Assembly (NCBI GenBank): GCA_021296315.1
Contig: JAGWAO010000009.1
Location: 1,976 to 43,892, forward strand
Direction: 5' to 3'
Source: Acidimicrobiia bacterium
GTDB taxonomy: Bacteria > Actinomycetota > Acidimicrobiia > Acidimicrobiales > Aldehydirespiratoraceae
Length of the DNA stretch: 41,917 bases
Shown one piece after another: positions 1-41,917 of this stretch; within the stretch, counting starts at the first letter, position 1, and the number at the start of each line of letters is the position of its first letter. The notes under the pieces were generated by a model that saw only the letters and a list, made by a program, of their open reading frames with translations, was not told where the DNA came from and did not search any database. A program made the translations under genes and the position numbers.

Positions 1-613
1 TGACCTCGATGAACTGGCCCAGACCGCTGGATTGTCGCTCGGCCAGCGCGGCGACGACGCCGATGGTGGCGTACAGGCCGGTGATCACGTCGACTATGGC
101 CACTCCCGTCTTGGTGGGAGGCCCCTCAGCCTCTCCGGTGATGCTCATCAGGCCGCTGGCCGCCTGCGCGATGAAGTCGTAGCCCGTCAGGTCGCGCCCG
201 CCGGAGGGCCCGAAGGCACTGACCCGGCAGAAGACCAGACCGGGGTTGTCGGCCCTCAGCGACTCGTAGTCGAGGCCGAAGCGCTCCATGGTTCCGGCCC
301 GGAAGTTCTCCACCACCACATCAGCCGACACGGCCAGGGCGCGGGCCTCGGCTCGCTGCTGCCCGTCGGTCAAGTCGAGGGCGACGCTCCGCTTGTTGCG
401 GTTGACCGAGACGTAGTAGGTGGCCGAGCCGTCCTCGACGAACGGTGGGCCCCACGAGCGGGTGTCGTCACCGAGGCCGGGCCGCTCGATCTTGATCACT
501 TCCGCACCGAGGTCCCCCAGCATCATGGTGGCCAGCGGGCCGGCCAAGACCCGGGAGAAGTCGGCAACCATGACTCCGTCCAGCGGCCCCCCACACAAGC
601 TCCCAGCCCTCAC
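1..613 (-). CDS. CaiB/BaiF (family III) CoA-transferase, 3' end outside window
   Basis: Manual translation of the minus strand (not in the ORF track): PLDGVMVADFSRVLAGPLATMMLGDLGAEVIKIERPGLGDDTRSWGPPF, later VNRNKRS. Start is GTG 613 or TTG 598. Confidence 0.9.
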   Translation of the reverse strand, partial: MRAGSLCGGPLDGVMVADFSRVLAGPLATMMLGDLGAEVIKIERPGLGDDTRSWGPPFVEDGSATYYVSVNRNKRSVALDLTDGQQRAEARALAVSADVVVENFRAGTMERFGLDYESLRADNPGLVFCRVSAFGPSGGRDLTGYDFIAQAASGLMSITGEAEGPPTKTGVAIVDVITGLYATIGVVAALAERQSSGLGQFIEV

Positions 614-623
614 CCTCGCCACT

Positions 624-774
624 CTAGGGAGCGCTGACAGGCGAAAGAGCATCGCGTCGCACGGGTGTCATTCCCGCTCTTGTTCGCTGCGCTCACGGGC
701 CGCTGGGGCCACGGCCACGCTGCATGTCTCGCGGAGCCGTCAAATGGGCCGCGAGCAATCCGCTCGGCCTCTAG
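624..774 (-). repeat. Dispersed ~150-bp element, copy A
   Basis: CTAG at 624-627 and 771-774; 50-bp core 671-720 (3 mismatches to consensus); terminal motif cgctcggcctctag 761-774. Confidence 0.9.
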
Positions 775-839
775 TGAGGCTTCAGGCTGTAGCCGGTCAA
801 CCCCGGGATCTGTGGCCGAGCCGCTACCGTTCTGCTGCG

Positions 840-2057
840 ATGGCGGGTCCGTTGGAAGGGTTCCGAGTCGTCGAGCTCGGGGTGTGGGTAGCCGGACCGG
901 CGGCAGGCGGGATACTGGCCGACTGGGGTGCCGACGTGGTGAAGCTGGAGCCCACCGGCGGCGATCCAGGCCGCCTGTTCCAGTACATGCTCGGTGGGGA
1001 CATGCCGACCAACCCGGTGTTCGACATGGACAACCGGGGCAAGCGCAGCATCGCCCTCAACCTCACTGCCGACGACGGGCGTGCTGTGATGGATGAGCTG
1101 CTGGCGGGGGCCGACGTGTTCGTCACCAATGTCCGTCTTGGCGGGCTGGACCGTCTGGGCCTCGATCATGCCTCGGTCACCGCCCGCCATCGCAGGCTCG
1201 TCTACGCCGCCATCACCGGCTACGGGATGGAGGGCACCGAGGCCGGCAGCGGCGCCTTCGATGTGGCCGGCTTCTGGGCTCGCTCGGGAATAGCCCACCT
1301 GCTGACCCCCGAGGGCGCCGATCCTCCGTTCCAGCGGGGCGGCATGGGCGACCACAACACTGGGCTGGCCACGGCAGCGGGAGTCTGTGCGGCCCTGCTG
1401 GCCAGGGAGCGAACGGGCGAGGGCCAGGTGGTCAGCACTTCGCTGCTGCGGCAGGGCGCCTACACCATCAGCTTCGACTTGTCGGTGACGCTGGGGTGGG
1501 GCCTGACGCTGCAGATCGGCCGCCGCGACAACATGGGCAACCCGGCCATGAACAACTACACCGCGGGCGACGGCCGCCGGTTCTGGCTCGTCGGCCTTGA
1601 ACCGGACCGGCACTGGGCACCGCTGACTCGGGCCGTCGGGCGGCCCGACTGGCAACAGCACGAGCGCTACCGCACTGCTCGGGGACGCCATCACAACGCA
1701 GCCAGCCTGGTGGTCGAGCTGGACGAGATCTTCGCCACCCGGCCTCTGGACGAATGGGCCGAGATCTTCGCCACCGAGCCCGAGCTGTTCTGGGCGCCCA
1801 TCCAGTCACCCGACGATCTGCTGGCCGATCCGCAGTTCGCCGCGGCCGGAGGACTGGTGGAAGTGCCCGACGGTGCGAGCACGTCCACGATGGTCGCAAC
1901 CCCGGTCGACTTCTCCGAAACGGCCTGGACTCCGAGGAGCATGGCTCCCCGCCTCGGCGAGCACAGCTACGAGATTCTGCGCTCACTGGGTCGCAGCGAA
2001 GCGGAGATCGAGGCCCTGGTTGCGTCCGGCGTGGTAGGCCTCGACGGCCCGGACTAA
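840..2057 (+). CDS. CaiB/BaiF (family III) CoA-transferase
   Basis: MAGPLEGFRVVELGVWVAGP...LADWGADVVKLE, NRGKRSIALNL, C-terminal APRLGEH. ATG 840 is preferred over the ORF-track start at 420. Confidence 0.92.
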   Translation: MAGPLEGFRVVELGVWVAGPAAGGILADWGADVVKLEPTGGDPGRLFQYMLGGDMPTNPVFDMDNRGKRSIALNLTADDGRAVMDELLAGADVFVTNVRLGGLDRLGLDHASVTARHRRLVYAAITGYGMEGTEAGSGAFDVAGFWARSGIAHLLTPEGADPPFQRGGMGDHNTGLATAAGVCAALLARERTGEGQVVSTSLLRQGAYTISFDLSVTLGWGLTLQIGRRDNMGNPAMNNYTAGDGRRFWLVGLEPDRHWAPLTRAVGRPDWQQHERYRTARGRHHNAASLVVELDEIFATRPLDEWAEIFATEPELFWAPIQSPDDLLADPQFAAAGGLVEVPDGASTSTMVATPVDFSETAWTPRSMAPRLGEHSYEILRSLGRSEAEIEALVASGVVGLDGPD

Positions 2058-2085
2058 CCGGCGCGCCGTCAGCCTTCTACAGTCG

Positions 2086-3249
2086 TCAGCCTTCTATGTC
2101 GGCCACCCTGCGAGCCCGCAGGGTGCACAGCGAACCCCGCACCCGAACCACGCCGTCGGTGATCACCACGGCCACGCCGGGGAACTCCCCAGCCGCGATG
2201 GCCTCCGCTGCCGTGTCGCACACCGAGCCCAGCGAGGTGTCCATCACGACGATGTCGGCCAAGGCCCCCGGAGCGATCACGTTGCCGTCGGATCCGAAGG
2301 CCTTGGCAGCCTGGCCCGACGCGACGGCCCACGCCGTCTCCGGTGCGACTCCGGCCAGCGAGCAGACATCGCCGATGGTCTTGAGGATGCCCAGCGATGT
2401 GACGCCATAGCCGGTAGGCGTGTCCGTCCCGATCAGCAGCCGATCGAGCTCGCCCCGGTCGGCCAGTCCCTCCACCACTCGCAGCATCGGCCTGGTGCCG
2501 CCGGCCTGTACCACCTCGACGAACGGCGGGCCGTCGGAGCCACAGAGCATGTCGATGTCGTCGTCGGACAGGGACGCGAACGTGTTGGCATGCGACGCGA
2601 TGGACGGAACCGCCGTGAGGACGTCCTCGGCTGAGAAATAGGGGTGCTCGTCGCCTCCGGGGCCCCGGTCGGAGGTGCAGCCGCAGTGCATGTGGACCGT
2701 CATCCCGAGCCGGCGGGCGTGCGTCGACAGTTCCCCGGCGCGCACCGGGTCCTTGAGCGAGCCGACGCCGATCTCGCCGATGATCCTCATGCCCGCTTCG
2801 TAGGCCCGGTCGATGTGGGAGAAGTCGGTGTCCTTCTCCAGCAGCATCGCTCCCCCGTGCACCTTGATGCCCGCGGGCCGGTGGTGCTCGAAGGAGTGGA
2901 ACGCCCCGAGAGCGATCCCGAGCGCCGACTCGGCCCCGATCCGTCCCGGGGCATGGACCTCACCCGCCGAGATGGCCCGGGTGACCGCCCCGTGCATCAT
3001 GCGTTCCAGGTACCCGACCGACTGCTGCTTGGGCGCGTAGTCGCCGAGAGTGGGGTGCATGTGGGTGTCGACCAGGCCCGGGGCGACCGTCATGCCCTTG
3101 CAGTCGATGACGGTGTCGGCGGTGGTGGCCGCGCCGGCGTCGAACGACGCTATGCGGCCCTCATCGACGACGATCGTGTCCGCCTCCAGCGTCGGCGCGT
3201 CGAGCACGCCGGTGAGCACCTGGCCGATGTTGTGCAGTACGAGTTGCAT
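2086..3249 (-). CDS. Enamidase-like amidohydrolase
   Basis: NIGQVLTG...ADTIVVDEG, PGLVDTHMH..GDYAPKQ, RPAGIKVHGGA, IGEIG, MHCG, SHAN, GTDTPTG, MDTSLGSV. Recognised as colinear with the enamidase (Ena) of Eubacterium barkeri nicotinate fermentation. Confidence 0.85.
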   Translation of the reverse strand: MQLVLHNIGQVLTGVLDAPTLEADTIVVDEGRIASFDAGAATTADTVIDCKGMTVAPGLVDTHMHPTLGDYAPKQQSVGYLERMMHGAVTRAISAGEVHAPGRIGAESALGIALGAFHSFEHHRPAGIKVHGGAMLLEKDTDFSHIDRAYEAGMRIIGEIGVGSLKDPVRAGELSTHARRLGMTVHMHCGCTSDRGPGGDEHPYFSAEDVLTAVPSIASHANTFASLSDDDIDMLCGSDGPPFVEVVQAGGTRPMLRVVEGLADRGELDRLLIGTDTPTGYGVTSLGILKTIGDVCSLAGVAPETAWAVASGQAAKAFGSDGNVIAPGALADIVVMDTSLGSVCDTAAEAIAAGEFPGVAVVITDGVVRVRGSLCTLRARRVADIEG

Positions 3250-3323
3250 TGTTGGTCTCCCGGGGGTCGTGCGTTGGAGCCAGGCGTTGCGCGGCCCGGC
3301 GGCCGCGCCGAGGTCGGCGCCGA

Positions 3324-4310
3324 CTAGAGGTTGACCATGATCTTGTTCACGAACAGGTCGATCTGGGCAGGATCATCGGTCAGCGGGTTGATGATCAAGT
3401 GGTCGATTCCGGCACCGGACAGGGCCCGGATGCGGTCGGTCATCTCGTCGATGGTGCCGAACAGGTACGCATTCTGAAGATCCTCGTCGGAGCGCTTGAC
3501 GTCCATGACCGTCCGGTAGGCGGCGAGCTGCTCGGCGATGACCCGCTCGCGGTCGGCAGAGTCGACGATGTGCAGCCATTGGGCGTGAGACATGGTGAAG
3601 GCGCTCATATCCCGCCTGGCGCCCAGGTAGCCGCGCACCGATGCGATGTCGTCGGCGACGATCTCGGGGCTGGTGCCGCTGGACCGGCAGATCCAACCGT
3701 CGTGGCGCCCGATCCGTGCCAGCACCGCAGGCGCCATGTTCGGCGTGTCGACGTTGTCGACGACATGCACCTGGGAGCCGCCGCCGATCCAGACCGGGAT
3801 GGGTTGGTTGGGCCGCGGGTGCAGGGTTGTTCCGTCGGCAACGCTGTAGTACGAGCCGCGAAAGCTGACCTCGTCGGTGCTGAGCAGCAGGCTGATGAGT
3901 TCGAGGGCCTCGTCGGTGCGCCGTCCCCGTTCACGCCGGGGTATCCCCACCGACGCGAACTCCATGTCGTCGTGGCCGGTGCCGATCCCCAGCACCACCC
4001 GTCCCCCGCCGGCAAGGCTGTCAAGGCTGGCAACCTCCTTGGCGATGATGGTCGGGTGACGGAACGGCGCGCAAAGGATGGCCGTGCCCAAGCGGATGCG
4101 CTCGGTCACGCCGGCGGCCACCGAGAGCGTGATCATGGGATCCTGCCAGGCCACCGAGTAGACGTTCGGGGCTACGAGCAGGTGATCGATCACCCACAGC
4201 GCCGAGAACCCGGCCTCCTCCACCTTGGCGAAGTACGGCACCAGCCTCCGCGCCGATGCCGCGGAGGTCTCAGGCCCGGCGTAGGACGGCACCCGCCAAC
4301 CGAAGTCCAT
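3324..4310 (-). CDS. LLM-class (luciferase-like) flavin/F420-dependent oxidoreductase
   Basis: GFSALWVIDH, TERIRLGTAIL, RHPTIIAKEVASLD, GRVVLGIGTG, PIPVWIGG. Confidence 0.9.
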   Translation of the reverse strand: MDFGWRVPSYAGPETSAASARRLVPYFAKVEEAGFSALWVIDHLLVAPNVYSVAWQDPMITLSVAAGVTERIRLGTAILCAPFRHPTIIAKEVASLDSLAGGGRVVLGIGTGHDDMEFASVGIPRRERGRRTDEALELISLLLSTDEVSFRGSYYSVADGTTLHPRPNQPIPVWIGGGSQVHVVDNVDTPNMAPAVLARIGRHDGWICRSSGTSPEIVADDIASVRGYLGARRDMSAFTMSHAQWLHIVDSADRERVIAEQLAAYRTVMDVKRSDEDLQNAYLFGTIDEMTDRIRALSGAGIDHLIINPLTDDPAQIDLFVNKIMVNL

Positions 4311-4353
4311 CAGCTGATCCGGCCTTCCGGAGGTGCCGGGTTGCTGGCGTCAC

Positions 4354-5169
4354 TCATACCGACACACCGGCAGCCCGCATCTCCGCGCCGACCGAGCCGT
4401 ACAGGCGCCGCATCACGAGCCGGTACACCAGACCGTGGGCCTGGTCGAGGAGCAGCCCGAGAACGGTGAGCTGCACGAACGCCACGAACATCAACTCGGT
4501 GTCGAGAGTGCCCTGCGACACGATGATCAAGGCGCCCAGGCCCTTGTTGGCCCCCACGTACTCCGCTACCACCGCACCGACCAGGGCGAGCATCAACGCC
4601 ACCCGCAGCCCGCTGAAGACTGCCGGGACCGCGTGCAGGGCCTTGCACTTGGTCAGGGTCGTCCAGCGTCCGGCCCGCAGCGCCCTGAACAGCTCCAGCA
4701 TCTCTGCTGGAGCCGTCGTGAGGCCGAGATAGGTGTTCTCCAGCAGCGGGAAGAAGGCGATCAGTGCCGCGATGATCACCTTGGGGGTCATGCCGAACCC
4801 GAACCAGATGACCAGGATGGGCGCGAGCGCGAACTTCGGCAGGGCCTGGGTGACGATGACGTAGGGCATGATCACCCGGCGGGCGATGCCGAACTCCGAG
4901 GCCAGCGTGCCCAGCCCGATCCCGGCCACCCCACCGAGCGCAAACCCCAGGACGATCTCCTGAACGGTGATCCATATGTGGGGATTGGCCCGGCCCGAGC
5001 CCACGTAGTCGAGCAGGCGCTCAAGAACCGGTCCCGGCTCGGGAAGTATCAGGGGAGAATTCGTGCGAGCCCAGAGGTGCCACACAATGACGAGCACCAC
5101 CGCGGACACGATCACGAGCAGCCGGCCGAGCCAGGCCTCCGAACGCAGAGCCCTCAGCAGGCGCCTCAA
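4354..5169 (-). CDS. ABC transporter permease (SsuC/TauC/CmpB type)
   Basis: Multiple TM segments; PKFALAPILVIWFGFG and GAVVAEYVGANKGLG. Confidence 0.92.
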   Translation of the reverse strand: MRRLLRALRSEAWLGRLLVIVSAVVLVIVWHLWARTNSPLILPEPGPVLERLLDYVGSGRANPHIWITVQEIVLGFALGGVAGIGLGTLASEFGIARRVIMPYVIVTQALPKFALAPILVIWFGFGMTPKVIIAALIAFFPLLENTYLGLTTAPAEMLELFRALRAGRWTTLTKCKALHAVPAVFSGLRVALMLALVGAVVAEYVGANKGLGALIIVSQGTLDTELMFVAFVQLTVLGLLLDQAHGLVYRLVMRRLYGSVGAEMRAAGVSV

Positions 5170-5948
5170 TTCAGCTGCTCCCGTATCCGCTGACGCAGCG
5201 TCCAGAACCGCTCGTCCGCCTCCACCTCACTGAACGTCCGGGGCCTCGGGAGGTCGACATCGATCACGTCCTGGACCCGTCCCGGCCGGACCGACATCAC
5301 CATCACCCGGTCGGACAGGAACAGCGCCTCGCCGATGTCGTGGGTGACGAACACCACCGTGGTCTGCGACTCGTGCCAGATGCGCAGGAGTTCGACGTTC
5401 ATCGAATCACGGGTCTGGGCGTCGAGGGCGCCGAAGGGCTCGTCCATCAGCAGGATCGACGGCTCCACTGCCAGCGCCCGGGCCACCGACACCCGCTGCT
5501 GCATGCCGCCCGACAGCTCGCCGGGTCGATGGTTCACGTACTCCGACAGGCCCACCATCTCCAGGACTTCCAGAGCCTTGGCCCTGTCCTCCCCGGTGGG
5601 TCGGCCCGTTATCTCGAAGGGAAGCATCACGTTGTCCAAGACCCTGCGCCACGGCAGCAGCACGGCCTGCTGGAACACGTAGCCGATGCGGGGGTCCGGC
5701 TCGGTCACCACATCGCCGCCGATGCGCACCTCCCCGACGGAAGGAGCGATGAGGCCGCCCACACAGCGAAGCAGGGTGCTCTTGCCGCATCCGCTGGGTC
5801 CGACAATGCCGAGGAACTCCCGGGGAGCGATGTCGAAATCGATGCCCTCCAAGGCCGTGATGTCGCCCGCGTCAGACGCATACGTCTTGGTGAGGCCGTC
5901 GATCTCGATATGGCCGCGACCCGAGAGTTCTCCGGTCTTGTCGTTCAC
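5166..5948 (-). CDS. ABC transporter ATP-binding protein (NrtD/SsuB type)
   Basis: Walker A GPSGCGKS, LSGGMQQR, LLMDEPFGALD, VTHD. Confidence 0.95.
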   Translation of the reverse strand: MNDKTGELSGRGHIEIDGLTKTYASDAGDITALEGIDFDIAPREFLGIVGPSGCGKSTLLRCVGGLIAPSVGEVRIGGDVVTEPDPRIGYVFQQAVLLPWRRVLDNVMLPFEITGRPTGEDRAKALEVLEMVGLSEYVNHRPGELSGGMQQRVSVARALAVEPSILLMDEPFGALDAQTRDSMNVELLRIWHESQTTVVFVTHDIGEALFLSDRVMVMSVRPGRVQDVIDVDLPRPRTFSEVEADERFWTLRQRIREQLN

Positions 5949-5956
5949 GCTCTGCC

Positions 5957-5992
5957 CCTGACCCGGCGGGCACCAGTGCCCGCCGGGTCAGG
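5957..5992. terminator. Perfect 17-bp inverted repeat downstream of the substrate-binding protein gene (mRNA-stabilising or attenuating hairpin)
   Basis: cctgacccggcgggcac-ca-gtgcccgccgggtcagg; no U-tract; intra-operon position. Confidence 0.65.
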
Positions 5993-6004
5993 CTAGTTGT
6001 CGAT

Positions 6005-7186
6005 CTAGTTGACGAACCGGTTGGAGATCACCGTCGAAGCGTCGACTGAGTCCGTGAGGATGCCGAGCTCGGTGGCCTGGTCGGCCACATCCTGGATTGT
6101 CGGCACGTCGCACCAACCCATTCCGTTCTCGGCGACCCCGGGACCGTTGGTCTGCATCTGGATGCGGTAGTCGATCACCGCGAGGTTGCGATCCATGTTG
6201 TCGGCGCCGACCGCGTAGCGGGAGCCGATCTCAGCCGCAGCCTCAGGGTTCTCCTGGATCCAAACCTTGGCCTTCTCCAGAGCATCGATGAAGCGGGCTA
6301 CACCGTCCTCGTTCTCATCGACCCAGCTCCGGTTGGAGAAGTACACGTCGTTAGGGCCTGGCACCTGCGTGTACTGCCAGATCTCGTAGTCGTCGATCTG
6401 GTCCTCGGGGATGCCGCCCGCCTCGAGCAGGGCCCAGTTGATGGAGCCCCATGTCGACGCGGCCTGGGCGTTCCCGCTCAGCAAGGCCTCTCCGAAGGCG
6501 ATACCGGTGGCCGCGAAGGTCACGTCGTCCTCGGTGACGCCGTTGTCCGCGAGCAACAGCGCGGCGTACCACTTGCTGGTGGAGGCCTGCGACGTCACCG
6601 CGACGGTCTTGCCCTCCAGGTCCGCCGGCGACTCGATGCCGGCTGCGGTGTTGACCAGCATGGTCATCCAGTTCTGCGTGTACGGGCAGTAGATCCCCTC
6701 GAGTTCGGCGCCCGCGATCGTGGCGAAGAAGCCGGACAGGGCGTCGGCCATGGCGATGTCGGCGTTGCCAGCGACAAGCTGCTTCACGGCGTCACCAGCG
6801 CCGGCTCCCGGAAGCTGTTCAAGGGCCACGCCTGCTTCCGCGAAGTAGCCGTTCTCCTCGGCCACATACAGGTCGATGAAGTCGATGAACTTGCCTCCAC
6901 CCCACGTGACCAGCCGGATGTCGATCGGCTCGGGGGGAGCCGCGGGCTCTGGCTCTGGCTCAGCCGCTGGTTCCGGTTCCGGCTCGGGCTCAGCTGCAGG
7001 CTCGGGCTCGGGCTCAGCCTCAGCCGCTGGTTCCGGTTCCGGCTCGGGCTCCTCAGCGGGTGCCGGGGCCGGGGCCGCGGGCTCTTCGTCGTCTCCACAG
7101 GCCGTGAACAGCAAGGCCGCGGCCAACGGCACCGCCAGCCAGCGCAGCCGGCGCAGTCCCGTGGACCGATTCGTGGTCTCGTTCAT
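6005..7186 (-). CDS. ABC substrate-binding lipoprotein, NMT1/THI5/SsuA family, with Pro/Glu linker
   Basis: ATG 7186 with RBS GGAGGGAG; signal peptide and lipobox LFTA-C; (EP)n/AA repeats; YVAEENGYFAEAG and IESPADLEGKTVAV. Confidence 0.9.
   Translation of the reverse strand: MNETTNRSTGLRRLRWLAVPLAAALLFTACGDDEEPAAPAPAPAEEPEPEPEPAAEAEPEPEPAAEPEPEPEPAAEPEPEPAAPPEPIDIRLVTWGGGKFIDFIDLYVAEENGYFAEAGVALEQLPGAGAGDAVKQLVAGNADIAMADALSGFFATIAGAELEGIYCPYTQNWMTMLVNTAAGIESPADLEGKTVAVTSQASTSKWYAALLLADNGVTEDDVTFAATGIAFGEALLSGNAQAASTWGSINWALLEAGGIPEDQIDDYEIWQYTQVPGPNDVYFSNRSWVDENEDGVARFIDALEKAKVWIQENPEAAAEIGSRYAVGADNMDRNLAVIDYRIQMQTNGPGVAENGMGWCDVPTIQDVADQATELGILTDSVDASTVISNRFVN
6940..7090 (-). repeat. Coding low-complexity repeat (PAAEPEPEPE)n
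   Basis: ggctcg/ggttcc hexamers; a 31-bp block is repeated at 6961 and 7021. Confidence 0.85.
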
Positions 7187-7217
7187 GATGGTCTCCCTCC
7201 GGTATTGAGACTGGCAA

Positions 7218-7248
7218 ACTCTATATGAAATCATCAATCGGATGTCAA
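7218..7248 (-). promoter_or_regulatory. Candidate sigma70-type promoter for the transporter operon, overlapping an AT-rich operator-like site
   Basis: TTGACA (7248-7243), 19 nt, then TAGAGT (7223-7218); includes ATGAAATCAT and CTATATGAAA. Confidence 0.5.
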
Positions 7249-7278
7249 CTCCGCGCGTCTGTGGCATGATGGGGCGCT

Positions 7279-7956
7279 GTGAGCTCATTCGAGAGGCCGA
7301 AGACCGCTCAGGAAGCCGTGCTCGCGGAGATCCGCGAGCAACTCCTCGACGGCCGGCTCGCGCCGGGTGGGTCCATCCGCCCGGACGCATTGGGCGACGA
7401 GCTCGGAGTGTCAGCCGTGCCCGTGCGAGAAGCGCTGCGGATCCTCGAAGGCGAGGGCCACGTTCACTACCGACCCCACCGGGGCTACGTGGTGGCGACC
7501 CTCGATGTGGACGACCTGATCGAGATATACCGGATCCGGGAACTCCTCGAGACCGAGGCCGTGGGCCGAGCCATCCCGCGGCTGCGGGGCGACACGGTGG
7601 CCCGCCTGCGTGAGGTCGTCCGCGAGATGGACGCGGTGCAGGACGACGTCATCTCCCTGACCGCGGTGAACCGGTGGTTCCACTTCACCCTGTTCGAGGC
7701 GGCGGAGATGCCCCAGTTGGTGCGAGTCCTGCGGATCCTGTGGGACTCCTCGGACCGCTACCGCCTGCGCTACCTGATGTCGCCCGAGAACCGCCAGCTC
7801 GTGCACGAACAGCATCGGAGGATGATGCAGGCCGTCGCCGACAGGGATGTCGAGACGTTCATCGACGAGAGCCAGAAGCATCGGGCCCACGCCATTGCGG
7901 CGCTCGCCGAGGCGTTCGCGGTGGACGAGATCGAGGTCGAGCAGAAGACCGCCTGA
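7279..7956 (+). CDS. GntR family (FCD domain) transcriptional regulator
   Basis: wHTH ELGVSAVPVREALRILEGEG; FCD-type NRWFHFTLF and HEQH. Confidence 0.93.
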   Translation: MSSFERPKTAQEAVLAEIREQLLDGRLAPGGSIRPDALGDELGVSAVPVREALRILEGEGHVHYRPHRGYVVATLDVDDLIEIYRIRELLETEAVGRAIPRLRGDTVARLREVVREMDAVQDDVISLTAVNRWFHFTLFEAAEMPQLVRVLRILWDSSDRYRLRYLMSPENRQLVHEQHRRMMQAVADRDVETFIDESQKHRAHAIAALAEAFAVDEIEVEQKTA

Positions 7957-7967
7957 CATCGAGCGGC

Positions 7968-8537
7968 TCAGGCCGGGGCCCGGTCGAGGTCCCGGTCCCC
8001 TATCCGCGGGAAGGGCCGGCTGCGGCTGGCCCCGGCGATCGCCACCACCACCTCATCGGCGCGGGGAGCGTCGGCGATCGCAGTCTGGGCGGTGTGGTAG
8101 TGGGACCGCCTCAGCATCTCGTCCTTGTGGACCATGGGCACGACGATCGGCGCGCCCGGGGCCCCCCGGGTGTTGGTGAACACCAGCGTGCTGGATGCAT
8201 CGACCCGGGTGCGGATCGGATCGCCGAACATCAGCGTGTGGACCATGGCGTTGGCGTGCTCGATCTCGCCGTCGACTCCCACCACCGAGGACTTGCCGTA
8301 GGCCTCCACCGCGTCGGGCGAGCCGAGTGCGTCCACGAGGCGGCCGGCCAGGAGCGCTCCGAGGTCGTGGGCGAATCCCACGATGTCCGGATGCAGATCC
8401 TCGACGAAGGGGCGTCCGGCCCATGGATTGGGCATCACCGCGGCCACGATCACGGTCGTCAGGGGAGGCTCGACTGCACGCCCGCCCTCCACGCGGATCT
8501 CCTCGGTCGCGACATGGATCTTGCGGATCTGGTTCAC
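7968..8537 (-). CDS. DUF1185 ('amino acid synthesis' family) protein
   Basis: IRK...EE...GG, AAVMPNPWAGR, EAYGKSSVVGVDGEIEHA, VPMVHKD, RSHY, DAPRADEVVVA, RPFPRIG. Confidence 0.85.
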   Translation of the reverse strand: MNQIRKIHVATEEIRVEGGRAVEPPLTTVIVAAVMPNPWAGRPFVEDLHPDIVGFAHDLGALLAGRLVDALGSPDAVEAYGKSSVVGVDGEIEHANAMVHTLMFGDPIRTRVDASSTLVFTNTRGAPGAPIVVPMVHKDEMLRRSHYHTAQTAIADAPRADEVVVAIAGASRSRPFPRIGDRDLDRAPA

Positions 8538-8612
8538 CGGTTTGCGGCCGTCGGGGCTGGTGCGCTCGGCTTCGAAGTCGCGACATGCATCTTGCGGATC
8601 TGGTTCACCGGT
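8506..8612 (-). repeat. 36-bp direct duplication (period 71) of the DUF1185 start region, encoding a 24-aa mini-ORF at 8534-8608
   Basis: 8506-8541 versus 8577-8612, 1 mismatch. Confidence 0.9.
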
Positions 8613-8613
8613 C

Positions 8614-10278
8614 CTACCGGCCCATCAGGTCGATCTTGCGCTGCTCGATCTTGCTGCGCAGGGGCGGGAACACCTCTTCGGGATCGATGGAGACGGCGAG
8701 AAGCGCCGGCCCTCCCTCAGACAGGGCCCACTCGAACGCTCGGTCGAGGTCGGCCTCGTCGCTGACCGTGCGAGCCGCAACACCGAAGGCTCGTGCGACT
8801 GCGGCGAAATCGATGGATCCCAGGCGCACGTAGTGGTCCTCGCCGTACATTGCCTCGGCCTGGTGACGGAGGATTCCGAGGGCGCCGTCAACGAAGACGA
8901 CCGCCACCAACGGCAGCCCCAAGTCCTGGGCCACGACGAGTTCGCCCATCGTGTGTACGAAGCCCCCGTCACCGGCGATGGCTACCGCCGGCGTGCCGGG
9001 CAGGGCCACCGCGGCTCCGATGGCAGCCGGAAGGCTGAATCCCATGGCGTCGAACTCGCAGGACTGGAGCAGGCCTTCAGGTCGGCTCACGTCGAGCTGC
9101 TCGCACACCCACAACCGGTGGTTCCCGATGTCGGCCGACACCACCGCTCCGTCCGGCATCGCCCCGTTCAGCGCGGCGATCACTGAGGCCGCGCTCAGGC
9201 CACGAGCCGGATCATTCTGCGGCGGCGTGCGATGTGGCCTCCGGGTGAACCACGGCTCACGCCGGGCCACCCGGCCGGCGACAGCCCCCAGCACCGCCCC
9301 GGCGCGGCCGACGATCCCCTGGTCGACCCGATAGACCCGGTTGATCTGCGAGGAGTCCGCGTCGATCTGCACGATCTGCGCGTCATCAGCGAACAGGCCG
9401 GCGCGCCAGCCGAACGTCGTCTGCTCGCCGAGCGCGCACCCGGCGACGACCACGAGGTCAGCCGTGCCAATGGCGTCCCGGGCGGCCTCGGTGCCGTAGA
9501 AGCCGAGCATGCCGACGCTGCGCGGATGGTTGGTGGAAATGCTCCCAATGCCGGAGCGACTGGTCGCAACGGGAGCGCCGAGCCCCTCGGCCAGCCCGGC
9601 GAGGGCGGCGCTGCCGGCGCTGCGGAGCACGCCGTGACCCGCCAGGACGGCCGGGCGCCGGGCGCGCCCGAGGCGCTCGACGAGTTCGTCGACGGTCGAT
9701 GCGGCCGGAGCCGCCGCCGCGTCGGCTACGGGCGCCAGCGGTTCGGCGGGCCTCGCGGTGTCGGCCTGGAGGTTCTGGGGCAGCGCGATGTGCACCGGGC
9801 CGGGCCGTCCGCACGCGGCGAGCTGCAGCCCGGTGGCAATGAGGTTGGGGACCTCATCGAGCGAGGCGGCCTGCACGGAGCGCTTGCAGAACGGCGCGAA
9901 CAGCCCGACGTTGTCGCAGTGCTGCAAGATGTTGCGGTGGACGTAACGCCTGTCGACCTGTGCGGTGAGAACCAGCAGCGGAATCGAGTCGGCCTGGGCG
10001 TTGGCAACCGATGTGACCAGGTTGGTGGCACCCGGTCCGGGAGCGCCGGACAACACGACGCCGGGCTTGCCGCTGGCCAGCGCGTAGCCCGATGCCATGT
10101 ACCCGGCTCCCTGCTCGTGACGGGCCGGAATCACCGTCGAAGTGCCGGAACTGCCGAGTTCGTGATACGTGGGGAGGAAGTGCCCGCCCGCCACCGTGAA
10201 CAGCGTGTCGATCCCCGCGGTACCGATCGCTTCCGCCATGATGCGGCGTCCTTGTAGGTCGGCCGAGGCTTCAGACAT
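8614..10278 (-). CDS. Thiamine diphosphate-dependent enzyme (acetolactate synthase large-subunit-like)
   Basis: RHEQGAGYMA, GPGATN, RPGPVHI, AMGFSLPAAIGA, GDGGF. Confidence 0.9.
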   Translation of the reverse strand: MSEASADLQGRRIMAEAIGTAGIDTLFTVAGGHFLPTYHELGSSGTSTVIPARHEQGAGYMASGYALASGKPGVVLSGAPGPGATNLVTSVANAQADSIPLLVLTAQVDRRYVHRNILQHCDNVGLFAPFCKRSVQAASLDEVPNLIATGLQLAACGRPGPVHIALPQNLQADTARPAEPLAPVADAAAAPAASTVDELVERLGRARRPAVLAGHGVLRSAGSAALAGLAEGLGAPVATSRSGIGSISTNHPRSVGMLGFYGTEAARDAIGTADLVVVAGCALGEQTTFGWRAGLFADDAQIVQIDADSSQINRVYRVDQGIVGRAGAVLGAVAGRVARREPWFTRRPHRTPPQNDPARGLSAASVIAALNGAMPDGAVVSADIGNHRLWVCEQLDVSRPEGLLQSCEFDAMGFSLPAAIGAAVALPGTPAVAIAGDGGFVHTMGELVVAQDLGLPLVAVVFVDGALGILRHQAEAMYGEDHYVRLGSIDFAAVARAFGVAARTVSDEADLDRAFEWALSEGGPALLAVSIDPEEVFPPLRSKIEQRKIDLMGR

Positions 10279-10407
10279 TGGATCTCCATCCCGAAAGCGG
10301 CACCAGTATCATATAGTCGATCAAATACAGGACTGACCAAGAATCGGCCGCTGCAACTGCTCGATCGCTCATGGAGCCAGCCGACGAATCGTTTACACTG
10401 CCCCCAC

Positions 10408-11025
10408 ATGACGCCGCCATCATCCTCTAATTCAAGCGCCCCGACCGTGGCCGTGACCATGGACGGAGTAATCGCAAACTGGGTCAAGGGCCTGCGAGCC
10501 CATGTAGCCGCCCGCCACGCGGTCGCCGACCGCCAGTTGGCGTTGAACGTCTCCTGGGATCTGTCGGAATGGGGCGTAGAGGACCCCGCAGCGACGATCC
10601 GCGAGTTCCTGCTGTCCCCGATGTCGGGACGGCTCAAGCTCGTCGAAGGCGTAGAGGGCGGCATTGCCGCGCTCCAATCGGCCGGTTTCAGGGTCCTCGC
10701 CGTTACCAGGCGCGACCATATGGTCGGTGACAATCCCGACGACCAGACGAAGACCCGCGAGATCGCCCGCCAGTGGTTCGCCGGTCAGCCGCAGCTCGCC
10801 ATCGACGAGGACGACCTCGTGTTCACGGAGGATCCGGTCGCGGTTGGCGCCGATGTCTGGGTGGACGACGCGCCCCGGCGGGTGAGGCGACTGGCGGAGG
10901 CCGACAAGCCCGTGTGGCTGCTGCCGCAGCCGTGGAACCGGTCGGTCATGCAGAGCGAGGGCGTGATGGTGCTGTTCGACGGCTGGGACTCGGTAGCCGA
11001 TCTGATCGCCGCTCACTCCACCTGA
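10408..11025 (+). CDS. HAD-fold 5'(3')-deoxyribonucleotidase (NT5C)-like protein with degenerate motif I
   Basis: VAVTMDGVIAN (usually DxDGV), VTRR, VWVDDAP, QPWNR. Confidence 0.7.
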   Translation: MTPPSSSNSSAPTVAVTMDGVIANWVKGLRAHVAARHAVADRQLALNVSWDLSEWGVEDPAATIREFLLSPMSGRLKLVEGVEGGIAALQSAGFRVLAVTRRDHMVGDNPDDQTKTREIARQWFAGQPQLAIDEDDLVFTEDPVAVGADVWVDDAPRRVRRLAEADKPVWLLPQPWNRSVMQSEGVMVLFDGWDSVADLIAAHST

Positions 11026-11218
11026 AGCACGCTTGCTCCAAGCCTCGGCGCCGGCGACAGCCCGGCTGGAAGGGATCCCCGCCGGTCCTGTGCCGTAACG
11101 GCCCATCCATGAGCGGTGTCACACCCGCTCCCCATACTCGCGACGAGCGCTGATCGCTCGCCTCGCAGCCCGGGACAACGGGCCGCCTGCACTCCGCAAG
11201 GCGAAAGGCCCCGGTCCC

Positions 11219-12148
11219 ATGTATCCCCATCATCGGATCCTCCCCTATTCCTCCAGGCTCGACGACGGCCGCTGGGTGGAGCACGAGCACCCAGGCGGCG
11301 CCGCGTCGGTGGCAGGAAGTGCCCGAGCGAATGAGACGGGCAAGGATCCACTGCTGCTGGATCTCGCTTCTTGCGCCCTGGACCTGCCCAACGGCGGGGC
11401 CGTTCTGGCCACAAGCACAGGAGCGAGAGCCCCGGTTGATCCCCCCGCCGGTGGCGGGCTTGCGCTCATCGGCCTCAGATGCCCGCCGGAGACCCTTGCG
11501 GTGGCCGCCACTGCCTGGTGCGAGACGCGGTGGCCCGACGGCTGCCGGCGCAGCGGCGCATTGGCGTGGTCGGTCGATCGGCAGGGCCGCTCGTTGGCAA
11601 TGTTTCGCGAGCGGGGAGCCGATGATGCGGAAGTTCTGTCCACGGTCGCGGGAAGCCTGCTCGACGGGGGCCTCCGCGCCCTGGGGCAACCCACAGCGCC
11701 GTGCTCCTCCCCCACCGTGTGGTTCCCCGACGGCGTGTTCCTGCAGCGAGTGTCGAGGCTGCTTGACGAGCGCGGCGCATTGTGTAGGCGCCGCCCGTTG
11801 ACCTGGGACAGGGTCTCGCTGCTCTACCCGCTCAATGTCGTGGGCAAGCCGCTCTCGGCCTGCGTCACCCGACACCTGAGACATGGCTTCCACGAGCGGA
11901 ACACGTGGTCGTCGCTGCGCCGTGGAGTCGTCGAGCAACCCGCCTCGGCTCCAGCGATCCTGCCCGGTCTTGCCCCGGCAGTCGCGGACTGGCTCGACGA
12001 CGGCTCGTTCGCCCGTTGGGTGCTGAGCCGAGTCTCGGACGCTCCCAGCACTCTGGAGTGGCTGTGCGGACGTGTCCACGACAGCCTGGTGCATGCCCTC
12101 TCGGCCGCGCTGGGAGATGTGACCGGTCCGGGCGGAGCAGTCGAATGA
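11219..12148 (+). CDS. Hypothetical protein
   Basis: 309-aa ORF with plausible composition filling the gap between two + strand genes; no motif recognised. Confidence 0.6.
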   Translation: MYPHHRILPYSSRLDDGRWVEHEHPGGAASVAGSARANETGKDPLLLDLASCALDLPNGGAVLATSTGARAPVDPPAGGGLALIGLRCPPETLAVAATAWCETRWPDGCRRSGALAWSVDRQGRSLAMFRERGADDAEVLSTVAGSLLDGGLRALGQPTAPCSSPTVWFPDGVFLQRVSRLLDERGALCRRRPLTWDRVSLLYPLNVVGKPLSACVTRHLRHGFHERNTWSSLRRGVVEQPASAPAILPGLAPAVADWLDDGSFARWVLSRVSDAPSTLEWLCGRVHDSLVHALSAALGDVTGPGGAVE

Positions 12149-12204
12149 AGCGCTCGCTGCGAACCCGCGAGGCGATCTCGGGCCGCATCCATTCGGGCAC
12201 CGGA

Positions 12205-12346
12205 CAAGAGGCCGAGCGTATAGGCGCACGAATCTGGCCCATACGGGCGAGGCCGTGGCCCGAGCGGCCCGTGAGCGAAGCGTACAAGAGCGGGAATGGC
12301 GCCCTTGCGGGGCGACCGGCTTGCATCAATCCGCGCCCGCTCCAAG
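12205..12346 (+). repeat. Dispersed element, copy B
   Basis: CAAG at both ends (12205-12208, 12343-12346); core 12247-12296 (1 mismatch). Confidence 0.9.
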
Positions 12347-12385
12347 TGAATCGGGCCTTGGGGCGCGCCGTTATGCTGGCCGGTC

Positions 12386-14017
12386 GTGACTGGGTCGAGA
12401 CCGAGCGGCGGATCCATCGCTCGCCGTCGCCTGCTGCTCGCATTGGGGTTCGGCGCCACCAACGTTGCCGTGCTCCGCCGACTGGGCTCCGGCGCTACCC
12501 CCGAACCTGAGCAACAGCCCACCTCGCAGGCAACTCCGGCGGAGGGACCGACCACCTCGGCACCGGTGCCGGTCGTCACAGAACCGGAACAGCCATCGGA
12601 GCGGCCGGAAGTTCCGGTACTGGACGAGTCGGCGGCACGAGGCACGGATCAGTCCTTCGACTTGGCCATCGTCGGGGGCCGCGTCATCGATCCCGCTTCG
12701 GGCTTCGATGCCGTGGCCAGCGTCGGCATCAGCGGCTCGACTGTCGCGGCCATCTCGGCCGATCCGGACGCGCCGCCCCTGCAGGCAGCCACGACCATCG
12801 ACGCGACCGGCCTGGTGGTGTCGCCCGGATTCATCGACATCCTGTCGTACAGCCCCAACGGCTACGGCGAGTGGTACAAGCTGGCCGACGGCGTGACCAC
12901 GAACCTGGGGATGCACGGTCTCGACAACCGCGCCGAGAACTGGTTCACGGCCCATCCCGACGGAAGCTCCCCGGTGCACTTCGGTGGGGCCTCCGATCAC
13001 GCCTACGTCAGACAGGTGCACGGCCTTGAGCCCTACGACACCGCGGCGCCGGGCACGCTGGCGGCCATGCTCGAGGACGCCCGGGCCGACCTGCGCAACG
13101 GGTTCATCGGGCTGCACATGCAGCCCGAGTACACCCCCGGCACCAGCGCGGACGCGCTGCTCGCTCACGCCTCGGTTGCCGCGGAGCACGACGTTCCCCT
13201 GTGCGTGCACGCCCGCTACTCCGACAACCTCCCGCCCGGCACCAACCTCCAGGCCATCAGCGAACTCGTCGGCGCGGCCCGCGAGACCGGCGCCCATGTA
13301 CACGTCGAGCACATCAACTCGACCGGCGGCACCGGAGTGATGGCCGAAGCGCTCGGGCGCATCAGCGAGGCGATCGGCGAGGGGCTGTCCATAACGGCCT
13401 GCACGTATCCGTACGAGTTCTGGGCCACGTACCTCAAATCGGCCCGCTACCAGGACTGGCAGGAGAAGTACGGCATCGGCTACGGCGATCTGCAGGTGGC
13501 CGGGACGTCCGAGCGGTTGACCGAGCAGACCTTCGCCGATGCATACGCGACCAACGCTCTCACAGCCGCTTTCGCCATGTCGCCGGAAGACATCGACTTG
13601 CCGCTGCAGGCCGACTTCGTGATGGTCGGCAGCGACGCCATCCTCGACCGGTCACACAACAACCATCCCCGGTCCACCGGGTGCTTCAGCCGCGTGCTCG
13701 GACACTATGTGCGGGAGCGCGGTGTGCTCGATCTGGGGACCGCCCTCGCCAAGATGACGATCCAACCGGCCCGCCTGCTCGAGGGCCGCTGCCCGGCGTT
13801 GCTGCGAAAGGGCCGGCTCGGCATCGGCGCAGACGCCGACATCACCGTGTTCGACCCGGCCACCGTCATCGACCGGTCCACGATCGCCAACCCCGCCCAG
13901 GAGTCCGCCGGCATCCAATGGGTGTTGGTCGAGGGCCAGGTGGCCAGATCGCCCGACGGTTTCACCGGGCTCCAGCCCGCGGGACGGGGCCTCCGGTCCG
14001 ACATCGGCACCGCCTGA
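12386..14017 (+). CDS. N-acyl-D-amino-acid deacylase-like amidohydrolase with putative Tat signal
   Basis: RRRLL twin-arginine-like motif, Pro-rich linker, DLAIVGGRVIDP, SPGFID, DGVTT, MVGSDA, HPRSTGCFSRVLGHYVRE, GADADITVFDP. Confidence 0.85.
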   Translation: MTGSRPSGGSIARRRLLLALGFGATNVAVLRRLGSGATPEPEQQPTSQATPAEGPTTSAPVPVVTEPEQPSERPEVPVLDESAARGTDQSFDLAIVGGRVIDPASGFDAVASVGISGSTVAAISADPDAPPLQAATTIDATGLVVSPGFIDILSYSPNGYGEWYKLADGVTTNLGMHGLDNRAENWFTAHPDGSSPVHFGGASDHAYVRQVHGLEPYDTAAPGTLAAMLEDARADLRNGFIGLHMQPEYTPGTSADALLAHASVAAEHDVPLCVHARYSDNLPPGTNLQAISELVGAARETGAHVHVEHINSTGGTGVMAEALGRISEAIGEGLSITACTYPYEFWATYLKSARYQDWQEKYGIGYGDLQVAGTSERLTEQTFADAYATNALTAAFAMSPEDIDLPLQADFVMVGSDAILDRSHNNHPRSTGCFSRVLGHYVRERGVLDLGTALAKMTIQPARLLEGRCPALLRKGRLGIGADADITVFDPATVIDRSTIANPAQESAGIQWVLVEGQVARSPDGFTGLQPAGRGLRSDIGTA

Positions 14018-14050
14018 GGTCAGTCGGACAGTCATGGAGCCGCGATCACC

Positions 14051-14203
14051 CCAGAGGCCGAGCGGGATAGGGCGCGAACCATGAGAGATGCCACGAGACG
14101 CCGAGCGAGGCCGTGGCCCGAGCGGCCCGTGAGCGAAGCGAACAAGAGCGGGAACCGCGATGCCTGATCGCGAGGCGGTCGCACCAATCCGCTCCTCCTC
14201 TAC
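14051..14203 (+). repeat. Dispersed element, copy C
   Basis: ccagaggccgagcg 14051-14064; core 14105-14154 identical to consensus; right end degenerate. Confidence 0.9.
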
Positions 14204-15395
14204 GGAGCGGGGGGTGGCCTGGGCGCTGTTCGTGCTGCTCGTGGCAGGCGCGGTGGCATCCATCGCGCTGGACTACGGCGACTCCGACACGGCTGCCCCA
14301 CAGGAATCGGCACGAACCGAGTCCTCGCCGACGCCGACCGACCGCACACCCGACGCCTCCGAGGGGCCTGCCGTCACCGCCGCGGTGGACGACGGACCTG
14401 CGTCGTTCACCATCGCGGCCACCGGCGACCTGCTCATCCACGAGTCCGTGGCGAACGCGGCCCGCACGTCCGACGGCTGGGACTTCACGTCGATGTTCAA
14501 CAGGGTCGCTCCGATCCTCAGCCAAGCGGACCTGGCCGTGTGCCATGTGGAGAGCCCGATGTCGCCCAACAACGCCCGCCTCTCCTATTTCCCCGCCTTC
14601 CTGGTGCCCAGAGAGCTGGCCGACGCGATCTCCTACGCCGGCTACGACACCTGCTCACTCGCCTCCAACCATGCGACCGACGCCGGGCGCGAGGGAATCG
14701 TGGGCACCGTAGGCGCCCTCGACCGGGTCCAGGTCGCCCACGCCGGCATGGCCCTCTCGCCGGAGGCCCGCGACCAGGTCACGTTGATCGAGGCGGGCGA
14801 CGCCACCGTCGCGCACCTCTCATACACCTACGGCTTCAACAACGGGGAGCTGGACGCGGACGAGTCCCACCTGTCCAACGTCATCGACGAGGCTGCCATC
14901 CTCGACGAGGCCCGGCGGGCACGGTCCGCGGGCGCAGACTTCGTGATGCTGTCGCTGCACTGGGGCACCAACTACAGCAGCGAACCCGACGAGATGCAGG
15001 TCGGCCTCGGACCCCGCTTGCTGGCCTCCCCCGACATCGACCTGATCCTCGGCCACCACGCCCACATGGTGCAGCCGGTAGTCCAGATCGGCGGGGAGTT
15101 CCTCGTGTACGGGTTGGGCAACTTCCTGTCGAACCAGTCGCCGGAGACCTGCACCGAATGCCCGCTGCCCACCGAGGACGGCGTGATCGTCCATCTCACG
15201 GTGACCGAGGACGAGGCCACCGGCGGGTGGTCGGTCACCGAAGTCGCCCACACGCCCACATGGGTGGATCGCGCCAACTTCGAGATCGTCGATGTGCTGC
15301 GCGACACCAGTCGCGATCCCGGGCTCCTCCAGGACTCCGCTCAAAGGACCGCCTCCGCTCTCGCCTTGCTGGGAACGGCAGTCGAGCCGCGTTAG
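14160..15395 (+). CDS. CapA/PgsA-family (poly-gamma-glutamate synthesis-like) metallophosphoesterase, membrane anchored
   Basis: AATGDLLIH, CHVESP, SLASNHATD, SLHWG, GHHAH, YGLGNF. The alternative start GTG 14214 has an upstream GGAG. Confidence 0.9.
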   Translation: MPDREAVAPIRSSSTERGVAWALFVLLVAGAVASIALDYGDSDTAAPQESARTESSPTPTDRTPDASEGPAVTAAVDDGPASFTIAATGDLLIHESVANAARTSDGWDFTSMFNRVAPILSQADLAVCHVESPMSPNNARLSYFPAFLVPRELADAISYAGYDTCSLASNHATDAGREGIVGTVGALDRVQVAHAGMALSPEARDQVTLIEAGDATVAHLSYTYGFNNGELDADESHLSNVIDEAAILDEARRARSAGADFVMLSLHWGTNYSSEPDEMQVGLGPRLLASPDIDLILGHHAHMVQPVVQIGGEFLVYGLGNFLSNQSPETCTECPLPTEDGVIVHLTVTEDEATGGWSVTEVAHTPTWVDRANFEIVDVLRDTSRDPGLLQDSAQRTASALALLGTAVEPR

Positions 15396-15397
15396 AG

Positions 15398-15446
15398 GCC
15401 GGGCAGAGGCCATTTGAGCCGGGCAGAGGCCATTTGAGCCGGGCAG
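15398..15446 (+). repeat. 20-bp tandem repeat (about 2.5 copies) upstream of carD
   Basis: gccgggcagaggccatttga x2 followed by gccgggcag. Confidence 0.9.
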
Positions 15447-15479
15447 GAACCGGGCCCCGGCGGCTGTAGAATTCATAGA

Positions 15480-15959
15480 GTGAGCTTCAAGGTCGGTGAT
15501 CGGGTGGTCTACCCGCATCACGGCGCTGCTGAGATAGTGAGGCTGGAGAAGCGCACCGCTTTCGGGGAGGAACAGGACTACCTCGTGCTGCGCATGACAC
15601 ACGGCGAGATGACCGTGGCCGTGCCCGCCGACAGGGCCGAGGATGTCGGGATGCGCTGGCCCATCAGCACCGAGGACGTGGACGACCTCTTCGAGGTCCT
15701 GGCCCGCCGGGACGTGCGAGAGCCGGCCAACTGGTCGCGGCGCTACAAGAACCACCAGGAGAAGCTCAAGTCGGGCGACGTGTACCAGGTGGCCGAAGTG
15801 GTGCGCAACCTGGCCCTGCGGGATCGGGCCAAGGGGCTGTCCGCCGGCGAGAAGACGCTCTACAACACGGCTCGCAGCGTGCTGGTGTCGGAGCTGTCGT
15901 TCGCGCTCAATGTGAGCGAGGACGAGGCGTCACGCCGCGTCGATGTTGCCCTGAACTGA
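15480..15959 (+). CDS. carD: CarD family RNA polymerase-binding transcription factor
   Basis: FKVGDRVVYPHHGAA, NWSRRYKNHQEKLKSGD, VAEVVRNL, GLSAGEK. Confidence 0.97.
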   Translation: MSFKVGDRVVYPHHGAAEIVRLEKRTAFGEEQDYLVLRMTHGEMTVAVPADRAEDVGMRWPISTEDVDDLFEVLARRDVREPANWSRRYKNHQEKLKSGDVYQVAEVVRNLALRDRAKGLSAGEKTLYNTARSVLVSELSFALNVSEDEASRRVDVALN

Positions 15960-15970
15960 CTTGCCCTGAC

Positions 15971-15997
15971 CCGGGCTGCGGGTGGACCGCGGCCCGG
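15971..15997. terminator. GC-rich hairpin between convergent carD and SDR genes
   Basis: ccgggctgcgg-gtgga-ccgcggcccgg; 11-bp stem with one G-U pair. Confidence 0.5.
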
Positions 15998-16011
15998 CCG
16001 GCGAGAGCCGC

Positions 16012-16821
16012 TCAGCGGACCAGGCCACCTCCATCGACGATCAGCGACTGGCCGTTGACCATGCTGGCCGCATCGGAGGCCAGCCACACAGCCGCCTCAG
16101 CCACCTCGTCGGGAGTGAGCATGCGGCCGCCGATGTTGGTGGACGCGATCATCTTGGCGATGTCGGCGTTGTCGCCGATGAAGCGCCGGATCATGGGAGT
16201 GTCGGTCGAGCCAGGAAGCACGGCGTTGACCCTGATGCCACGGCGGGCGTACTCCTGGGCGGCCGCCTTGGTCAGCCCGACCACACCGTGCTTGGCCGCG
16301 GTGTAGTGGGGCTGGCCCGGAGCGGCCACCACGCCGGCTCCCGACGAGGTGTTGACGATGGCGCCACCGCCCTGGGTGGCCATGTGGCGCAGCTCGTGCT
16401 TCATGCACAGGAACACGCTGGTCAAGTTGACCGCGATCATGCGGTCCCAGCGGGCCAACTCGAGCTGGTCGAACTCCGACATCATGTCGGCGATCCCGGC
16501 GTTGTTGAAGGCGATGTCGAGACGGCCGTGCCGCGCCACGACCCCGTCCACCATCGACATGACGGCAGCCTCGTCGGTCACGTCCACCGCCACAGCCGAA
16601 GTCCGCGGCTGCGGCCCGCCGGAGTTGATGGCGTCCGCGGTCGCCCGCGCGCCCTCGCCGTCGACATCAGCCACCACGACATGGGCCGCACCCTGCGCGG
16701 CGAACTGCCGGGCTGCGGCCTGGCCGATCCCGCCCGCGCCGCCGGTGACCAGAACGACCTTCCCGTGCGCGAGGCCGCTCACCGCGGCCCCGCGGCCCTG
16801 CGGGCCGGGCTCAGCAGTCAT
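16012..16821 (-). CDS. SDR family NAD-dependent oxidoreductase
   Basis: TGGAGGIG, NNAG, YTAAK, IRVNAVLPG. The start may be GTG 16782. Confidence 0.93.
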   Translation of the reverse strand: MTAEPGPQGRGAAVSGLAHGKVVLVTGGAGGIGQAAARQFAAQGAAHVVVADVDGEGARATADAINSGGPQPRTSAVAVDVTDEAAVMSMVDGVVARHGRLDIAFNNAGIADMMSEFDQLELARWDRMIAVNLTSVFLCMKHELRHMATQGGGAIVNTSSGAGVVAAPGQPHYTAAKHGVVGLTKAAAQEYARRGIRVNAVLPGSTDTPMIRRFIGDNADIAKMIASTNIGGRMLTPDEVAEAAVWLASDAASMVNGQSLIVDGGGLVR

Positions 16822-16972
16822 GAGAGCACGCGCGAGCAGGCGAGAGCCCGTCGTGTCGCAGCGGTGTCACTCCCGCTCTTGTTCGCTCCGCTCACGGGCC
16901 GCTCGGGCCACGGCCTCGCTGGGCGTTTCGCCGATCTCCTCACGGATTCCCGCTTACGCTCTCGGCCTCTAG
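16819..16972 (-). repeat. Dispersed element, copy D
   Basis: Core 16870-16919 (2 mismatches); ctcggcctctag 16961-16972; other end CATG 16819-16822. Confidence 0.9.
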
Positions 16973-18118
16973 GCGCTCGAGGATGGTGACGTTGGCCTGG
17001 CCCCCACCCTCGCACATGGTCTGCAGGCCCCAGCGTCCGCCGGTGCGCTCCAACTCGTGCAGCAGGGTGGTCATCAGCTTGGCTCCGGTGCAGCCCAGCG
17101 GATGTCCCAATGCTATGGCACCGCCGTTGACGTTGACCTTGGAGTGGGGAATGTCGTGCTCATGCATCCAAGCCATCGGCACCGGCGCAAAGGCCTCGTT
17201 GCACTCGAACAGGTCGAAGTCGTCGATGGCCATGCCGGTGCGCTCCAAGGCGTAGGCGGTGGCCGGGATCGGTCCGGTCAGCATGTAGATCGGGTCGTCG
17301 CCGCGCACCGACATGTGGTGGATCCGGGCGCGTGGCTGGAGGCCGTGGACCTCGAGGGACCGCTCGGATGCGACCAGCAGAGCCGCGGCGCCGTCGCTGA
17401 TCTGGCTGGAGACCGCGGCGGTGAGCCGCCCGCCCTCGGTGAGCGGCGGCAGCGACTGCATCTTCTCAAGAGAAGTGTCGCGGCGGGGACCCTCGTCGGT
17501 GGTGACGCCGGCGACCGGCTCGATCTCGGCGGTGAAGCGTCCCTCGTCGATGGCCCGGATGGCCCGGCGGTGGCTCTCGAGCGCGTAGTCCTCCATGTCG
17601 GCCCGGCTGAAGTCCCACTTCTCCGCGATCATCTCCGCGCCCCGGAATTGCGAGACCTCCTGGGTGCCGTAACGCTGCACCCATCCCGCCGATCCACCGA
17701 ACGGATCGGCGTGGCCCAGGGCCTCAGCGGCCACCAGGGCGGTGCCGATGGGCACCATCGACATGTTCTGGACCCCGCCCGCCACGACCAGATCGTTCAC
17801 GCCGGCCATGACGCCCAACGCCGCGAAGCTGACCGCCTGCTGGCCCGACCCGCACTGGCGGTCCACGGTGACGCCGGGCACGGCCTCGGGCAGGCCCGCG
17901 GCCAGCCAGCAGGTGCGGGCGATGTCCCCCGCGTTGGGACCCACGTTGTCGAGGTTCCCGAAGATCACGTCCTCTACGGCCATGGGGTCGACGCCGGTTC
18001 GGCGCAGCAGCGCCTTGATGGCCGCGGCCCCGAGGTCGGCGGGATGCACCTCGGACAGCCCTCCGCCGCGCCGGCCCGTGGGCGTGCGCACCGCGTCGAC
18101 TATGTAAGCCTCACTCAT
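16940..18118 (-). CDS. fadA: Acetyl-CoA C-acyltransferase (thiolase; resembles actinobacterial FadA6 type)
   Basis: DAVRTP, VDRQCGSG, NEAFA, GGAIALGHPLG, MCEGGG. Confidence 0.93.
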   Translation of the reverse strand: MSEAYIVDAVRTPTGRRGGGLSEVHPADLGAAAIKALLRRTGVDPMAVEDVIFGNLDNVGPNAGDIARTCWLAAGLPEAVPGVTVDRQCGSGQQAVSFAALGVMAGVNDLVVAGGVQNMSMVPIGTALVAAEALGHADPFGGSAGWVQRYGTQEVSQFRGAEMIAEKWDFSRADMEDYALESHRRAIRAIDEGRFTAEIEPVAGVTTDEGPRRDTSLEKMQSLPPLTEGGRLTAAVSSQISDGAAALLVASERSLEVHGLQPRARIHHMSVRGDDPIYMLTGPIPATAYALERTGMAIDDFDLFECNEAFAPVPMAWMHEHDIPHSKVNVNGGAIALGHPLGCTGAKLMTTLLHELERTGGRWGLQTMCEGGGQANVTILERLEAESVSGNP

Positions 18119-18132
18119 CGCAGATCCCCCTT

Positions 18133-18159
18133 GGGATAATGTCCGTATCGATTATGCCC
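18133..18159. promoter_or_regulatory. AT-rich inverted repeat upstream of thiolase (candidate operator or -10 element)
   Basis: ggg-ataat-N10-attat-gccc; CATAAT on the minus strand. Confidence 0.35.
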
Positions 18160-18187
18160 CGACGCGGCCTCGGAGGGCGCTATGGGG

Positions 18188-19291
18188 TCATCCGAATTCA
18201 GGGATCACCTGGGCGCCCATCAACTCGATGGTCTGCATCACCTTGCCGTGGGGCACCTTGTAGGGGTTGAACAAGCAGAACACCATGTCGCAGCCGGTGG
18301 CCTCGTAGGCCCGGAACATCTCGATGGCCCGCTCGGGGTCGCCGCACACGCAGGCGTTGGTCTCCATCAGGTAGTCCATGGTGAGGTGCTCGATCGAGCC
18401 GTCCTCGACACGGTCCGCGGTCCGGCCCAGATAGTCGTAGGTGCCCAACTCGTCCTCCATCTCCCGCAACCACTGGGCCACCGACCCGATGAGGCGGGCC
18501 CCCGTCTTGGGGTACCACTCGAAGGACTCGGCGGACACCTCGACCGACTCGGACAGCGTCGGCGCCACGTTGACCATGGTGAAGGTGGCGGCCTGGTCGT
18601 TCACGAACCGCCCGATCGGGTCGGTGCACGCCCCGATGCCCTCCCGGTAGATGGCGATTCGCCGAGCCAGCTCCTCGGGGGGCGTGCCCACCGAGAACGA
18701 CAGCAGCCCCAGGCCCGCCTCGCCGATCATGCGGTGCCCGCCGTCGGAGCTGGTGGCGGCCCACAGCGGGGGGTGGGGCGACTGCAGCGGCTTGGGCAGC
18801 ACCCGGCGAGATGGCATCTGCCAGTAGTGACCGTCCCATTCGAGCTCGTCGCGGGTCATGGCGGCGACGGTCATCTCCAGCGCCTCCCGCCACATGGCCC
18901 GGGTCTCGCTGGGATGGATGCCGAACCCCTCCAACTCGGCACGCGTCGCCGACCGGCCCGTGCCCAACTCAACCCGACCGTTGGACAGCAGGTCGAGCAC
19001 GGCGACCGACTCGGCCGTGCGCACCGGATGGTTGTAGGGCTTGGGCATGAGGCGCACCCCGTAGCCGAGCCGCAGGTTCTCGGTGACCGCGGCGAGGTGG
19101 CCGTAGAGCACCTCGGGATTGGAGCAGTGGGAGAACTCCTCGAGGAAGTGGTGCTCCACCGTCCACACCGAGTGGAACCCGACCTTGTCGCCCAGACGGA
19201 CCTGCTCCACCACCTCCTCGTAGGCCCGGTGCTCGCTGCGCTGCGACCAGGGCCGGGCCACCGGGATCTCGTAGAACATGGCGAACTTCAC
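18188..19291 (-). CDS. LLM-class flavin-dependent oxidoreductase/monooxygenase
   Basis: GFHSVWTVEHHFLEEFSH, HPVRTAE, LDLLSNGRVELGTGRS, PKPLQSPHPPLW. Confidence 0.92.
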   Translation of the reverse strand: MKFAMFYEIPVARPWSQRSEHRAYEEVVEQVRLGDKVGFHSVWTVEHHFLEEFSHCSNPEVLYGHLAAVTENLRLGYGVRLMPKPYNHPVRTAESVAVLDLLSNGRVELGTGRSATRAELEGFGIHPSETRAMWREALEMTVAAMTRDELEWDGHYWQMPSRRVLPKPLQSPHPPLWAATSSDGGHRMIGEAGLGLLSFSVGTPPEELARRIAIYREGIGACTDPIGRFVNDQAATFTMVNVAPTLSESVEVSAESFEWYPKTGARLIGSVAQWLREMEDELGTYDYLGRTADRVEDGSIEHLTMDYLMETNACVCGDPERAIEMFRAYEATGCDMVFCLFNPYKVPHGKVMQTIELMGAQVIPEFG

Positions 19292-19302
19292 AGGGGACGC
19301 TC

Positions 19303-20100
19303 CTATGTAGTCGCGGGCTTGCGCCCGATGGTGGCTATCGACGTTGGTCCGAGCATGGCGAAACCCGGCTCCCGCATCTGCTCCAGGGCGGCGGCCGCGT
19401 CCGGCTCCGCCACTGCACCCGCCTCAACCAGCCGCGGCACGGCCCGCTCCAGGGCAAGGAACCACCATTCCCCGCTCGCCTCATGGGGCCGCATGATCCT
19501 CACCTTGCCAATCGCGTCCAGGTCCTCGAGGCCGAGTTCCCGCATCCAGCCCAAGACACGCACTCCCGCGTTGGGATCTCGCCATTGCGGAGTCGTAGCA
19601 CTGGCCACCATGCGGTGGATCGAGCGGAGGGGCTCGGGAAGAGCCTGCTCGGCGAACTCAGCCATGGCGCCGTCCTCGATCACCATGGCCCCTCCCGGCC
19701 GTAGTGCCTCGTTGAGCCGAGCCAACACCTCGACGCGTTCGGGTATGTGCTGGATCACCGCCCGTGCGTGGACCAGATGGAAGTGCCCGGCCGGCAGCTG
19801 ATCGCGGGCCGCGTCGTGCTGACGCACGATCACGTTCGAGGGCATAGACGCATGGAAGCGGAGGTCGATGTCGGTCGACATCACCCTGCCGTCGGGGCCG
19901 ACCTGCTCGGCCAGCCACGCCGAGACGCTGCCGGTGCCTGCGCCCAGCTCCAGCACGTGCATGCCGGGCTCGATGCCGACCCGGGTGAGCAGCCGGAAGG
20001 TTCCAGGATCGAGCGATTCAGCCAGCATGGCCAGACGGACGCGCTCTAGGTCTACGTCGTCGTCGCTCACGCCGTAGCGTTCGCTGTGCACCTCCGCCAC
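19303..20100 (-). CDS. Class I SAM-dependent methyltransferase
   Basis: VLELGAGTG, STDID, FHLVHAR, ALRPGG. Confidence 0.9.
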   Translation of the reverse strand: MAEVHSERYGVSDDDVDLERVRLAMLAESLDPGTFRLLTRVGIEPGMHVLELGAGTGSVSAWLAEQVGPDGRVMSTDIDLRFHASMPSNVIVRQHDAARDQLPAGHFHLVHARAVIQHIPERVEVLARLNEALRPGGAMVIEDGAMAEFAEQALPEPLRSIHRMVASATTPQWRDPNAGVRVLGWMRELGLEDLDAIGKVRIMRPHEASGEWWFLALERAVPRLVEAGAVAEPDAAAALEQMREPGFAMLGPTSIATIGRKPATT

Positions 20101-20146
20101 GGGTGCAGAGGGTAACGGTCATTTCTGAGCGTCAACGAGGGAGCCT

Positions 20147-21391
20147 GTGGTTCGACACCGCTCCGATCAAGACTCCGGGGTCTGCGACGACACCGCGGAG
20201 CAGGCCGAGTTCAGGGCCAGAGTGCGGTCCTGGCACGATCGCCACGCCACTGTTCGGTCTCACGACGACCTGTGGAGGGTGCCGCTCTACGTCGACGAGG
20301 CCCGGGCCGAGGAATCCTTCCAGAACGGGAGGGCCTGGCAGCGCACCCTGTTCGAGCACGGCTGGGCCGGGCTCACGTGGCCCCGCGCCTACGGCGGGGG
20401 CGGGGGCGAGCCCTGGCAGGCCCGAATCTTCTCCGAGGTGGCGGCGGGCTACGAGGAGTGGCCCGGTTTCATCGGCGCGACCATCGCCATGCTCGGACCC
20501 ACGCTGCTGCGCCACGGCACCGAGGAGCAGAAGCGCCGTTTCGTGCCCGGCCTCCTGTCGGGGGAGCTGGCCTTCTGCCAGCTGTTCAGCGAGCCGGGCG
20601 CGGGGAGCGACCTGGCCGGGCTGGCCATGCAGGCCCAGCGCGACGGCGATGAATTCGTGGTGAACGGCCAGAAGGTGTGGAACTCCCAGGCCCAGTTCTG
20701 CGACTGGGGGTTCCTGCTGGTGCGGACCGATCCCGACGCGCCCAAGCACCGGGGCATCACCTTCCTTCTCGTGGAGATGGGCTCGCCGGGGATCGAGGCC
20801 CGACCCCTCGTGCAGATGAATGGCTCGGCCCACTTCAACGAGGTCTTCTTCGACGACGTGCGTGTACCGGCGGCCAACGTGGTGGGCGATGTCGACGGGG
20901 GCTGGGGACCGGCCCGCGCGGTCCTGCTCAACGAGTCGGCCTTCATCGGCGACCGCAGGGGGACGAGCATCATGGCACCGCTGTCGGAGCTGGCCCGCCG
21001 CCACGGCCGGCTCGGCGACCCACTCGTGCGTCAGCGGCTGGTCGACGCTTGGGCCCGCGAGCGGATGCAGGGCTGGATGGGCGAGACCATCCAGAACGCG
21101 GTGCGCCGGCGCGAGCCGCCCCCCATCGACCCCGGGATCATGAAGCTGTTCGCCGCCGAGTCGAAGCGGCGCAGCGGCGACTTGGCCGCGTCGCTCGGCG
21201 GCCTGGCCGTGGTGGCCGACTGGAACGAGCCGGCCCGATGGGCCCGCCACGAGCTGATGGGCCGGTACGCGGTCTCTATCGGCGGCGGGACCGACGAGGT
21301 GATGCGCAACAACGTGGCCGAGCGGGCCCTCGGCCTGCCCAGGGAGCCCAGCGTCGACAGGAATGTCCCCTGGCGGGACATTCCCCGGTGA
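20147..21391 (+). CDS. Acyl-CoA dehydrogenase
   Basis: CQLFSEPGAGSDLA, NGQKVWNS, FNEVFFDDV, IGGGTDEVMRN. Exact start uncertain. Confidence 0.93.
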   Translation: MVRHRSDQDSGVCDDTAEQAEFRARVRSWHDRHATVRSHDDLWRVPLYVDEARAEESFQNGRAWQRTLFEHGWAGLTWPRAYGGGGGEPWQARIFSEVAAGYEEWPGFIGATIAMLGPTLLRHGTEEQKRRFVPGLLSGELAFCQLFSEPGAGSDLAGLAMQAQRDGDEFVVNGQKVWNSQAQFCDWGFLLVRTDPDAPKHRGITFLLVEMGSPGIEARPLVQMNGSAHFNEVFFDDVRVPAANVVGDVDGGWGPARAVLLNESAFIGDRRGTSIMAPLSELARRHGRLGDPLVRQRLVDAWARERMQGWMGETIQNAVRRREPPPIDPGIMKLFAAESKRRSGDLAASLGGLAVVADWNEPARWARHELMGRYAVSIGGGTDEVMRNNVAERALGLPREPSVDRNVPWRDIPR

Positions 21392-21404
21392 TCACGCGGA
21401 GACC

Positions 21405-21554
21405 CCAGGGGCTGCGCTGACGGGCGGGCGTCCGTCGCGATGCGGCGGTGTCACTCCCGCTCTTGTTCGCTGCGCTGACGGGCCGCTCGGGCCACGGCCT
21501 CACTCAGCGCTGCCACAACGCCCCCGACTCGCCGCCTACCCGCTCGGCCTCTAG
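21405..21554 (-). repeat. Dispersed element, copy E
   Basis: CCAG 21405-21408; core 21454-21503 (4 mismatches); cgctcggcctctag 21541-21554. Confidence 0.9.
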
Positions 21555-22415
21555 GGCCGGGATCACGCCGTAGGTCACGCCGAGCCGGCTGAGCCAGCGT
21601 CGATAGGCGATCGCGGAGCGGTCGGCCCGGATCGGGGTCTCGGCCCGGGGGTCCAGCGGCAGCAGCTTGGGGTGCTGGTTCTCGAGTATGGGCTTGTCCT
21701 GGGCGATCACTTCCTGCTGGAAACGGCGGATCTGTTGGTCGGCGCTCACCTGGTCGAGCACGCTGAGGAACAGGTGGGCCCTGATGCGGGTGTCGGTGAG
21801 GGGGTGGATGAAGATGCCGATGGCATCCATCCGGTCGGCATCGGACGGCGACGACTTGTAGAGCATGGCGCTGTAGGGGTGGGGCACCCGGTAGATGTAC
21901 TCGGCCAGCACCGCCTGCGAGGAGGCCGCCGCGGCGCGCGGCTGGTAGAAGACGCAGTCGACGGCCCAGAGCTCACCGTCCCGCTCCTCGACTCGGTACT
22001 CGGCCACCTCGGTGTGGGGCTCCTCGCCGAGCACCCCGGCATGAACGTAGGGGAAGTGAGCCATGTCCAGGAAGTTCTCCACCGCCCGCGGCGCTGAGAC
22101 CTGGATGCCGACGGTCAGCGCGTTGAGGGTTCGCCGGTCGTCCTCGTAGGTCTCGGGAACGGCGAACACGCCGCCGTCGGGCTCGCCGAGGGTGGTCCAC
22201 AGGTACCCGTAGTCGGTGCGAACCTCGAGCTCGCCACCGCTCTCGGTCCGGGCCCGGGCCGTTCCGTCATCGTCGATCCAGCACGTCAGAGGCGCGCCCA
22301 GAAGCAGGGTGCGCAGCGGGCCGCGGCGGATCTCGTTGAGATCGGCCACCGCGTGCCACTGATTCAGGATCACCGGATCGGAACAGCTCCGGGTTCCGGT
22401 CTCTGCCATCGTCAT
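21504..22415 (-). CDS. Rieske-domain-less non-heme iron oxygenase, NdmC-like (methylxanthine N7-demethylase-like)
   Basis: Mononuclear Fe motif ENFLDMAHFPYVH and QDKPILENQ; YIYRV.HPYSAMLYK; P.RAD..A.AYRRWL; no CxH/CxxH Rieske ligands. Matches NdmC architecture as recalled. Confidence 0.8.
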   Translation of the reverse strand: MTMAETGTRSCSDPVILNQWHAVADLNEIRRGPLRTLLLGAPLTCWIDDDGTARARTESGGELEVRTDYGYLWTTLGEPDGGVFAVPETYEDDRRTLNALTVGIQVSAPRAVENFLDMAHFPYVHAGVLGEEPHTEVAEYRVEERDGELWAVDCVFYQPRAAAASSQAVLAEYIYRVPHPYSAMLYKSSPSDADRMDAIGIFIHPLTDTRIRAHLFLSVLDQVSADQQIRRFQQEVIAQDKPILENQHPKLLPLDPRAETPIRADRSAIAYRRWLSRLGVTYGVIPALEAERVGGESGALWQR

Positions 22416-22490
22416 GACAGCCTCCGCTCGAGCTTGCCGCCGCCACAGTAGGCGAATGTCGGCTCGCGACGCGATCCGGCTATGGACCCA

Positions 22491-23516
22491 TCAGGCGGAG
22501 CCGACGTAAGCGTCCAGTTCGGACACCCAGGCCTGCCTCTGGGCCTCGGGCGCGAAGCAAGCCTCGAAGCTGTTGCGGGCGCAGCGGGCCAGTTCGGCGC
22601 GCGAGAGGTTCAGGGCTTGCGCCACGGCCAGGTAGTTGTCGGCCACGTAGCCGCCGAAGTAGGCGGGATCGTCGGAGTTGACGGTGACCTTGAGCCCCGC
22701 GTCGAGCAGGCGCTTGAGGTTGTGGTCCGCCAGGTCGTCGACAACGCACAGGGCAAGATTCGACAGCGGGCACACCGTCAGCGGCGTTTGCGCGGCCACC
22801 AGCCGGGCCACCAGGTCGGGATCCTCCTCGCAGCGCACTCCATGGTCGATCCGCTGCGCGCCGAGAGCGTCGAGGGCCCCGGTGATGTACGCGGGCGGCC
22901 CCTCCTCGCCGGCGTGGGCCACCGGCCGCAGCCCGGCGGCCCGGGCCATGGCGTAGGCCTCGGCGAAGTCCTCGGGCGGATGGTCGACCTCGGAGCTGTC
23001 GAGCCCCACGCCGATGATGTCGTCCAGCCAGCCCCCGGCGGCCCGGAAGGTGTCGCAAGCGGCTTCGCCGGGAAGGTGGCGCAGGAAGCACATGATCAGT
23101 GCGGAGGAGATCCCGCATCGGGCCTCGGCGTCGGCCATGGCGGCGGTGAAGCCCGCCATGAACACGTCGAAGCCGACACCGCGGGAGGTGTGGGTCTGGG
23201 GGTCGAAGAACATCTCGGCCCGCCGGACGCCGTCGGCGTGAGCCCGGTGCAGGTAGGCGGCCATCAGGTCGTAGAAGTCCTGGGGCGTCCGCAGCACGGC
23301 CGCGCCCTGGTAGTAGATGTCGAGGAACGACTGGAGGTCGGTGAACGAGTAGGCGGCCCGGACCGCGGCCTCGTTCTCGAAGGGCAGCTCGACCCCGTTG
23401 CGTCCGGCAAGCTCGAAGAGCATCTCGGGCTCCAGGGTCCCCTCGATGTGCAGGTGCAGCTCGGCCTTGGGCATTCCCCGCACGAAGCCGGCCAGTTCAA
23501 CGTCGCCGATCGACAC
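22491..23516 (-). CDS. Adenine deaminase (ADA family, COG1816)
   Basis: PKAELHLHIEGTLEPE, YSFTDLQSFLDIYY, EMFFDPQTH, AHAGEEG, RIDHG, CPLSN, NSDDPAYFGGY. Confidence 0.92.
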   Translation of the reverse strand: MSIGDVELAGFVRGMPKAELHLHIEGTLEPEMLFELAGRNGVELPFENEAAVRAAYSFTDLQSFLDIYYQGAAVLRTPQDFYDLMAAYLHRAHADGVRRAEMFFDPQTHTSRGVGFDVFMAGFTAAMADAEARCGISSALIMCFLRHLPGEAACDTFRAAGGWLDDIIGVGLDSSEVDHPPEDFAEAYAMARAAGLRPVAHAGEEGPPAYITGALDALGAQRIDHGVRCEEDPDLVARLVAAQTPLTVCPLSNLALCVVDDLADHNLKRLLDAGLKVTVNSDDPAYFGGYVADNYLAVAQALNLSRAELARCARNSFEACFAPEAQRQAWVSELDAYVGSA

Positions 23517-23549
23517 CGCTCCCTCCCCTGTTCACCTCGAAACTGGCGC

Positions 23550-24599
23550 TCAGCCGGCGCCGTTGCGGGCCGGCAGGCCGTAGCTGGATCGCAGCTGGTC
23601 GAACTCGGCCTCGAAGCGGCTCCGCAGAGCGGCCTTCTCGTCGTCGGGTGCCCAGCAGGCGGTGATGCCGTCGAGGCTGATCTGCTCCATTTCCTCGAGG
23701 CTGTAGTCGAAGGCGCCGACCACGGCCGCGTACTCGTCAGCCACGTCGAAGCGCATCATTCCGGGGTCGTCCGAGTTGAGGGTGGCCAGCACGCCCAACT
23801 CGCGCTGGCGGGCGTAGGGATGCGAGGCCACATCGGGTACCACGTTGGCGATCATCACGTTCGACGTGGGGCAGACCGTCAGCGGGATCCGCCGGTCGAT
23901 GATCTCGGCCGTCAGCTCAGGGTCGTCGAGCAGCCTGAACCCGTGGTCGACCCGCTCGCAGCCGAACTCGCGCACCGCCAGGGCGATGTTGTCCGACGGC
24001 CCGTCCTCTCCGGCATGCATGGTCCGCTTGAGCCCGTGGCGACCGGCGGACTCGTAGGCGGCCGCGAACGGCCGGTGGTCGACGCGCTCCACCGAGTCGG
24101 CTCCCATTCCGATCAGCAGGTCGCGGTCCTGGGCCCCCGCGAAGTCGGCCATCTCCAGGGCGTGGCCCCCGCCGGAGGGCTTGTCGAAGTCGAGGATCAT
24201 GCGGCAGCCGATGTCGAGGTCGGCCCGTGCGTCGATCACGGCGGCGGACACGCCGGCCCACACCGTGGAGACCGGAACTCCCAGCTTGATGACGAATCCG
24301 GGCGAGAAGAACATCTCCCGGTAGCGCACGCCGGCCTCCACCGCGTCCTCGAGGCACTCGTAGGTGATCCGGTGGAAGTCGTCGGCGGTCTGCAGGCTGG
24401 CGCAGACCACGGCGTAGATGTCGAGGAACTGGTTGAGATCGGTGAAGTGGTAGAGATCGGCCGGGTCGTCCACCGGGAACGTGACCCCGTTGGCTTGAGC
24501 CAGCTCCTTGATGGTCCCCGCCCGGCTCGCCCCCTCGATGTGGCAGTGCAGCTCCACCTTCGGCAGGCGCCTCACATGCTCCTCGGTCGCGACGGTCAT
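23550..24599 (-). CDS. ADA-family deaminase, second paralogue (divergent specificity)
   Basis: PKVELHCHIEG, EMFFSP, MHAGED, RVDHG, CPTSN, NSDDP. Confidence 0.9.
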   Translation of the reverse strand: MTVATEEHVRRLPKVELHCHIEGASRAGTIKELAQANGVTFPVDDPADLYHFTDLNQFLDIYAVVCASLQTADDFHRITYECLEDAVEAGVRYREMFFSPGFVIKLGVPVSTVWAGVSAAVIDARADLDIGCRMILDFDKPSGGGHALEMADFAGAQDRDLLIGMGADSVERVDHRPFAAAYESAGRHGLKRTMHAGEDGPSDNIALAVREFGCERVDHGFRLLDDPELTAEIIDRRIPLTVCPTSNVMIANVVPDVASHPYARQRELGVLATLNSDDPGMMRFDVADEYAAVVGAFDYSLEEMEQISLDGITACWAPDDEKAALRSRFEAEFDQLRSSYGLPARNGAG

Positions 24600-24615
24600 G
24601 ATCCTCCCCGGTGGC

Positions 24616-25602
24616 TCAGCGTTCCTCGCGCGCGTACGGGATGGCCAGCGCGGCCGGCGCGGCGGTGGATCTCACCCGTCTACCAAGCTTCACCGCCCCT
24701 GCTGGGATCAGGATGGCGACCAGCGTGACCACATAGGGCAGCATCGACAGGAAGAAGCTGAGGTCGCTGGCTCCCATGAACGGCAGGCCCCAGCCCCGGG
24801 CCTGGGCGGTGGTGTCGAGCGAGATCATCGACCCGTACAGCAATGCTCCGGCCACGGCCCACCCCGGCCGCCAGCCGGCAAAGATGACCACCGCCAGCGC
24901 GACCCAGCCCCGGCCCCGGGCGATGTCGGGCGACCAACTGGGAGTAAACGCCAGAACCATGTACGAGCCCGCAGCTCCCGTCAGAGACGCGCCCAACACC
25001 GAATAGAAGATCCGCCAGCCAGTCACGCTCACACCCACCGCGTCGGCTGCGGCCGGGTTCTCGCCCACGGCCTTCATGTTCATGCCGTGGCGGGTGCGGA
25101 ACAGCACGAACCACAACACCAGCGGCAGCCCGACGTAGGCGATGTACACGATCGGGTCATGGAAGAGGAACGCCGACATCAAGTCGTTGTTGTCGAGCAC
25201 TCCGCCTGGGTTTACCTCCCGGAACAGCGTCTTGATCAGCGTGCCGTTTCGATTGGTGCCCAACTGGTTCGAGAGCCCGATGCCACCGAGGGCCAGCGCC
25301 AGTCCGACCAGCACCTGGCTGGCACGAAAGGCCACTACGCAGACGGCGAAGACAAGGCCGGCCACCGCGGCTGCGATCATGCCGATGAGCATGGCCATCC
25401 AGGGGCTCTGCACACCCCACGACAGAACCGCGATCACCGAGTACACGGCGCCGATGCCGATGAGTCCCTCCTGGCCCAGGTTGAGCACCCCGACCCGCTC
25501 GCCGAGCATGGCCCCCGTGGCGGCCAGCACCACCACCGTGCTGGCCGGGATGGCGGAGCCGACCAGGCTCAGGAAGGCATTCTCGATGATGGCAAGGATC
25601 AT
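24616..25602 (-). CDS. Nucleoside-type ABC transporter permease
   Basis: ERVGVLNLGQEG, GENPAAADAVGVSV, GRGWVALAVVIF, APAAL..PY.REER. ATG 25602 overlaps the upstream TGA. Confidence 0.92.
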   Translation of the reverse strand: MILAIIENAFLSLVGSAIPASTVVVLAATGAMLGERVGVLNLGQEGLIGIGAVYSVIAVLSWGVQSPWMAMLIGMIAAAVAGLVFAVCVVAFRASQVLVGLALALGGIGLSNQLGTNRNGTLIKTLFREVNPGGVLDNNDLMSAFLFHDPIVYIAYVGLPLVLWFVLFRTRHGMNMKAVGENPAAADAVGVSVTGWRIFYSVLGASLTGAAGSYMVLAFTPSWSPDIARGRGWVALAVVIFAGWRPGWAVAGALLYGSMISLDTTAQARGWGLPFMGASDLSFFLSMLPYVVTLVAILIPAGAVKLGRRVRSTAAPAALAIPYAREER

Positions 25603-26792
25603 GAGCCTGCCCCCTCGGAGGCATGGTCCGCTGCCACGGCGTCGCTCCCGGTACCAGTCTCCTCGGTGTCGCGGCGTGCGAGTCGATAGCGGGCCGCTAT
25701 CTCGCCCAACGCGATGCCCGTGAGAATCACGCCATAGCTGGCGAAGATGATGTACACCGACAAGCCCTTGGTCTGTAACAGCACCCCGGCGTAGAACATC
25801 GCGGCGATGCACACACCTCCGCCCATCACGCCCCAGAACGAGGCGCCGGCGAGCGCGGCCACGATGAAGCCCGACAGCCCGAACTGGGCTGAGAACCCAG
25901 CGTTCATGGCCTGCGCGCCGGGAGCGCTCAACTGGAGCATCCCACCAAGGCCGGCGATGGCGCCGGTGAACAGCATCACCACCATGATCCGGCGTCGCAC
26001 CGCGATACCAGCGAAGCCGGCAGCCCGCGGGTTGCCCCCGATCGTGTCGACCTCATAGCCGATCGTCGTGGAGCGGAACACCCACCAGAGCGCGGCGGCG
26101 ATGATCACAGGAACGAACAGGGCGATGGTGACCGACTCTGCCCCGGGAATCTTCTCCAGGATGACGGGGACCCTCTCGGTGGATCGGATGACCGCGGACT
26201 CCCTGTCCCGCCAGAACCCCAGTGAAGCCCAGACCACCAACTGAAAGGCCACAAAGTTCAACAGCAGCGTCGTAATGATCTCGTTCACGTCCAAGTAAGC
26301 CCGGGCCAGTGCAGGCACGAGGATCCATGCCGCTCCGGCCAGGGTGCCCGCCACCGCCATGACGATCAGCACCAGCCATCCGGGGCCGTTCATATGGATG
26401 CCCACTCCCACCGCGGCCAGGCCCCCCATCAGGAACTGGCCATCAGAGCCGATGTTCCACACCTTCATTCGCAATGACAGCGCCACGCCCAGCGCGGTCA
26501 TCAGGATGGGTATGGCTCGCAGGGCCACGCCCTCAATGCCGCGCTGGCTGCCGAGAATGGAGTCGAGCGCCTGCCAGAGGATCCAGAAGGCATTGCGCCC
26601 GGTGAGTAGCAGCAGGATCCCGACCACGACCATCGCGCTGACCGCACCGCTGATGCGGGAGAGCGCGGCCCGCCGGGTGTCGACCTCCAAGCGCCTGTCC
26701 AACCTCCACGGCGTCGCCGAGAGCACCGCTCCGGCAATCGAGCCGAGAGGGGTCATGCCCGCTCTCCGCTCTGCTGAGCGATCGATGCCCAT
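25599..26792 (-). CDS. Nucleoside-type ABC transporter permease
   Basis: WNIGSDGQ, VNEIITTLLLNFVA, GGNPRAAGFAGI. Start ATG 26792 or 26756. Confidence 0.9.
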   Translation of the reverse strand: MGIDRSAERRAGMTPLGSIAGAVLSATPWRLDRRLEVDTRRAALSRISGAVSAMVVVGILLLLTGRNAFWILWQALDSILGSQRGIEGVALRAIPILMTALGVALSLRMKVWNIGSDGQFLMGGLAAVGVGIHMNGPGWLVLIVMAVAGTLAGAAWILVPALARAYLDVNEIITTLLLNFVAFQLVVWASLGFWRDRESAVIRSTERVPVILEKIPGAESVTIALFVPVIIAAALWWVFRSTTIGYEVDTIGGNPRAAGFAGIAVRRRIMVVMLFTGAIAGLGGMLQLSAPGAQAMNAGFSAQFGLSGFIVAALAGASFWGVMGGGVCIAAMFYAGVLLQTKGLSVYIIFASYGVILTGIALGEIAARYRLARRDTEETGTGSDAVAADHASEGAGS

Positions 26793-26799
26793 TCCGGTC

Positions 26800-28332
26800 T
26801 CACCGCGATGCCTCCGCGGGAGTGTGGCCACCCATGAGCAAGCCGAGGTACTCACGGTCGGCATCGGCTGCGTCGAATACGCCCATGATCCGTCCCTCGT
26901 ACATGACCGCGATGCGATCGCTCATCAACAGCACTTCGTCAAGGTCGTCCGAGATCAGCAGCACCGCGCATCCTCCGTCGCGCTTGTCGAGGACGGTAGC
27001 CCTTACCTCTTGGGCCGCGTTCACATCGAGCCCTCGGGTGGGGTGGGCCGCCACCAGCAGCCGATCCGCGGCCAGAGCCTCTCGCCGGGCCACCAAGCGC
27101 TGCTGGTTGCCGCCCGAGAGCTGCCCTGCCGTGGCGAACACCGAGCGGGTCTGCACGCGGGCCGCCTCCACCAGCCGCTTGGCGAAGTCGATCACTTCCT
27201 GGCGGTCGAGGGTCAGACCCTGGGAAAAGGCCTCGGTCCAGTAGTTGTGCAACACCGCATTGTTCTTCAGCGGCGCCGAGAGGACCATGCCCATCCCGAT
27301 CCGGTCCTCGGGGATGTGACCCACGCCCAAATCGGTAACTGCCCTCACCGACATCGATGCGACATCGGCTCCGTCGACCGCTATCGAGCCGGATTGCAGG
27401 TCGCGCAATGAGCAGATGACCTCGGCCAGTTCGGTCTGGCCGTTGCCCGACACCCCGGCTATGCCGAGGATCTCCCCGGCTCGCACGGTCAGGTCCACAT
27501 TGTGCAGTGCCGTAATCCCCCGATCATTGAGAGCCGAGACCCCCCTGAGTTCCAACGTGGACTCCCCGGTAACGACTCGATGCTCGACGCTCAGCAACCG
27601 CTCTTCGCCGGTCATCAGCCGGGCAATCTCGCCGGCGGTGGCCCCCTCCGTCGGCCGGGTGATCTCCCTGATCCCCTGACGCAGCACGGTCAGGCGGTCC
27701 GACACGGCCAGCACCTCCCGCAGCTTGTGGGTGATGAAGATCACGCTCAGGCCACTGGCCGCCAGCTCCCGGACCACCGCGAAGAGCTCCTCGGCCTCCT
27801 TGGCAGTCAGCACTGCGGTGGGCTCGTCGAGGATCAGGACCCGGGCGCCGCGGGCCAGCACCCGCAGGATCTCCACCCGCTGCTGCTCCCCCACCGACAG
27901 CTGCCAGATCTTGGCGGTGGGATCGACGTGCATCCCCATCTCGCTCATGAACCGCTCGGTCCGATCGATCAGGGTCCGCTGGCTGACGACACCGGGGGTC
28001 TCGGGCCAGCCCAGGTGGATGTTCTCGGCCACGGTCATCGGCTCGACCAGCCGGAAGTGCTGGTGGACCATGCCGATGCCGGCGTCGATGGCGTGGGCGG
28101 GAGCGCGAAAGTCGCGCTCGACCCCGTCGACAATCACCTGACCCGCGTCGGCGCGGTAGATGCCGGCCAGGATGTTGCACAGAGTGGTCTTGCCCGCCCC
28201 GTTCTCGCCCACCAGGGCGTGGACCTCGGACCACCTCACCTCGAAGTCGACGGCGTCGAGGGCGGCCACGCCCCCGAAGGCCTTGCTGATGGCCCGCGCC
28301 TCTACCGAGGGCTGTGGGCTGTCGCCGGTCAA
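26800..28332 (-). CDS. Nucleoside/sugar ABC transporter ATP-binding protein (tandem NBD)
   Basis: GENGAGKT, LSVGEQQRVEI, LILDEPT, GVSGNGQ, LSGGNQQ, PTRGLD. Confidence 0.95.
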   Translation of the reverse strand: MTGDSPQPSVEARAISKAFGGVAALDAVDFEVRWSEVHALVGENGAGKTTLCNILAGIYRADAGQVIVDGVERDFRAPAHAIDAGIGMVHQHFRLVEPMTVAENIHLGWPETPGVVSQRTLIDRTERFMSEMGMHVDPTAKIWQLSVGEQQRVEILRVLARGARVLILDEPTAVLTAKEAEELFAVVRELAASGLSVIFITHKLREVLAVSDRLTVLRQGIREITRPTEGATAGEIARLMTGEERLLSVEHRVVTGESTLELRGVSALNDRGITALHNVDLTVRAGEILGIAGVSGNGQTELAEVICSLRDLQSGSIAVDGADVASMSVRAVTDLGVGHIPEDRIGMGMVLSAPLKNNAVLHNYWTEAFSQGLTLDRQEVIDFAKRLVEAARVQTRSVFATAGQLSGGNQQRLVARREALAADRLLVAAHPTRGLDVNAAQEVRATVLDKRDGGCAVLLISDDLDEVLLMSDRIAVMYEGRIMGVFDAADADREYLGLLMGGHTPAEASR

Positions 28333-28359
28333 CTCGGGTCTAAAGAGCTGTAAGCGGGA

Positions 28360-29517
28360 TCAGACGGCGGAGACGCCCGAGACGCCCTCAACCGGGTAGG
28401 TGATCGCATAGGCGTCCAGTGAGCTGAGCGTCTCACCCTCGGCCAACCGCAGCGTGCCCTCGTTGTCATACAGCGGGCCCTCGTACACGTTGAGTTCGCC
28501 GCTGTCGATCCTGGCCGCTTCCGCGGCCACCGCGTCCTGCACGTCCTGGGGAACGTTGGGGCCCCATGCGCCCAGCGGGGTGTCGAGCAGCCAGACATCG
28601 TCCTGCGACACCCAGGTGCCGTCCAGCACCCGCTGGCACTGCTCGATGTAGAACGTTCCGAACTCCGAGAGGTCGAAGTTGTTGACGTACTTGGTGGGCG
28701 CAGCCGAACGGAAGTCGAGGTTCCAGTACCCGGTCCACACTCCGGCCTCCTCGGAGAGCTGAAGGAAGGTGGGCTCGTCCATCACTCCGAACAAGAACCC
28801 CACGCCCGTGTCAAGCAGGGCGTTGGCTGCCTGGGCCGCCTTCTGCGGATCGAAGAACGTGCTCACCAGCACGGTCTCCACGGTTGCGTCGGGATTGACC
28901 GACCGGGCGCCGAGCAGCATGCCATTGACGTCGTTGAACGTTGTGGCCGTGGGGAAGGCACCGATGTAGCCGATCCGACCGTTCTCGGCAAGGTGCCCAG
29001 CAGCCACGCCCAGAAGGTACGCGGTGGTCTCGTGGGCCAGGTAGAACGGCAACACGTTGTCGCTGTAGTAGTGCCCGTTGATCTCGCAGAACTTGGTCTC
29101 TGGATTGGCGTCGGCCACGTCGGTGAGCAACTGGGAGTATTCGGTGTTGGAGAAGATGATGTCGTTGCCGTCGTCCACGAGTTGCTGGAAGACCTGAGAG
29201 GTGGACGAGTCGAAGCCGATATCGGGCGTGAAACCGGTCTCCACCCGGTCGCCGAAGTGAGCCACAACGGCCTTGCGACCCCGGTCATGCTCCTGGCTCC
29301 AGCCGTTGTCATCGGGCGGACCGATGTACACCCAGTTGGCCTTGATCTTGTCCTTGGCGCCCGAGCTCACGTCCTCGTCGTCATCGCCGCAGGCGGCAAG
29401 CAACGAACCACCGACGGCCAAGCCGCCGATGCCGAGAGCCCCCATCTTGAGGGCCTCGCGGCGGGAGACCATGGCGCTGGGTGGCAAGAAAAGCCCGCGA
29501 TTCTTCTGGGTGGTCAT
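28360..29517 (-). CDS. BMP-family nucleoside/purine-binding lipoprotein (Tat-type signal)
   Basis: SRREALK, lipobox LLAA-C, YIGP.DDNGWSQEHDRGR, YLLGVAAG, IGYIGAFP, LGARSVNPDA. Confidence 0.9.
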   Translation of the reverse strand: MTTQKNRGLFLPPSAMVSRREALKMGALGIGGLAVGGSLLAACGDDDEDVSSGAKDKIKANWVYIGPPDDNGWSQEHDRGRKAVVAHFGDRVETGFTPDIGFDSSTSQVFQQLVDDGNDIIFSNTEYSQLLTDVADANPETKFCEINGHYYSDNVLPFYLAHETTAYLLGVAAGHLAENGRIGYIGAFPTATTFNDVNGMLLGARSVNPDATVETVLVSTFFDPQKAAQAANALLDTGVGFLFGVMDEPTFLQLSEEAGVWTGYWNLDFRSAAPTKYVNNFDLSEFGTFYIEQCQRVLDGTWVSQDDVWLLDTPLGAWGPNVPQDVQDAVAAEAARIDSGELNVYEGPLYDNEGTLRLAEGETLSSLDAYAITYPVEGVSGVSAV

Positions 29518-29582
29518 GTCAGGTGCCTTTCCTATTGGCCGCTGTTGTCGTGAGCGGTTGTCCGATGTCTGAGGATGCGATC

Positions 29583-30588
29583 TCAGTCAAGTTGTGCGAC
29601 GAGGGTGTCAAATTCGAGGGCCCACTGGCGGCGCATCGTGCGCTTCTCGGGCTCGCCGAGCCAGGAGCCGTCGATGCCGTTGAGCATGCACTGGCGGAAG
29701 TCCTCCACCTCGAAGCCCATGTGGTTGTGGGCCATGATGTAGTCCGGTGGGGTCGGTCTTGAACATGGGCGGATCGTCGCAGTCCAAGCTGATCTTGATG
29801 CCGAACTCGCGCATCTGGCCGATCGGGTGATTGTCGAAGTCGTCGTTGAAGTACACCCACGCGGTCGACACCGGCGTGCAGGTGAAGACCACGCCCTCGT
29901 CGCGGCAGCGGCGCATGATGGCCTCGCTCTCGACCACGTGGTAGCCGTGGTCGACCCGCTCGCAGTTGAGCAGGTCGAGGCAGGTCTCGATGTTGCGGGG
30001 CGGGGCGTCCTTCAGGTGCAGGCCGGCCCGCTCGGCCATGCGGTAGGCCTTCCAGAACCGCTCGGGCGGGTACTCGGCCTCGGCGTAGTCCATCCCTATG
30101 CCGATCACCTCTTCGCGGGGATGGTCGATGAGCGTCTCCACCATCTCCACCGCCAGTTCCGGCGACTCCATGCGGTTGGCGGCCGCGATCAGGCGGCACT
30201 CGATTCCGTGGTCGGTGCGGGCCGCGTTGATCCCGTCGATCAGCCCGTCAACGCAGGTCTCGTAGTCGACTCCGGCGGCCATGTGGGTCGTGGGGTTGAA
30301 GAACATCTCCCGGTAGCGCACGTTGTGCTCGGCTGCCTCGGTGAGGGTCTCGTAGCAGATGCGCTCGAAGTCCTCCCGGTCGATAATCCCCAGCGCGGTG
30401 TTGTCGTACATGTGGAGGAACTTGTAGATGTCGGGGTAGTCGTAGAGATCCTCGGGCTCCTCGTAGTCCGGCAGGGGAACGTTGTGCTTGTTGCACAGCT
30501 CCACCGCGGTGCGGGCCTGAACCGACCCCATGAGGTGCAGGTGAAGGCTCACCTTCGGTATCGCCTTCAGGAAGGAATCCATGTCCAT
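29583..30588 (-). pseudogene. Third ADA-family deaminase, disrupted (in-frame loss of HxxE plus frameshift)
   Basis: PKVSLHLHLMGS, EMFFNPTTH; GLHL-KDAPP lacks the HxxE segment near 30010. After DDPPMFKTDPT, homology continues in another frame (DYIMAHNHMGFEVEDFRQCMLNGIDGSWL...LD*, stop at 29583). Confidence 0.8.
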
Positions 30589-30604
30589 TAGCGCGTCAAC
30601 TCCC

Positions 30605-32029
30605 GTGCCTAGCTCCGCTTCGCGGACACTACCACTAGCCCACTCATCGCTCGCCAATCGCCCGGAGGCGGATCTGTGCGTGCGGAACGCGGACCTAGTG
30701 GTGACCATGGACGCCGATCGCCGGGAGATTCGGGGTGGTTGGGTGGCTGTTTCCGGCGGATTCGTGACCGCGGTGGGCGAGCCCGCGAGCGAGCCGGCAG
30801 CCGAGCGCACGATCGACGCCCGCGGCTGCCTGGTGACGCCCGGGCTGATCAACACCCACCATCACATCTTCCAGAACCTGACCAGGGCCTTCGCTCCGGC
30901 TCTGGCCGGGGATCTGTTCCACTGGCTGCGCACGCTCTACCCGGTGTGGAGCCGCCTCGATAGCGAGGCCGCCCATGTGTCGGCCTGGATCGGGCTGGCC
31001 GAGTTGGCCCTGGGAGGCTGCACAACCAGCACCGACCATCTGTACCTGCATCCCCGAGGCGGCGGCGACCTGATCTCGGCGGAGATCGAGGCGGCCCGCG
31101 AACTCGGATTCCGGTTCCATCCCACCCGGGGGTCGATGAGCCTGTCGGAGAAGGACGGCGGCCTGCCTCCCGACTCGGTGGTCCAGGACGATGACGAGAT
31201 CCTGGCCGACTGCGAGCGGCTGGTGGGTCTCCACCACGATCCGGCCCCGGGCGCCATGGTGCGCATCGCCCTGTCACCGTGCTCGCACTTCTCGGTCACG
31301 CCCGATCTCATGACTCGCACTGCGGAGCTGGCCGAACGCCTGGACGTGCGGCTGCACACCCACCTTGCCGAGAACGCCGACGACAGCGCCTTGTGCGAGT
31401 CCACCCACGGTTGCCGCCCGGTCGAGTTCCTCGAGAGCGTCGGCTGGGGCTCGGATCGTGCTTGGGTGGCCCATTGCGTGGTTCCGGACGCGGCTGAGAT
31501 CGACCGCCTGGCCGAGTGGGGCACCGGGGTGTCTCACTGTCCCAGCTGCAGCCAGCTGATCGGCCTCGGCGTGGCCCCGATCCGTGAGATGCGAGACGCG
31601 GGCGTGCCGGTGGGCATCGGCTGCGACGGCTCGGCCTCCACCGACTGCGCGTCGCTGTGGCTGGAGACCCGGGGCGCCCTGCTGCTGGCCCGATTGCGGG
31701 GCGGCCCCGAGGCCATGGATGCACGCGAGGCGCTGGAGATGGCGACGTTGGGCGGGGCCGCCTGCCTGGGCCGCGACGACATCGGCGCGCTGGAGCCGGG
31801 GCGGGCCGGCGACCTGGTGGTCTGGCCCCTCGAGGGGGTCAGCTTCGCCGGGGCGCTGTCTGATCCGGTCGAGGCCCTGCTGCGCTGCGGTCCGGTCGCT
31901 CCCCGCCACACGGTCGTTGCCGGCAGATCGCTAGTCGAAGACGGCCAGTTGACCGCAACCGGGGTCGACGAGATGCTGGTCCGTCACCGCCGCATCGCCG
32001 GCGAGTGGCTCGAGGCCGCCGTCGGCTAG
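30605..32029 (+). CDS. 8-oxoguanine deaminase-like amidohydrolase (COG0402)
   Basis: VTMDADRREI, PGLINTHHHIFQNLTRA, GCTTSTDHLY, RGSMSLSEKDGGLPPDSVVQ, PCSHFS, HTHLAE, HCPS, DGSAS. Start uncertain: ATG 30581 overlaps the divergent gene, so GTG 30605 is used. Confidence 0.88.
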   Translation: MPSSASRTLPLAHSSLANRPEADLCVRNADLVVTMDADRREIRGGWVAVSGGFVTAVGEPASEPAAERTIDARGCLVTPGLINTHHHIFQNLTRAFAPALAGDLFHWLRTLYPVWSRLDSEAAHVSAWIGLAELALGGCTTSTDHLYLHPRGGGDLISAEIEAARELGFRFHPTRGSMSLSEKDGGLPPDSVVQDDDEILADCERLVGLHHDPAPGAMVRIALSPCSHFSVTPDLMTRTAELAERLDVRLHTHLAENADDSALCESTHGCRPVEFLESVGWGSDRAWVAHCVVPDAAEIDRLAEWGTGVSHCPSCSQLIGLGVAPIREMRDAGVPVGIGCDGSASTDCASLWLETRGALLLARLRGGPEAMDAREALEMATLGGAACLGRDDIGALEPGRAGDLVVWPLEGVSFAGALSDPVEALLRCGPVAPRHTVVAGRSLVEDGQLTATGVDEMLVRHRRIAGEWLEAAVG

Positions 32030-32036
32030 GCACCCA

Positions 32037-32087
32037 CGGAATTGGCAGCGTTCTGCACGCATGGCGTGCACTTCCCTGCCAATTCCG
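32037..32087. terminator. Long hairpin between convergent deaminase genes (probable bidirectional terminator)
   Basis: cggaattggcag...tgcacgc-atg-gcgtgca...ctgccaattccg. Confidence 0.7.
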
Positions 32088-32103
32088 GAATGCCTGGACC
32101 AGC

Positions 32104-33474
32104 TCACCAGAGAGGCGTGGCCGGGTTGCCCTTGAGGGCCTCGCGCCGCTGGAACAGCTCCTCGGCCGCGGCCTGCGCCTCCGCGGCCACGGCTCCCACA
32201 TCTACGGAGACCACCTCGCCGCCCTGCACCAGGCGGCGGCCCCGTACCCACACGTCGCTCACGTCGTGGGCGTGGGCGGTGAACACCAGATGAGCCGGGG
32301 CGTTGAAGTGCTGTCCGTGCATCACCGGCACGAAGTGAAGGCCCCCGATGTCGACCATGGCGATGTCGGCGTCCTTGCCGACCTCGAGGGTGCCGGTGAC
32401 GTCATCGAGGCCGAGAGCGACCGCACCCGAGCGGGTGGCCATGTCGAGCACGTCCCAGGGATCGGCCGCGACCGGATCGAGCGTGCTGACCTTAGCCAGC
32501 AGCGAGGCGAACTTCATCTCGCCCAGCATGTCGAGGTTGTTGTTCTCCTTCTCGCCGTCGGTTCCCAGCCCGACGGTCATCCCCGAGGCCCGGTAATGGT
32601 CGATCCGGGCCGGACCGGAGGCGATCTTCATGTTGGAACAGGGACAGTGGGTCGCGGCGGTGCCGGTGCGGGCCATCAGCTCAACCTCGCGGTCGTCGAG
32701 CCACACGCAGTGGGCCACGACGGTGCGCTCGCCGAGGATGCCCCGGTTGTAGAACTCCTCGATCGGACGCCGCCCGAACTGGTGCAGGCTCTCCTGCACC
32801 TCCCACACCGTCTCGGATGAGTGGGTGTGGATGCCGGTGTCGAACTCCTCGGCCAGTGCTGCCGCGTCCCTGAACATCTCGGGCGAGCAGTAGAACATGT
32901 GCTCCAACCCCACCCAGGACCGGACCCGGCCCTCCGCGGCGGTGCGGTGGGTCTCCAGCAGGCGCCGGTTCGACTCGAGGGTCTCGAAGTAGTCGTAGCG
33001 GTCGGCGGTGTAGGGAGCCAGCGTGGCCCGGATGCCGATCTCCTCCGCGGCTTCGGCCGACCCTTCCATGAAGCGCCACATGTCGAGCACGGAGGTGGTG
33101 CCGCCGCTCAGGCACTCGGTGTAGGCCATGTAGGAAGCCGCCTTGGCGATCTCGGGGGTCAGCGCCCGGTGGGCCGGGTCGACGTAGTTCTCCAGCCAGT
33201 CGAACAGGGCCAGCCCCTCGGCCGTGCCCCGCAGCAGCCCGGAGTGCAGGTGGGCGTTGTGCATGCCGGGGATCACCACATGGTTGGCCGCGTCGGCCAC
33301 CGGCGCACTCGCGGCGGCGGGATGGGCCGCCACTTCATCGGGCGGCCCGACCGCGGCGATCGTGCCGTCCACCACGAGCACCGAGCCCGGGTCGTGGCTC
33401 ACCCGGCGGCCTTCCAGCGGCAAGACGGTGCCGCCGGAGATGAGGAATGTGGTGCCGTTCGAAGTTCCGCCCAC
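32104..33474 (-). CDS. MtaD/SsnA-like amidohydrolase (MTA/SAH or purine deaminase family)
   Basis: PGMHNAHLHS, GTTSVLDM, IHTHSSE, AHCVW, HCPCSNMK, LGTDG, EVGKDAD. Confidence 0.9.
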   Translation of the reverse strand: MGGTSNGTTFLISGGTVLPLEGRRVSHDPGSVLVVDGTIAAVGPPDEVAAHPAAASAPVADAANHVVIPGMHNAHLHSGLLRGTAEGLALFDWLENYVDPAHRALTPEIAKAASYMAYTECLSGGTTSVLDMWRFMEGSAEAAEEIGIRATLAPYTADRYDYFETLESNRRLLETHRTAAEGRVRSWVGLEHMFYCSPEMFRDAAALAEEFDTGIHTHSSETVWEVQESLHQFGRRPIEEFYNRGILGERTVVAHCVWLDDREVELMARTGTAATHCPCSNMKIASGPARIDHYRASGMTVGLGTDGEKENNNLDMLGEMKFASLLAKVSTLDPVAADPWDVLDMATRSGAVALGLDDVTGTLEVGKDADIAMVDIGGLHFVPVMHGQHFNAPAHLVFTAHAHDVSDVWVRGRRLVQGGEVVSVDVGAVAAEAQAAAEELFQRREALKGNPATPLW

Positions 33475-33566
33475 TGTGCCGCCTTCCGCTTGATGGTGCC
33501 GACGCGCTCAGCTTGCTACGCCGCGCCCGGCCAAGCCCCAGTCAGGGGACGAACTGCGACCGATGC

Positions 33567-33992
33567 TCAGTGGGAGGCGACCACCACATTGTCGAGCAAC
33601 TCGCTGTCGCCGGTGCGGACGTACCACTCCCAACGGGATCCGTCGGGATCGGTGAGCCAGGTCTCGGTCTTGGTGGCGTAGCAGCACAGGGTGTCGTCGA
33701 CCCCGGTGGTCTCGAGGCCCGCCCGGGTGAGGCGCTGCTCGGCTTCAACCACCTGCTCGGCGGTCTCGGTCTCCACGCCGAGATGGTTGATGATTCCGCC
33801 CGTCCCGCAGCATCCGGCGGGGTCGGAGGCTCCGTCCGCGGCCTCGAAGAGCACCAGCTTCAGGGGCGGCTCGTCAATGGCGAAGTTGGCGTAGCCGGGC
33901 CGGCGACGGGCCGGCTCTGTTCCGAACATCCGGGTGTAGAAGTCCACCGCGGAGTCCAGGTCAGCCACGTTCAGCGCGAGTTGCAGTCTCAC
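33567..33992 (-). CDS. ArsI/CadI family VOC metalloenzyme
   Basis: QLALNV, PGYANFAIDEPPLKLVLFE, NHLGVE, CCYA, W.TDPDG.RWEWY. Confidence 0.9.
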   Translation of the reverse strand: MRLQLALNVADLDSAVDFYTRMFGTEPARRRPGYANFAIDEPPLKLVLFEAADGASDPAGCCGTGGIINHLGVETETAEQVVEAEQRLTRAGLETTGVDDTLCCYATKTETWLTDPDGSRWEWYVRTGDSELLDNVVVASH

Positions 33993-34149
33993 TGTCTCTC
34001 CTTCGTCTCAATCGGGTGTCCCAGTCGCGTGTCGGTCCAAGTCTCAGTCGTCGGACGACGCATGCCCCAACCCGGGCCGGGCTGACAATATTCCCTTCCG
34101 GACCCGGAGGCCCCTCGCTGGTCGGCGCCCCGGTTAGCGTCTTGTTGTC

Positions 34150-35181
34150 GTGCGGACCCGATACTCCGAGGATCAGCAGGCCGTCGCTGAGGCCTTCGGT
34201 GACCTGTTCGCCCGCGAGGCGACTCCCGAAGCGGTGCGGGCCGCGGAGGCGGGCTGCGGTTTCGATCCCGACCTGTGGCGCAAGCTCGTCGCCGCGGGCG
34301 CTCCGGGGATGGCGGTCGGCGTCGCCGACGGGGGTGGCGGGGCCTCTCTCGTCGATCTGGCCGTGGTGGTGCACGAATGGGGTCGCCGGATCGCACCGGT
34401 CCCGCTGGTGGAGCACGCGGTTTGTGCCCGACTGCTGGCGGCAGCCGGCGTGGGCTCACGGCGGCATCTGGTCGCCTCGGTGGCCTCCGGTGAACTTATT
34501 GCCACCCTTGCTCCCGGGCCGGTCGACGCCGACGGCACGGTCCGGCTCGTCCCCGCCGGCGCGGTGGCCGACATCGTGGCCGCCAGGCGCGGCGACGACA
34601 TCGTGGTCTCCCGCGGTCAGCCCCCCGGTACGGCCCGACCCAACACCGCCGACCTGCCCCTCGCTGACCGGGACCTCTCCGACGCCGAGACCGTCGCGTC
34701 AGGGGCGGCCGCCGCAAGTGCCTGGGACCGCGCCCTTGCCGAGTGGAAGGCGCTCATGGCGGTGGCCTATGCCGGCCTGGCCGGCGAGGTGCTGGCCATG
34801 GGGGTGGCCTACACCAAGCAGCGACACCAGTTCGGCGTGCCGGTCGGGTCCTTCCAGGCCGTGCAGCACGGCCTGGCCGACGCTGCCACCCGCGCCGAGG
34901 GCGCCCGCCTGCTGGCCTTCCGGGCGGTCTGCGCGGTCGACGCCGACACCGCCGGCGGAGCCAGGCTCGCGTCGATGGCACTGCTGTTCGGTGCGGAATC
35001 GGCCCGGTTCGCGTCCGATCGGGCGCTGCAGTACCACGGCGGCTACGGCTATAGCGCCGAGTACGACGTGCAACTGTACTACCGCCGGGCCGCGGCCTGG
35101 CTGCTGCAGCTCGGCGAGCCCGCAACCGAGATCGCCCAGCTCGCCGAGACCGATCTAGGCGCCAAGGCTCGGACGGCCTGA
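34150..35181 (+). CDS. Acyl-CoA dehydrogenase, short (beta-type) subunit
   Basis: YSEDQQA, RHQFGVPVGSFQAVQHGLAD, QYHGGYGY..EYDVQLYYRRA; TGATG overlap with the next gene. Confidence 0.9.
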   Translation: MRTRYSEDQQAVAEAFGDLFAREATPEAVRAAEAGCGFDPDLWRKLVAAGAPGMAVGVADGGGGASLVDLAVVVHEWGRRIAPVPLVEHAVCARLLAAAGVGSRRHLVASVASGELIATLAPGPVDADGTVRLVPAGAVADIVAARRGDDIVVSRGQPPGTARPNTADLPLADRDLSDAETVASGAAAASAWDRALAEWKALMAVAYAGLAGEVLAMGVAYTKQRHQFGVPVGSFQAVQHGLADAATRAEGARLLAFRAVCAVDADTAGGARLASMALLFGAESARFASDRALQYHGGYGYSAEYDVQLYYRRAAAWLLQLGEPATEIAQLAETDLGAKARTA

Positions 35182-36347
35182 TGGACTTTGCGCTGCCGAC
35201 GCAGGCCGAGGAGTTCAGGACCGAGGTCCAGCAGTTCCTGACCGAGCACCTCACCGCCGAAATGATCGCGGCGACCAGGGACGGCACGATCCACTCCCCC
35301 GCGCTGCACCGGGCCATAGCCGACCGGGGCTGGCTGTCGGGGGCCGTTCCCGCCGAACTCGGCGGCGGCGGGATGGACCCGGTGGAGTTGTGCGTGTTGC
35401 TGGAGGAACTCCAACTACATCAGGCACCCGCCGACGCTCTCGGTGTGGCCGTGGTCACGGTGTCGATGATTCTCGAGCACGGCAACGACTTCCTGCGGTC
35501 CGAAGCAGTCCCCCGCCTACTGTCGGGCGAGGCGCTCGGCTGCTTCGGCTACAGCGAGCCGGAGTCCGGCTCCGACGTCGCCGCGGCACGCACCCGGGCC
35601 GTGCGCGACGGTGACGGATGGGTCATCAACGGATCGAAGATGTGGACCACCCTGGCCCACATCGCCGACTACGTGCTGCTGCTGACGCGCACCGACCCCG
35701 AAGTCCCCAAGCATCGCGGTCTCACCTTCTTCGTGGTGCCGCTGGACACGCCGGGCATCGAGATCCAGGCCGTCTCCACGATGGGCAACGAGAGGTCCAA
35801 CGCCACCTTCTACGACGACGTGGTGCTGGGCGACGAGTGGCGGCTCGGCGACGTGAACGACGGCTGGACGGTGATGAAGACCGCCCTCAAGTACGAGCGC
35901 GGCATCGCCGGCGGCCAGTTCCCGTCGCCTCCGGTGATCGAAGCCGCGGTCGACTGGGCCCGCCGCGCCCGCCGGGCGGACGGCACCCGCCCGCTTGACG
36001 ACGACGAGGTGCGCCACAAGCTGGTGCGGGCCATGATCGACGTGGAGGTCTGCCGCAGCTTCGCCTACCACACCGCTGCGCTGGCTTCTGAGGGCGCCAT
36101 GTTCGGGGTGGAGGGGTCGATGACCAAGCTGTTCGCCTCGGAGTCCTACAAGAAGCACTGCGCCTGGTTCCTCGACCTGATGGGCGCCGACGGGCTGCTC
36201 ACCCACGACGATCCCGGCTCCCACATGGACGGCCGCGTCGAGGAGCACTTCCGCCACGCCCCGGTGACCGCCATCTACGGCGGCACCAGCGAGATCAACC
36301 GCAACCTGGTGGCCGAGGGCTGGTTGGGCCTGCCCCGGTCGCGCTGA
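35181..36347 (+). CDS. Acyl-CoA dehydrogenase (alpha-type subunit)
   Basis: GYSEPESGSDVA, NGSKMWTT, NATFYDDV, IYGGTSEINRN. Confidence 0.93.
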   Translation: MDFALPTQAEEFRTEVQQFLTEHLTAEMIAATRDGTIHSPALHRAIADRGWLSGAVPAELGGGGMDPVELCVLLEELQLHQAPADALGVAVVTVSMILEHGNDFLRSEAVPRLLSGEALGCFGYSEPESGSDVAAARTRAVRDGDGWVINGSKMWTTLAHIADYVLLLTRTDPEVPKHRGLTFFVVPLDTPGIEIQAVSTMGNERSNATFYDDVVLGDEWRLGDVNDGWTVMKTALKYERGIAGGQFPSPPVIEAAVDWARRARRADGTRPLDDDEVRHKLVRAMIDVEVCRSFAYHTAALASEGAMFGVEGSMTKLFASESYKKHCAWFLDLMGADGLLTHDDPGSHMDGRVEEHFRHAPVTAIYGGTSEINRNLVAEGWLGLPRSR

Positions 36348-36353
36348 TCCGAC

Positions 36354-36501
36354 CCAGAGGCCGAGCCGACCGGTGCGAACCACCGGCAATCGCCGCGCGA
36401 CGCGAGGCCGTGGCCCGAGCGGCCCGTGAGCGAAGCGAACAAGAGCGGGAATTGCAACGCCGCACGGCAAGGCGACGGCGCTCCATTCAAGCTCGCATTA
36501 G
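36354..36501 (+). repeat. Dispersed element, copy F
   Basis: ccagaggccgagc 36354-36366; core 36402-36451 identical to consensus; TTAG 36498-36501. Confidence 0.9.
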
Positions 36502-36539
36502 GGGGCCATGGCCCTCCACCGGTAGCCTGACTAGTCGCA

Positions 36540-36613
36540 CGGGACGTGGCGCAGCCAGGTAGCGCACCTGCTTTGGGAGCAGGGGGTCGCCGGTTCAAAT
36601 CCGGCCGTCCCGC
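36540..36613 (+). tRNA. tRNA-Pro (TGG)
   Basis: Acceptor CGGGACG/CGTCCCG, D-arm GCGC/GCGC, anticodon arm CCTGC-TTTGGGA-GCAGG, T-arm GCCGG-TTCAAAT-CCGGC; CCA not encoded. Confidence 0.95.
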
Positions 36614-36666
36614 ACGAAGCCCAACGCCGGGCCGATCCGATAGAGCGATATGTAGCGCCCGAGTCG

Positions 36667-38160
36667 TTGGAGGACGCCTTGGCCGTGCTCGCCGAGCGCG
36701 GCCCCTCGGCCCGCGCCATCGCCGGCGGCACCGACCTGCTGCTGGAACTCAGCCGGGGCGCGAGGACCGGCATCGACACACTCGTCGATCTGAGCGTGCT
36801 CGACGGGCTCGACACCATCACCGAGCACCGCGGGCGGGTCGAGCTGGGGCCCCTCGTCACCCACGGCGACGTAGTCGGATTCCGGCGGATGCTGTCGGTG
36901 GGGCTCCCTCTCGCGCAGGCCTGCCTGGAAGTCGGGGGTCCGCAGCTTCGCAACCGGGCCACGATCGTCGGCAACATCGTCACCGCCAGCCCCGCCAACG
37001 ACACCATCTCCGCGCTGTACGCGCTCGGCGCCGACGTGACCGTCTCGTCGGCCGGAGACGGCCACCGGACCATGCCGATCGAGGACTTCTTCACCGGTTT
37101 CCGCACCACCGCGCTGGAGCCGGGCGAACTCGTGACCAGGATCTCTTTCGACGCGCTCGGCGGGGGTCGCCGGGGTGTATTCGTGAAGCTCGGGCTGCGA
37201 AGGGCGCAGGCCATCTCTGTGGTCCACGCGGCCGCGGTCGTCACCGAAGGCAGCGACGGCACCGTGGCCGACCTGGTGGTGGCCCTGGGCAGTGTCGGCC
37301 CGACCATCGAACTGGTGGACGCGGCCGCCGGCATCGCTAGGGGCCGGCTCCTCGCCGACGCGGCCGCCGAGGTCGCGGCCGCGTCCCGGGCAGCGGTCAC
37401 CCCCATCGACGACCTGCGCTCCACAGCCGAGTACCGCAGCCGCACCACTGAAGTGGTGGTGGAGAGGGCACTGCGCTCCCTGGCGGCCGGCACCGAGGCC
37501 GCCACCTGGCCCCAGAGCCCTCCCCGCCTGGTCCGCGTCCCGGATTCCCCGACACGTTCGGTGACCGAGGAGCCCTCCCGGCGGGAGGTCACCGACGCCA
37601 GCACCATCACCGCCACTGTCAACGGCGTCGGGCGCAGCGCGGCCAATGCCGCGGGCCGCACGCTGCTCGACTGGCTGCGGTTCGACCTCGGGCTGACCGG
37701 CACCAAGGAGGGCTGCGCCGAGGGCGAGTGCGGCGCCTGCACCGTCCACCTCGACGGCCGGGCCGTGCTGTCGTGCCTGGTGCCCGCCGCCCGTGCCGAC
37801 GGCTCGAGCATCACCACCGTCGAGGGCCTCGCCCCGCCCGACGGGAGCCTGCACCCAGTCCAGCAGGCCCTGGCCGACTGCGGGGGCGTCCAGTGCGGCT
37901 TCTGCACCCCGGGGTTCGTGATGAGCGCGGCCATGCTGGCTGGCGAGGAGCCCCACCCGAGCCGTGACCAGGTGGAGCACGGCCTGGCCGGGAACCTGTG
38001 CCGCTGCACGGGGTACTACTCGATCATCGACGCCCTCGCCAGCAACGGCCGGACATCCCGCACCGCTGAGGCCACGCCCCCAACTGGCAGCCACGAGCGC
38101 CCAAACGGGAGCCCACCGCTGCCAATTCCATCCGGCGACTCCGGAGCGTCCGCGCCGTGA
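36667..38160 (+). CDS. Xanthine dehydrogenase-family FAD-binding subunit fused to a C-terminal 2x[2Fe-2S] subunit
   Basis: IAGGTDL, QLRNRATIVGN, PIDDLRSTAEYR; then GTKEGCAEGECGAC, QCGFCTPG, GNLCRCTGY. Homology appears to extend 5' to about 36640. Confidence 0.92.
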   Translation: MEDALAVLAERGPSARAIAGGTDLLLELSRGARTGIDTLVDLSVLDGLDTITEHRGRVELGPLVTHGDVVGFRRMLSVGLPLAQACLEVGGPQLRNRATIVGNIVTASPANDTISALYALGADVTVSSAGDGHRTMPIEDFFTGFRTTALEPGELVTRISFDALGGGRRGVFVKLGLRRAQAISVVHAAAVVTEGSDGTVADLVVALGSVGPTIELVDAAAGIARGRLLADAAAEVAAASRAAVTPIDDLRSTAEYRSRTTEVVVERALRSLAAGTEAATWPQSPPRLVRVPDSPTRSVTEEPSRREVTDASTITATVNGVGRSAANAAGRTLLDWLRFDLGLTGTKEGCAEGECGACTVHLDGRAVLSCLVPAARADGSSITTVEGLAPPDGSLHPVQQALADCGGVQCGFCTPGFVMSAAMLAGEEPHPSRDQVEHGLAGNLCRCTGYYSIIDALASNGRTSRTAEATPPTGSHERPNGSPPLPIPSGDSGASAP

Positions 38161-40400
38161 GCGTCGGCGCCTCCCCGGCCCGCATCGACGCGCCCGCCAA
38201 GCTCACAGGCGAGGCCGAGTACCCGAGCGACCGGATCCCGCCTGACGCGCTGTGGGCCATGGCGGTGTTCACCGACCAGCCCCACGCCCGCCTGACCGGC
38301 CTCGATTTCTCGCCCGCGGAGGCCGTCGCGGGAGTGGTCGCCGTGTTCGGCTCGGCCGACTTGCCCGTGAACGAGTTCGGCCTCACCATGGCCGACCATC
38401 CTGTGTTCGTCGGCCTCGAGCACACCGGCCGCAGCCCCCTGCCCTGCGATGTGTCCCGCTGGGAGGCGGACCGGCTGGCGCTGGTCGTGGCCGAGACGCC
38501 GGACGCAGCCCGGGCGGGGGCGGCCGCCATCGAGGCGCAGTGGGAACCGTTGCCGGTCCTGGCCGACATCGACGACTCGCTGTCCTCGGAGACGATGATC
38601 CACCCCGAGAACGGGGAGCCCTCCAACGCCTACTACTCGCTGCGCATCCGCAAAGGTGACATGGCCCAGGGCTGGGCCGACGCCGATGTCGTGGTGGAGT
38701 CCACCTACGAGTTCCCCTACCAGGAGCACGCCTACCTGCAGCCCGAGGCGGGCATGGCCTACATCGACGGTGAGGGCCGGGTGACGGTCGAGGTCGCGGG
38801 CCAGTGGACCCACGAGGACCAGGAGCAGATCGCCCACGCCCTCGACCTGCCGGCCGAACGGGTCCGGGTGATCTATCCGGCCATCGGCGGTGCCTTCGGC
38901 GGGCGCGAGGACATATCGGTTCAGATCGTGCTGGCCCTGGCCGCCATGATGCTGCACGACAGTGGCATCGACCGTCCGGTGGCCACCGTGTGGTCGCGGG
39001 AGGAGTCGATCGTCGGGCACGCCAAGCGACACCGGGGCCGGATAGTGGCCCGCTGGGGCGCCCGCCGCGACGGCCGCATCACCGCGGTGAGCAGCACGGC
39101 CTGGCTCGACGCGGGCGCCTACAACTTCACCTCCAACAAGGTGCTCGGCAACTGCCACCTGCACCAGGCCGGCCCCTACGAGGTGCCCAACGCCGAGATC
39201 GACAGCATCGCGGTGTACACCAACGCCACTCCCGCGGGCGCTTTCCGGGGCTTCGGCGCCCCCCAGGCCGCCTTCGCAGCCGAGAGCCAGATCAACAAGC
39301 TGGCCGACGCGCTGGGGATGGACCCGGTGGAGATCCGCCGCATCAACACGCTGCGCGACGGCAGCATCGGAATCACACAGACGGCCATGCCCGACGGTGT
39401 GACCATGCCCGAGGTGATCGACCGCTGCGCCGAGGCCGCGGCGGAGCCCGCCTCCAACGGCGGCGGCGCCGACTTCAGCCCGTTCCCGTCGCTGCCGCCG
39501 GATCCGTCGGCGCTGCGCCGAGGCAAGGGCTTCGCCTGCTCGTTCAAGAACGTCGGGTTCTCGTTCGGCTACCCCGAGCGCTGCGAAGCCGAGATAGTTC
39601 TCCATGGCAACCAGGACTCCGACGAGCCCGAGCGAGCCGAGCTGTACCACGCCGGCGCCGAGGTCGGTCAGGGTGCCCACACCGCGCTGGTGCAGATGGC
39701 CGCCGAAGCCACCGGGCTGCCCGCAGGCCGCATCGAGCACCGTTTCTCCGACACGGCCACCTCCGGCGACGCCGGCTCGGCCTCGGCGTCGAGGCTCACA
39801 TGGATGTCGGGCAACGCAATCCTGGGCGCGGCAGAAGAGGCCGAGAAGGCCTGGCGGGACGGCCAGCGCCCGGCCGTGGGCCGCTTCCGCTTCGTGCCAC
39901 CCCCCACCGAGACGCTCGACCCCGTCGACGGGCACTGCGTCCCCAACTTCAGCTACGGGTACGTGGCCCAGCACGTGGAGTTGACGGTGGACACCGGCAC
40001 CGGTCACGTCCGGGTCGACCGGGTGGTCAGTGCCCACGACGTGGGCCGGGCCATCAATCCCCAACTGGTGATGGGCCAGATCGAGGGTGCGGTCATCCAG
40101 GCCCACGGCTACGCGCTGAGCGAGAACCTCCGATCGGACGGCGGCCGCCTCCAGAACATGCGCCTCAGCACGTACCTGATGCCCGGCATCGGAGATATCC
40201 CCACCACCGTCGACAGCGTGGTGCTGGAGCTGGCCGACCCCCTCGGCCCGTGGGGCGCCCGGGGCATGGCCGAGATGGGCATGATCCCCTACGCCCCCGC
40301 GGTGGTGGCCGCCCTGCACGACGCCACCGGCGTCTGGTTCGACGACTTCCCCCTCACCCCCGACCGCGTCCTGGCCGGCCTTCGCCAAGCCGATGGGTAG
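38157..40400 (+). CDS. Xanthine dehydrogenase-family molybdopterin-binding subunit
   Basis: QEHAYLQPE, IGGAFGGRED, GAFRGFG, EVGQG, SASR, GQIEG, GARGMAE. Confidence 0.93.
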   Translation: MSVGASPARIDAPAKLTGEAEYPSDRIPPDALWAMAVFTDQPHARLTGLDFSPAEAVAGVVAVFGSADLPVNEFGLTMADHPVFVGLEHTGRSPLPCDVSRWEADRLALVVAETPDAARAGAAAIEAQWEPLPVLADIDDSLSSETMIHPENGEPSNAYYSLRIRKGDMAQGWADADVVVESTYEFPYQEHAYLQPEAGMAYIDGEGRVTVEVAGQWTHEDQEQIAHALDLPAERVRVIYPAIGGAFGGREDISVQIVLALAAMMLHDSGIDRPVATVWSREESIVGHAKRHRGRIVARWGARRDGRITAVSSTAWLDAGAYNFTSNKVLGNCHLHQAGPYEVPNAEIDSIAVYTNATPAGAFRGFGAPQAAFAAESQINKLADALGMDPVEIRRINTLRDGSIGITQTAMPDGVTMPEVIDRCAEAAAEPASNGGGADFSPFPSLPPDPSALRRGKGFACSFKNVGFSFGYPERCEAEIVLHGNQDSDEPERAELYHAGAEVGQGAHTALVQMAAEATGLPAGRIEHRFSDTATSGDAGSASASRLTWMSGNAILGAAEEAEKAWRDGQRPAVGRFRFVPPPTETLDPVDGHCVPNFSYGYVAQHVELTVDTGTGHVRVDRVVSAHDVGRAINPQLVMGQIEGAVIQAHGYALSENLRSDGGRLQNMRLSTYLMPGIGDIPTTVDSVVLELADPLGPWGARGMAEMGMIPYAPAVVAALHDATGVWFDDFPLTPDRVLAGLRQADG

Positions 40401-40409
40401 GCGACGCGG

Positions 40410-40979
40410 CTAGCTCGGCCAGGCGGCGGTGAGGCGTTCCCAGCAGTCCTGGAGGCTTTGGGGCAGGACCCTCACGTCGGCGATGGCGGTCATGAAGTTG
40501 GTGTCGGAGCGCCAGCGGGGCAGCACGTGGATGTGGACGTGGTCGTAGACGCTGGGACCGGCTCCCTCGCCGAGGTTGACGCCGACGTTCACCCCGTCGG
40601 GCGAGAACGCCGCCTTGACCGCGGCCACCGCGTCGTGGACGGTGTCCCAGAGCTCGCGGCGCTCGTCGAGGTCCAGGCCCTCCAGGTCGGGAACAGCCCG
40701 GTAGGGCAGTATCAGCAAATGGCCCGTGGAGTACGGGTAGCGGTTCAAGATGGCGAAGACCAGCTCGCCGCGGTGCACGATGTGGGTCTTGTGGTCGGGC
40801 AGGCTCGAGTTGAGGATGGCTTCGAACAGGCTCTGGCCCTCACCGTCGTCGGGGCCGGTTCCGGCTCCGGGGACCGTGCCCGGGATGGTGCCGGAAGAGT
40901 CCGCGATCCCGGCGGCAGCCGCCTCCCGGTCCTCCATCATGGCGGGGATCCGCCATCCGGCCCAGAGGCGCTCGACCAT
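40410..40979 (-). CDS. HIT domain protein (Rv2613c/Ap4A phosphorylase-like)
   Basis: MVERLWAGWR, LNRYPYSTGHL, NVGVNLG, HVHIHVLPRW..DTNFM; lies downstream of thrS. ATG 40979. Confidence 0.92.
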   Translation of the reverse strand: MVERLWAGWRIPAMMEDREAAAAGIADSSGTIPGTVPGAGTGPDDGEGQSLFEAILNSSLPDHKTHIVHRGELVFAILNRYPYSTGHLLILPYRAVPDLEGLDLDERRELWDTVHDAVAAVKAAFSPDGVNVGVNLGEGAGPSVYDHVHIHVLPRWRSDTNFMTAIADVRVLPQSLQDCWERLTAAWPS

Positions 40980-41097
40980 GTCAGCTCCGAGCCCCCGTGC
41001 AACCCGGCTGAAGCCCGCCGTGCTCGACCATGTCAGCTCCGAGCCCCCGTGCAACCCGGCTGAAGCCCGCCGTGCTCGACCATGTCAGCTCCGAGCC
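40970..41097 (-). repeat. 52-bp tandem repeat (about 2.5 copies), MIRU/VNTR-like; each full unit is a 16-aa mini-ORF
   Basis: Units 40970-41021, 41022-41073 and partial 41074-41097, identical over their overlap. Confidence 0.95.
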
Positions 41098-41917
41098 TCG
41101 ACCTCGGCCGCTAAGCGAGCCGCGAACGCCTCCAGCGGCACGTCGCGTTCGGGGCGCTTGGCGCCACGGGCGTTGACCCCCACCGTGCCGCCGGCGACAT
41201 CGTCGTCGCCCACCACCAAGACGTAGGGGACCTTGGCTACCTTGGCATTGCGGACCCGCTTGCCCAGGGGCTCCTCCGCGGGGCTCGTCTCCACCCTGAA
41301 ACCCCGAGAACGCAGCGTGCCGGCCACCTCTACGGCATAGTCGGCATGGGCGGCGGCGACGGGCAGCACCTGGGCCTGCACCGGTGCCAGCCAGGCGGGG
41401 AATGCGCCGGCGTAGTGCTCGACCAGCAACCCGAAGAAGCGCTCCACCGCACCGAACAGCGCCCGATGGATCATCACGGGACGAGGCCGGGAACCGTCGG
41501 CGGCCACATACTCCAGCCCGAAGCGCTCCGGCAGGTTGAAGTCAAGCTGGATAGTTGACAGCTGCCACGACCGTCCGATGGCGTCGCGCACGTCAACGTC
41601 GATCTTGGGGCCGTAGAAGGCGCCGGCTCCCTCGTCGATCTCGTAGGCGAGCCCGTTGGTGTCCAGCGCAGCCCGCAGCCCGGCGGTGGCCTCGTCCCAC
41701 AGCGCCGGCTCCCCCACTGACTTGTCGGTGGGGCGGGTGGAGAGTTTGGCCACGAAGTCCGTGAAGCCGAAGGCCCGCAGCACGCTCAACACGAACTCAA
41801 GCAGCGAGGCCAGTTCCGCGGCGATGTCGTCGCGGGTACAGAAGATGTGGCTGTCGTCCTGGGTGAACCCTCGGCTGCGGAGCAGGCCGTGCACCGCGCC
41901 CGACAACTCGTAGCGGT
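41085..41917 (-). CDS. thrS: Threonine--tRNA ligase, 5' end outside window
   Basis: RYELSGAVHGLLRSRGFTQDDSHIFC, GAFYGPKID, WQLSTIQLDFNLPERF, MIHRALFG, FPAWLAPVQ. Confidence 0.98.
   Translation of the reverse strand, partial: RYELSGAVHGLLRSRGFTQDDSHIFCTRDDIAAELASLLEFVLSVLRAFGFTDFVAKLSTRPTDKSVGEPALWDEATAGLRAALDTNGLAYEIDEGAGAFYGPKIDVDVRDAIGRSWQLSTIQLDFNLPERFGLEYVAADGSRPRPVMIHRALFGAVERFFGLLVEHYAGAFPAWLAPVQAQVLPVAAAHADYAVEVAGTLRSRGFRVETSPAEEPLGKRVRNAKVAKVPYVLVVGDDDVAGGTVGVNARGAKRPERDVPLEAFAARLAAEVEARS

What the first reader, a model, noticed from the sequence alone, without database searches (positions are those of the whole stretch)
624..36501. Dispersed ~150-bp element, six copies in 42 kb, with a near-invariant 50-bp core and CTAG-like ends
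Copies lie at 624-774, 12205-12346, 14051-~14203, 16819-16972, 21405-21554 and 36354-36501. Architecture: CTAG-AGGCCGAGCG, a 28-41 nt diverged arm, the core GCGAGGCCGTGGCCCGAGCGGCCCGTGAGCGAAGCGAACAAGAGCGGGAA, a ~45 nt diverged arm, then a CTAG-like tetramer. Core mismatches to consensus are only 3, 1, 0, 2, 4 and 0 of 50, while the arms are barely alignable. The end tetramers are identical direct repeats in copy A (CTAG/CTAG) and copy B (CAAG/CAAG), like a 4-bp target duplication. All copies sit at gene junctions and no transposase is in the window. CTAG targets are known for some IS5/IS701-family elements. Inference: a non-autonomous MITE/REP-like family at about 1 copy per 7 kb, whose core is under much stronger constraint than its arms, pointing to a functional protein-binding or RNA module. 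I do not recognise it as a named repeat.
Basis: partly seen in the sequence, partly recalled or inferred. Interest (0 to 1): 0.85.

Follow-up and report, generated by a model that had tools for sequence, protein, structure and literature searches.

The report
New MITE-like repeat in sponge Acidimicrobiia
The six repeats are real copies of a small mobile DNA element, present in about 300 copies in this sponge-associated actinobacterial genome, that lands next to genes and resembles known miniature transposons but has no identifiable parent transposase.

Summary

Genome-wide the family has 313 profile hits in 2.66 Mb, about 1.2% of the DNA. It occurs in full and truncated mosaic forms.

It is a non-autonomous mobile element:
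- Every window copy is missing from the same site in several congeners.
- Copy number ranges from 4 to 251 within the genus.
- The family occurs in two genera plus one genome of another order.

The ends are imperfect 15-20 bp inverted repeats. The CTAG-like tetramers are best read as a TA duplication inside CTAG-like targets, an IS630/Tc1-mariner-type signature. A 4-bp IS5/IS701 duplication fits less well.

CTAG is five times denser between genes than inside them, and often sits at TAG stop codons. This explains why copies lie at gene junctions.

No cognate transposase was found. Eleven Pfam transposase, recombinase and reverse-transcriptase families were searched in relatives (seven of them also in this genome). 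The IS630-like elements of relatives have different ends.

The near-invariant core and left end are most simply cis-acting sites needed for propagation. Evidence for an RNA structure is weak.

There is no match in Rfam, plasmids, phages or the paper library. I rate it a new member of a known kind, of moderate interest.

The parts
625..773 (-). Copy A, full-length element, between two divergent CoA-transferase III genes
   Evidence: nhmmer model positions 2-149, E 1.9e-31. Sequence. Flanking genes.
12206..12345 (+). Copy B, full-length element of the subfamily with a ~40-nt left arm
   Evidence: nhmmer 2-152, E 8.6e-24. Only 0-3 nt lie between the flanks in G010 and G011.
14052..14202 (+). Copy C, full-length element inserted a few codons into the 5' end of a PGA_cap-family gene
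   Evidence: nhmmer 2-151, E 1.7e-29. Empty in G015 and G008, where the gene starts at ATGGAGCCGCGATC upstream of the insertion point. Pfam.
16821..16971 (-). Copy D, full-length element between a thiolase gene and a short-chain dehydrogenase gene. The thiolase now ends at a TGA inside the left arm.
   Evidence: nhmmer 2-152, E 5.1e-36. Empty in G011, G008, G015 and G017. The Thiolase_C match ends at residue 382 of 392.
21407..21553 (-). Copy E, full-length element between convergent genes, overlapping the 3' end of a VanA_C-domain gene
   Evidence: nhmmer 2-150, E 8.7e-30. Empty in G008, G017 and G011. G015 carries a different copy at another junction.
36355..36499 (+). Copy F, full-length element between an acyl-CoA dehydrogenase gene and tRNA-Pro
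   Evidence: nhmmer 2-150, E 2e-20. 9 of 11 congener loci hold no core at this site.
671..720 (-). 50-nt core of copy A (3 mismatches)
12247..12296 (+). 50-nt core of copy B (1 mismatch)
14105..14154 (+). 50-nt core of copy C (0 mismatches). Candidate hairpins lie at 14113-14128 and 14129-14143.
   Evidence: Hairpin columns and pair counts.
16870..16919 (-). 50-nt core of copy D (2 mismatches)
21454..21503 (-). 50-nt core of copy E (4 mismatches)
36402..36451 (+). 50-nt core of copy F (0 mismatches)
14053..14072 (+). Left terminal inverted repeat of copy C (AGAGGCCGAGCGGGATAGGG)
   Evidence: Sequence. It pairs column for column with the right end in alignment A1.
14184..14202 (+). Right terminal inverted repeat of copy C (CCAATCCGCTCC...TCTA)
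   Evidence: Sequence. Terminal helix columns 140-152 of A1.

Best explanation
The six repeats belong to a family of small non-autonomous mobile DNA elements, MITE-like and mosaic in form.

Anatomy of a full copy (~150 bp):
- imperfect terminal inverted repeats of about 15-20 bp, left (CT)AGAGGCCGAGCGGATAGG and right CCTRTCCGCGCTCGCTCT(AG);
- two diverged arms;
- a ~50-bp core.

Shown:
- Copies are gained and lost between closely related species.
- They vary 60-fold in number within a genus.
- They occur patchily in another order.

Inferred mechanism. A transposase supplied in trans cuts the element out and pastes it into TA dinucleotides, preferably inside CTAG-like sites, duplicating the TA. 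This is the IS630/Tc1-mariner signature. In this 69% G+C genome CTAG is rare inside genes and is concentrated between genes and at TAG stop codons. Surviving insertions therefore sit at gene junctions, often with the element's first bases completing the upstream stop codon.

Inferred role of the conserved parts. Almost every insertion is species-specific, yet the arms are old and diverse. The near-invariant left end and core are therefore best explained as cis-acting sequences that a copy must keep in order to be copied again. The motif GAGCGG occurs three times in direct order (left end, core centre, core 3' end) and once inverted in the right end, which suggests binding sites for the mobilising protein.

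Inferred cause of the orientation bias. The bias with transcription most likely reflects selection against copies that harm expression of the flanking genes.
For: Real and abundant:
- 212 core hits in G000.
- 313 nhmmer hits covering 1.2% of the genome: 113 full, 60 left arm plus core, 23 core plus right arm, 78 core-only, 39 other.

Mobility:
- Each of the six window copies is absent from the same site in two or more of the congeners compared (five for copies A-E, eleven loci for copy F), with only 0-26 nt between the flanks.
- 46 flank pairs, from 44 copies in relatives, mapped to G000. In 33 of them fewer than 90 nt lie between the flanks in G000. In 11 of the 12 with 90-300 nt there is no core. 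One holds a copy of another subfamily at another junction.

Distribution:
- Genus g1 10 of 10 genomes (4-251 matches), genus g14 9 of 9 (1-56), nine other genera of the family 0 of 42.
- In a class-wide draw 5 of 301 genomes match. One is a genome of another order with 23 variant copies, while its four congeners in the draw had none.

Terminal inverted repeats:
- On 18 copies from four lineages, the terminal helix has 5 of 12 pairs with changes on both sides.
- 87.4% of all cells pair, against 28-45% when partners are slid.

TA duplication:
- G015 site E against empty G008: CC-TA-GG becomes CC-TA-[element]-TA-GG.
- L104 against G000 C73, and L031/L040/L077 against C33, show the same pattern. 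L027 against C31 has TA at the empty site.
- Copy A has TA/TA and copy B CA/CA.
- Flanking direct repeats exceed permutations: k=4, 23 against 14.2, p=0.01; k=6, 7 against 1.2.

Target bias:
- CTAG is 0.39 per kb in coding DNA (observed/expected 0.14) and 1.97 per kb between genes (0.72).
- 326 of 1458 CTAG outside elements overlap a called stop codon.
- The upstream stop codon ends on the element's first or second base in 43 of 128 co-oriented copies.
- CTAG at the left end is equally common with (25 of 125) and without (10 of 60) a co-oriented upstream gene.

Orientation:
- 99 copies are co-oriented with co-directional flanking genes and 37 opposed.
- There is no link to GC skew where the flanking genes disagree (28 concordant, 29 discordant).

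Established knowledge: IS630/Tc1-mariner elements insert at TA and duplicate it. A cited reference title names TA in 5'-CTAG-3' for IS630 (PMC2170065, passages and reference list seen).
Against: No cognate autonomous element was found.
- DDE_3 (IS630) transposases gave no match in G000, G010, G017, G008, G011, G330 or G217. Some of these hold 89-251 core matches.
- The IS630-like elements of relatives have unrelated ends (TGGTGTGTCGCGGG..., TGTCCTGAGTC...). None of the ten loci L192-L201 fetched around DDE_3 matches holds GAGGCCGAGCG.

The TA duplication is not general.
- Only about a quarter of copies have T before the terminal A. The left tetramers CTAG, TTAG and GTAG total 47 of 190, against CCAG 48 and TGAG 22.
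- Most copies show no recognisable duplication.
- Copy D needs a 1-nt indel to fit the model.
- Some sites show other patterns. L082 and L042 share GAGG/GAGAGC microhomology with the empty site. L098 has an 11-nt flanking repeat and one G010 site a 17-nt repeat.

In classical MITEs the ends are the best conserved part. Here an internal block is. The right end is only 50-80% conserved.

Many copies lack the right arm and right inverted repeat altogether (60 left-arm-plus-core and 78 core-only forms). A cut-and-paste transposase should need both ends.
Confidence: 0.55

Rival explanations
1. REP/BIME-like reading. The element spreads by some means, but the core is kept invariant because it works for the host at each site. 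It could be a transcribed hairpin module that stabilises or processes operon mRNA, or a binding site for a nucleoid or RNA-binding protein. That would give about 300 regulated junctions.
For: - Copies are intergenic but lie within or at the ends of transcription units, and are co-oriented with genes 99 to 37.
- Divergent (promoter) regions hold fewer copies per kb than convergent or co-directional ones: 26 copies in 76 kb against 31 in 36.5 kb and 136 in 180 kb.
- Variable core positions fall in a bulge, a loop centre and a linker (indices 9, 31, 40). The paired positions are nearly invariant.
- One G-C to A-U double change occurs in hairpin 2, and one C-G to G-C double change between the left end and the pre-core.
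- Contigs of two RNA-labelled runs contain the element, which is weak evidence.
Against: - Sites are almost never shared between species, so no site-specific host function is conserved.
- Loop 1 (CGAGC) is as invariant as the stems.
- Folding energies equal those of shuffles, with z from -0.33 to +0.67.
- Mean pair probabilities over 105 copies support only one weak hairpin, about 0.36.
- Own left and right ends pair no better than ends from different copies: -12.8 against -13.0 kcal/mol, p=0.54.
- 37 of 136 informative copies are antisense to the flanking genes.
Confidence: 0.2
2. One reading: a MITE of the IS5 or IS701 type that duplicates a 4-bp CTAG (YTAR) target.
For: CTAG/CTAG in copy A and CAAG/CAAG in copy B. 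L031 has CCTAG on both sides and once in the empty site. Exact 4-mers recur at the right end in 23 of 111 copies, against 14.2 expected.
Against: - In the G015/G008 pair the shared string is at most CTA. In L104 it is at most TAG. Only TA is common to both registers.
- DDE_5 gave 0 of 5 genomes. DDE_Tnp_1_2 gave 0 of 5 over its cut-off. DDE_Tnp_1 is absent from the complete, copy-rich G010 and G017.
- Because CTAG is its own reverse complement, CTAG at both ends also follows from a TA duplication inside CTAG.
Confidence: 0.07
3. A hairpin element moved as single-stranded DNA by a HUH tyrosine transposase, either an IS200/IS605-derived PATE or a REP mobilised by a RAYT.
For: Many copies show no obvious target duplication. 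The core holds a G+C-rich hairpin.
Against: - Y1_Tnp (PF01797) gave no match in G000 or in five complete congeners, while the control genomes did match.
- The TnpB zinc-ribbon family gave 0 of 6 genomes of the genus.
- Orientation does not follow replication skew.
- No fixed tetranucleotide lies 5' of the element.
Confidence: 0.03
4. A retroposed, SINE-like element. Copying would start at the constant left end and stop at variable points, giving left-end solos, left-arm-plus-core forms and full forms with target repeats of variable length.
For: - The left end is constant while the right extent varies: 113 full, 60 left arm plus core, and 135 solo left-end motifs, some of them chance matches inside genes.
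- Flanking repeats of 5-17 nt occur at a minority of sites.
Against: - Reverse transcriptase (RVT_1) was found in only 2 of 6 genomes of the genus searched. It is absent from the complete genomes G017, G008 and G016.
- Forms that lack the left end also exist (23 core plus right arm).
- The ends are inverted repeats.
Confidence: 0.04
5. A MIRU-like translational-coupling cassette. The element would carry a small ORF whose start overlaps the upstream stop codon and whose stop overlaps the downstream start codon, so that operon translation survives the insertion.
For: - In copy D the thiolase stops at a TGA that overlaps a GTG in the left arm. The ORF from that GTG runs through the core and ends at a TGA overlapping the ATG of the next gene (sequence, empty sites).
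- Many left arms carry GGGAGCGA followed by N5-7 and ATG/GTG.
- Solo left ends often lie directly upstream of gene starts.
Against: - Only 20 of 108 co-oriented copies have the start codon at that position, and 50 of 108 have none in that frame.
- Core substitutions show no third-position excess once the two polymorphic sites are set aside: 85 against 99 and 115.
- The stop codons inside the left arm are present in only about half of the copies.
Confidence: 0.05

Closest known systems
Correia repeat-enclosed elements of Neisseria
   Same: About 100-155 bp, hundreds of copies at 1-2% of a small genome. Terminal inverted repeats, a TA target, a conserved central part that binds a host protein, and location at gene junctions where they are co-transcribed.
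   Different: No sequence relation was tested. Here the inverted repeats are shorter and imperfect. Many copies lack the right half. The internal core is conserved across two genera and a second order. No cognate transposase is known for either family.
IS630/Tc1-mariner family and its bacterial MITEs. ISY100 and IS630: PMC2170065, passages seen. 'MITEEc1_IS630' is named in bioRxiv 10.1101/2024.01.18.576219, one passage seen. RUP of Streptococcus pneumoniae is recalled.
   Same: TA is duplicated at the cleanest junctions and the context is CTAG. IS630-like elements in congeners are themselves flanked by CTAG.
   Different: The element's ends do not resemble the ends of those IS630-like elements. 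DDE_3 transposases are absent from several copy-rich genomes.
REP/BIME elements with RAYT transposases; RIME of rhizobia (recalled)
   Same: Mosaic make-up from a few modules, extragenic but transcribed positions, orientation bias, and hundreds of copies.
   Different: No Y1 HUH (RAYT-type) gene in six genomes. The unit is longer than a REP palindrome. TA duplications are seen.
MIRU of Mycobacterium (recalled)
   Same: Found in an actinobacterium, between genes of operons, in the direction of translation. In some copies small ORFs overlap the neighbouring stop and start codons. Tandem arrays occur.
   Different: The ORF is present in a minority of copies. Most copies are single and dispersed, with inverted-repeat ends.
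ERIC/IRU of enterobacteria (recalled)
   Same: About 127-bp imperfect palindromes with a conserved centre, lying between genes and transcribed.
   Different: Copy number here is higher and turnover between species much faster. No sequence relation was tested.

Membership tests
MITE (generic) | Small size, no coding capacity | tested here: met
   Length is about 100-155 bp. There is no coding pattern of substitutions in the core and no consistent ORF.
MITE (generic) | Terminal inverted repeats | tested here: met
   The terminal helix has 12 column pairs. 73.8% of its cells pair and 5 pairs change on both sides across lineages. Within G000 the repeats are imperfect.
MITE (generic) | Target-site duplication of fixed length | tested here: inconclusive
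   TA is duplicated in the cleanest pairs. Most copies show none, and a few show 5-17 nt.
MITE (generic) | High copy number with insertion polymorphism | tested here: met
   313 hits in G000. 4-251 matches per genome in the genus. Empty sites.
MITE (generic) | An autonomous element with the same ends | tested here: not met
   No gene flanked by solo left and right ends in G000 is a transposase; 19 candidates were found, 9 proteins were scanned and all are housekeeping. Loci around DDE_3 and IS110 genes lack the end motif.
IS630/Tc1-mariner-derived MITE | Insertion at TA with TA duplication | tested here: inconclusive
   Met at G015 site E, L104, L031 and copy A. Copy B has CA/CA. Not seen at L082, L042 or L098.
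IS630/Tc1-mariner-derived MITE | A DDE_3 transposase in the same genome, with matching ends | tested here: not met
   PF13358 is present in 2 of 5 and 9 of 28 genomes searched. It is absent from G000, G010, G017, G008, G011, G330 and G217. The ends of the IS630-like elements differ.
IS5 / IS701-derived MITE | 4-bp YTAR duplication and a DDE_Tnp_1 or DDE_5 transposase | tested here: not met
   The shared junction string is 2-3 nt in the cleanest pairs. DDE_5 gave 0 of 5. DDE_Tnp_1 is absent from G010 and G017.
REP/BIME (RAYT-mobilised) | A Y1 HUH (RAYT) gene in the genome | tested here: not met
   PF01797 gave 0 of 1 (G000) and 0 of 5 complete congeners. The controls matched.
IS200/IS605 PATE, omega-RNA bearing ends | TnpA(Y1) or TnpB present; a fixed target tetranucleotide; replication-strand bias | tested here: not met
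   PF01797 and PF07282 gave no match in the genus. Left flanks vary. Orientation is independent of skew.
Any Rfam RNA family | A match at or near the gathering score | tested here: not met
   Only tRNA-Pro passes in the window. The best sub-threshold hits on copy C reach 12-14.5 bits against cut-offs of 40-100.
MIRU-like coupling cassette | An ORF that overlaps the neighbouring stop and start codons in most copies | tested here: not met
   20 of 108 co-oriented copies have the start codon at the conserved place.

The most novel reading that the evidence does not exclude
The 45-50 nt core is not just a transposase site. It would be a portable functional module, folding as RNA or single-stranded DNA into two small hairpins, the second closed by tandem G·A pairs. 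A dedicated protein of these sponge symbionts would recognise it. The element would then spread by a machinery outside the known transposase families, or would have been recruited to tie about 300 operon junctions into one post-transcriptional or chromosome-organising network.
Probability: 0.12. Interest if true: 0.75.

Novelty: new member of a known kind. Interest (0 to 1): 0.45.

Why it matters
These uncultured Acidimicrobiia are common sponge symbionts.

- A repeat that fills about 1.2% of the genome and about one intergenic region in eight reshapes gene ends. It replaces C-termini, start codons and operon spacers.
- It turns over almost completely between species, and it breaks short-read assemblies.
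- It is a ready strain marker and a record of recent transposition and of exchange between symbiont lineages.
- The element keeps an internal 50-bp block invariant across two genera and a second order. No matching transposase is visible in complete genomes. Finding what moves it could reveal an unrecognised mobilising enzyme or host factor.
- If it is simply an IS630-type MITE whose parent is rare or lost, it is an ordinary though undescribed family.

Tried and rejected
RNA family. No Rfam match at the gathering score or at E up to 10.

RNA structure within G000.
- RNAalifold and mean pair probabilities over 105 copies gave only one weak core hairpin.
- Mutual information gave no Watson-Crick covariation.
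- Own-copy left/right duplex energies equalled cross-copy ones.
- MFE z-scores were about 0.

Protein coding of the core. Rejected.

General target duplication of 5-12 nt. Only a small excess was found.

Replication-strand bias. Rejected.

Partner genes.
- Genes lying between inverted copies (10) or between solo ends (9) are housekeeping. One 401-aa ORF has no Pfam match.
- IS110 loci hold no element.

Transposase, recombinase and reverse-transcriptase families searched in genomes: PF01797, PF01548, PF07282, PF00078, PF01609, PF13358, PF00665, PF00872, PF13586, PF13546. None is present in every copy-rich genome with intact genes.

Other collections. Plasmids, phages and viral contigs gave no match.

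Papers. The core and end strings gave only 3 unrelated primer hits for the 13-mer. 'Acidimicrobiia sponge repeat intergenic' gave 1 unrelated paper. The two genus names gave 1 paper, not read. A MITE census preprint has no mention of Acidimicrobiia (passages only). Supplementary files were not consulted and might list this family.

Sequencing runs. Contigs of two RNA-labelled and two other runs pile up on the three elements (summed depth 908-12,618 against 0-113 in the flanks), in RNA-labelled and DNA runs alike. Contigs cannot show ends, strand or level, so this says nothing on expression.

Full report
WHAT IS THERE

The 50-nt core occurs five times in the window with up to 3 mismatches, against none in 100 shuffles. 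A sixth occurrence has 4 mismatches. A profile built from genome copies finds exactly six full-length elements: 625-773(-), 12206-12345(+), 14052-14202(+), 16821-16971(-), 21407-21553(-) and 36355-36499(+). It did not note that three copies lie on the minus strand.

The window is part of a 2.66-Mb, 83-contig, 69% G+C, 86%-complete genome. Exact matches to a 23-nt piece of the core in public genomes are all in MAGs labelled Acidimicrobiia, mostly Ca. Aldehydirespirator and Ca. Poriferisodalis. The DNA runs that hold the window are mainly sponge metagenomes.

THE FAMILY

G000 holds 212 core matches with up to 8 mismatches and 313 profile hits, together 32.5 kb or 1.2% of the genome. The hits split as follows:
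- 113 full-length;
- 60 left arm plus core;
- 23 core plus right arm;
- 78 'core-only', mostly the left end fused to the core by a 13-nt arm, some in tandem arrays of 45- or 67-nt units;
- 39 other.

Left arms come in lengths of about 50, 40 and 13 nt. There are also 135 matches to the left-end 12-mer outside profile hits. Many lie just after a stop codon and just before a gene start; others are chance matches inside genes.

Per-site conservation:
- core 0.85-1.00, except two polymorphic sites and its last two bases;
- left end 0.87-0.97;
- arms 0.37-0.83;
- right end about 0.5-0.8.

The arms are not random; they define subfamilies. Copy B matches many copies in other species at 82-93% over about 136 nt.

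IT IS MOBILE

For copy F, 9 of 11 congener loci have no core at this site, and the closest one joins the flanks almost directly. For copies A-E, five congeners were compared.

| Copy | Congeners with flanks almost adjacent | Other states |
|---|---|---|
| A | G017, G015 (24 nt between flanks) | 94-152 nt in the other three |
| B | G010, G011 (0-3 nt) | 23-84 nt in the other three |
| C | G015, G008 | G017 has a shorter copy about 30 nt away at another junction; G010 and G011 hold 65-69 nt |
| D | four congeners (3-14 nt) | G010 rearranged |
| E | three congeners (11-14 nt) | G015 has a different copy at a different junction; G010 rearranged |

The reverse comparison gives the same picture. 46 flank pairs, from 44 copies in other genomes, map to G000. 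In 33 of them fewer than 90 nt lie between the flanks. In 11 of the 12 with 90-300 nt there is no core. One has a copy of another subfamily at another junction. One pair, with 395 nt between the flanks, was not examined.

Matches to a 21-nt core piece range from 4 to 251 per genome in the genus (10 of 10 genomes) and from 1 to 56 in a sister genus (9 of 9). There are none in 42 genomes of nine other genera of the family. In a class-wide draw only 5 of 301 genomes match. One is a genome of another order with 23 variant copies, whose four congeners in that draw have none. This is the pattern of an active, horizontally moving element.

ENDS AND TARGET

Across 18 copies from four lineages the two ends pair column by column.
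- 12 pairs form the terminal helix, and 5 of them change on both sides. Examples are GGATAGG/CCTATCC, GGATTGA/TCAATCC and CCAATAGGC/GCCTATTGG.
- 87.4% of all cells pair, against 28-45% when partners are slid.
- The covariation score is 0.169 against 0.098 in shuffles.
- I derived this structure from the same sequences, and the sequences are related to each other, so the figures are generous.

Within G000 a copy's own ends pair no better than ends taken from different copies. The ends therefore behave as family-level inverted repeats, as in a transposon, and not as stems maintained copy by copy.

The tetramer before AGGCC is CCAG in 48 of 190 copies, CTAG in 35, TGAG in 22 and TCAG in 17. CTAG is as frequent without a co-oriented upstream gene (10 of 60) as with one (25 of 125). 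TGAG occurs only with one (20 of 125 against 0 of 60). So CYAG is intrinsic to the element or its target, and TGAG reflects use as a stop codon.

The cleanest junctions:
- G015 against empty G008: CC-TA-GG becomes CC-TA-[element]-TA-GG.
- L104 against G000: AAGT-TA-GCGCGCC becomes AAGC-TA-[element]-TA-GCGCGCC.
- L031, L040 and L077 against G000: CC-TA-GG again.
- L027: TA at the empty site.

The strings shared by both junctions are at most CTA in one pair and TAG in another, so TA is the common denominator. Because CTAG is a palindrome, a TA duplication inside CTAG gives CTAG-like tetramers at both ends.

A permutation test shows an excess of flanking direct repeats: 23 against 14.2 for 4-mers and 7 against 1.2 for 6-mers. 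Only about 10% of full copies carry 5 nt or more. Broader tests show almost nothing.

Exceptions exist:
- Copy D fits only with a 1-nt indel.
- L082 and L042 share GAGG-type microhomology with the empty site.
- L098 has an 11-nt flanking repeat, and one G010 site a 17-nt repeat.

WHY AT GENE JUNCTIONS

CTAG is 0.39 per kb (observed/expected 0.14) in coding DNA and 1.97 per kb (0.72) between genes. 326 of 1458 CTAG outside elements overlap a called stop codon. A TA/CTAG-seeking element will therefore land, and survive, at gene ends.

The core lies outside my gene calls in 195 of 212 copies. The upstream co-oriented stop codon ends on the element's first or second base in 43 of 128 copies. It falls at two left-arm positions in 17 more, and within 10 nt upstream in about 27.

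In copy D the insertion fell between the last sense codon of a thiolase gene and the GTGA stop/start overlap with the next gene. The thiolase now runs 10 codons into the element. In copy C it fell inside the first codons of a PGA_cap-family gene, which now has a candidate new start codon inside the right arm.

ORIENTATION

Between co-directional genes 99 copies point with the genes and 37 against. Where the neighbours disagree, orientation is unrelated to GC skew: 28 concordant against 29 discordant. This argues against a replication-strand (single-stranded DNA) mechanism and for selection at the level of gene expression.

The forward strand reaches a stop codon sooner in two of three frames, at a median of 41 and 88 nt, against 124-140 nt on the reverse strand. 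A small ORF that couples the neighbouring genes is present in copies C and D but in only 20 of 108 co-oriented copies.

THE CORE

Substitutions show no codon pattern once two polymorphic sites are set aside. Over 366 instances (249 distinct) the variable sites are a bulge (index 9), the centre of a triloop (index 31) and a linker (index 40). The 21 nt GGCCCGAGCGGCCCGTGAGCG, including a 5-nt loop, are almost invariant.

Two hairpins can be drawn. The second is GU-GA-GC-loop-GC-GA-AC, with tandem G·A. One lineage changes G-C to A-U there. One C-G to G-C change links the left end to the pre-core.

Folding energies equal those of shuffles. Mean pair probabilities over 105 copies support only one hairpin, weakly.

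Insertions are nearly all species-specific, yet the arms are old and diverse. The simplest reading is that a copy must keep the left end and the core to be copied again. GAGCGG occurs in direct order at the left end, the core centre and the core 3' end, and inverted in the right end. This suggests a set of binding sites. That step is inference.

WHO MOVES IT

Not found. All counts below are genomes with a match at E 0.001 or better.

| Pfam family | Result |
|---|---|
| Y1 HUH (PF01797) | 0 of 6 genomes |
| TnpB zinc ribbon (PF07282) | 0 of 6 of the genus |
| Reverse transcriptase (PF00078) | 2 of 6 of the genus |
| DDE_Tnp_1 (PF01609) | 3 of 6 of the genus |
| DDE_5 (PF13546) | 0 of 5 |
| DDE_Tnp_1_2 (PF13586) | 0 of 5 over the cut-off |
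| IS110 DEDD (PF01548) | 5 of 5 in one set; none in G372, G377, G367, G000 |
| IS256 (PF00872) | patchy; only broken copies in G017 |
| rve (PF00665) | 5 of 5, but a single short match (220-aa frame) in G017 |
| DDE_3 / IS630 (PF13358) | 2 of 5 and 9 of 28; none in G000, G010, G017, G008, G011, G330, G217 |

The IS630-like elements of relatives sit in CTAG but have unrelated ends, and the loci fetched around DDE_3 matches lack the end motif. Genes bracketed by copies or by solo ends in G000 are housekeeping.

COMPARISON AND VERDICT

The element works like Correia, RUP or ERIC-type bacterial MITEs, and like REP/BIME mosaics in its placement. These descriptions are recalled. The TA rule of the IS630 family was read in PMC2170065.

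It fails the tests for RAYT/REP, IS200/IS605, IS5/IS701 and any Rfam family. The IS630 assignment rests on junctions only.

No match was found in plasmids, phages or viral contigs, or in the paper library. Supplements were not seen.

It is a new, unnamed member of a known kind. Two points remain unexplained: an internal block that is better conserved than the ends, and no visible parent.

Noticed in passing
G000 C57:43746-43996, C13:50794-50896, C9:88466-88553 (outside the window): The core, with or without the left end, forms tandem arrays of 45-nt or 67-nt units. One congener (G006) has three 96-nt units in a row.
   Followed up: partly
G000, for example C73:60539, C76:84478, C21:10015 (outside the window): Solo left-end modules (stop codon, AGAGGCCGAGCGG, a GGGAG-type purine run, then ATG/GTG) make up the whole spacer between two genes. 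Element fragments seem to serve as ribosome-binding regions.
   Followed up: partly
L135 = G010:C1:2233140-2233340, the site orthologous to copy C: A 45-nt insert shares the left junction of copy C. It is flanked by a 17-nt direct repeat that restores the start of the downstream gene.
   Followed up: no
L196 (G015), L201 (G377), L192 (G377), L197 (G005): IS630-like insertion sequences of two types have 25-34-nt inverted repeats and are flanked by CTAG. This shows that TA-in-CTAG insertion is active in the genus.
   Followed up: partly
G000 C4:10495, C14:27027, C60:72610, C60:93657: Runs of N start right after left-end motifs. Elements coincide with gaps or withheld stretches, so the copy number in this assembly is a lower bound.
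   Followed up: no
L154 = G000:C27:4280-5485: A 401-aa ORF bracketed by two inverted copies has no Pfam match at E 0.001 or better.
   Followed up: no
window 2-571(-) and 852-2057(+); 16012-18118(-); 20147-21391(+); 35181-36347(+): The window is rich in acyl-CoA metabolism genes: two divergent CoA-transferase III genes, a thiolase, a short-chain dehydrogenase and two acyl-CoA dehydrogenases.
   Followed up: no
window 36540-36613(+): tRNA-Pro (anticodon TGG) lies 40 nt downstream of copy F. The spacer upstream of this tRNA holds different element copies in two other species, so it is a repeated landing site.
   Followed up: partly

Follow-up and report, generated by a model that had tools for sequence, protein, structure and literature searches.

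The gene at 21504-22415 of the window (the whole 41,917-nucleotide stretch analysed here) encodes a Rieske-less relative of the demethylase subunit NdmC, here called P0001. On balance, we lean towards reading P0001 as a subunit of an NdmCDE-type monooxygenase that would be powered in trans by partner proteins encoded on another contig of the same genome (C44) and would demethylate an N-methylated purine or nucleoside. The system of reference is the NdmCDE N7-demethylase of Pseudomonas putida CBB5, which converts 7-methylxanthine to xanthine. According to a review (PMC4408171), its three components are a Rieske-less non-haem-iron subunit, a reductase bearing an additional Rieske domain at its N-terminus, and a third, GST-like protein.

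An iron site without a Rieske cluster

The reading frame of P0001 has codon-position GC values typical of coding sequence (0.70/0.47/0.90 for positions 1/2/3) and contains the following features:

21504..22415, reverse strand: P0001, Rieske-less NdmC-family oxygenase catalytic subunit (303 aa, ATG start)
22191..22370, reverse strand: vestigial Rieske domain without cluster-binding loops (approximately residues 16-75, from hhalign and the fold model)
22041..22067, reverse strand: codons of D117-x2-H120-x4-H125, invariant in family alignments
21696-21698, reverse strand: codon of D240, third iron ligand of P0001

A Pfam search of P0001 returned VanA_C (PF19112) as the sole match (E 1.3e-22, residues 106-278). 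The Rieske domain PF00355 was not found in this search, and no NCBIfam model matched the protein. Among the database matches listed, PF19112 was present in 120 of 120 homologues (255-312 aa) and PF00355 in none. D117, H120, H125 and D240 are invariant in family alignments of 15 and of 55 sequences, and in alignments with NdmA and SxtT the iron-site residues fall on the motifs E-N-F-x-D-x-x-H-F-x-x-x-H and D-K-P; D117 is probably the bridging Asp, and H120 and H125 are probably the iron-binding His residues. Neither alignment contains a conserved Cys/His pair in the N-terminal 100 residues, and the C-x-H...C-x-x-H pattern occurs in none of the 87 rows scoring at least 220 bits against the family profile.

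Profile alignment by hhalign matched residues 16-99 of P0001 with residues 8-141 of an NdmD-like reductase (probability 94%), relative to which the Rieske loops appear as a deletion of about 45 residues in P0001. The fold model (pLDDT 87.5) has beta strands at residues 21-74. Its best PDB match is SxtT (TM 0.79; NdmA, TM 0.68), and sequence matches to PDB entries include SxtT (E 5e-24) and NdmA (E 1e-13). P0001 has the same catalytic fold and iron motif as the VanA_C-type enzymes of solved structure, NdmA, NdmB, SxtT and GxtA; these carry a Rieske cluster of their own, whereas the cluster-binding loops are deleted in P0001. As the N-terminal Rieske domain that a classical Rieske oxygenase alpha subunit has in the same chain is missing, P0001 falls outside that class.

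Descent of P0001 as a truncated remnant from a Rieske-bearing gene was rejected in view of a widespread and strongly conserved family with a uniform length of about 290 aa. Only 75 nt separate P0001 from the upstream gene, and homologues share its start position, indicating together with the uniform family length that the protein is not truncated. The earlier note had described a Rieske-less oxygenase with a 2-His-1-carboxylate iron site, and the Pfam result, the family alignments and the intact 303-aa reading frame bear this out.

Position in the Rieske-less family

The Rieske-less family has more than 3,400 database homologues. Comparisons with NdmC were made through a stand-in for the P. 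putida CBB5 protein, taken from the plasmid-borne ndmABCDE cluster of Paraburkholderia caffeinilytica. This caffeine cluster encodes orthologues of NdmA and NdmB (649 and 689 bits to the respective PDB proteins) and also carries a Rieske-less gene, a reductase, a GST, frmA, fghA and a BMP-family transporter. P0001 is 41.8% identical to the Rieske-less product of the cluster (E 3e-58). All 59 Rieske-less rows of our tree, P0001 included, form one clade (SH-aLRT 99), within which P0001 lies in subclade B (44 rows) and the caffeine-cluster genes in subclade A (15 rows), a split with moderate support in this quick search with no bootstrap (SH-aLRT 88 and 90). Because its subclade is sister to that of NdmC from the ndmABCDE cluster, P0001 is by sequence a paralogue of NdmC, as judged by the stand-in, and not an orthologue. 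The NdmC-like identity proposed earlier thus stands at the level of the common Rieske-less clade and does not extend to the subclade that holds NdmC.

The operon and its surroundings

P0001 is encoded at the end of an operon that also specifies an ABC importer of the Bmp/PnrA type and three members of the adenosine-deaminase family. The 3' end of the P0001 gene is separated by 112 nt from a convergent gene for an acyl-CoA dehydrogenase. The other relevant features of the window are:

22491..23516, reverse strand: adenosine deaminase (PF00962, 6e-89; NF006850, 509.5 bits against a cutoff of 419)
23550..24599, reverse strand: second adenosine-deaminase-family paralogue (PF00962, 7e-65; TIGR01430, 248.7 bits against a cutoff of 216.55)
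24616..25812, reverse strand: ABC permease (PF02653, 3e-28; longest ORF, true start probably later)
25599..26864, reverse strand: ABC permease (PF02653, 1e-30; longest ORF, true start probably later)
26800..28332, reverse strand: ABC ATPase with two ATP-binding domains (PF00005, two stretches)
28360..29517, reverse strand: Bmp/PnrA-family substrate-binding protein (PF02608, 5e-27)
29608..30855, reverse strand: third adenosine-deaminase-like gene, the first of the operon (PF00962, 3e-51)
30581..32029, forward strand: divergent 8-oxoguanine-deaminase-type amidohydrolase (NF006055, 607 bits against a cutoff of 532)
36667-40400: molybdenum hydroxylase of the xanthine-dehydrogenase type

The product of 29608-30855 scored 212.1 bits with TIGR01430, just below the cutoff of 216.55, and its domain begins near residue 93, so that the true start is probably later. 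A scan of 21200-31200 found no promoter-like site and one terminator-like site against a chance expectation of 3.2. Order and strand agree with the co-directional run of adenine deaminases and a nucleoside importer that had been proposed, except that NCBIfam identifies the deaminases as adenosine deaminases.

Domain and profile searches confirmed that ndmA, ndmB, ndmD and ndmE are absent from the window, and no NdmD-like, GST-like or second VanA_C match was found anywhere on its contig (C2). A classical stand-alone Rieske ferredoxin in the window was rejected as electron donor, since C2 contains no Rieske-domain match.

Partner genes elsewhere in the genome

The term orphan, used for P0001 in the earlier note, holds locally only. 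On C44 of the same genome, we found together an NdmC-like paralogue (54% identical to P0001), an NdmD-type reductase and an NdmE-type GST; with such helper proteins encoded elsewhere in its own genome, P0001 is not a true orphan. The reductase (614 aa, encoded at 9374-11218 of locus L089) has a Rieske domain, a PDR-type FNR and a Fer2 domain with intact Rieske and ferredoxin cysteines, and the GST gene (11307-11954 of the same locus) lies directly 3' of it. This module adjoins a GH2-like gene and a cupin. A third Rieske-less paralogue belongs to another nucleoside operon, on contig C14, together with genes for a Bmp importer, ribokinase and nucleoside hydrolase. The search for an ndm cluster elsewhere in the genome therefore recovered a C-D-E module but no NdmA or NdmB orthologue linked to P0001. 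Full-length Rieske oxygenases on contig C67 are about as similar to SxtT as to NdmA (E 1e-39 to 1e-45), indicating that they are not NdmA orthologues.

The same association was seen in related loci. An NdmD-type reductase with the Rieske-FNR-ferredoxin architecture, confirmed by Pfam, stands beside the oxygenase in 70 of 80 loci and an NdmE-type GST in 66; of the 53 loci that extend over 14 kb or more, 46 have the reductase and 46 the GST. An order-wide sample of 60 other genomes yielded no further NdmC-like gene (E 1e-40), and the co-occurrence test was thus run within the genus. Oxygenase, reductase and GST were all present in the same 16 of 18 congeners and all lacking in the other two; neither oxygenase nor GST occurred in any of 12 genomes from other families.

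We found orthologues of P0001 (74-92% identical) in 13 congeners. In four of them (G061, G063, G072 and G076), the genes for reductase and GST come immediately downstream of the orthologue, an arrangement shared by an 84.6%-identical orthologue in locus L004. The reductase and GST beside orthologues in other genomes represent a second lineage; identity to the C44 reductase is 58-66%. The partner genes are non-adjacent in 9 of the 13; these include the five assemblies of one to five contigs (G065, G066, G068, G071 and G077), in which a long distance separates orthologue and reductase on the same contig. The unlinked state is therefore common and maintained. This bears on whether P0001 is a decaying relic, no longer functional in a lineage that lost the neighbouring genes for reductase and GST. 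The gene order in L004 and the four congeners would fit such a loss, as would the acyl-CoA dehydrogenase gene found at this place in the window. A relic is nevertheless highly improbable, given the frequency of the unlinked state, an intact reading frame in which every family-invariant residue is kept, and a complex model with the C44 pair that passes (see below).

The Rieske-FNR-ferredoxin architecture occurs in a single gene of the own assembly and only one NdmE-type GST was found in it, counts that apply to an assembly 86% complete in 83 contigs, so that a second pair or another donor may fall in the missing part. This incompleteness, the many Rieske-domain genes on contigs C67, C21, C23, C76 and C77, and the second lineage of orthologue-adjacent partners would all agree with a functional P0001 served by a different donor, such as another Rieske protein or a ferredoxin. 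We give this reading little credence, because the assembly offers just the one pair and several single-contig congeners encode three or four Rieske-less oxygenases and exactly one reductase/GST pair. The C44 reductase, together with the orthologues that lie directly upstream of reductase and GST genes elsewhere, also speaks against the earlier view that the electron donor is unidentified.

Model of a three-chain complex

P0001 was modelled with residues 1-270 of the C44 reductase and with the GST. The model reached an ipSAE of 0.90 in three runs, as compared with 0.01 for the best of three controls. In calibration, 116 of 157 solved complexes reached the mark, as did 2 of 215 mismatched pairs; our model differs from the calibration set in its custom alignments and three chains. 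At least 88% of contacts recur between the runs, with partner pLDDT values of 85 or more. In the model, the Rieske loops of the reductase (51-59 and 73-76) touch residues 119-124 and 241-249 of P0001, and H120 contacts the reductase's Rieske residue His75. This result supports, without proving it, the predicted binding of P0001 to reductase and GST. The modelled contact between Rieske and catalytic domains is similar to that between subunits in solved Rieske oxygenases, so the pass may partly reflect this likeness. A dead catalytic domain within the reductase was dropped from consideration because hhalign found no homology between residues 141-300 and the oxygenase catalytic domain.

Substrate and reaction

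A Bmp binding protein is encoded beside the oxygenase in 43 of the 80 related loci, and the combination of three adenosine-deaminase-family genes and a Bmp importer seen in the window is conserved in five (L001, L002, L003, L004 and L011). Of the 80 loci, 12 have a gene for FrmA (589 bits; cutoff 544) immediately next to the homologous cluster, and 6 one for FghA (434 bits; cutoff 282). N-demethylation is favoured because such formaldehyde-detoxification genes flank homologous clusters, as they do the caffeine cluster; none adjoins the three own-genome copies on C2, C14 and C44. A literature search outside subscription journals found no substrate for any member of the P0001 subclade, and no paper assigning one to the non-caffeine ndmCDE homologues.

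The absence of a formaldehyde-detoxification gene beside the window's copy would fit a different reading of P0001, as a molybdenum-independent purine-ring hydroxylase like Klebsiella HpxDE, acting on hypoxanthine, xanthine or their nucleosides supplied by the adjacent deaminases. The adenosine deaminases of the operon would yield inosine- or hypoxanthine-type products, and HpxD, the subunit of the molybdenum-independent xanthine hydroxylase, is likewise a Rieske-type oxygenase acting on purines in a purine-catabolism context. HpxD contains a Rieske domain and hydroxylates rather than demethylates. HpxD-annotated genes appear among distant plasmid matches, with an identity of only 27.9% over 70% of P0001, so that P0001 is much nearer to NdmC of the ndmABCDE cluster. 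Considering also the FrmA and FghA genes of homologous clusters and the xanthine-dehydrogenase-type molybdenum hydroxylase already present in the window, we find ring hydroxylation quite doubtful.

A different question is whether the substrate is a purine at all. Bmp-family transporters are not limited to nucleosides as substrates, and the NCBIfam models nearest to the operon's transporter genes are named 'putative B6 ABC transporter'. Only 15 of the 80 loci (13 among the 53 long loci) combine the oxygenase with purine-enzyme genes, the C44 module has its GH2-like and cupin neighbours, and Devosia loci contain Ldh_2 and FabV-type genes. P0001 could thus be a demethylase or oxygenase of a non-purine heterocycle or another Bmp-imported small molecule, the deaminases sharing only its transporter or regulation. 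We hold this to be unlikely, since two independent own-genome paralogues lie in operons of nucleoside type, the first containing deaminases and the second a nucleoside hydrolase and a ribokinase, a BMP-family transporter is part of the genuine caffeine cluster, and the sole characterised family member acts on a methylxanthine (PMC4408171). Of the purine N-demethylation in a non-caffeine context that had been suggested earlier, the actinobacterial (Acidimicrobiia) purine/nucleoside operon outside a caffeine cluster was confirmed and the chemistry is the best supported, while a methylated purine or nucleoside as substrate remains inferential.

Discussion

We propose that P0001 would serve as the mononuclear-iron catalytic subunit of a three-component NdmCDE-type monooxygenase that has lost its own Rieske cluster. 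Electrons would most likely reach it in trans from the NdmD-type reductase on C44, passing from NAD(P)H to the flavin, the C-terminal plant-type [2Fe-2S] cluster and the N-terminal Rieske [2Fe-2S] cluster of the reductase, and then through His75 of the reductase and Asp117/His120 of P0001 to Fe(II). The NdmE-type GST probably holds the assembly together. This single pair probably serves all three Rieske-less paralogues, of which those on C2 and C14 would each act within their own Bmp-type nucleoside-import operon. In the most likely reaction, a purine base or nucleoside imported by the ABC transporter of the operon would be hydroxylated at an N-methyl group. Breakdown of the product would give formaldehyde and the demethylated purine, with the adenosine-deaminase-family enzymes acting before or after this step.

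The P0001 system would share all three component types with NdmCDE of CBB5. It differs in that the P0001 gene lies away from the reductase and GST genes, in an operon of adenosine deaminases and a nucleoside-type importer, in having no linked ndmA or ndmB orthologue, and in a substrate class suggested by context. The review PMC4408171 cites Summers et al. 2013 for uncharacterised clusters of ndmCDE homologues in Sinorhizobium and Mesorhizobium, and counts such homologues in 18 organisms; the homologous cluster of Sinorhizobium meliloti (L092) is carried on a megaplasmid. P0001 is 53-56% identical to the second of the two tandem Rieske-less genes in these clusters, belongs to the same subclade and likewise has a Bmp-family ABC transporter alongside. 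By contrast, these clusters have oxygenase, reductase and GST genes side by side, with a GntR regulator and often frmA/fghA, and lack the adenosine-deaminase genes of the P0001 operon.

The review describes NdmCDE as unique among Rieske oxygenases and its non-caffeine homologues as enzymes of unknown function (PMC4408171). The present locus and its relatives give these homologues a testable context of nucleoside-type importers, purine deaminases or hydrolases, and formaldehyde detoxification, and suggest that catalytic subunits can scatter across a genome while sharing one reductase/scaffold pair. If the substrates are methylated purines or nucleosides, a gap in the bacterial recycling of modified nucleic-acid bases would be filled, and position-specific N-demethylases would become available for biocatalysis. 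More tentatively, the Rieske-less family might form a hub-and-spoke system for scavenging methylated purine nucleosides, in which one reductase/GST pair serves several position-specific subunits. Each subunit would then be specific for one methyl position and have its own operon for nucleoside import and deamination or hydrolysis, drawing on methyl-adenosines and methyl-guanosines from RNA/DNA turnover or marine hosts. Were this so, it would amount to an unrecognised and widespread catabolism of modified nucleosides among marine Acidimicrobiia and the Proteobacteria of soil and sea.

An oxygenase with an intact iron site and a vestigial Rieske domain

P0001 is encoded by an intact ORF (window 21504-22415, minus strand, ATG start, 303 aa) whose codon-position GC of 0.70/0.47/0.90 is typical of real genes in this ~69% GC window. 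VanA_C (PF19112, E 1.3e-22, residues 106-278) is its sole Pfam domain; Pfam found no Rieske domain, and no NCBIfam model matches the protein. Among solved structures, the best sequence matches were SxtDIOX (E 3e-24) and SxtT (5e-24), followed by NdmA (1e-13) and NdmB (4e-11), and the E-N-F-x-D-x-x-H-F-x-x-x-H and D-K-P motifs lie within these alignments. Residues D117, H120, H125 and D240 were invariant in family alignments of 15 and 55 members, neither of which showed a Cys/His pair conserved among the first 100 residues. An AlphaFold2 model (mean pLDDT 87.5, pTM 0.87) superposed on SxtT with a TM of 0.79 and on NdmA with a TM of 0.68, both of which share motifs with P0001. The earlier note's reading of an NdmC-like Rieske-less oxygenase is borne out: VanA_C only, an intact iron motif and no Rieske ligands.

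We also considered a truncated N-terminus, that is, a remnant of a Rieske-containing gene. Profile-profile alignment placed residues 16-99 of P0001 onto residues 8-141 of an NdmD-type Rieske domain (probability 94%), with the cluster-binding loops falling in a ~45-residue deletion, and the gap to the upstream neighbour gene is only 75 nt. Truncation was thus rejected: the N-terminus is a vestigial Rieske domain with its loops deleted.

The operon and its surroundings

P0001 is last in an operon with intergenic gaps of 16-90 nt.

Genes of the P0001 operon and adjoining genes (window coordinates)
30581-32029, divergent: 8-oxoguanine-deaminase-type gene (NF006055, 607 bits vs cutoff 532)
29608-30855, minus: adenosine-deaminase-like gene, first in P0001 operon
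28360-29517, minus: Bmp/PnrA binding protein, P0001 operon
26800-28332, minus: ABC ATPase, P0001 operon
25599-26864, minus: permease 1, P0001 operon
24616-25812, minus: permease 2, P0001 operon
23550-24599, minus: adenosine deaminase, P0001 operon
22491-23516, minus: adenosine deaminase, P0001 operon, just upstream of P0001
21504-22415, minus: P0001 oxygenase, last in operon

The nucleoside-type importer and deaminases described earlier are present, but NCBIfam classes the latter as adenosine rather than adenine deaminases. Past P0001, after 112 nt, comes a convergent acyl-CoA dehydrogenase gene, and a promoter and terminator scan around the operon returned nothing informative.

Elsewhere in the window, a second amidohydrolase (32104-33474, minus strand) of the TRZ/ATZ / 5'-deoxyadenosine-deaminase group, under every NCBIfam cutoff, adjoins the 8-oxoguanine-deaminase-type gene. 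A xanthine-dehydrogenase-type molybdenum hydroxylase (36667-40400, plus strand), 14 kb from P0001, consists of a 497-aa fusion, FAD-binding then [2Fe-2S], followed by a 747-aa molybdopterin subunit. A luciferase-like monooxygenase with an NMT1-type ABC transporter (3324-7390, minus strand) forms a set found twice more beside the oxygenases of contig C67 of the same genome.

A Rieske-less family with a recurrent module

A protein search with P0001 gave 3,422 matches at E <= 0.001 among 8,000 scored candidates; all 120 homologues listed of these (255-312 aa) contained PF19112, and none of the 120 contained a Rieske domain. Scanning one genome per species confirmed 595 relatives. The 80 loci retained represent Acidimicrobiia, Rhizobiales (Sinorhizobium, Mesorhizobium, Aminobacter, Devosia, Labrys), Paracoccaceae, Granulosicoccaceae and others. 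Clustering of neighbour ORFs and Pfam scans identified a recurrent module of one or two Rieske-less oxygenases (~295-300 aa), a ~588-aa reductase with Rieske, FNR-like and Fer2 domains, and a ~215-aa GST, in that order; its usual neighbours are a GntR regulator gene and an ABC transporter of the Bmp family.

Neighbour genes by tblastn (of all 80 loci; of the 53 spanning 14 kb or more)
NdmD-type reductase: 70/80; 46/53
GST: 66/80; 46/53
Bmp binding protein: 43/80; 33/53
GntR: 23/80; 16/53
FrmA: 12/80; 10/53
FghA: 6/80; 6/53
Adenosine-deaminase family: 8/80; 8/53

This architecture is the same as that of NdmCDE as set out in review PMC4408171, where NdmC is without a Rieske cluster, an additional one is present in NdmD, and the GST-like NdmE is needed for activity. 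The same review reports ndmCDE homologue clusters of unassigned function in 18 organisms, mainly Sinorhizobium and Mesorhizobium, genera also recovered in our scan. In most Rhizobiales loci, and on the S. meliloti megaplasmid, two tandem Rieske-less paralogues, one per subclade of the tree below, precede a single reductase/GST pair; they could carry out two reactions on one substrate or form a mixed oligomer.

P0001 as a paralogue of NdmC

Plasmid tblastn with P0001 gave 264 records, one of them a Paraburkholderia caffeinilytica plasmid. Its cluster encodes two full-length Rieske oxygenases, GntR, a Rieske-less oxygenase, a PDR/VanB-type reductase and a GST, together with frmA, fghA and a BMP-family ABC transporter. 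As the full-length oxygenases match NdmA and NdmB in the PDB at 649 and 689 bits, the cluster is a real ndmABCDE cluster, with whose Rieske-less gene P0001 shares 41.8% identity (residues 13-285, E 3e-58). A P0001-family profile scored 326 bits against this gene, 322 bits against that of a Klebsiella plasmid, and only 62-67 bits against NdmA/B-type genes.

For a quick IQ-TREE (LG+C20, SH-aLRT only), 71 of 103 profile-matching rows were used, after 4 that were partial or not oxygenases and 28 with 88% identity or more to a retained row had been dropped. All 59 Rieske-less rows formed a single clade (support 99), which splits in two. The two caffeine-cluster genes fall in subclade A (15 rows, support 90), as does the first gene of the Rhizobiales tandem pair; P0001 and its two paralogues from the same genome fall in subclade B (44 rows, support 88), together with the second gene of that pair. 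With NdmC represented by the caffeine-cluster plasmid genes, P0001 is thus a member of the Rieske-less NdmC family and, on moderate subclade supports, a paralogue rather than an orthologue of NdmC.

The plasmid-borne ndm clusters of P. caffeinilytica and Klebsiella, which are genuine or nearly so, also share genes for a nucleobase:cation symporter and a 2-oxoglutarate/Fe oxygenase; IS elements flank the Klebsiella copy. In three orthologous operons of Acidimicrobiia relatives (L003:5958-6968, L004, L011), a Rieske-bearing oxygenase replaces the window's middle deaminase; at 180-206 bits to the Rieske-less profile and ~39% identity to P0001, it is the nearest Rieske-bearing relative of the family.

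Partner genes encoded elsewhere in the genome

The genome (G000; 2.66 Mb, 83 contigs, 86% complete) contains the window as C2:1976-43892. Contig C2 has no reductase or GST match, and the description of P0001 as an orphan is true only of the window. On contig C44, a P0001 paralogue (54% identity) lies side by side with a reductase of 614 aa and a GST (83% identical to that of relative L008). The reductase has an intact Rieske motif (C53, H55, C72, H75), flavin/NAD motifs and ferredoxin cysteines; its C-terminal half matches phthalate dioxygenase reductase (E 2e-59), and its final 86 residues match the ferredoxin domain of NdmD (PDB 6icm, E 3e-18). A third paralogue (52% identical), on contig C14, shares its operon with a putative cyclase, a Bmp ABC importer, a ribokinase-type PfkB and a nucleoside hydrolase.

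The C44 reductase (L089:9374-11218) has, within the linker past the Rieske domain, a ~25-residue Ser/Gly-rich low-complexity insertion that is absent in the 18 aligned homologues. Directly past the GST gene, a 117-aa fragment (L089:11968-12321, minus strand) with an internal TGA matches only the C-terminal part of VanA_C and looks like a remnant of a further oxygenase paralogue. Contig C67 (44000-78000) is an oxygenase hot spot with four full-length Rieske+VanA_C genes, three of which, searched against the PDB, best matched SxtT/GxtA and NdmA/NdmB (E 1e-39 to 1e-45), and one additional Rieske gene of a different type. Also present there, immediately upstream of a Rieske-bearing gene, is a second kind of Rieske-less VanA_C gene (L094:9046-9906, 27% identical to P0001), and NMT1-type ABC transporters and luciferase-like monooxygenases are interspersed.

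We then examined linkage in relatives. In the orthologous operon of L004 (binding protein 80.5%, deaminase 87%, oxygenase 84.6% identical), the oxygenase is directly followed by a reductase (61% identical to that of C44) and a GST (76%). Among 30 relatives (18 congeners and 12 genomes of other families), oxygenase, reductase and GST all occurred in the same 16 congeners, and none of them in the other two (G069, G073). Neither oxygenase nor GST was found in the 12 genomes of other families, one of which gave only a generic match to the reductase C-terminal half. A P0001 orthologue (74-92% identical) is present in 13 congeners; reductase and GST adjoin it in four (G061, G063, G072, G076) and are not adjacent in nine. 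Five of these nine are assemblies of 1-5 contigs (G065, G066, G068, G071, G077) with orthologue and reductase on the same contig, 0.6-2 Mb apart, and several single-contig genomes (e.g. G066, G068, G077) have 3-4 Rieske-less genes and only one reductase/GST pair. These arrangements indicate that the unlinked state is common and maintained, and that one pair probably serves several catalytic subunits.

Across the order, 60 further genomes yielded no NdmC-like gene, so its distribution is patchy. Acidimicrobiia and Proteobacteria sequences are 53-60% identical despite this very patchy spread, which suggests horizontal transfer.

A predicted complex

P0001, residues 1-270 of the C44 reductase and the C44 GST were modelled together. 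The ipSAE was 0.90 in 3/3 runs, and the best of 3 controls gave 0.01; the calibration mark is reached by 116/157 solved complexes and 2/215 mismatched pairs, a calibration from which our own alignments and three chains differ. Runs shared at least 88% of contacts, with partner pLDDT of at least 85. The reductase Rieske loops (51-59, 73-76) sit on P0001 119-124 and 241-249, with reductase His75 against P0001 H120, a contact that resembles the one between subunits in solved Rieske oxygenases and may be carried over from them. The GST interface (8-9, 31-39, 117-120, 175-178, 204-207) is without solved precedent; the NdmCDE structure is unsolved, according to a 2026 paper (PMC13237722). The model supports, as a prediction and not a demonstration, binding of P0001 to both partners. 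The electron donor, left unidentified by the earlier note, is probably the NdmD-type reductase of C44, with the GST as probable scaffold; P0001 is therefore not an orphan in its genome.

Chemistry and substrate

Adjoining homologous clusters are genes for S-(hydroxymethyl)glutathione dehydrogenase (TIGR02818, 589 bits vs cutoff 544) and S-formylglutathione hydrolase (TIGR02821, 434 bits vs cutoff 282), as formaldehyde-detoxification genes lie alongside the P. caffeinilytica caffeine cluster. GcvT-family genes occur in 4 loci. These neighbours point to formaldehyde release, and hence demethylation.

A purine or nucleoside substrate is suggested for P0001 by the window's deaminases and importer, by the same arrangement in five other loci (L001, L002, L003, L004, L011), by the C14 paralogue's nucleoside hydrolase and ribokinase neighbours, and by the BMP-family transporter in a genuine caffeine cluster. 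Against this, a purine enzyme is found in only 15/80 loci, and none of the own-genome copies has a formaldehyde-detoxification gene next to it. We found no substrate assignment for non-caffeine ndmCDE homologues in the searchable literature.

Cumulatively, P0001 is an unlinked NdmCDE-type catalytic subunit set among the nucleoside-import and deaminase genes of one operon. Its family was noted in 2013 as uncharacterised; the genomic contexts described here make the function directly testable.
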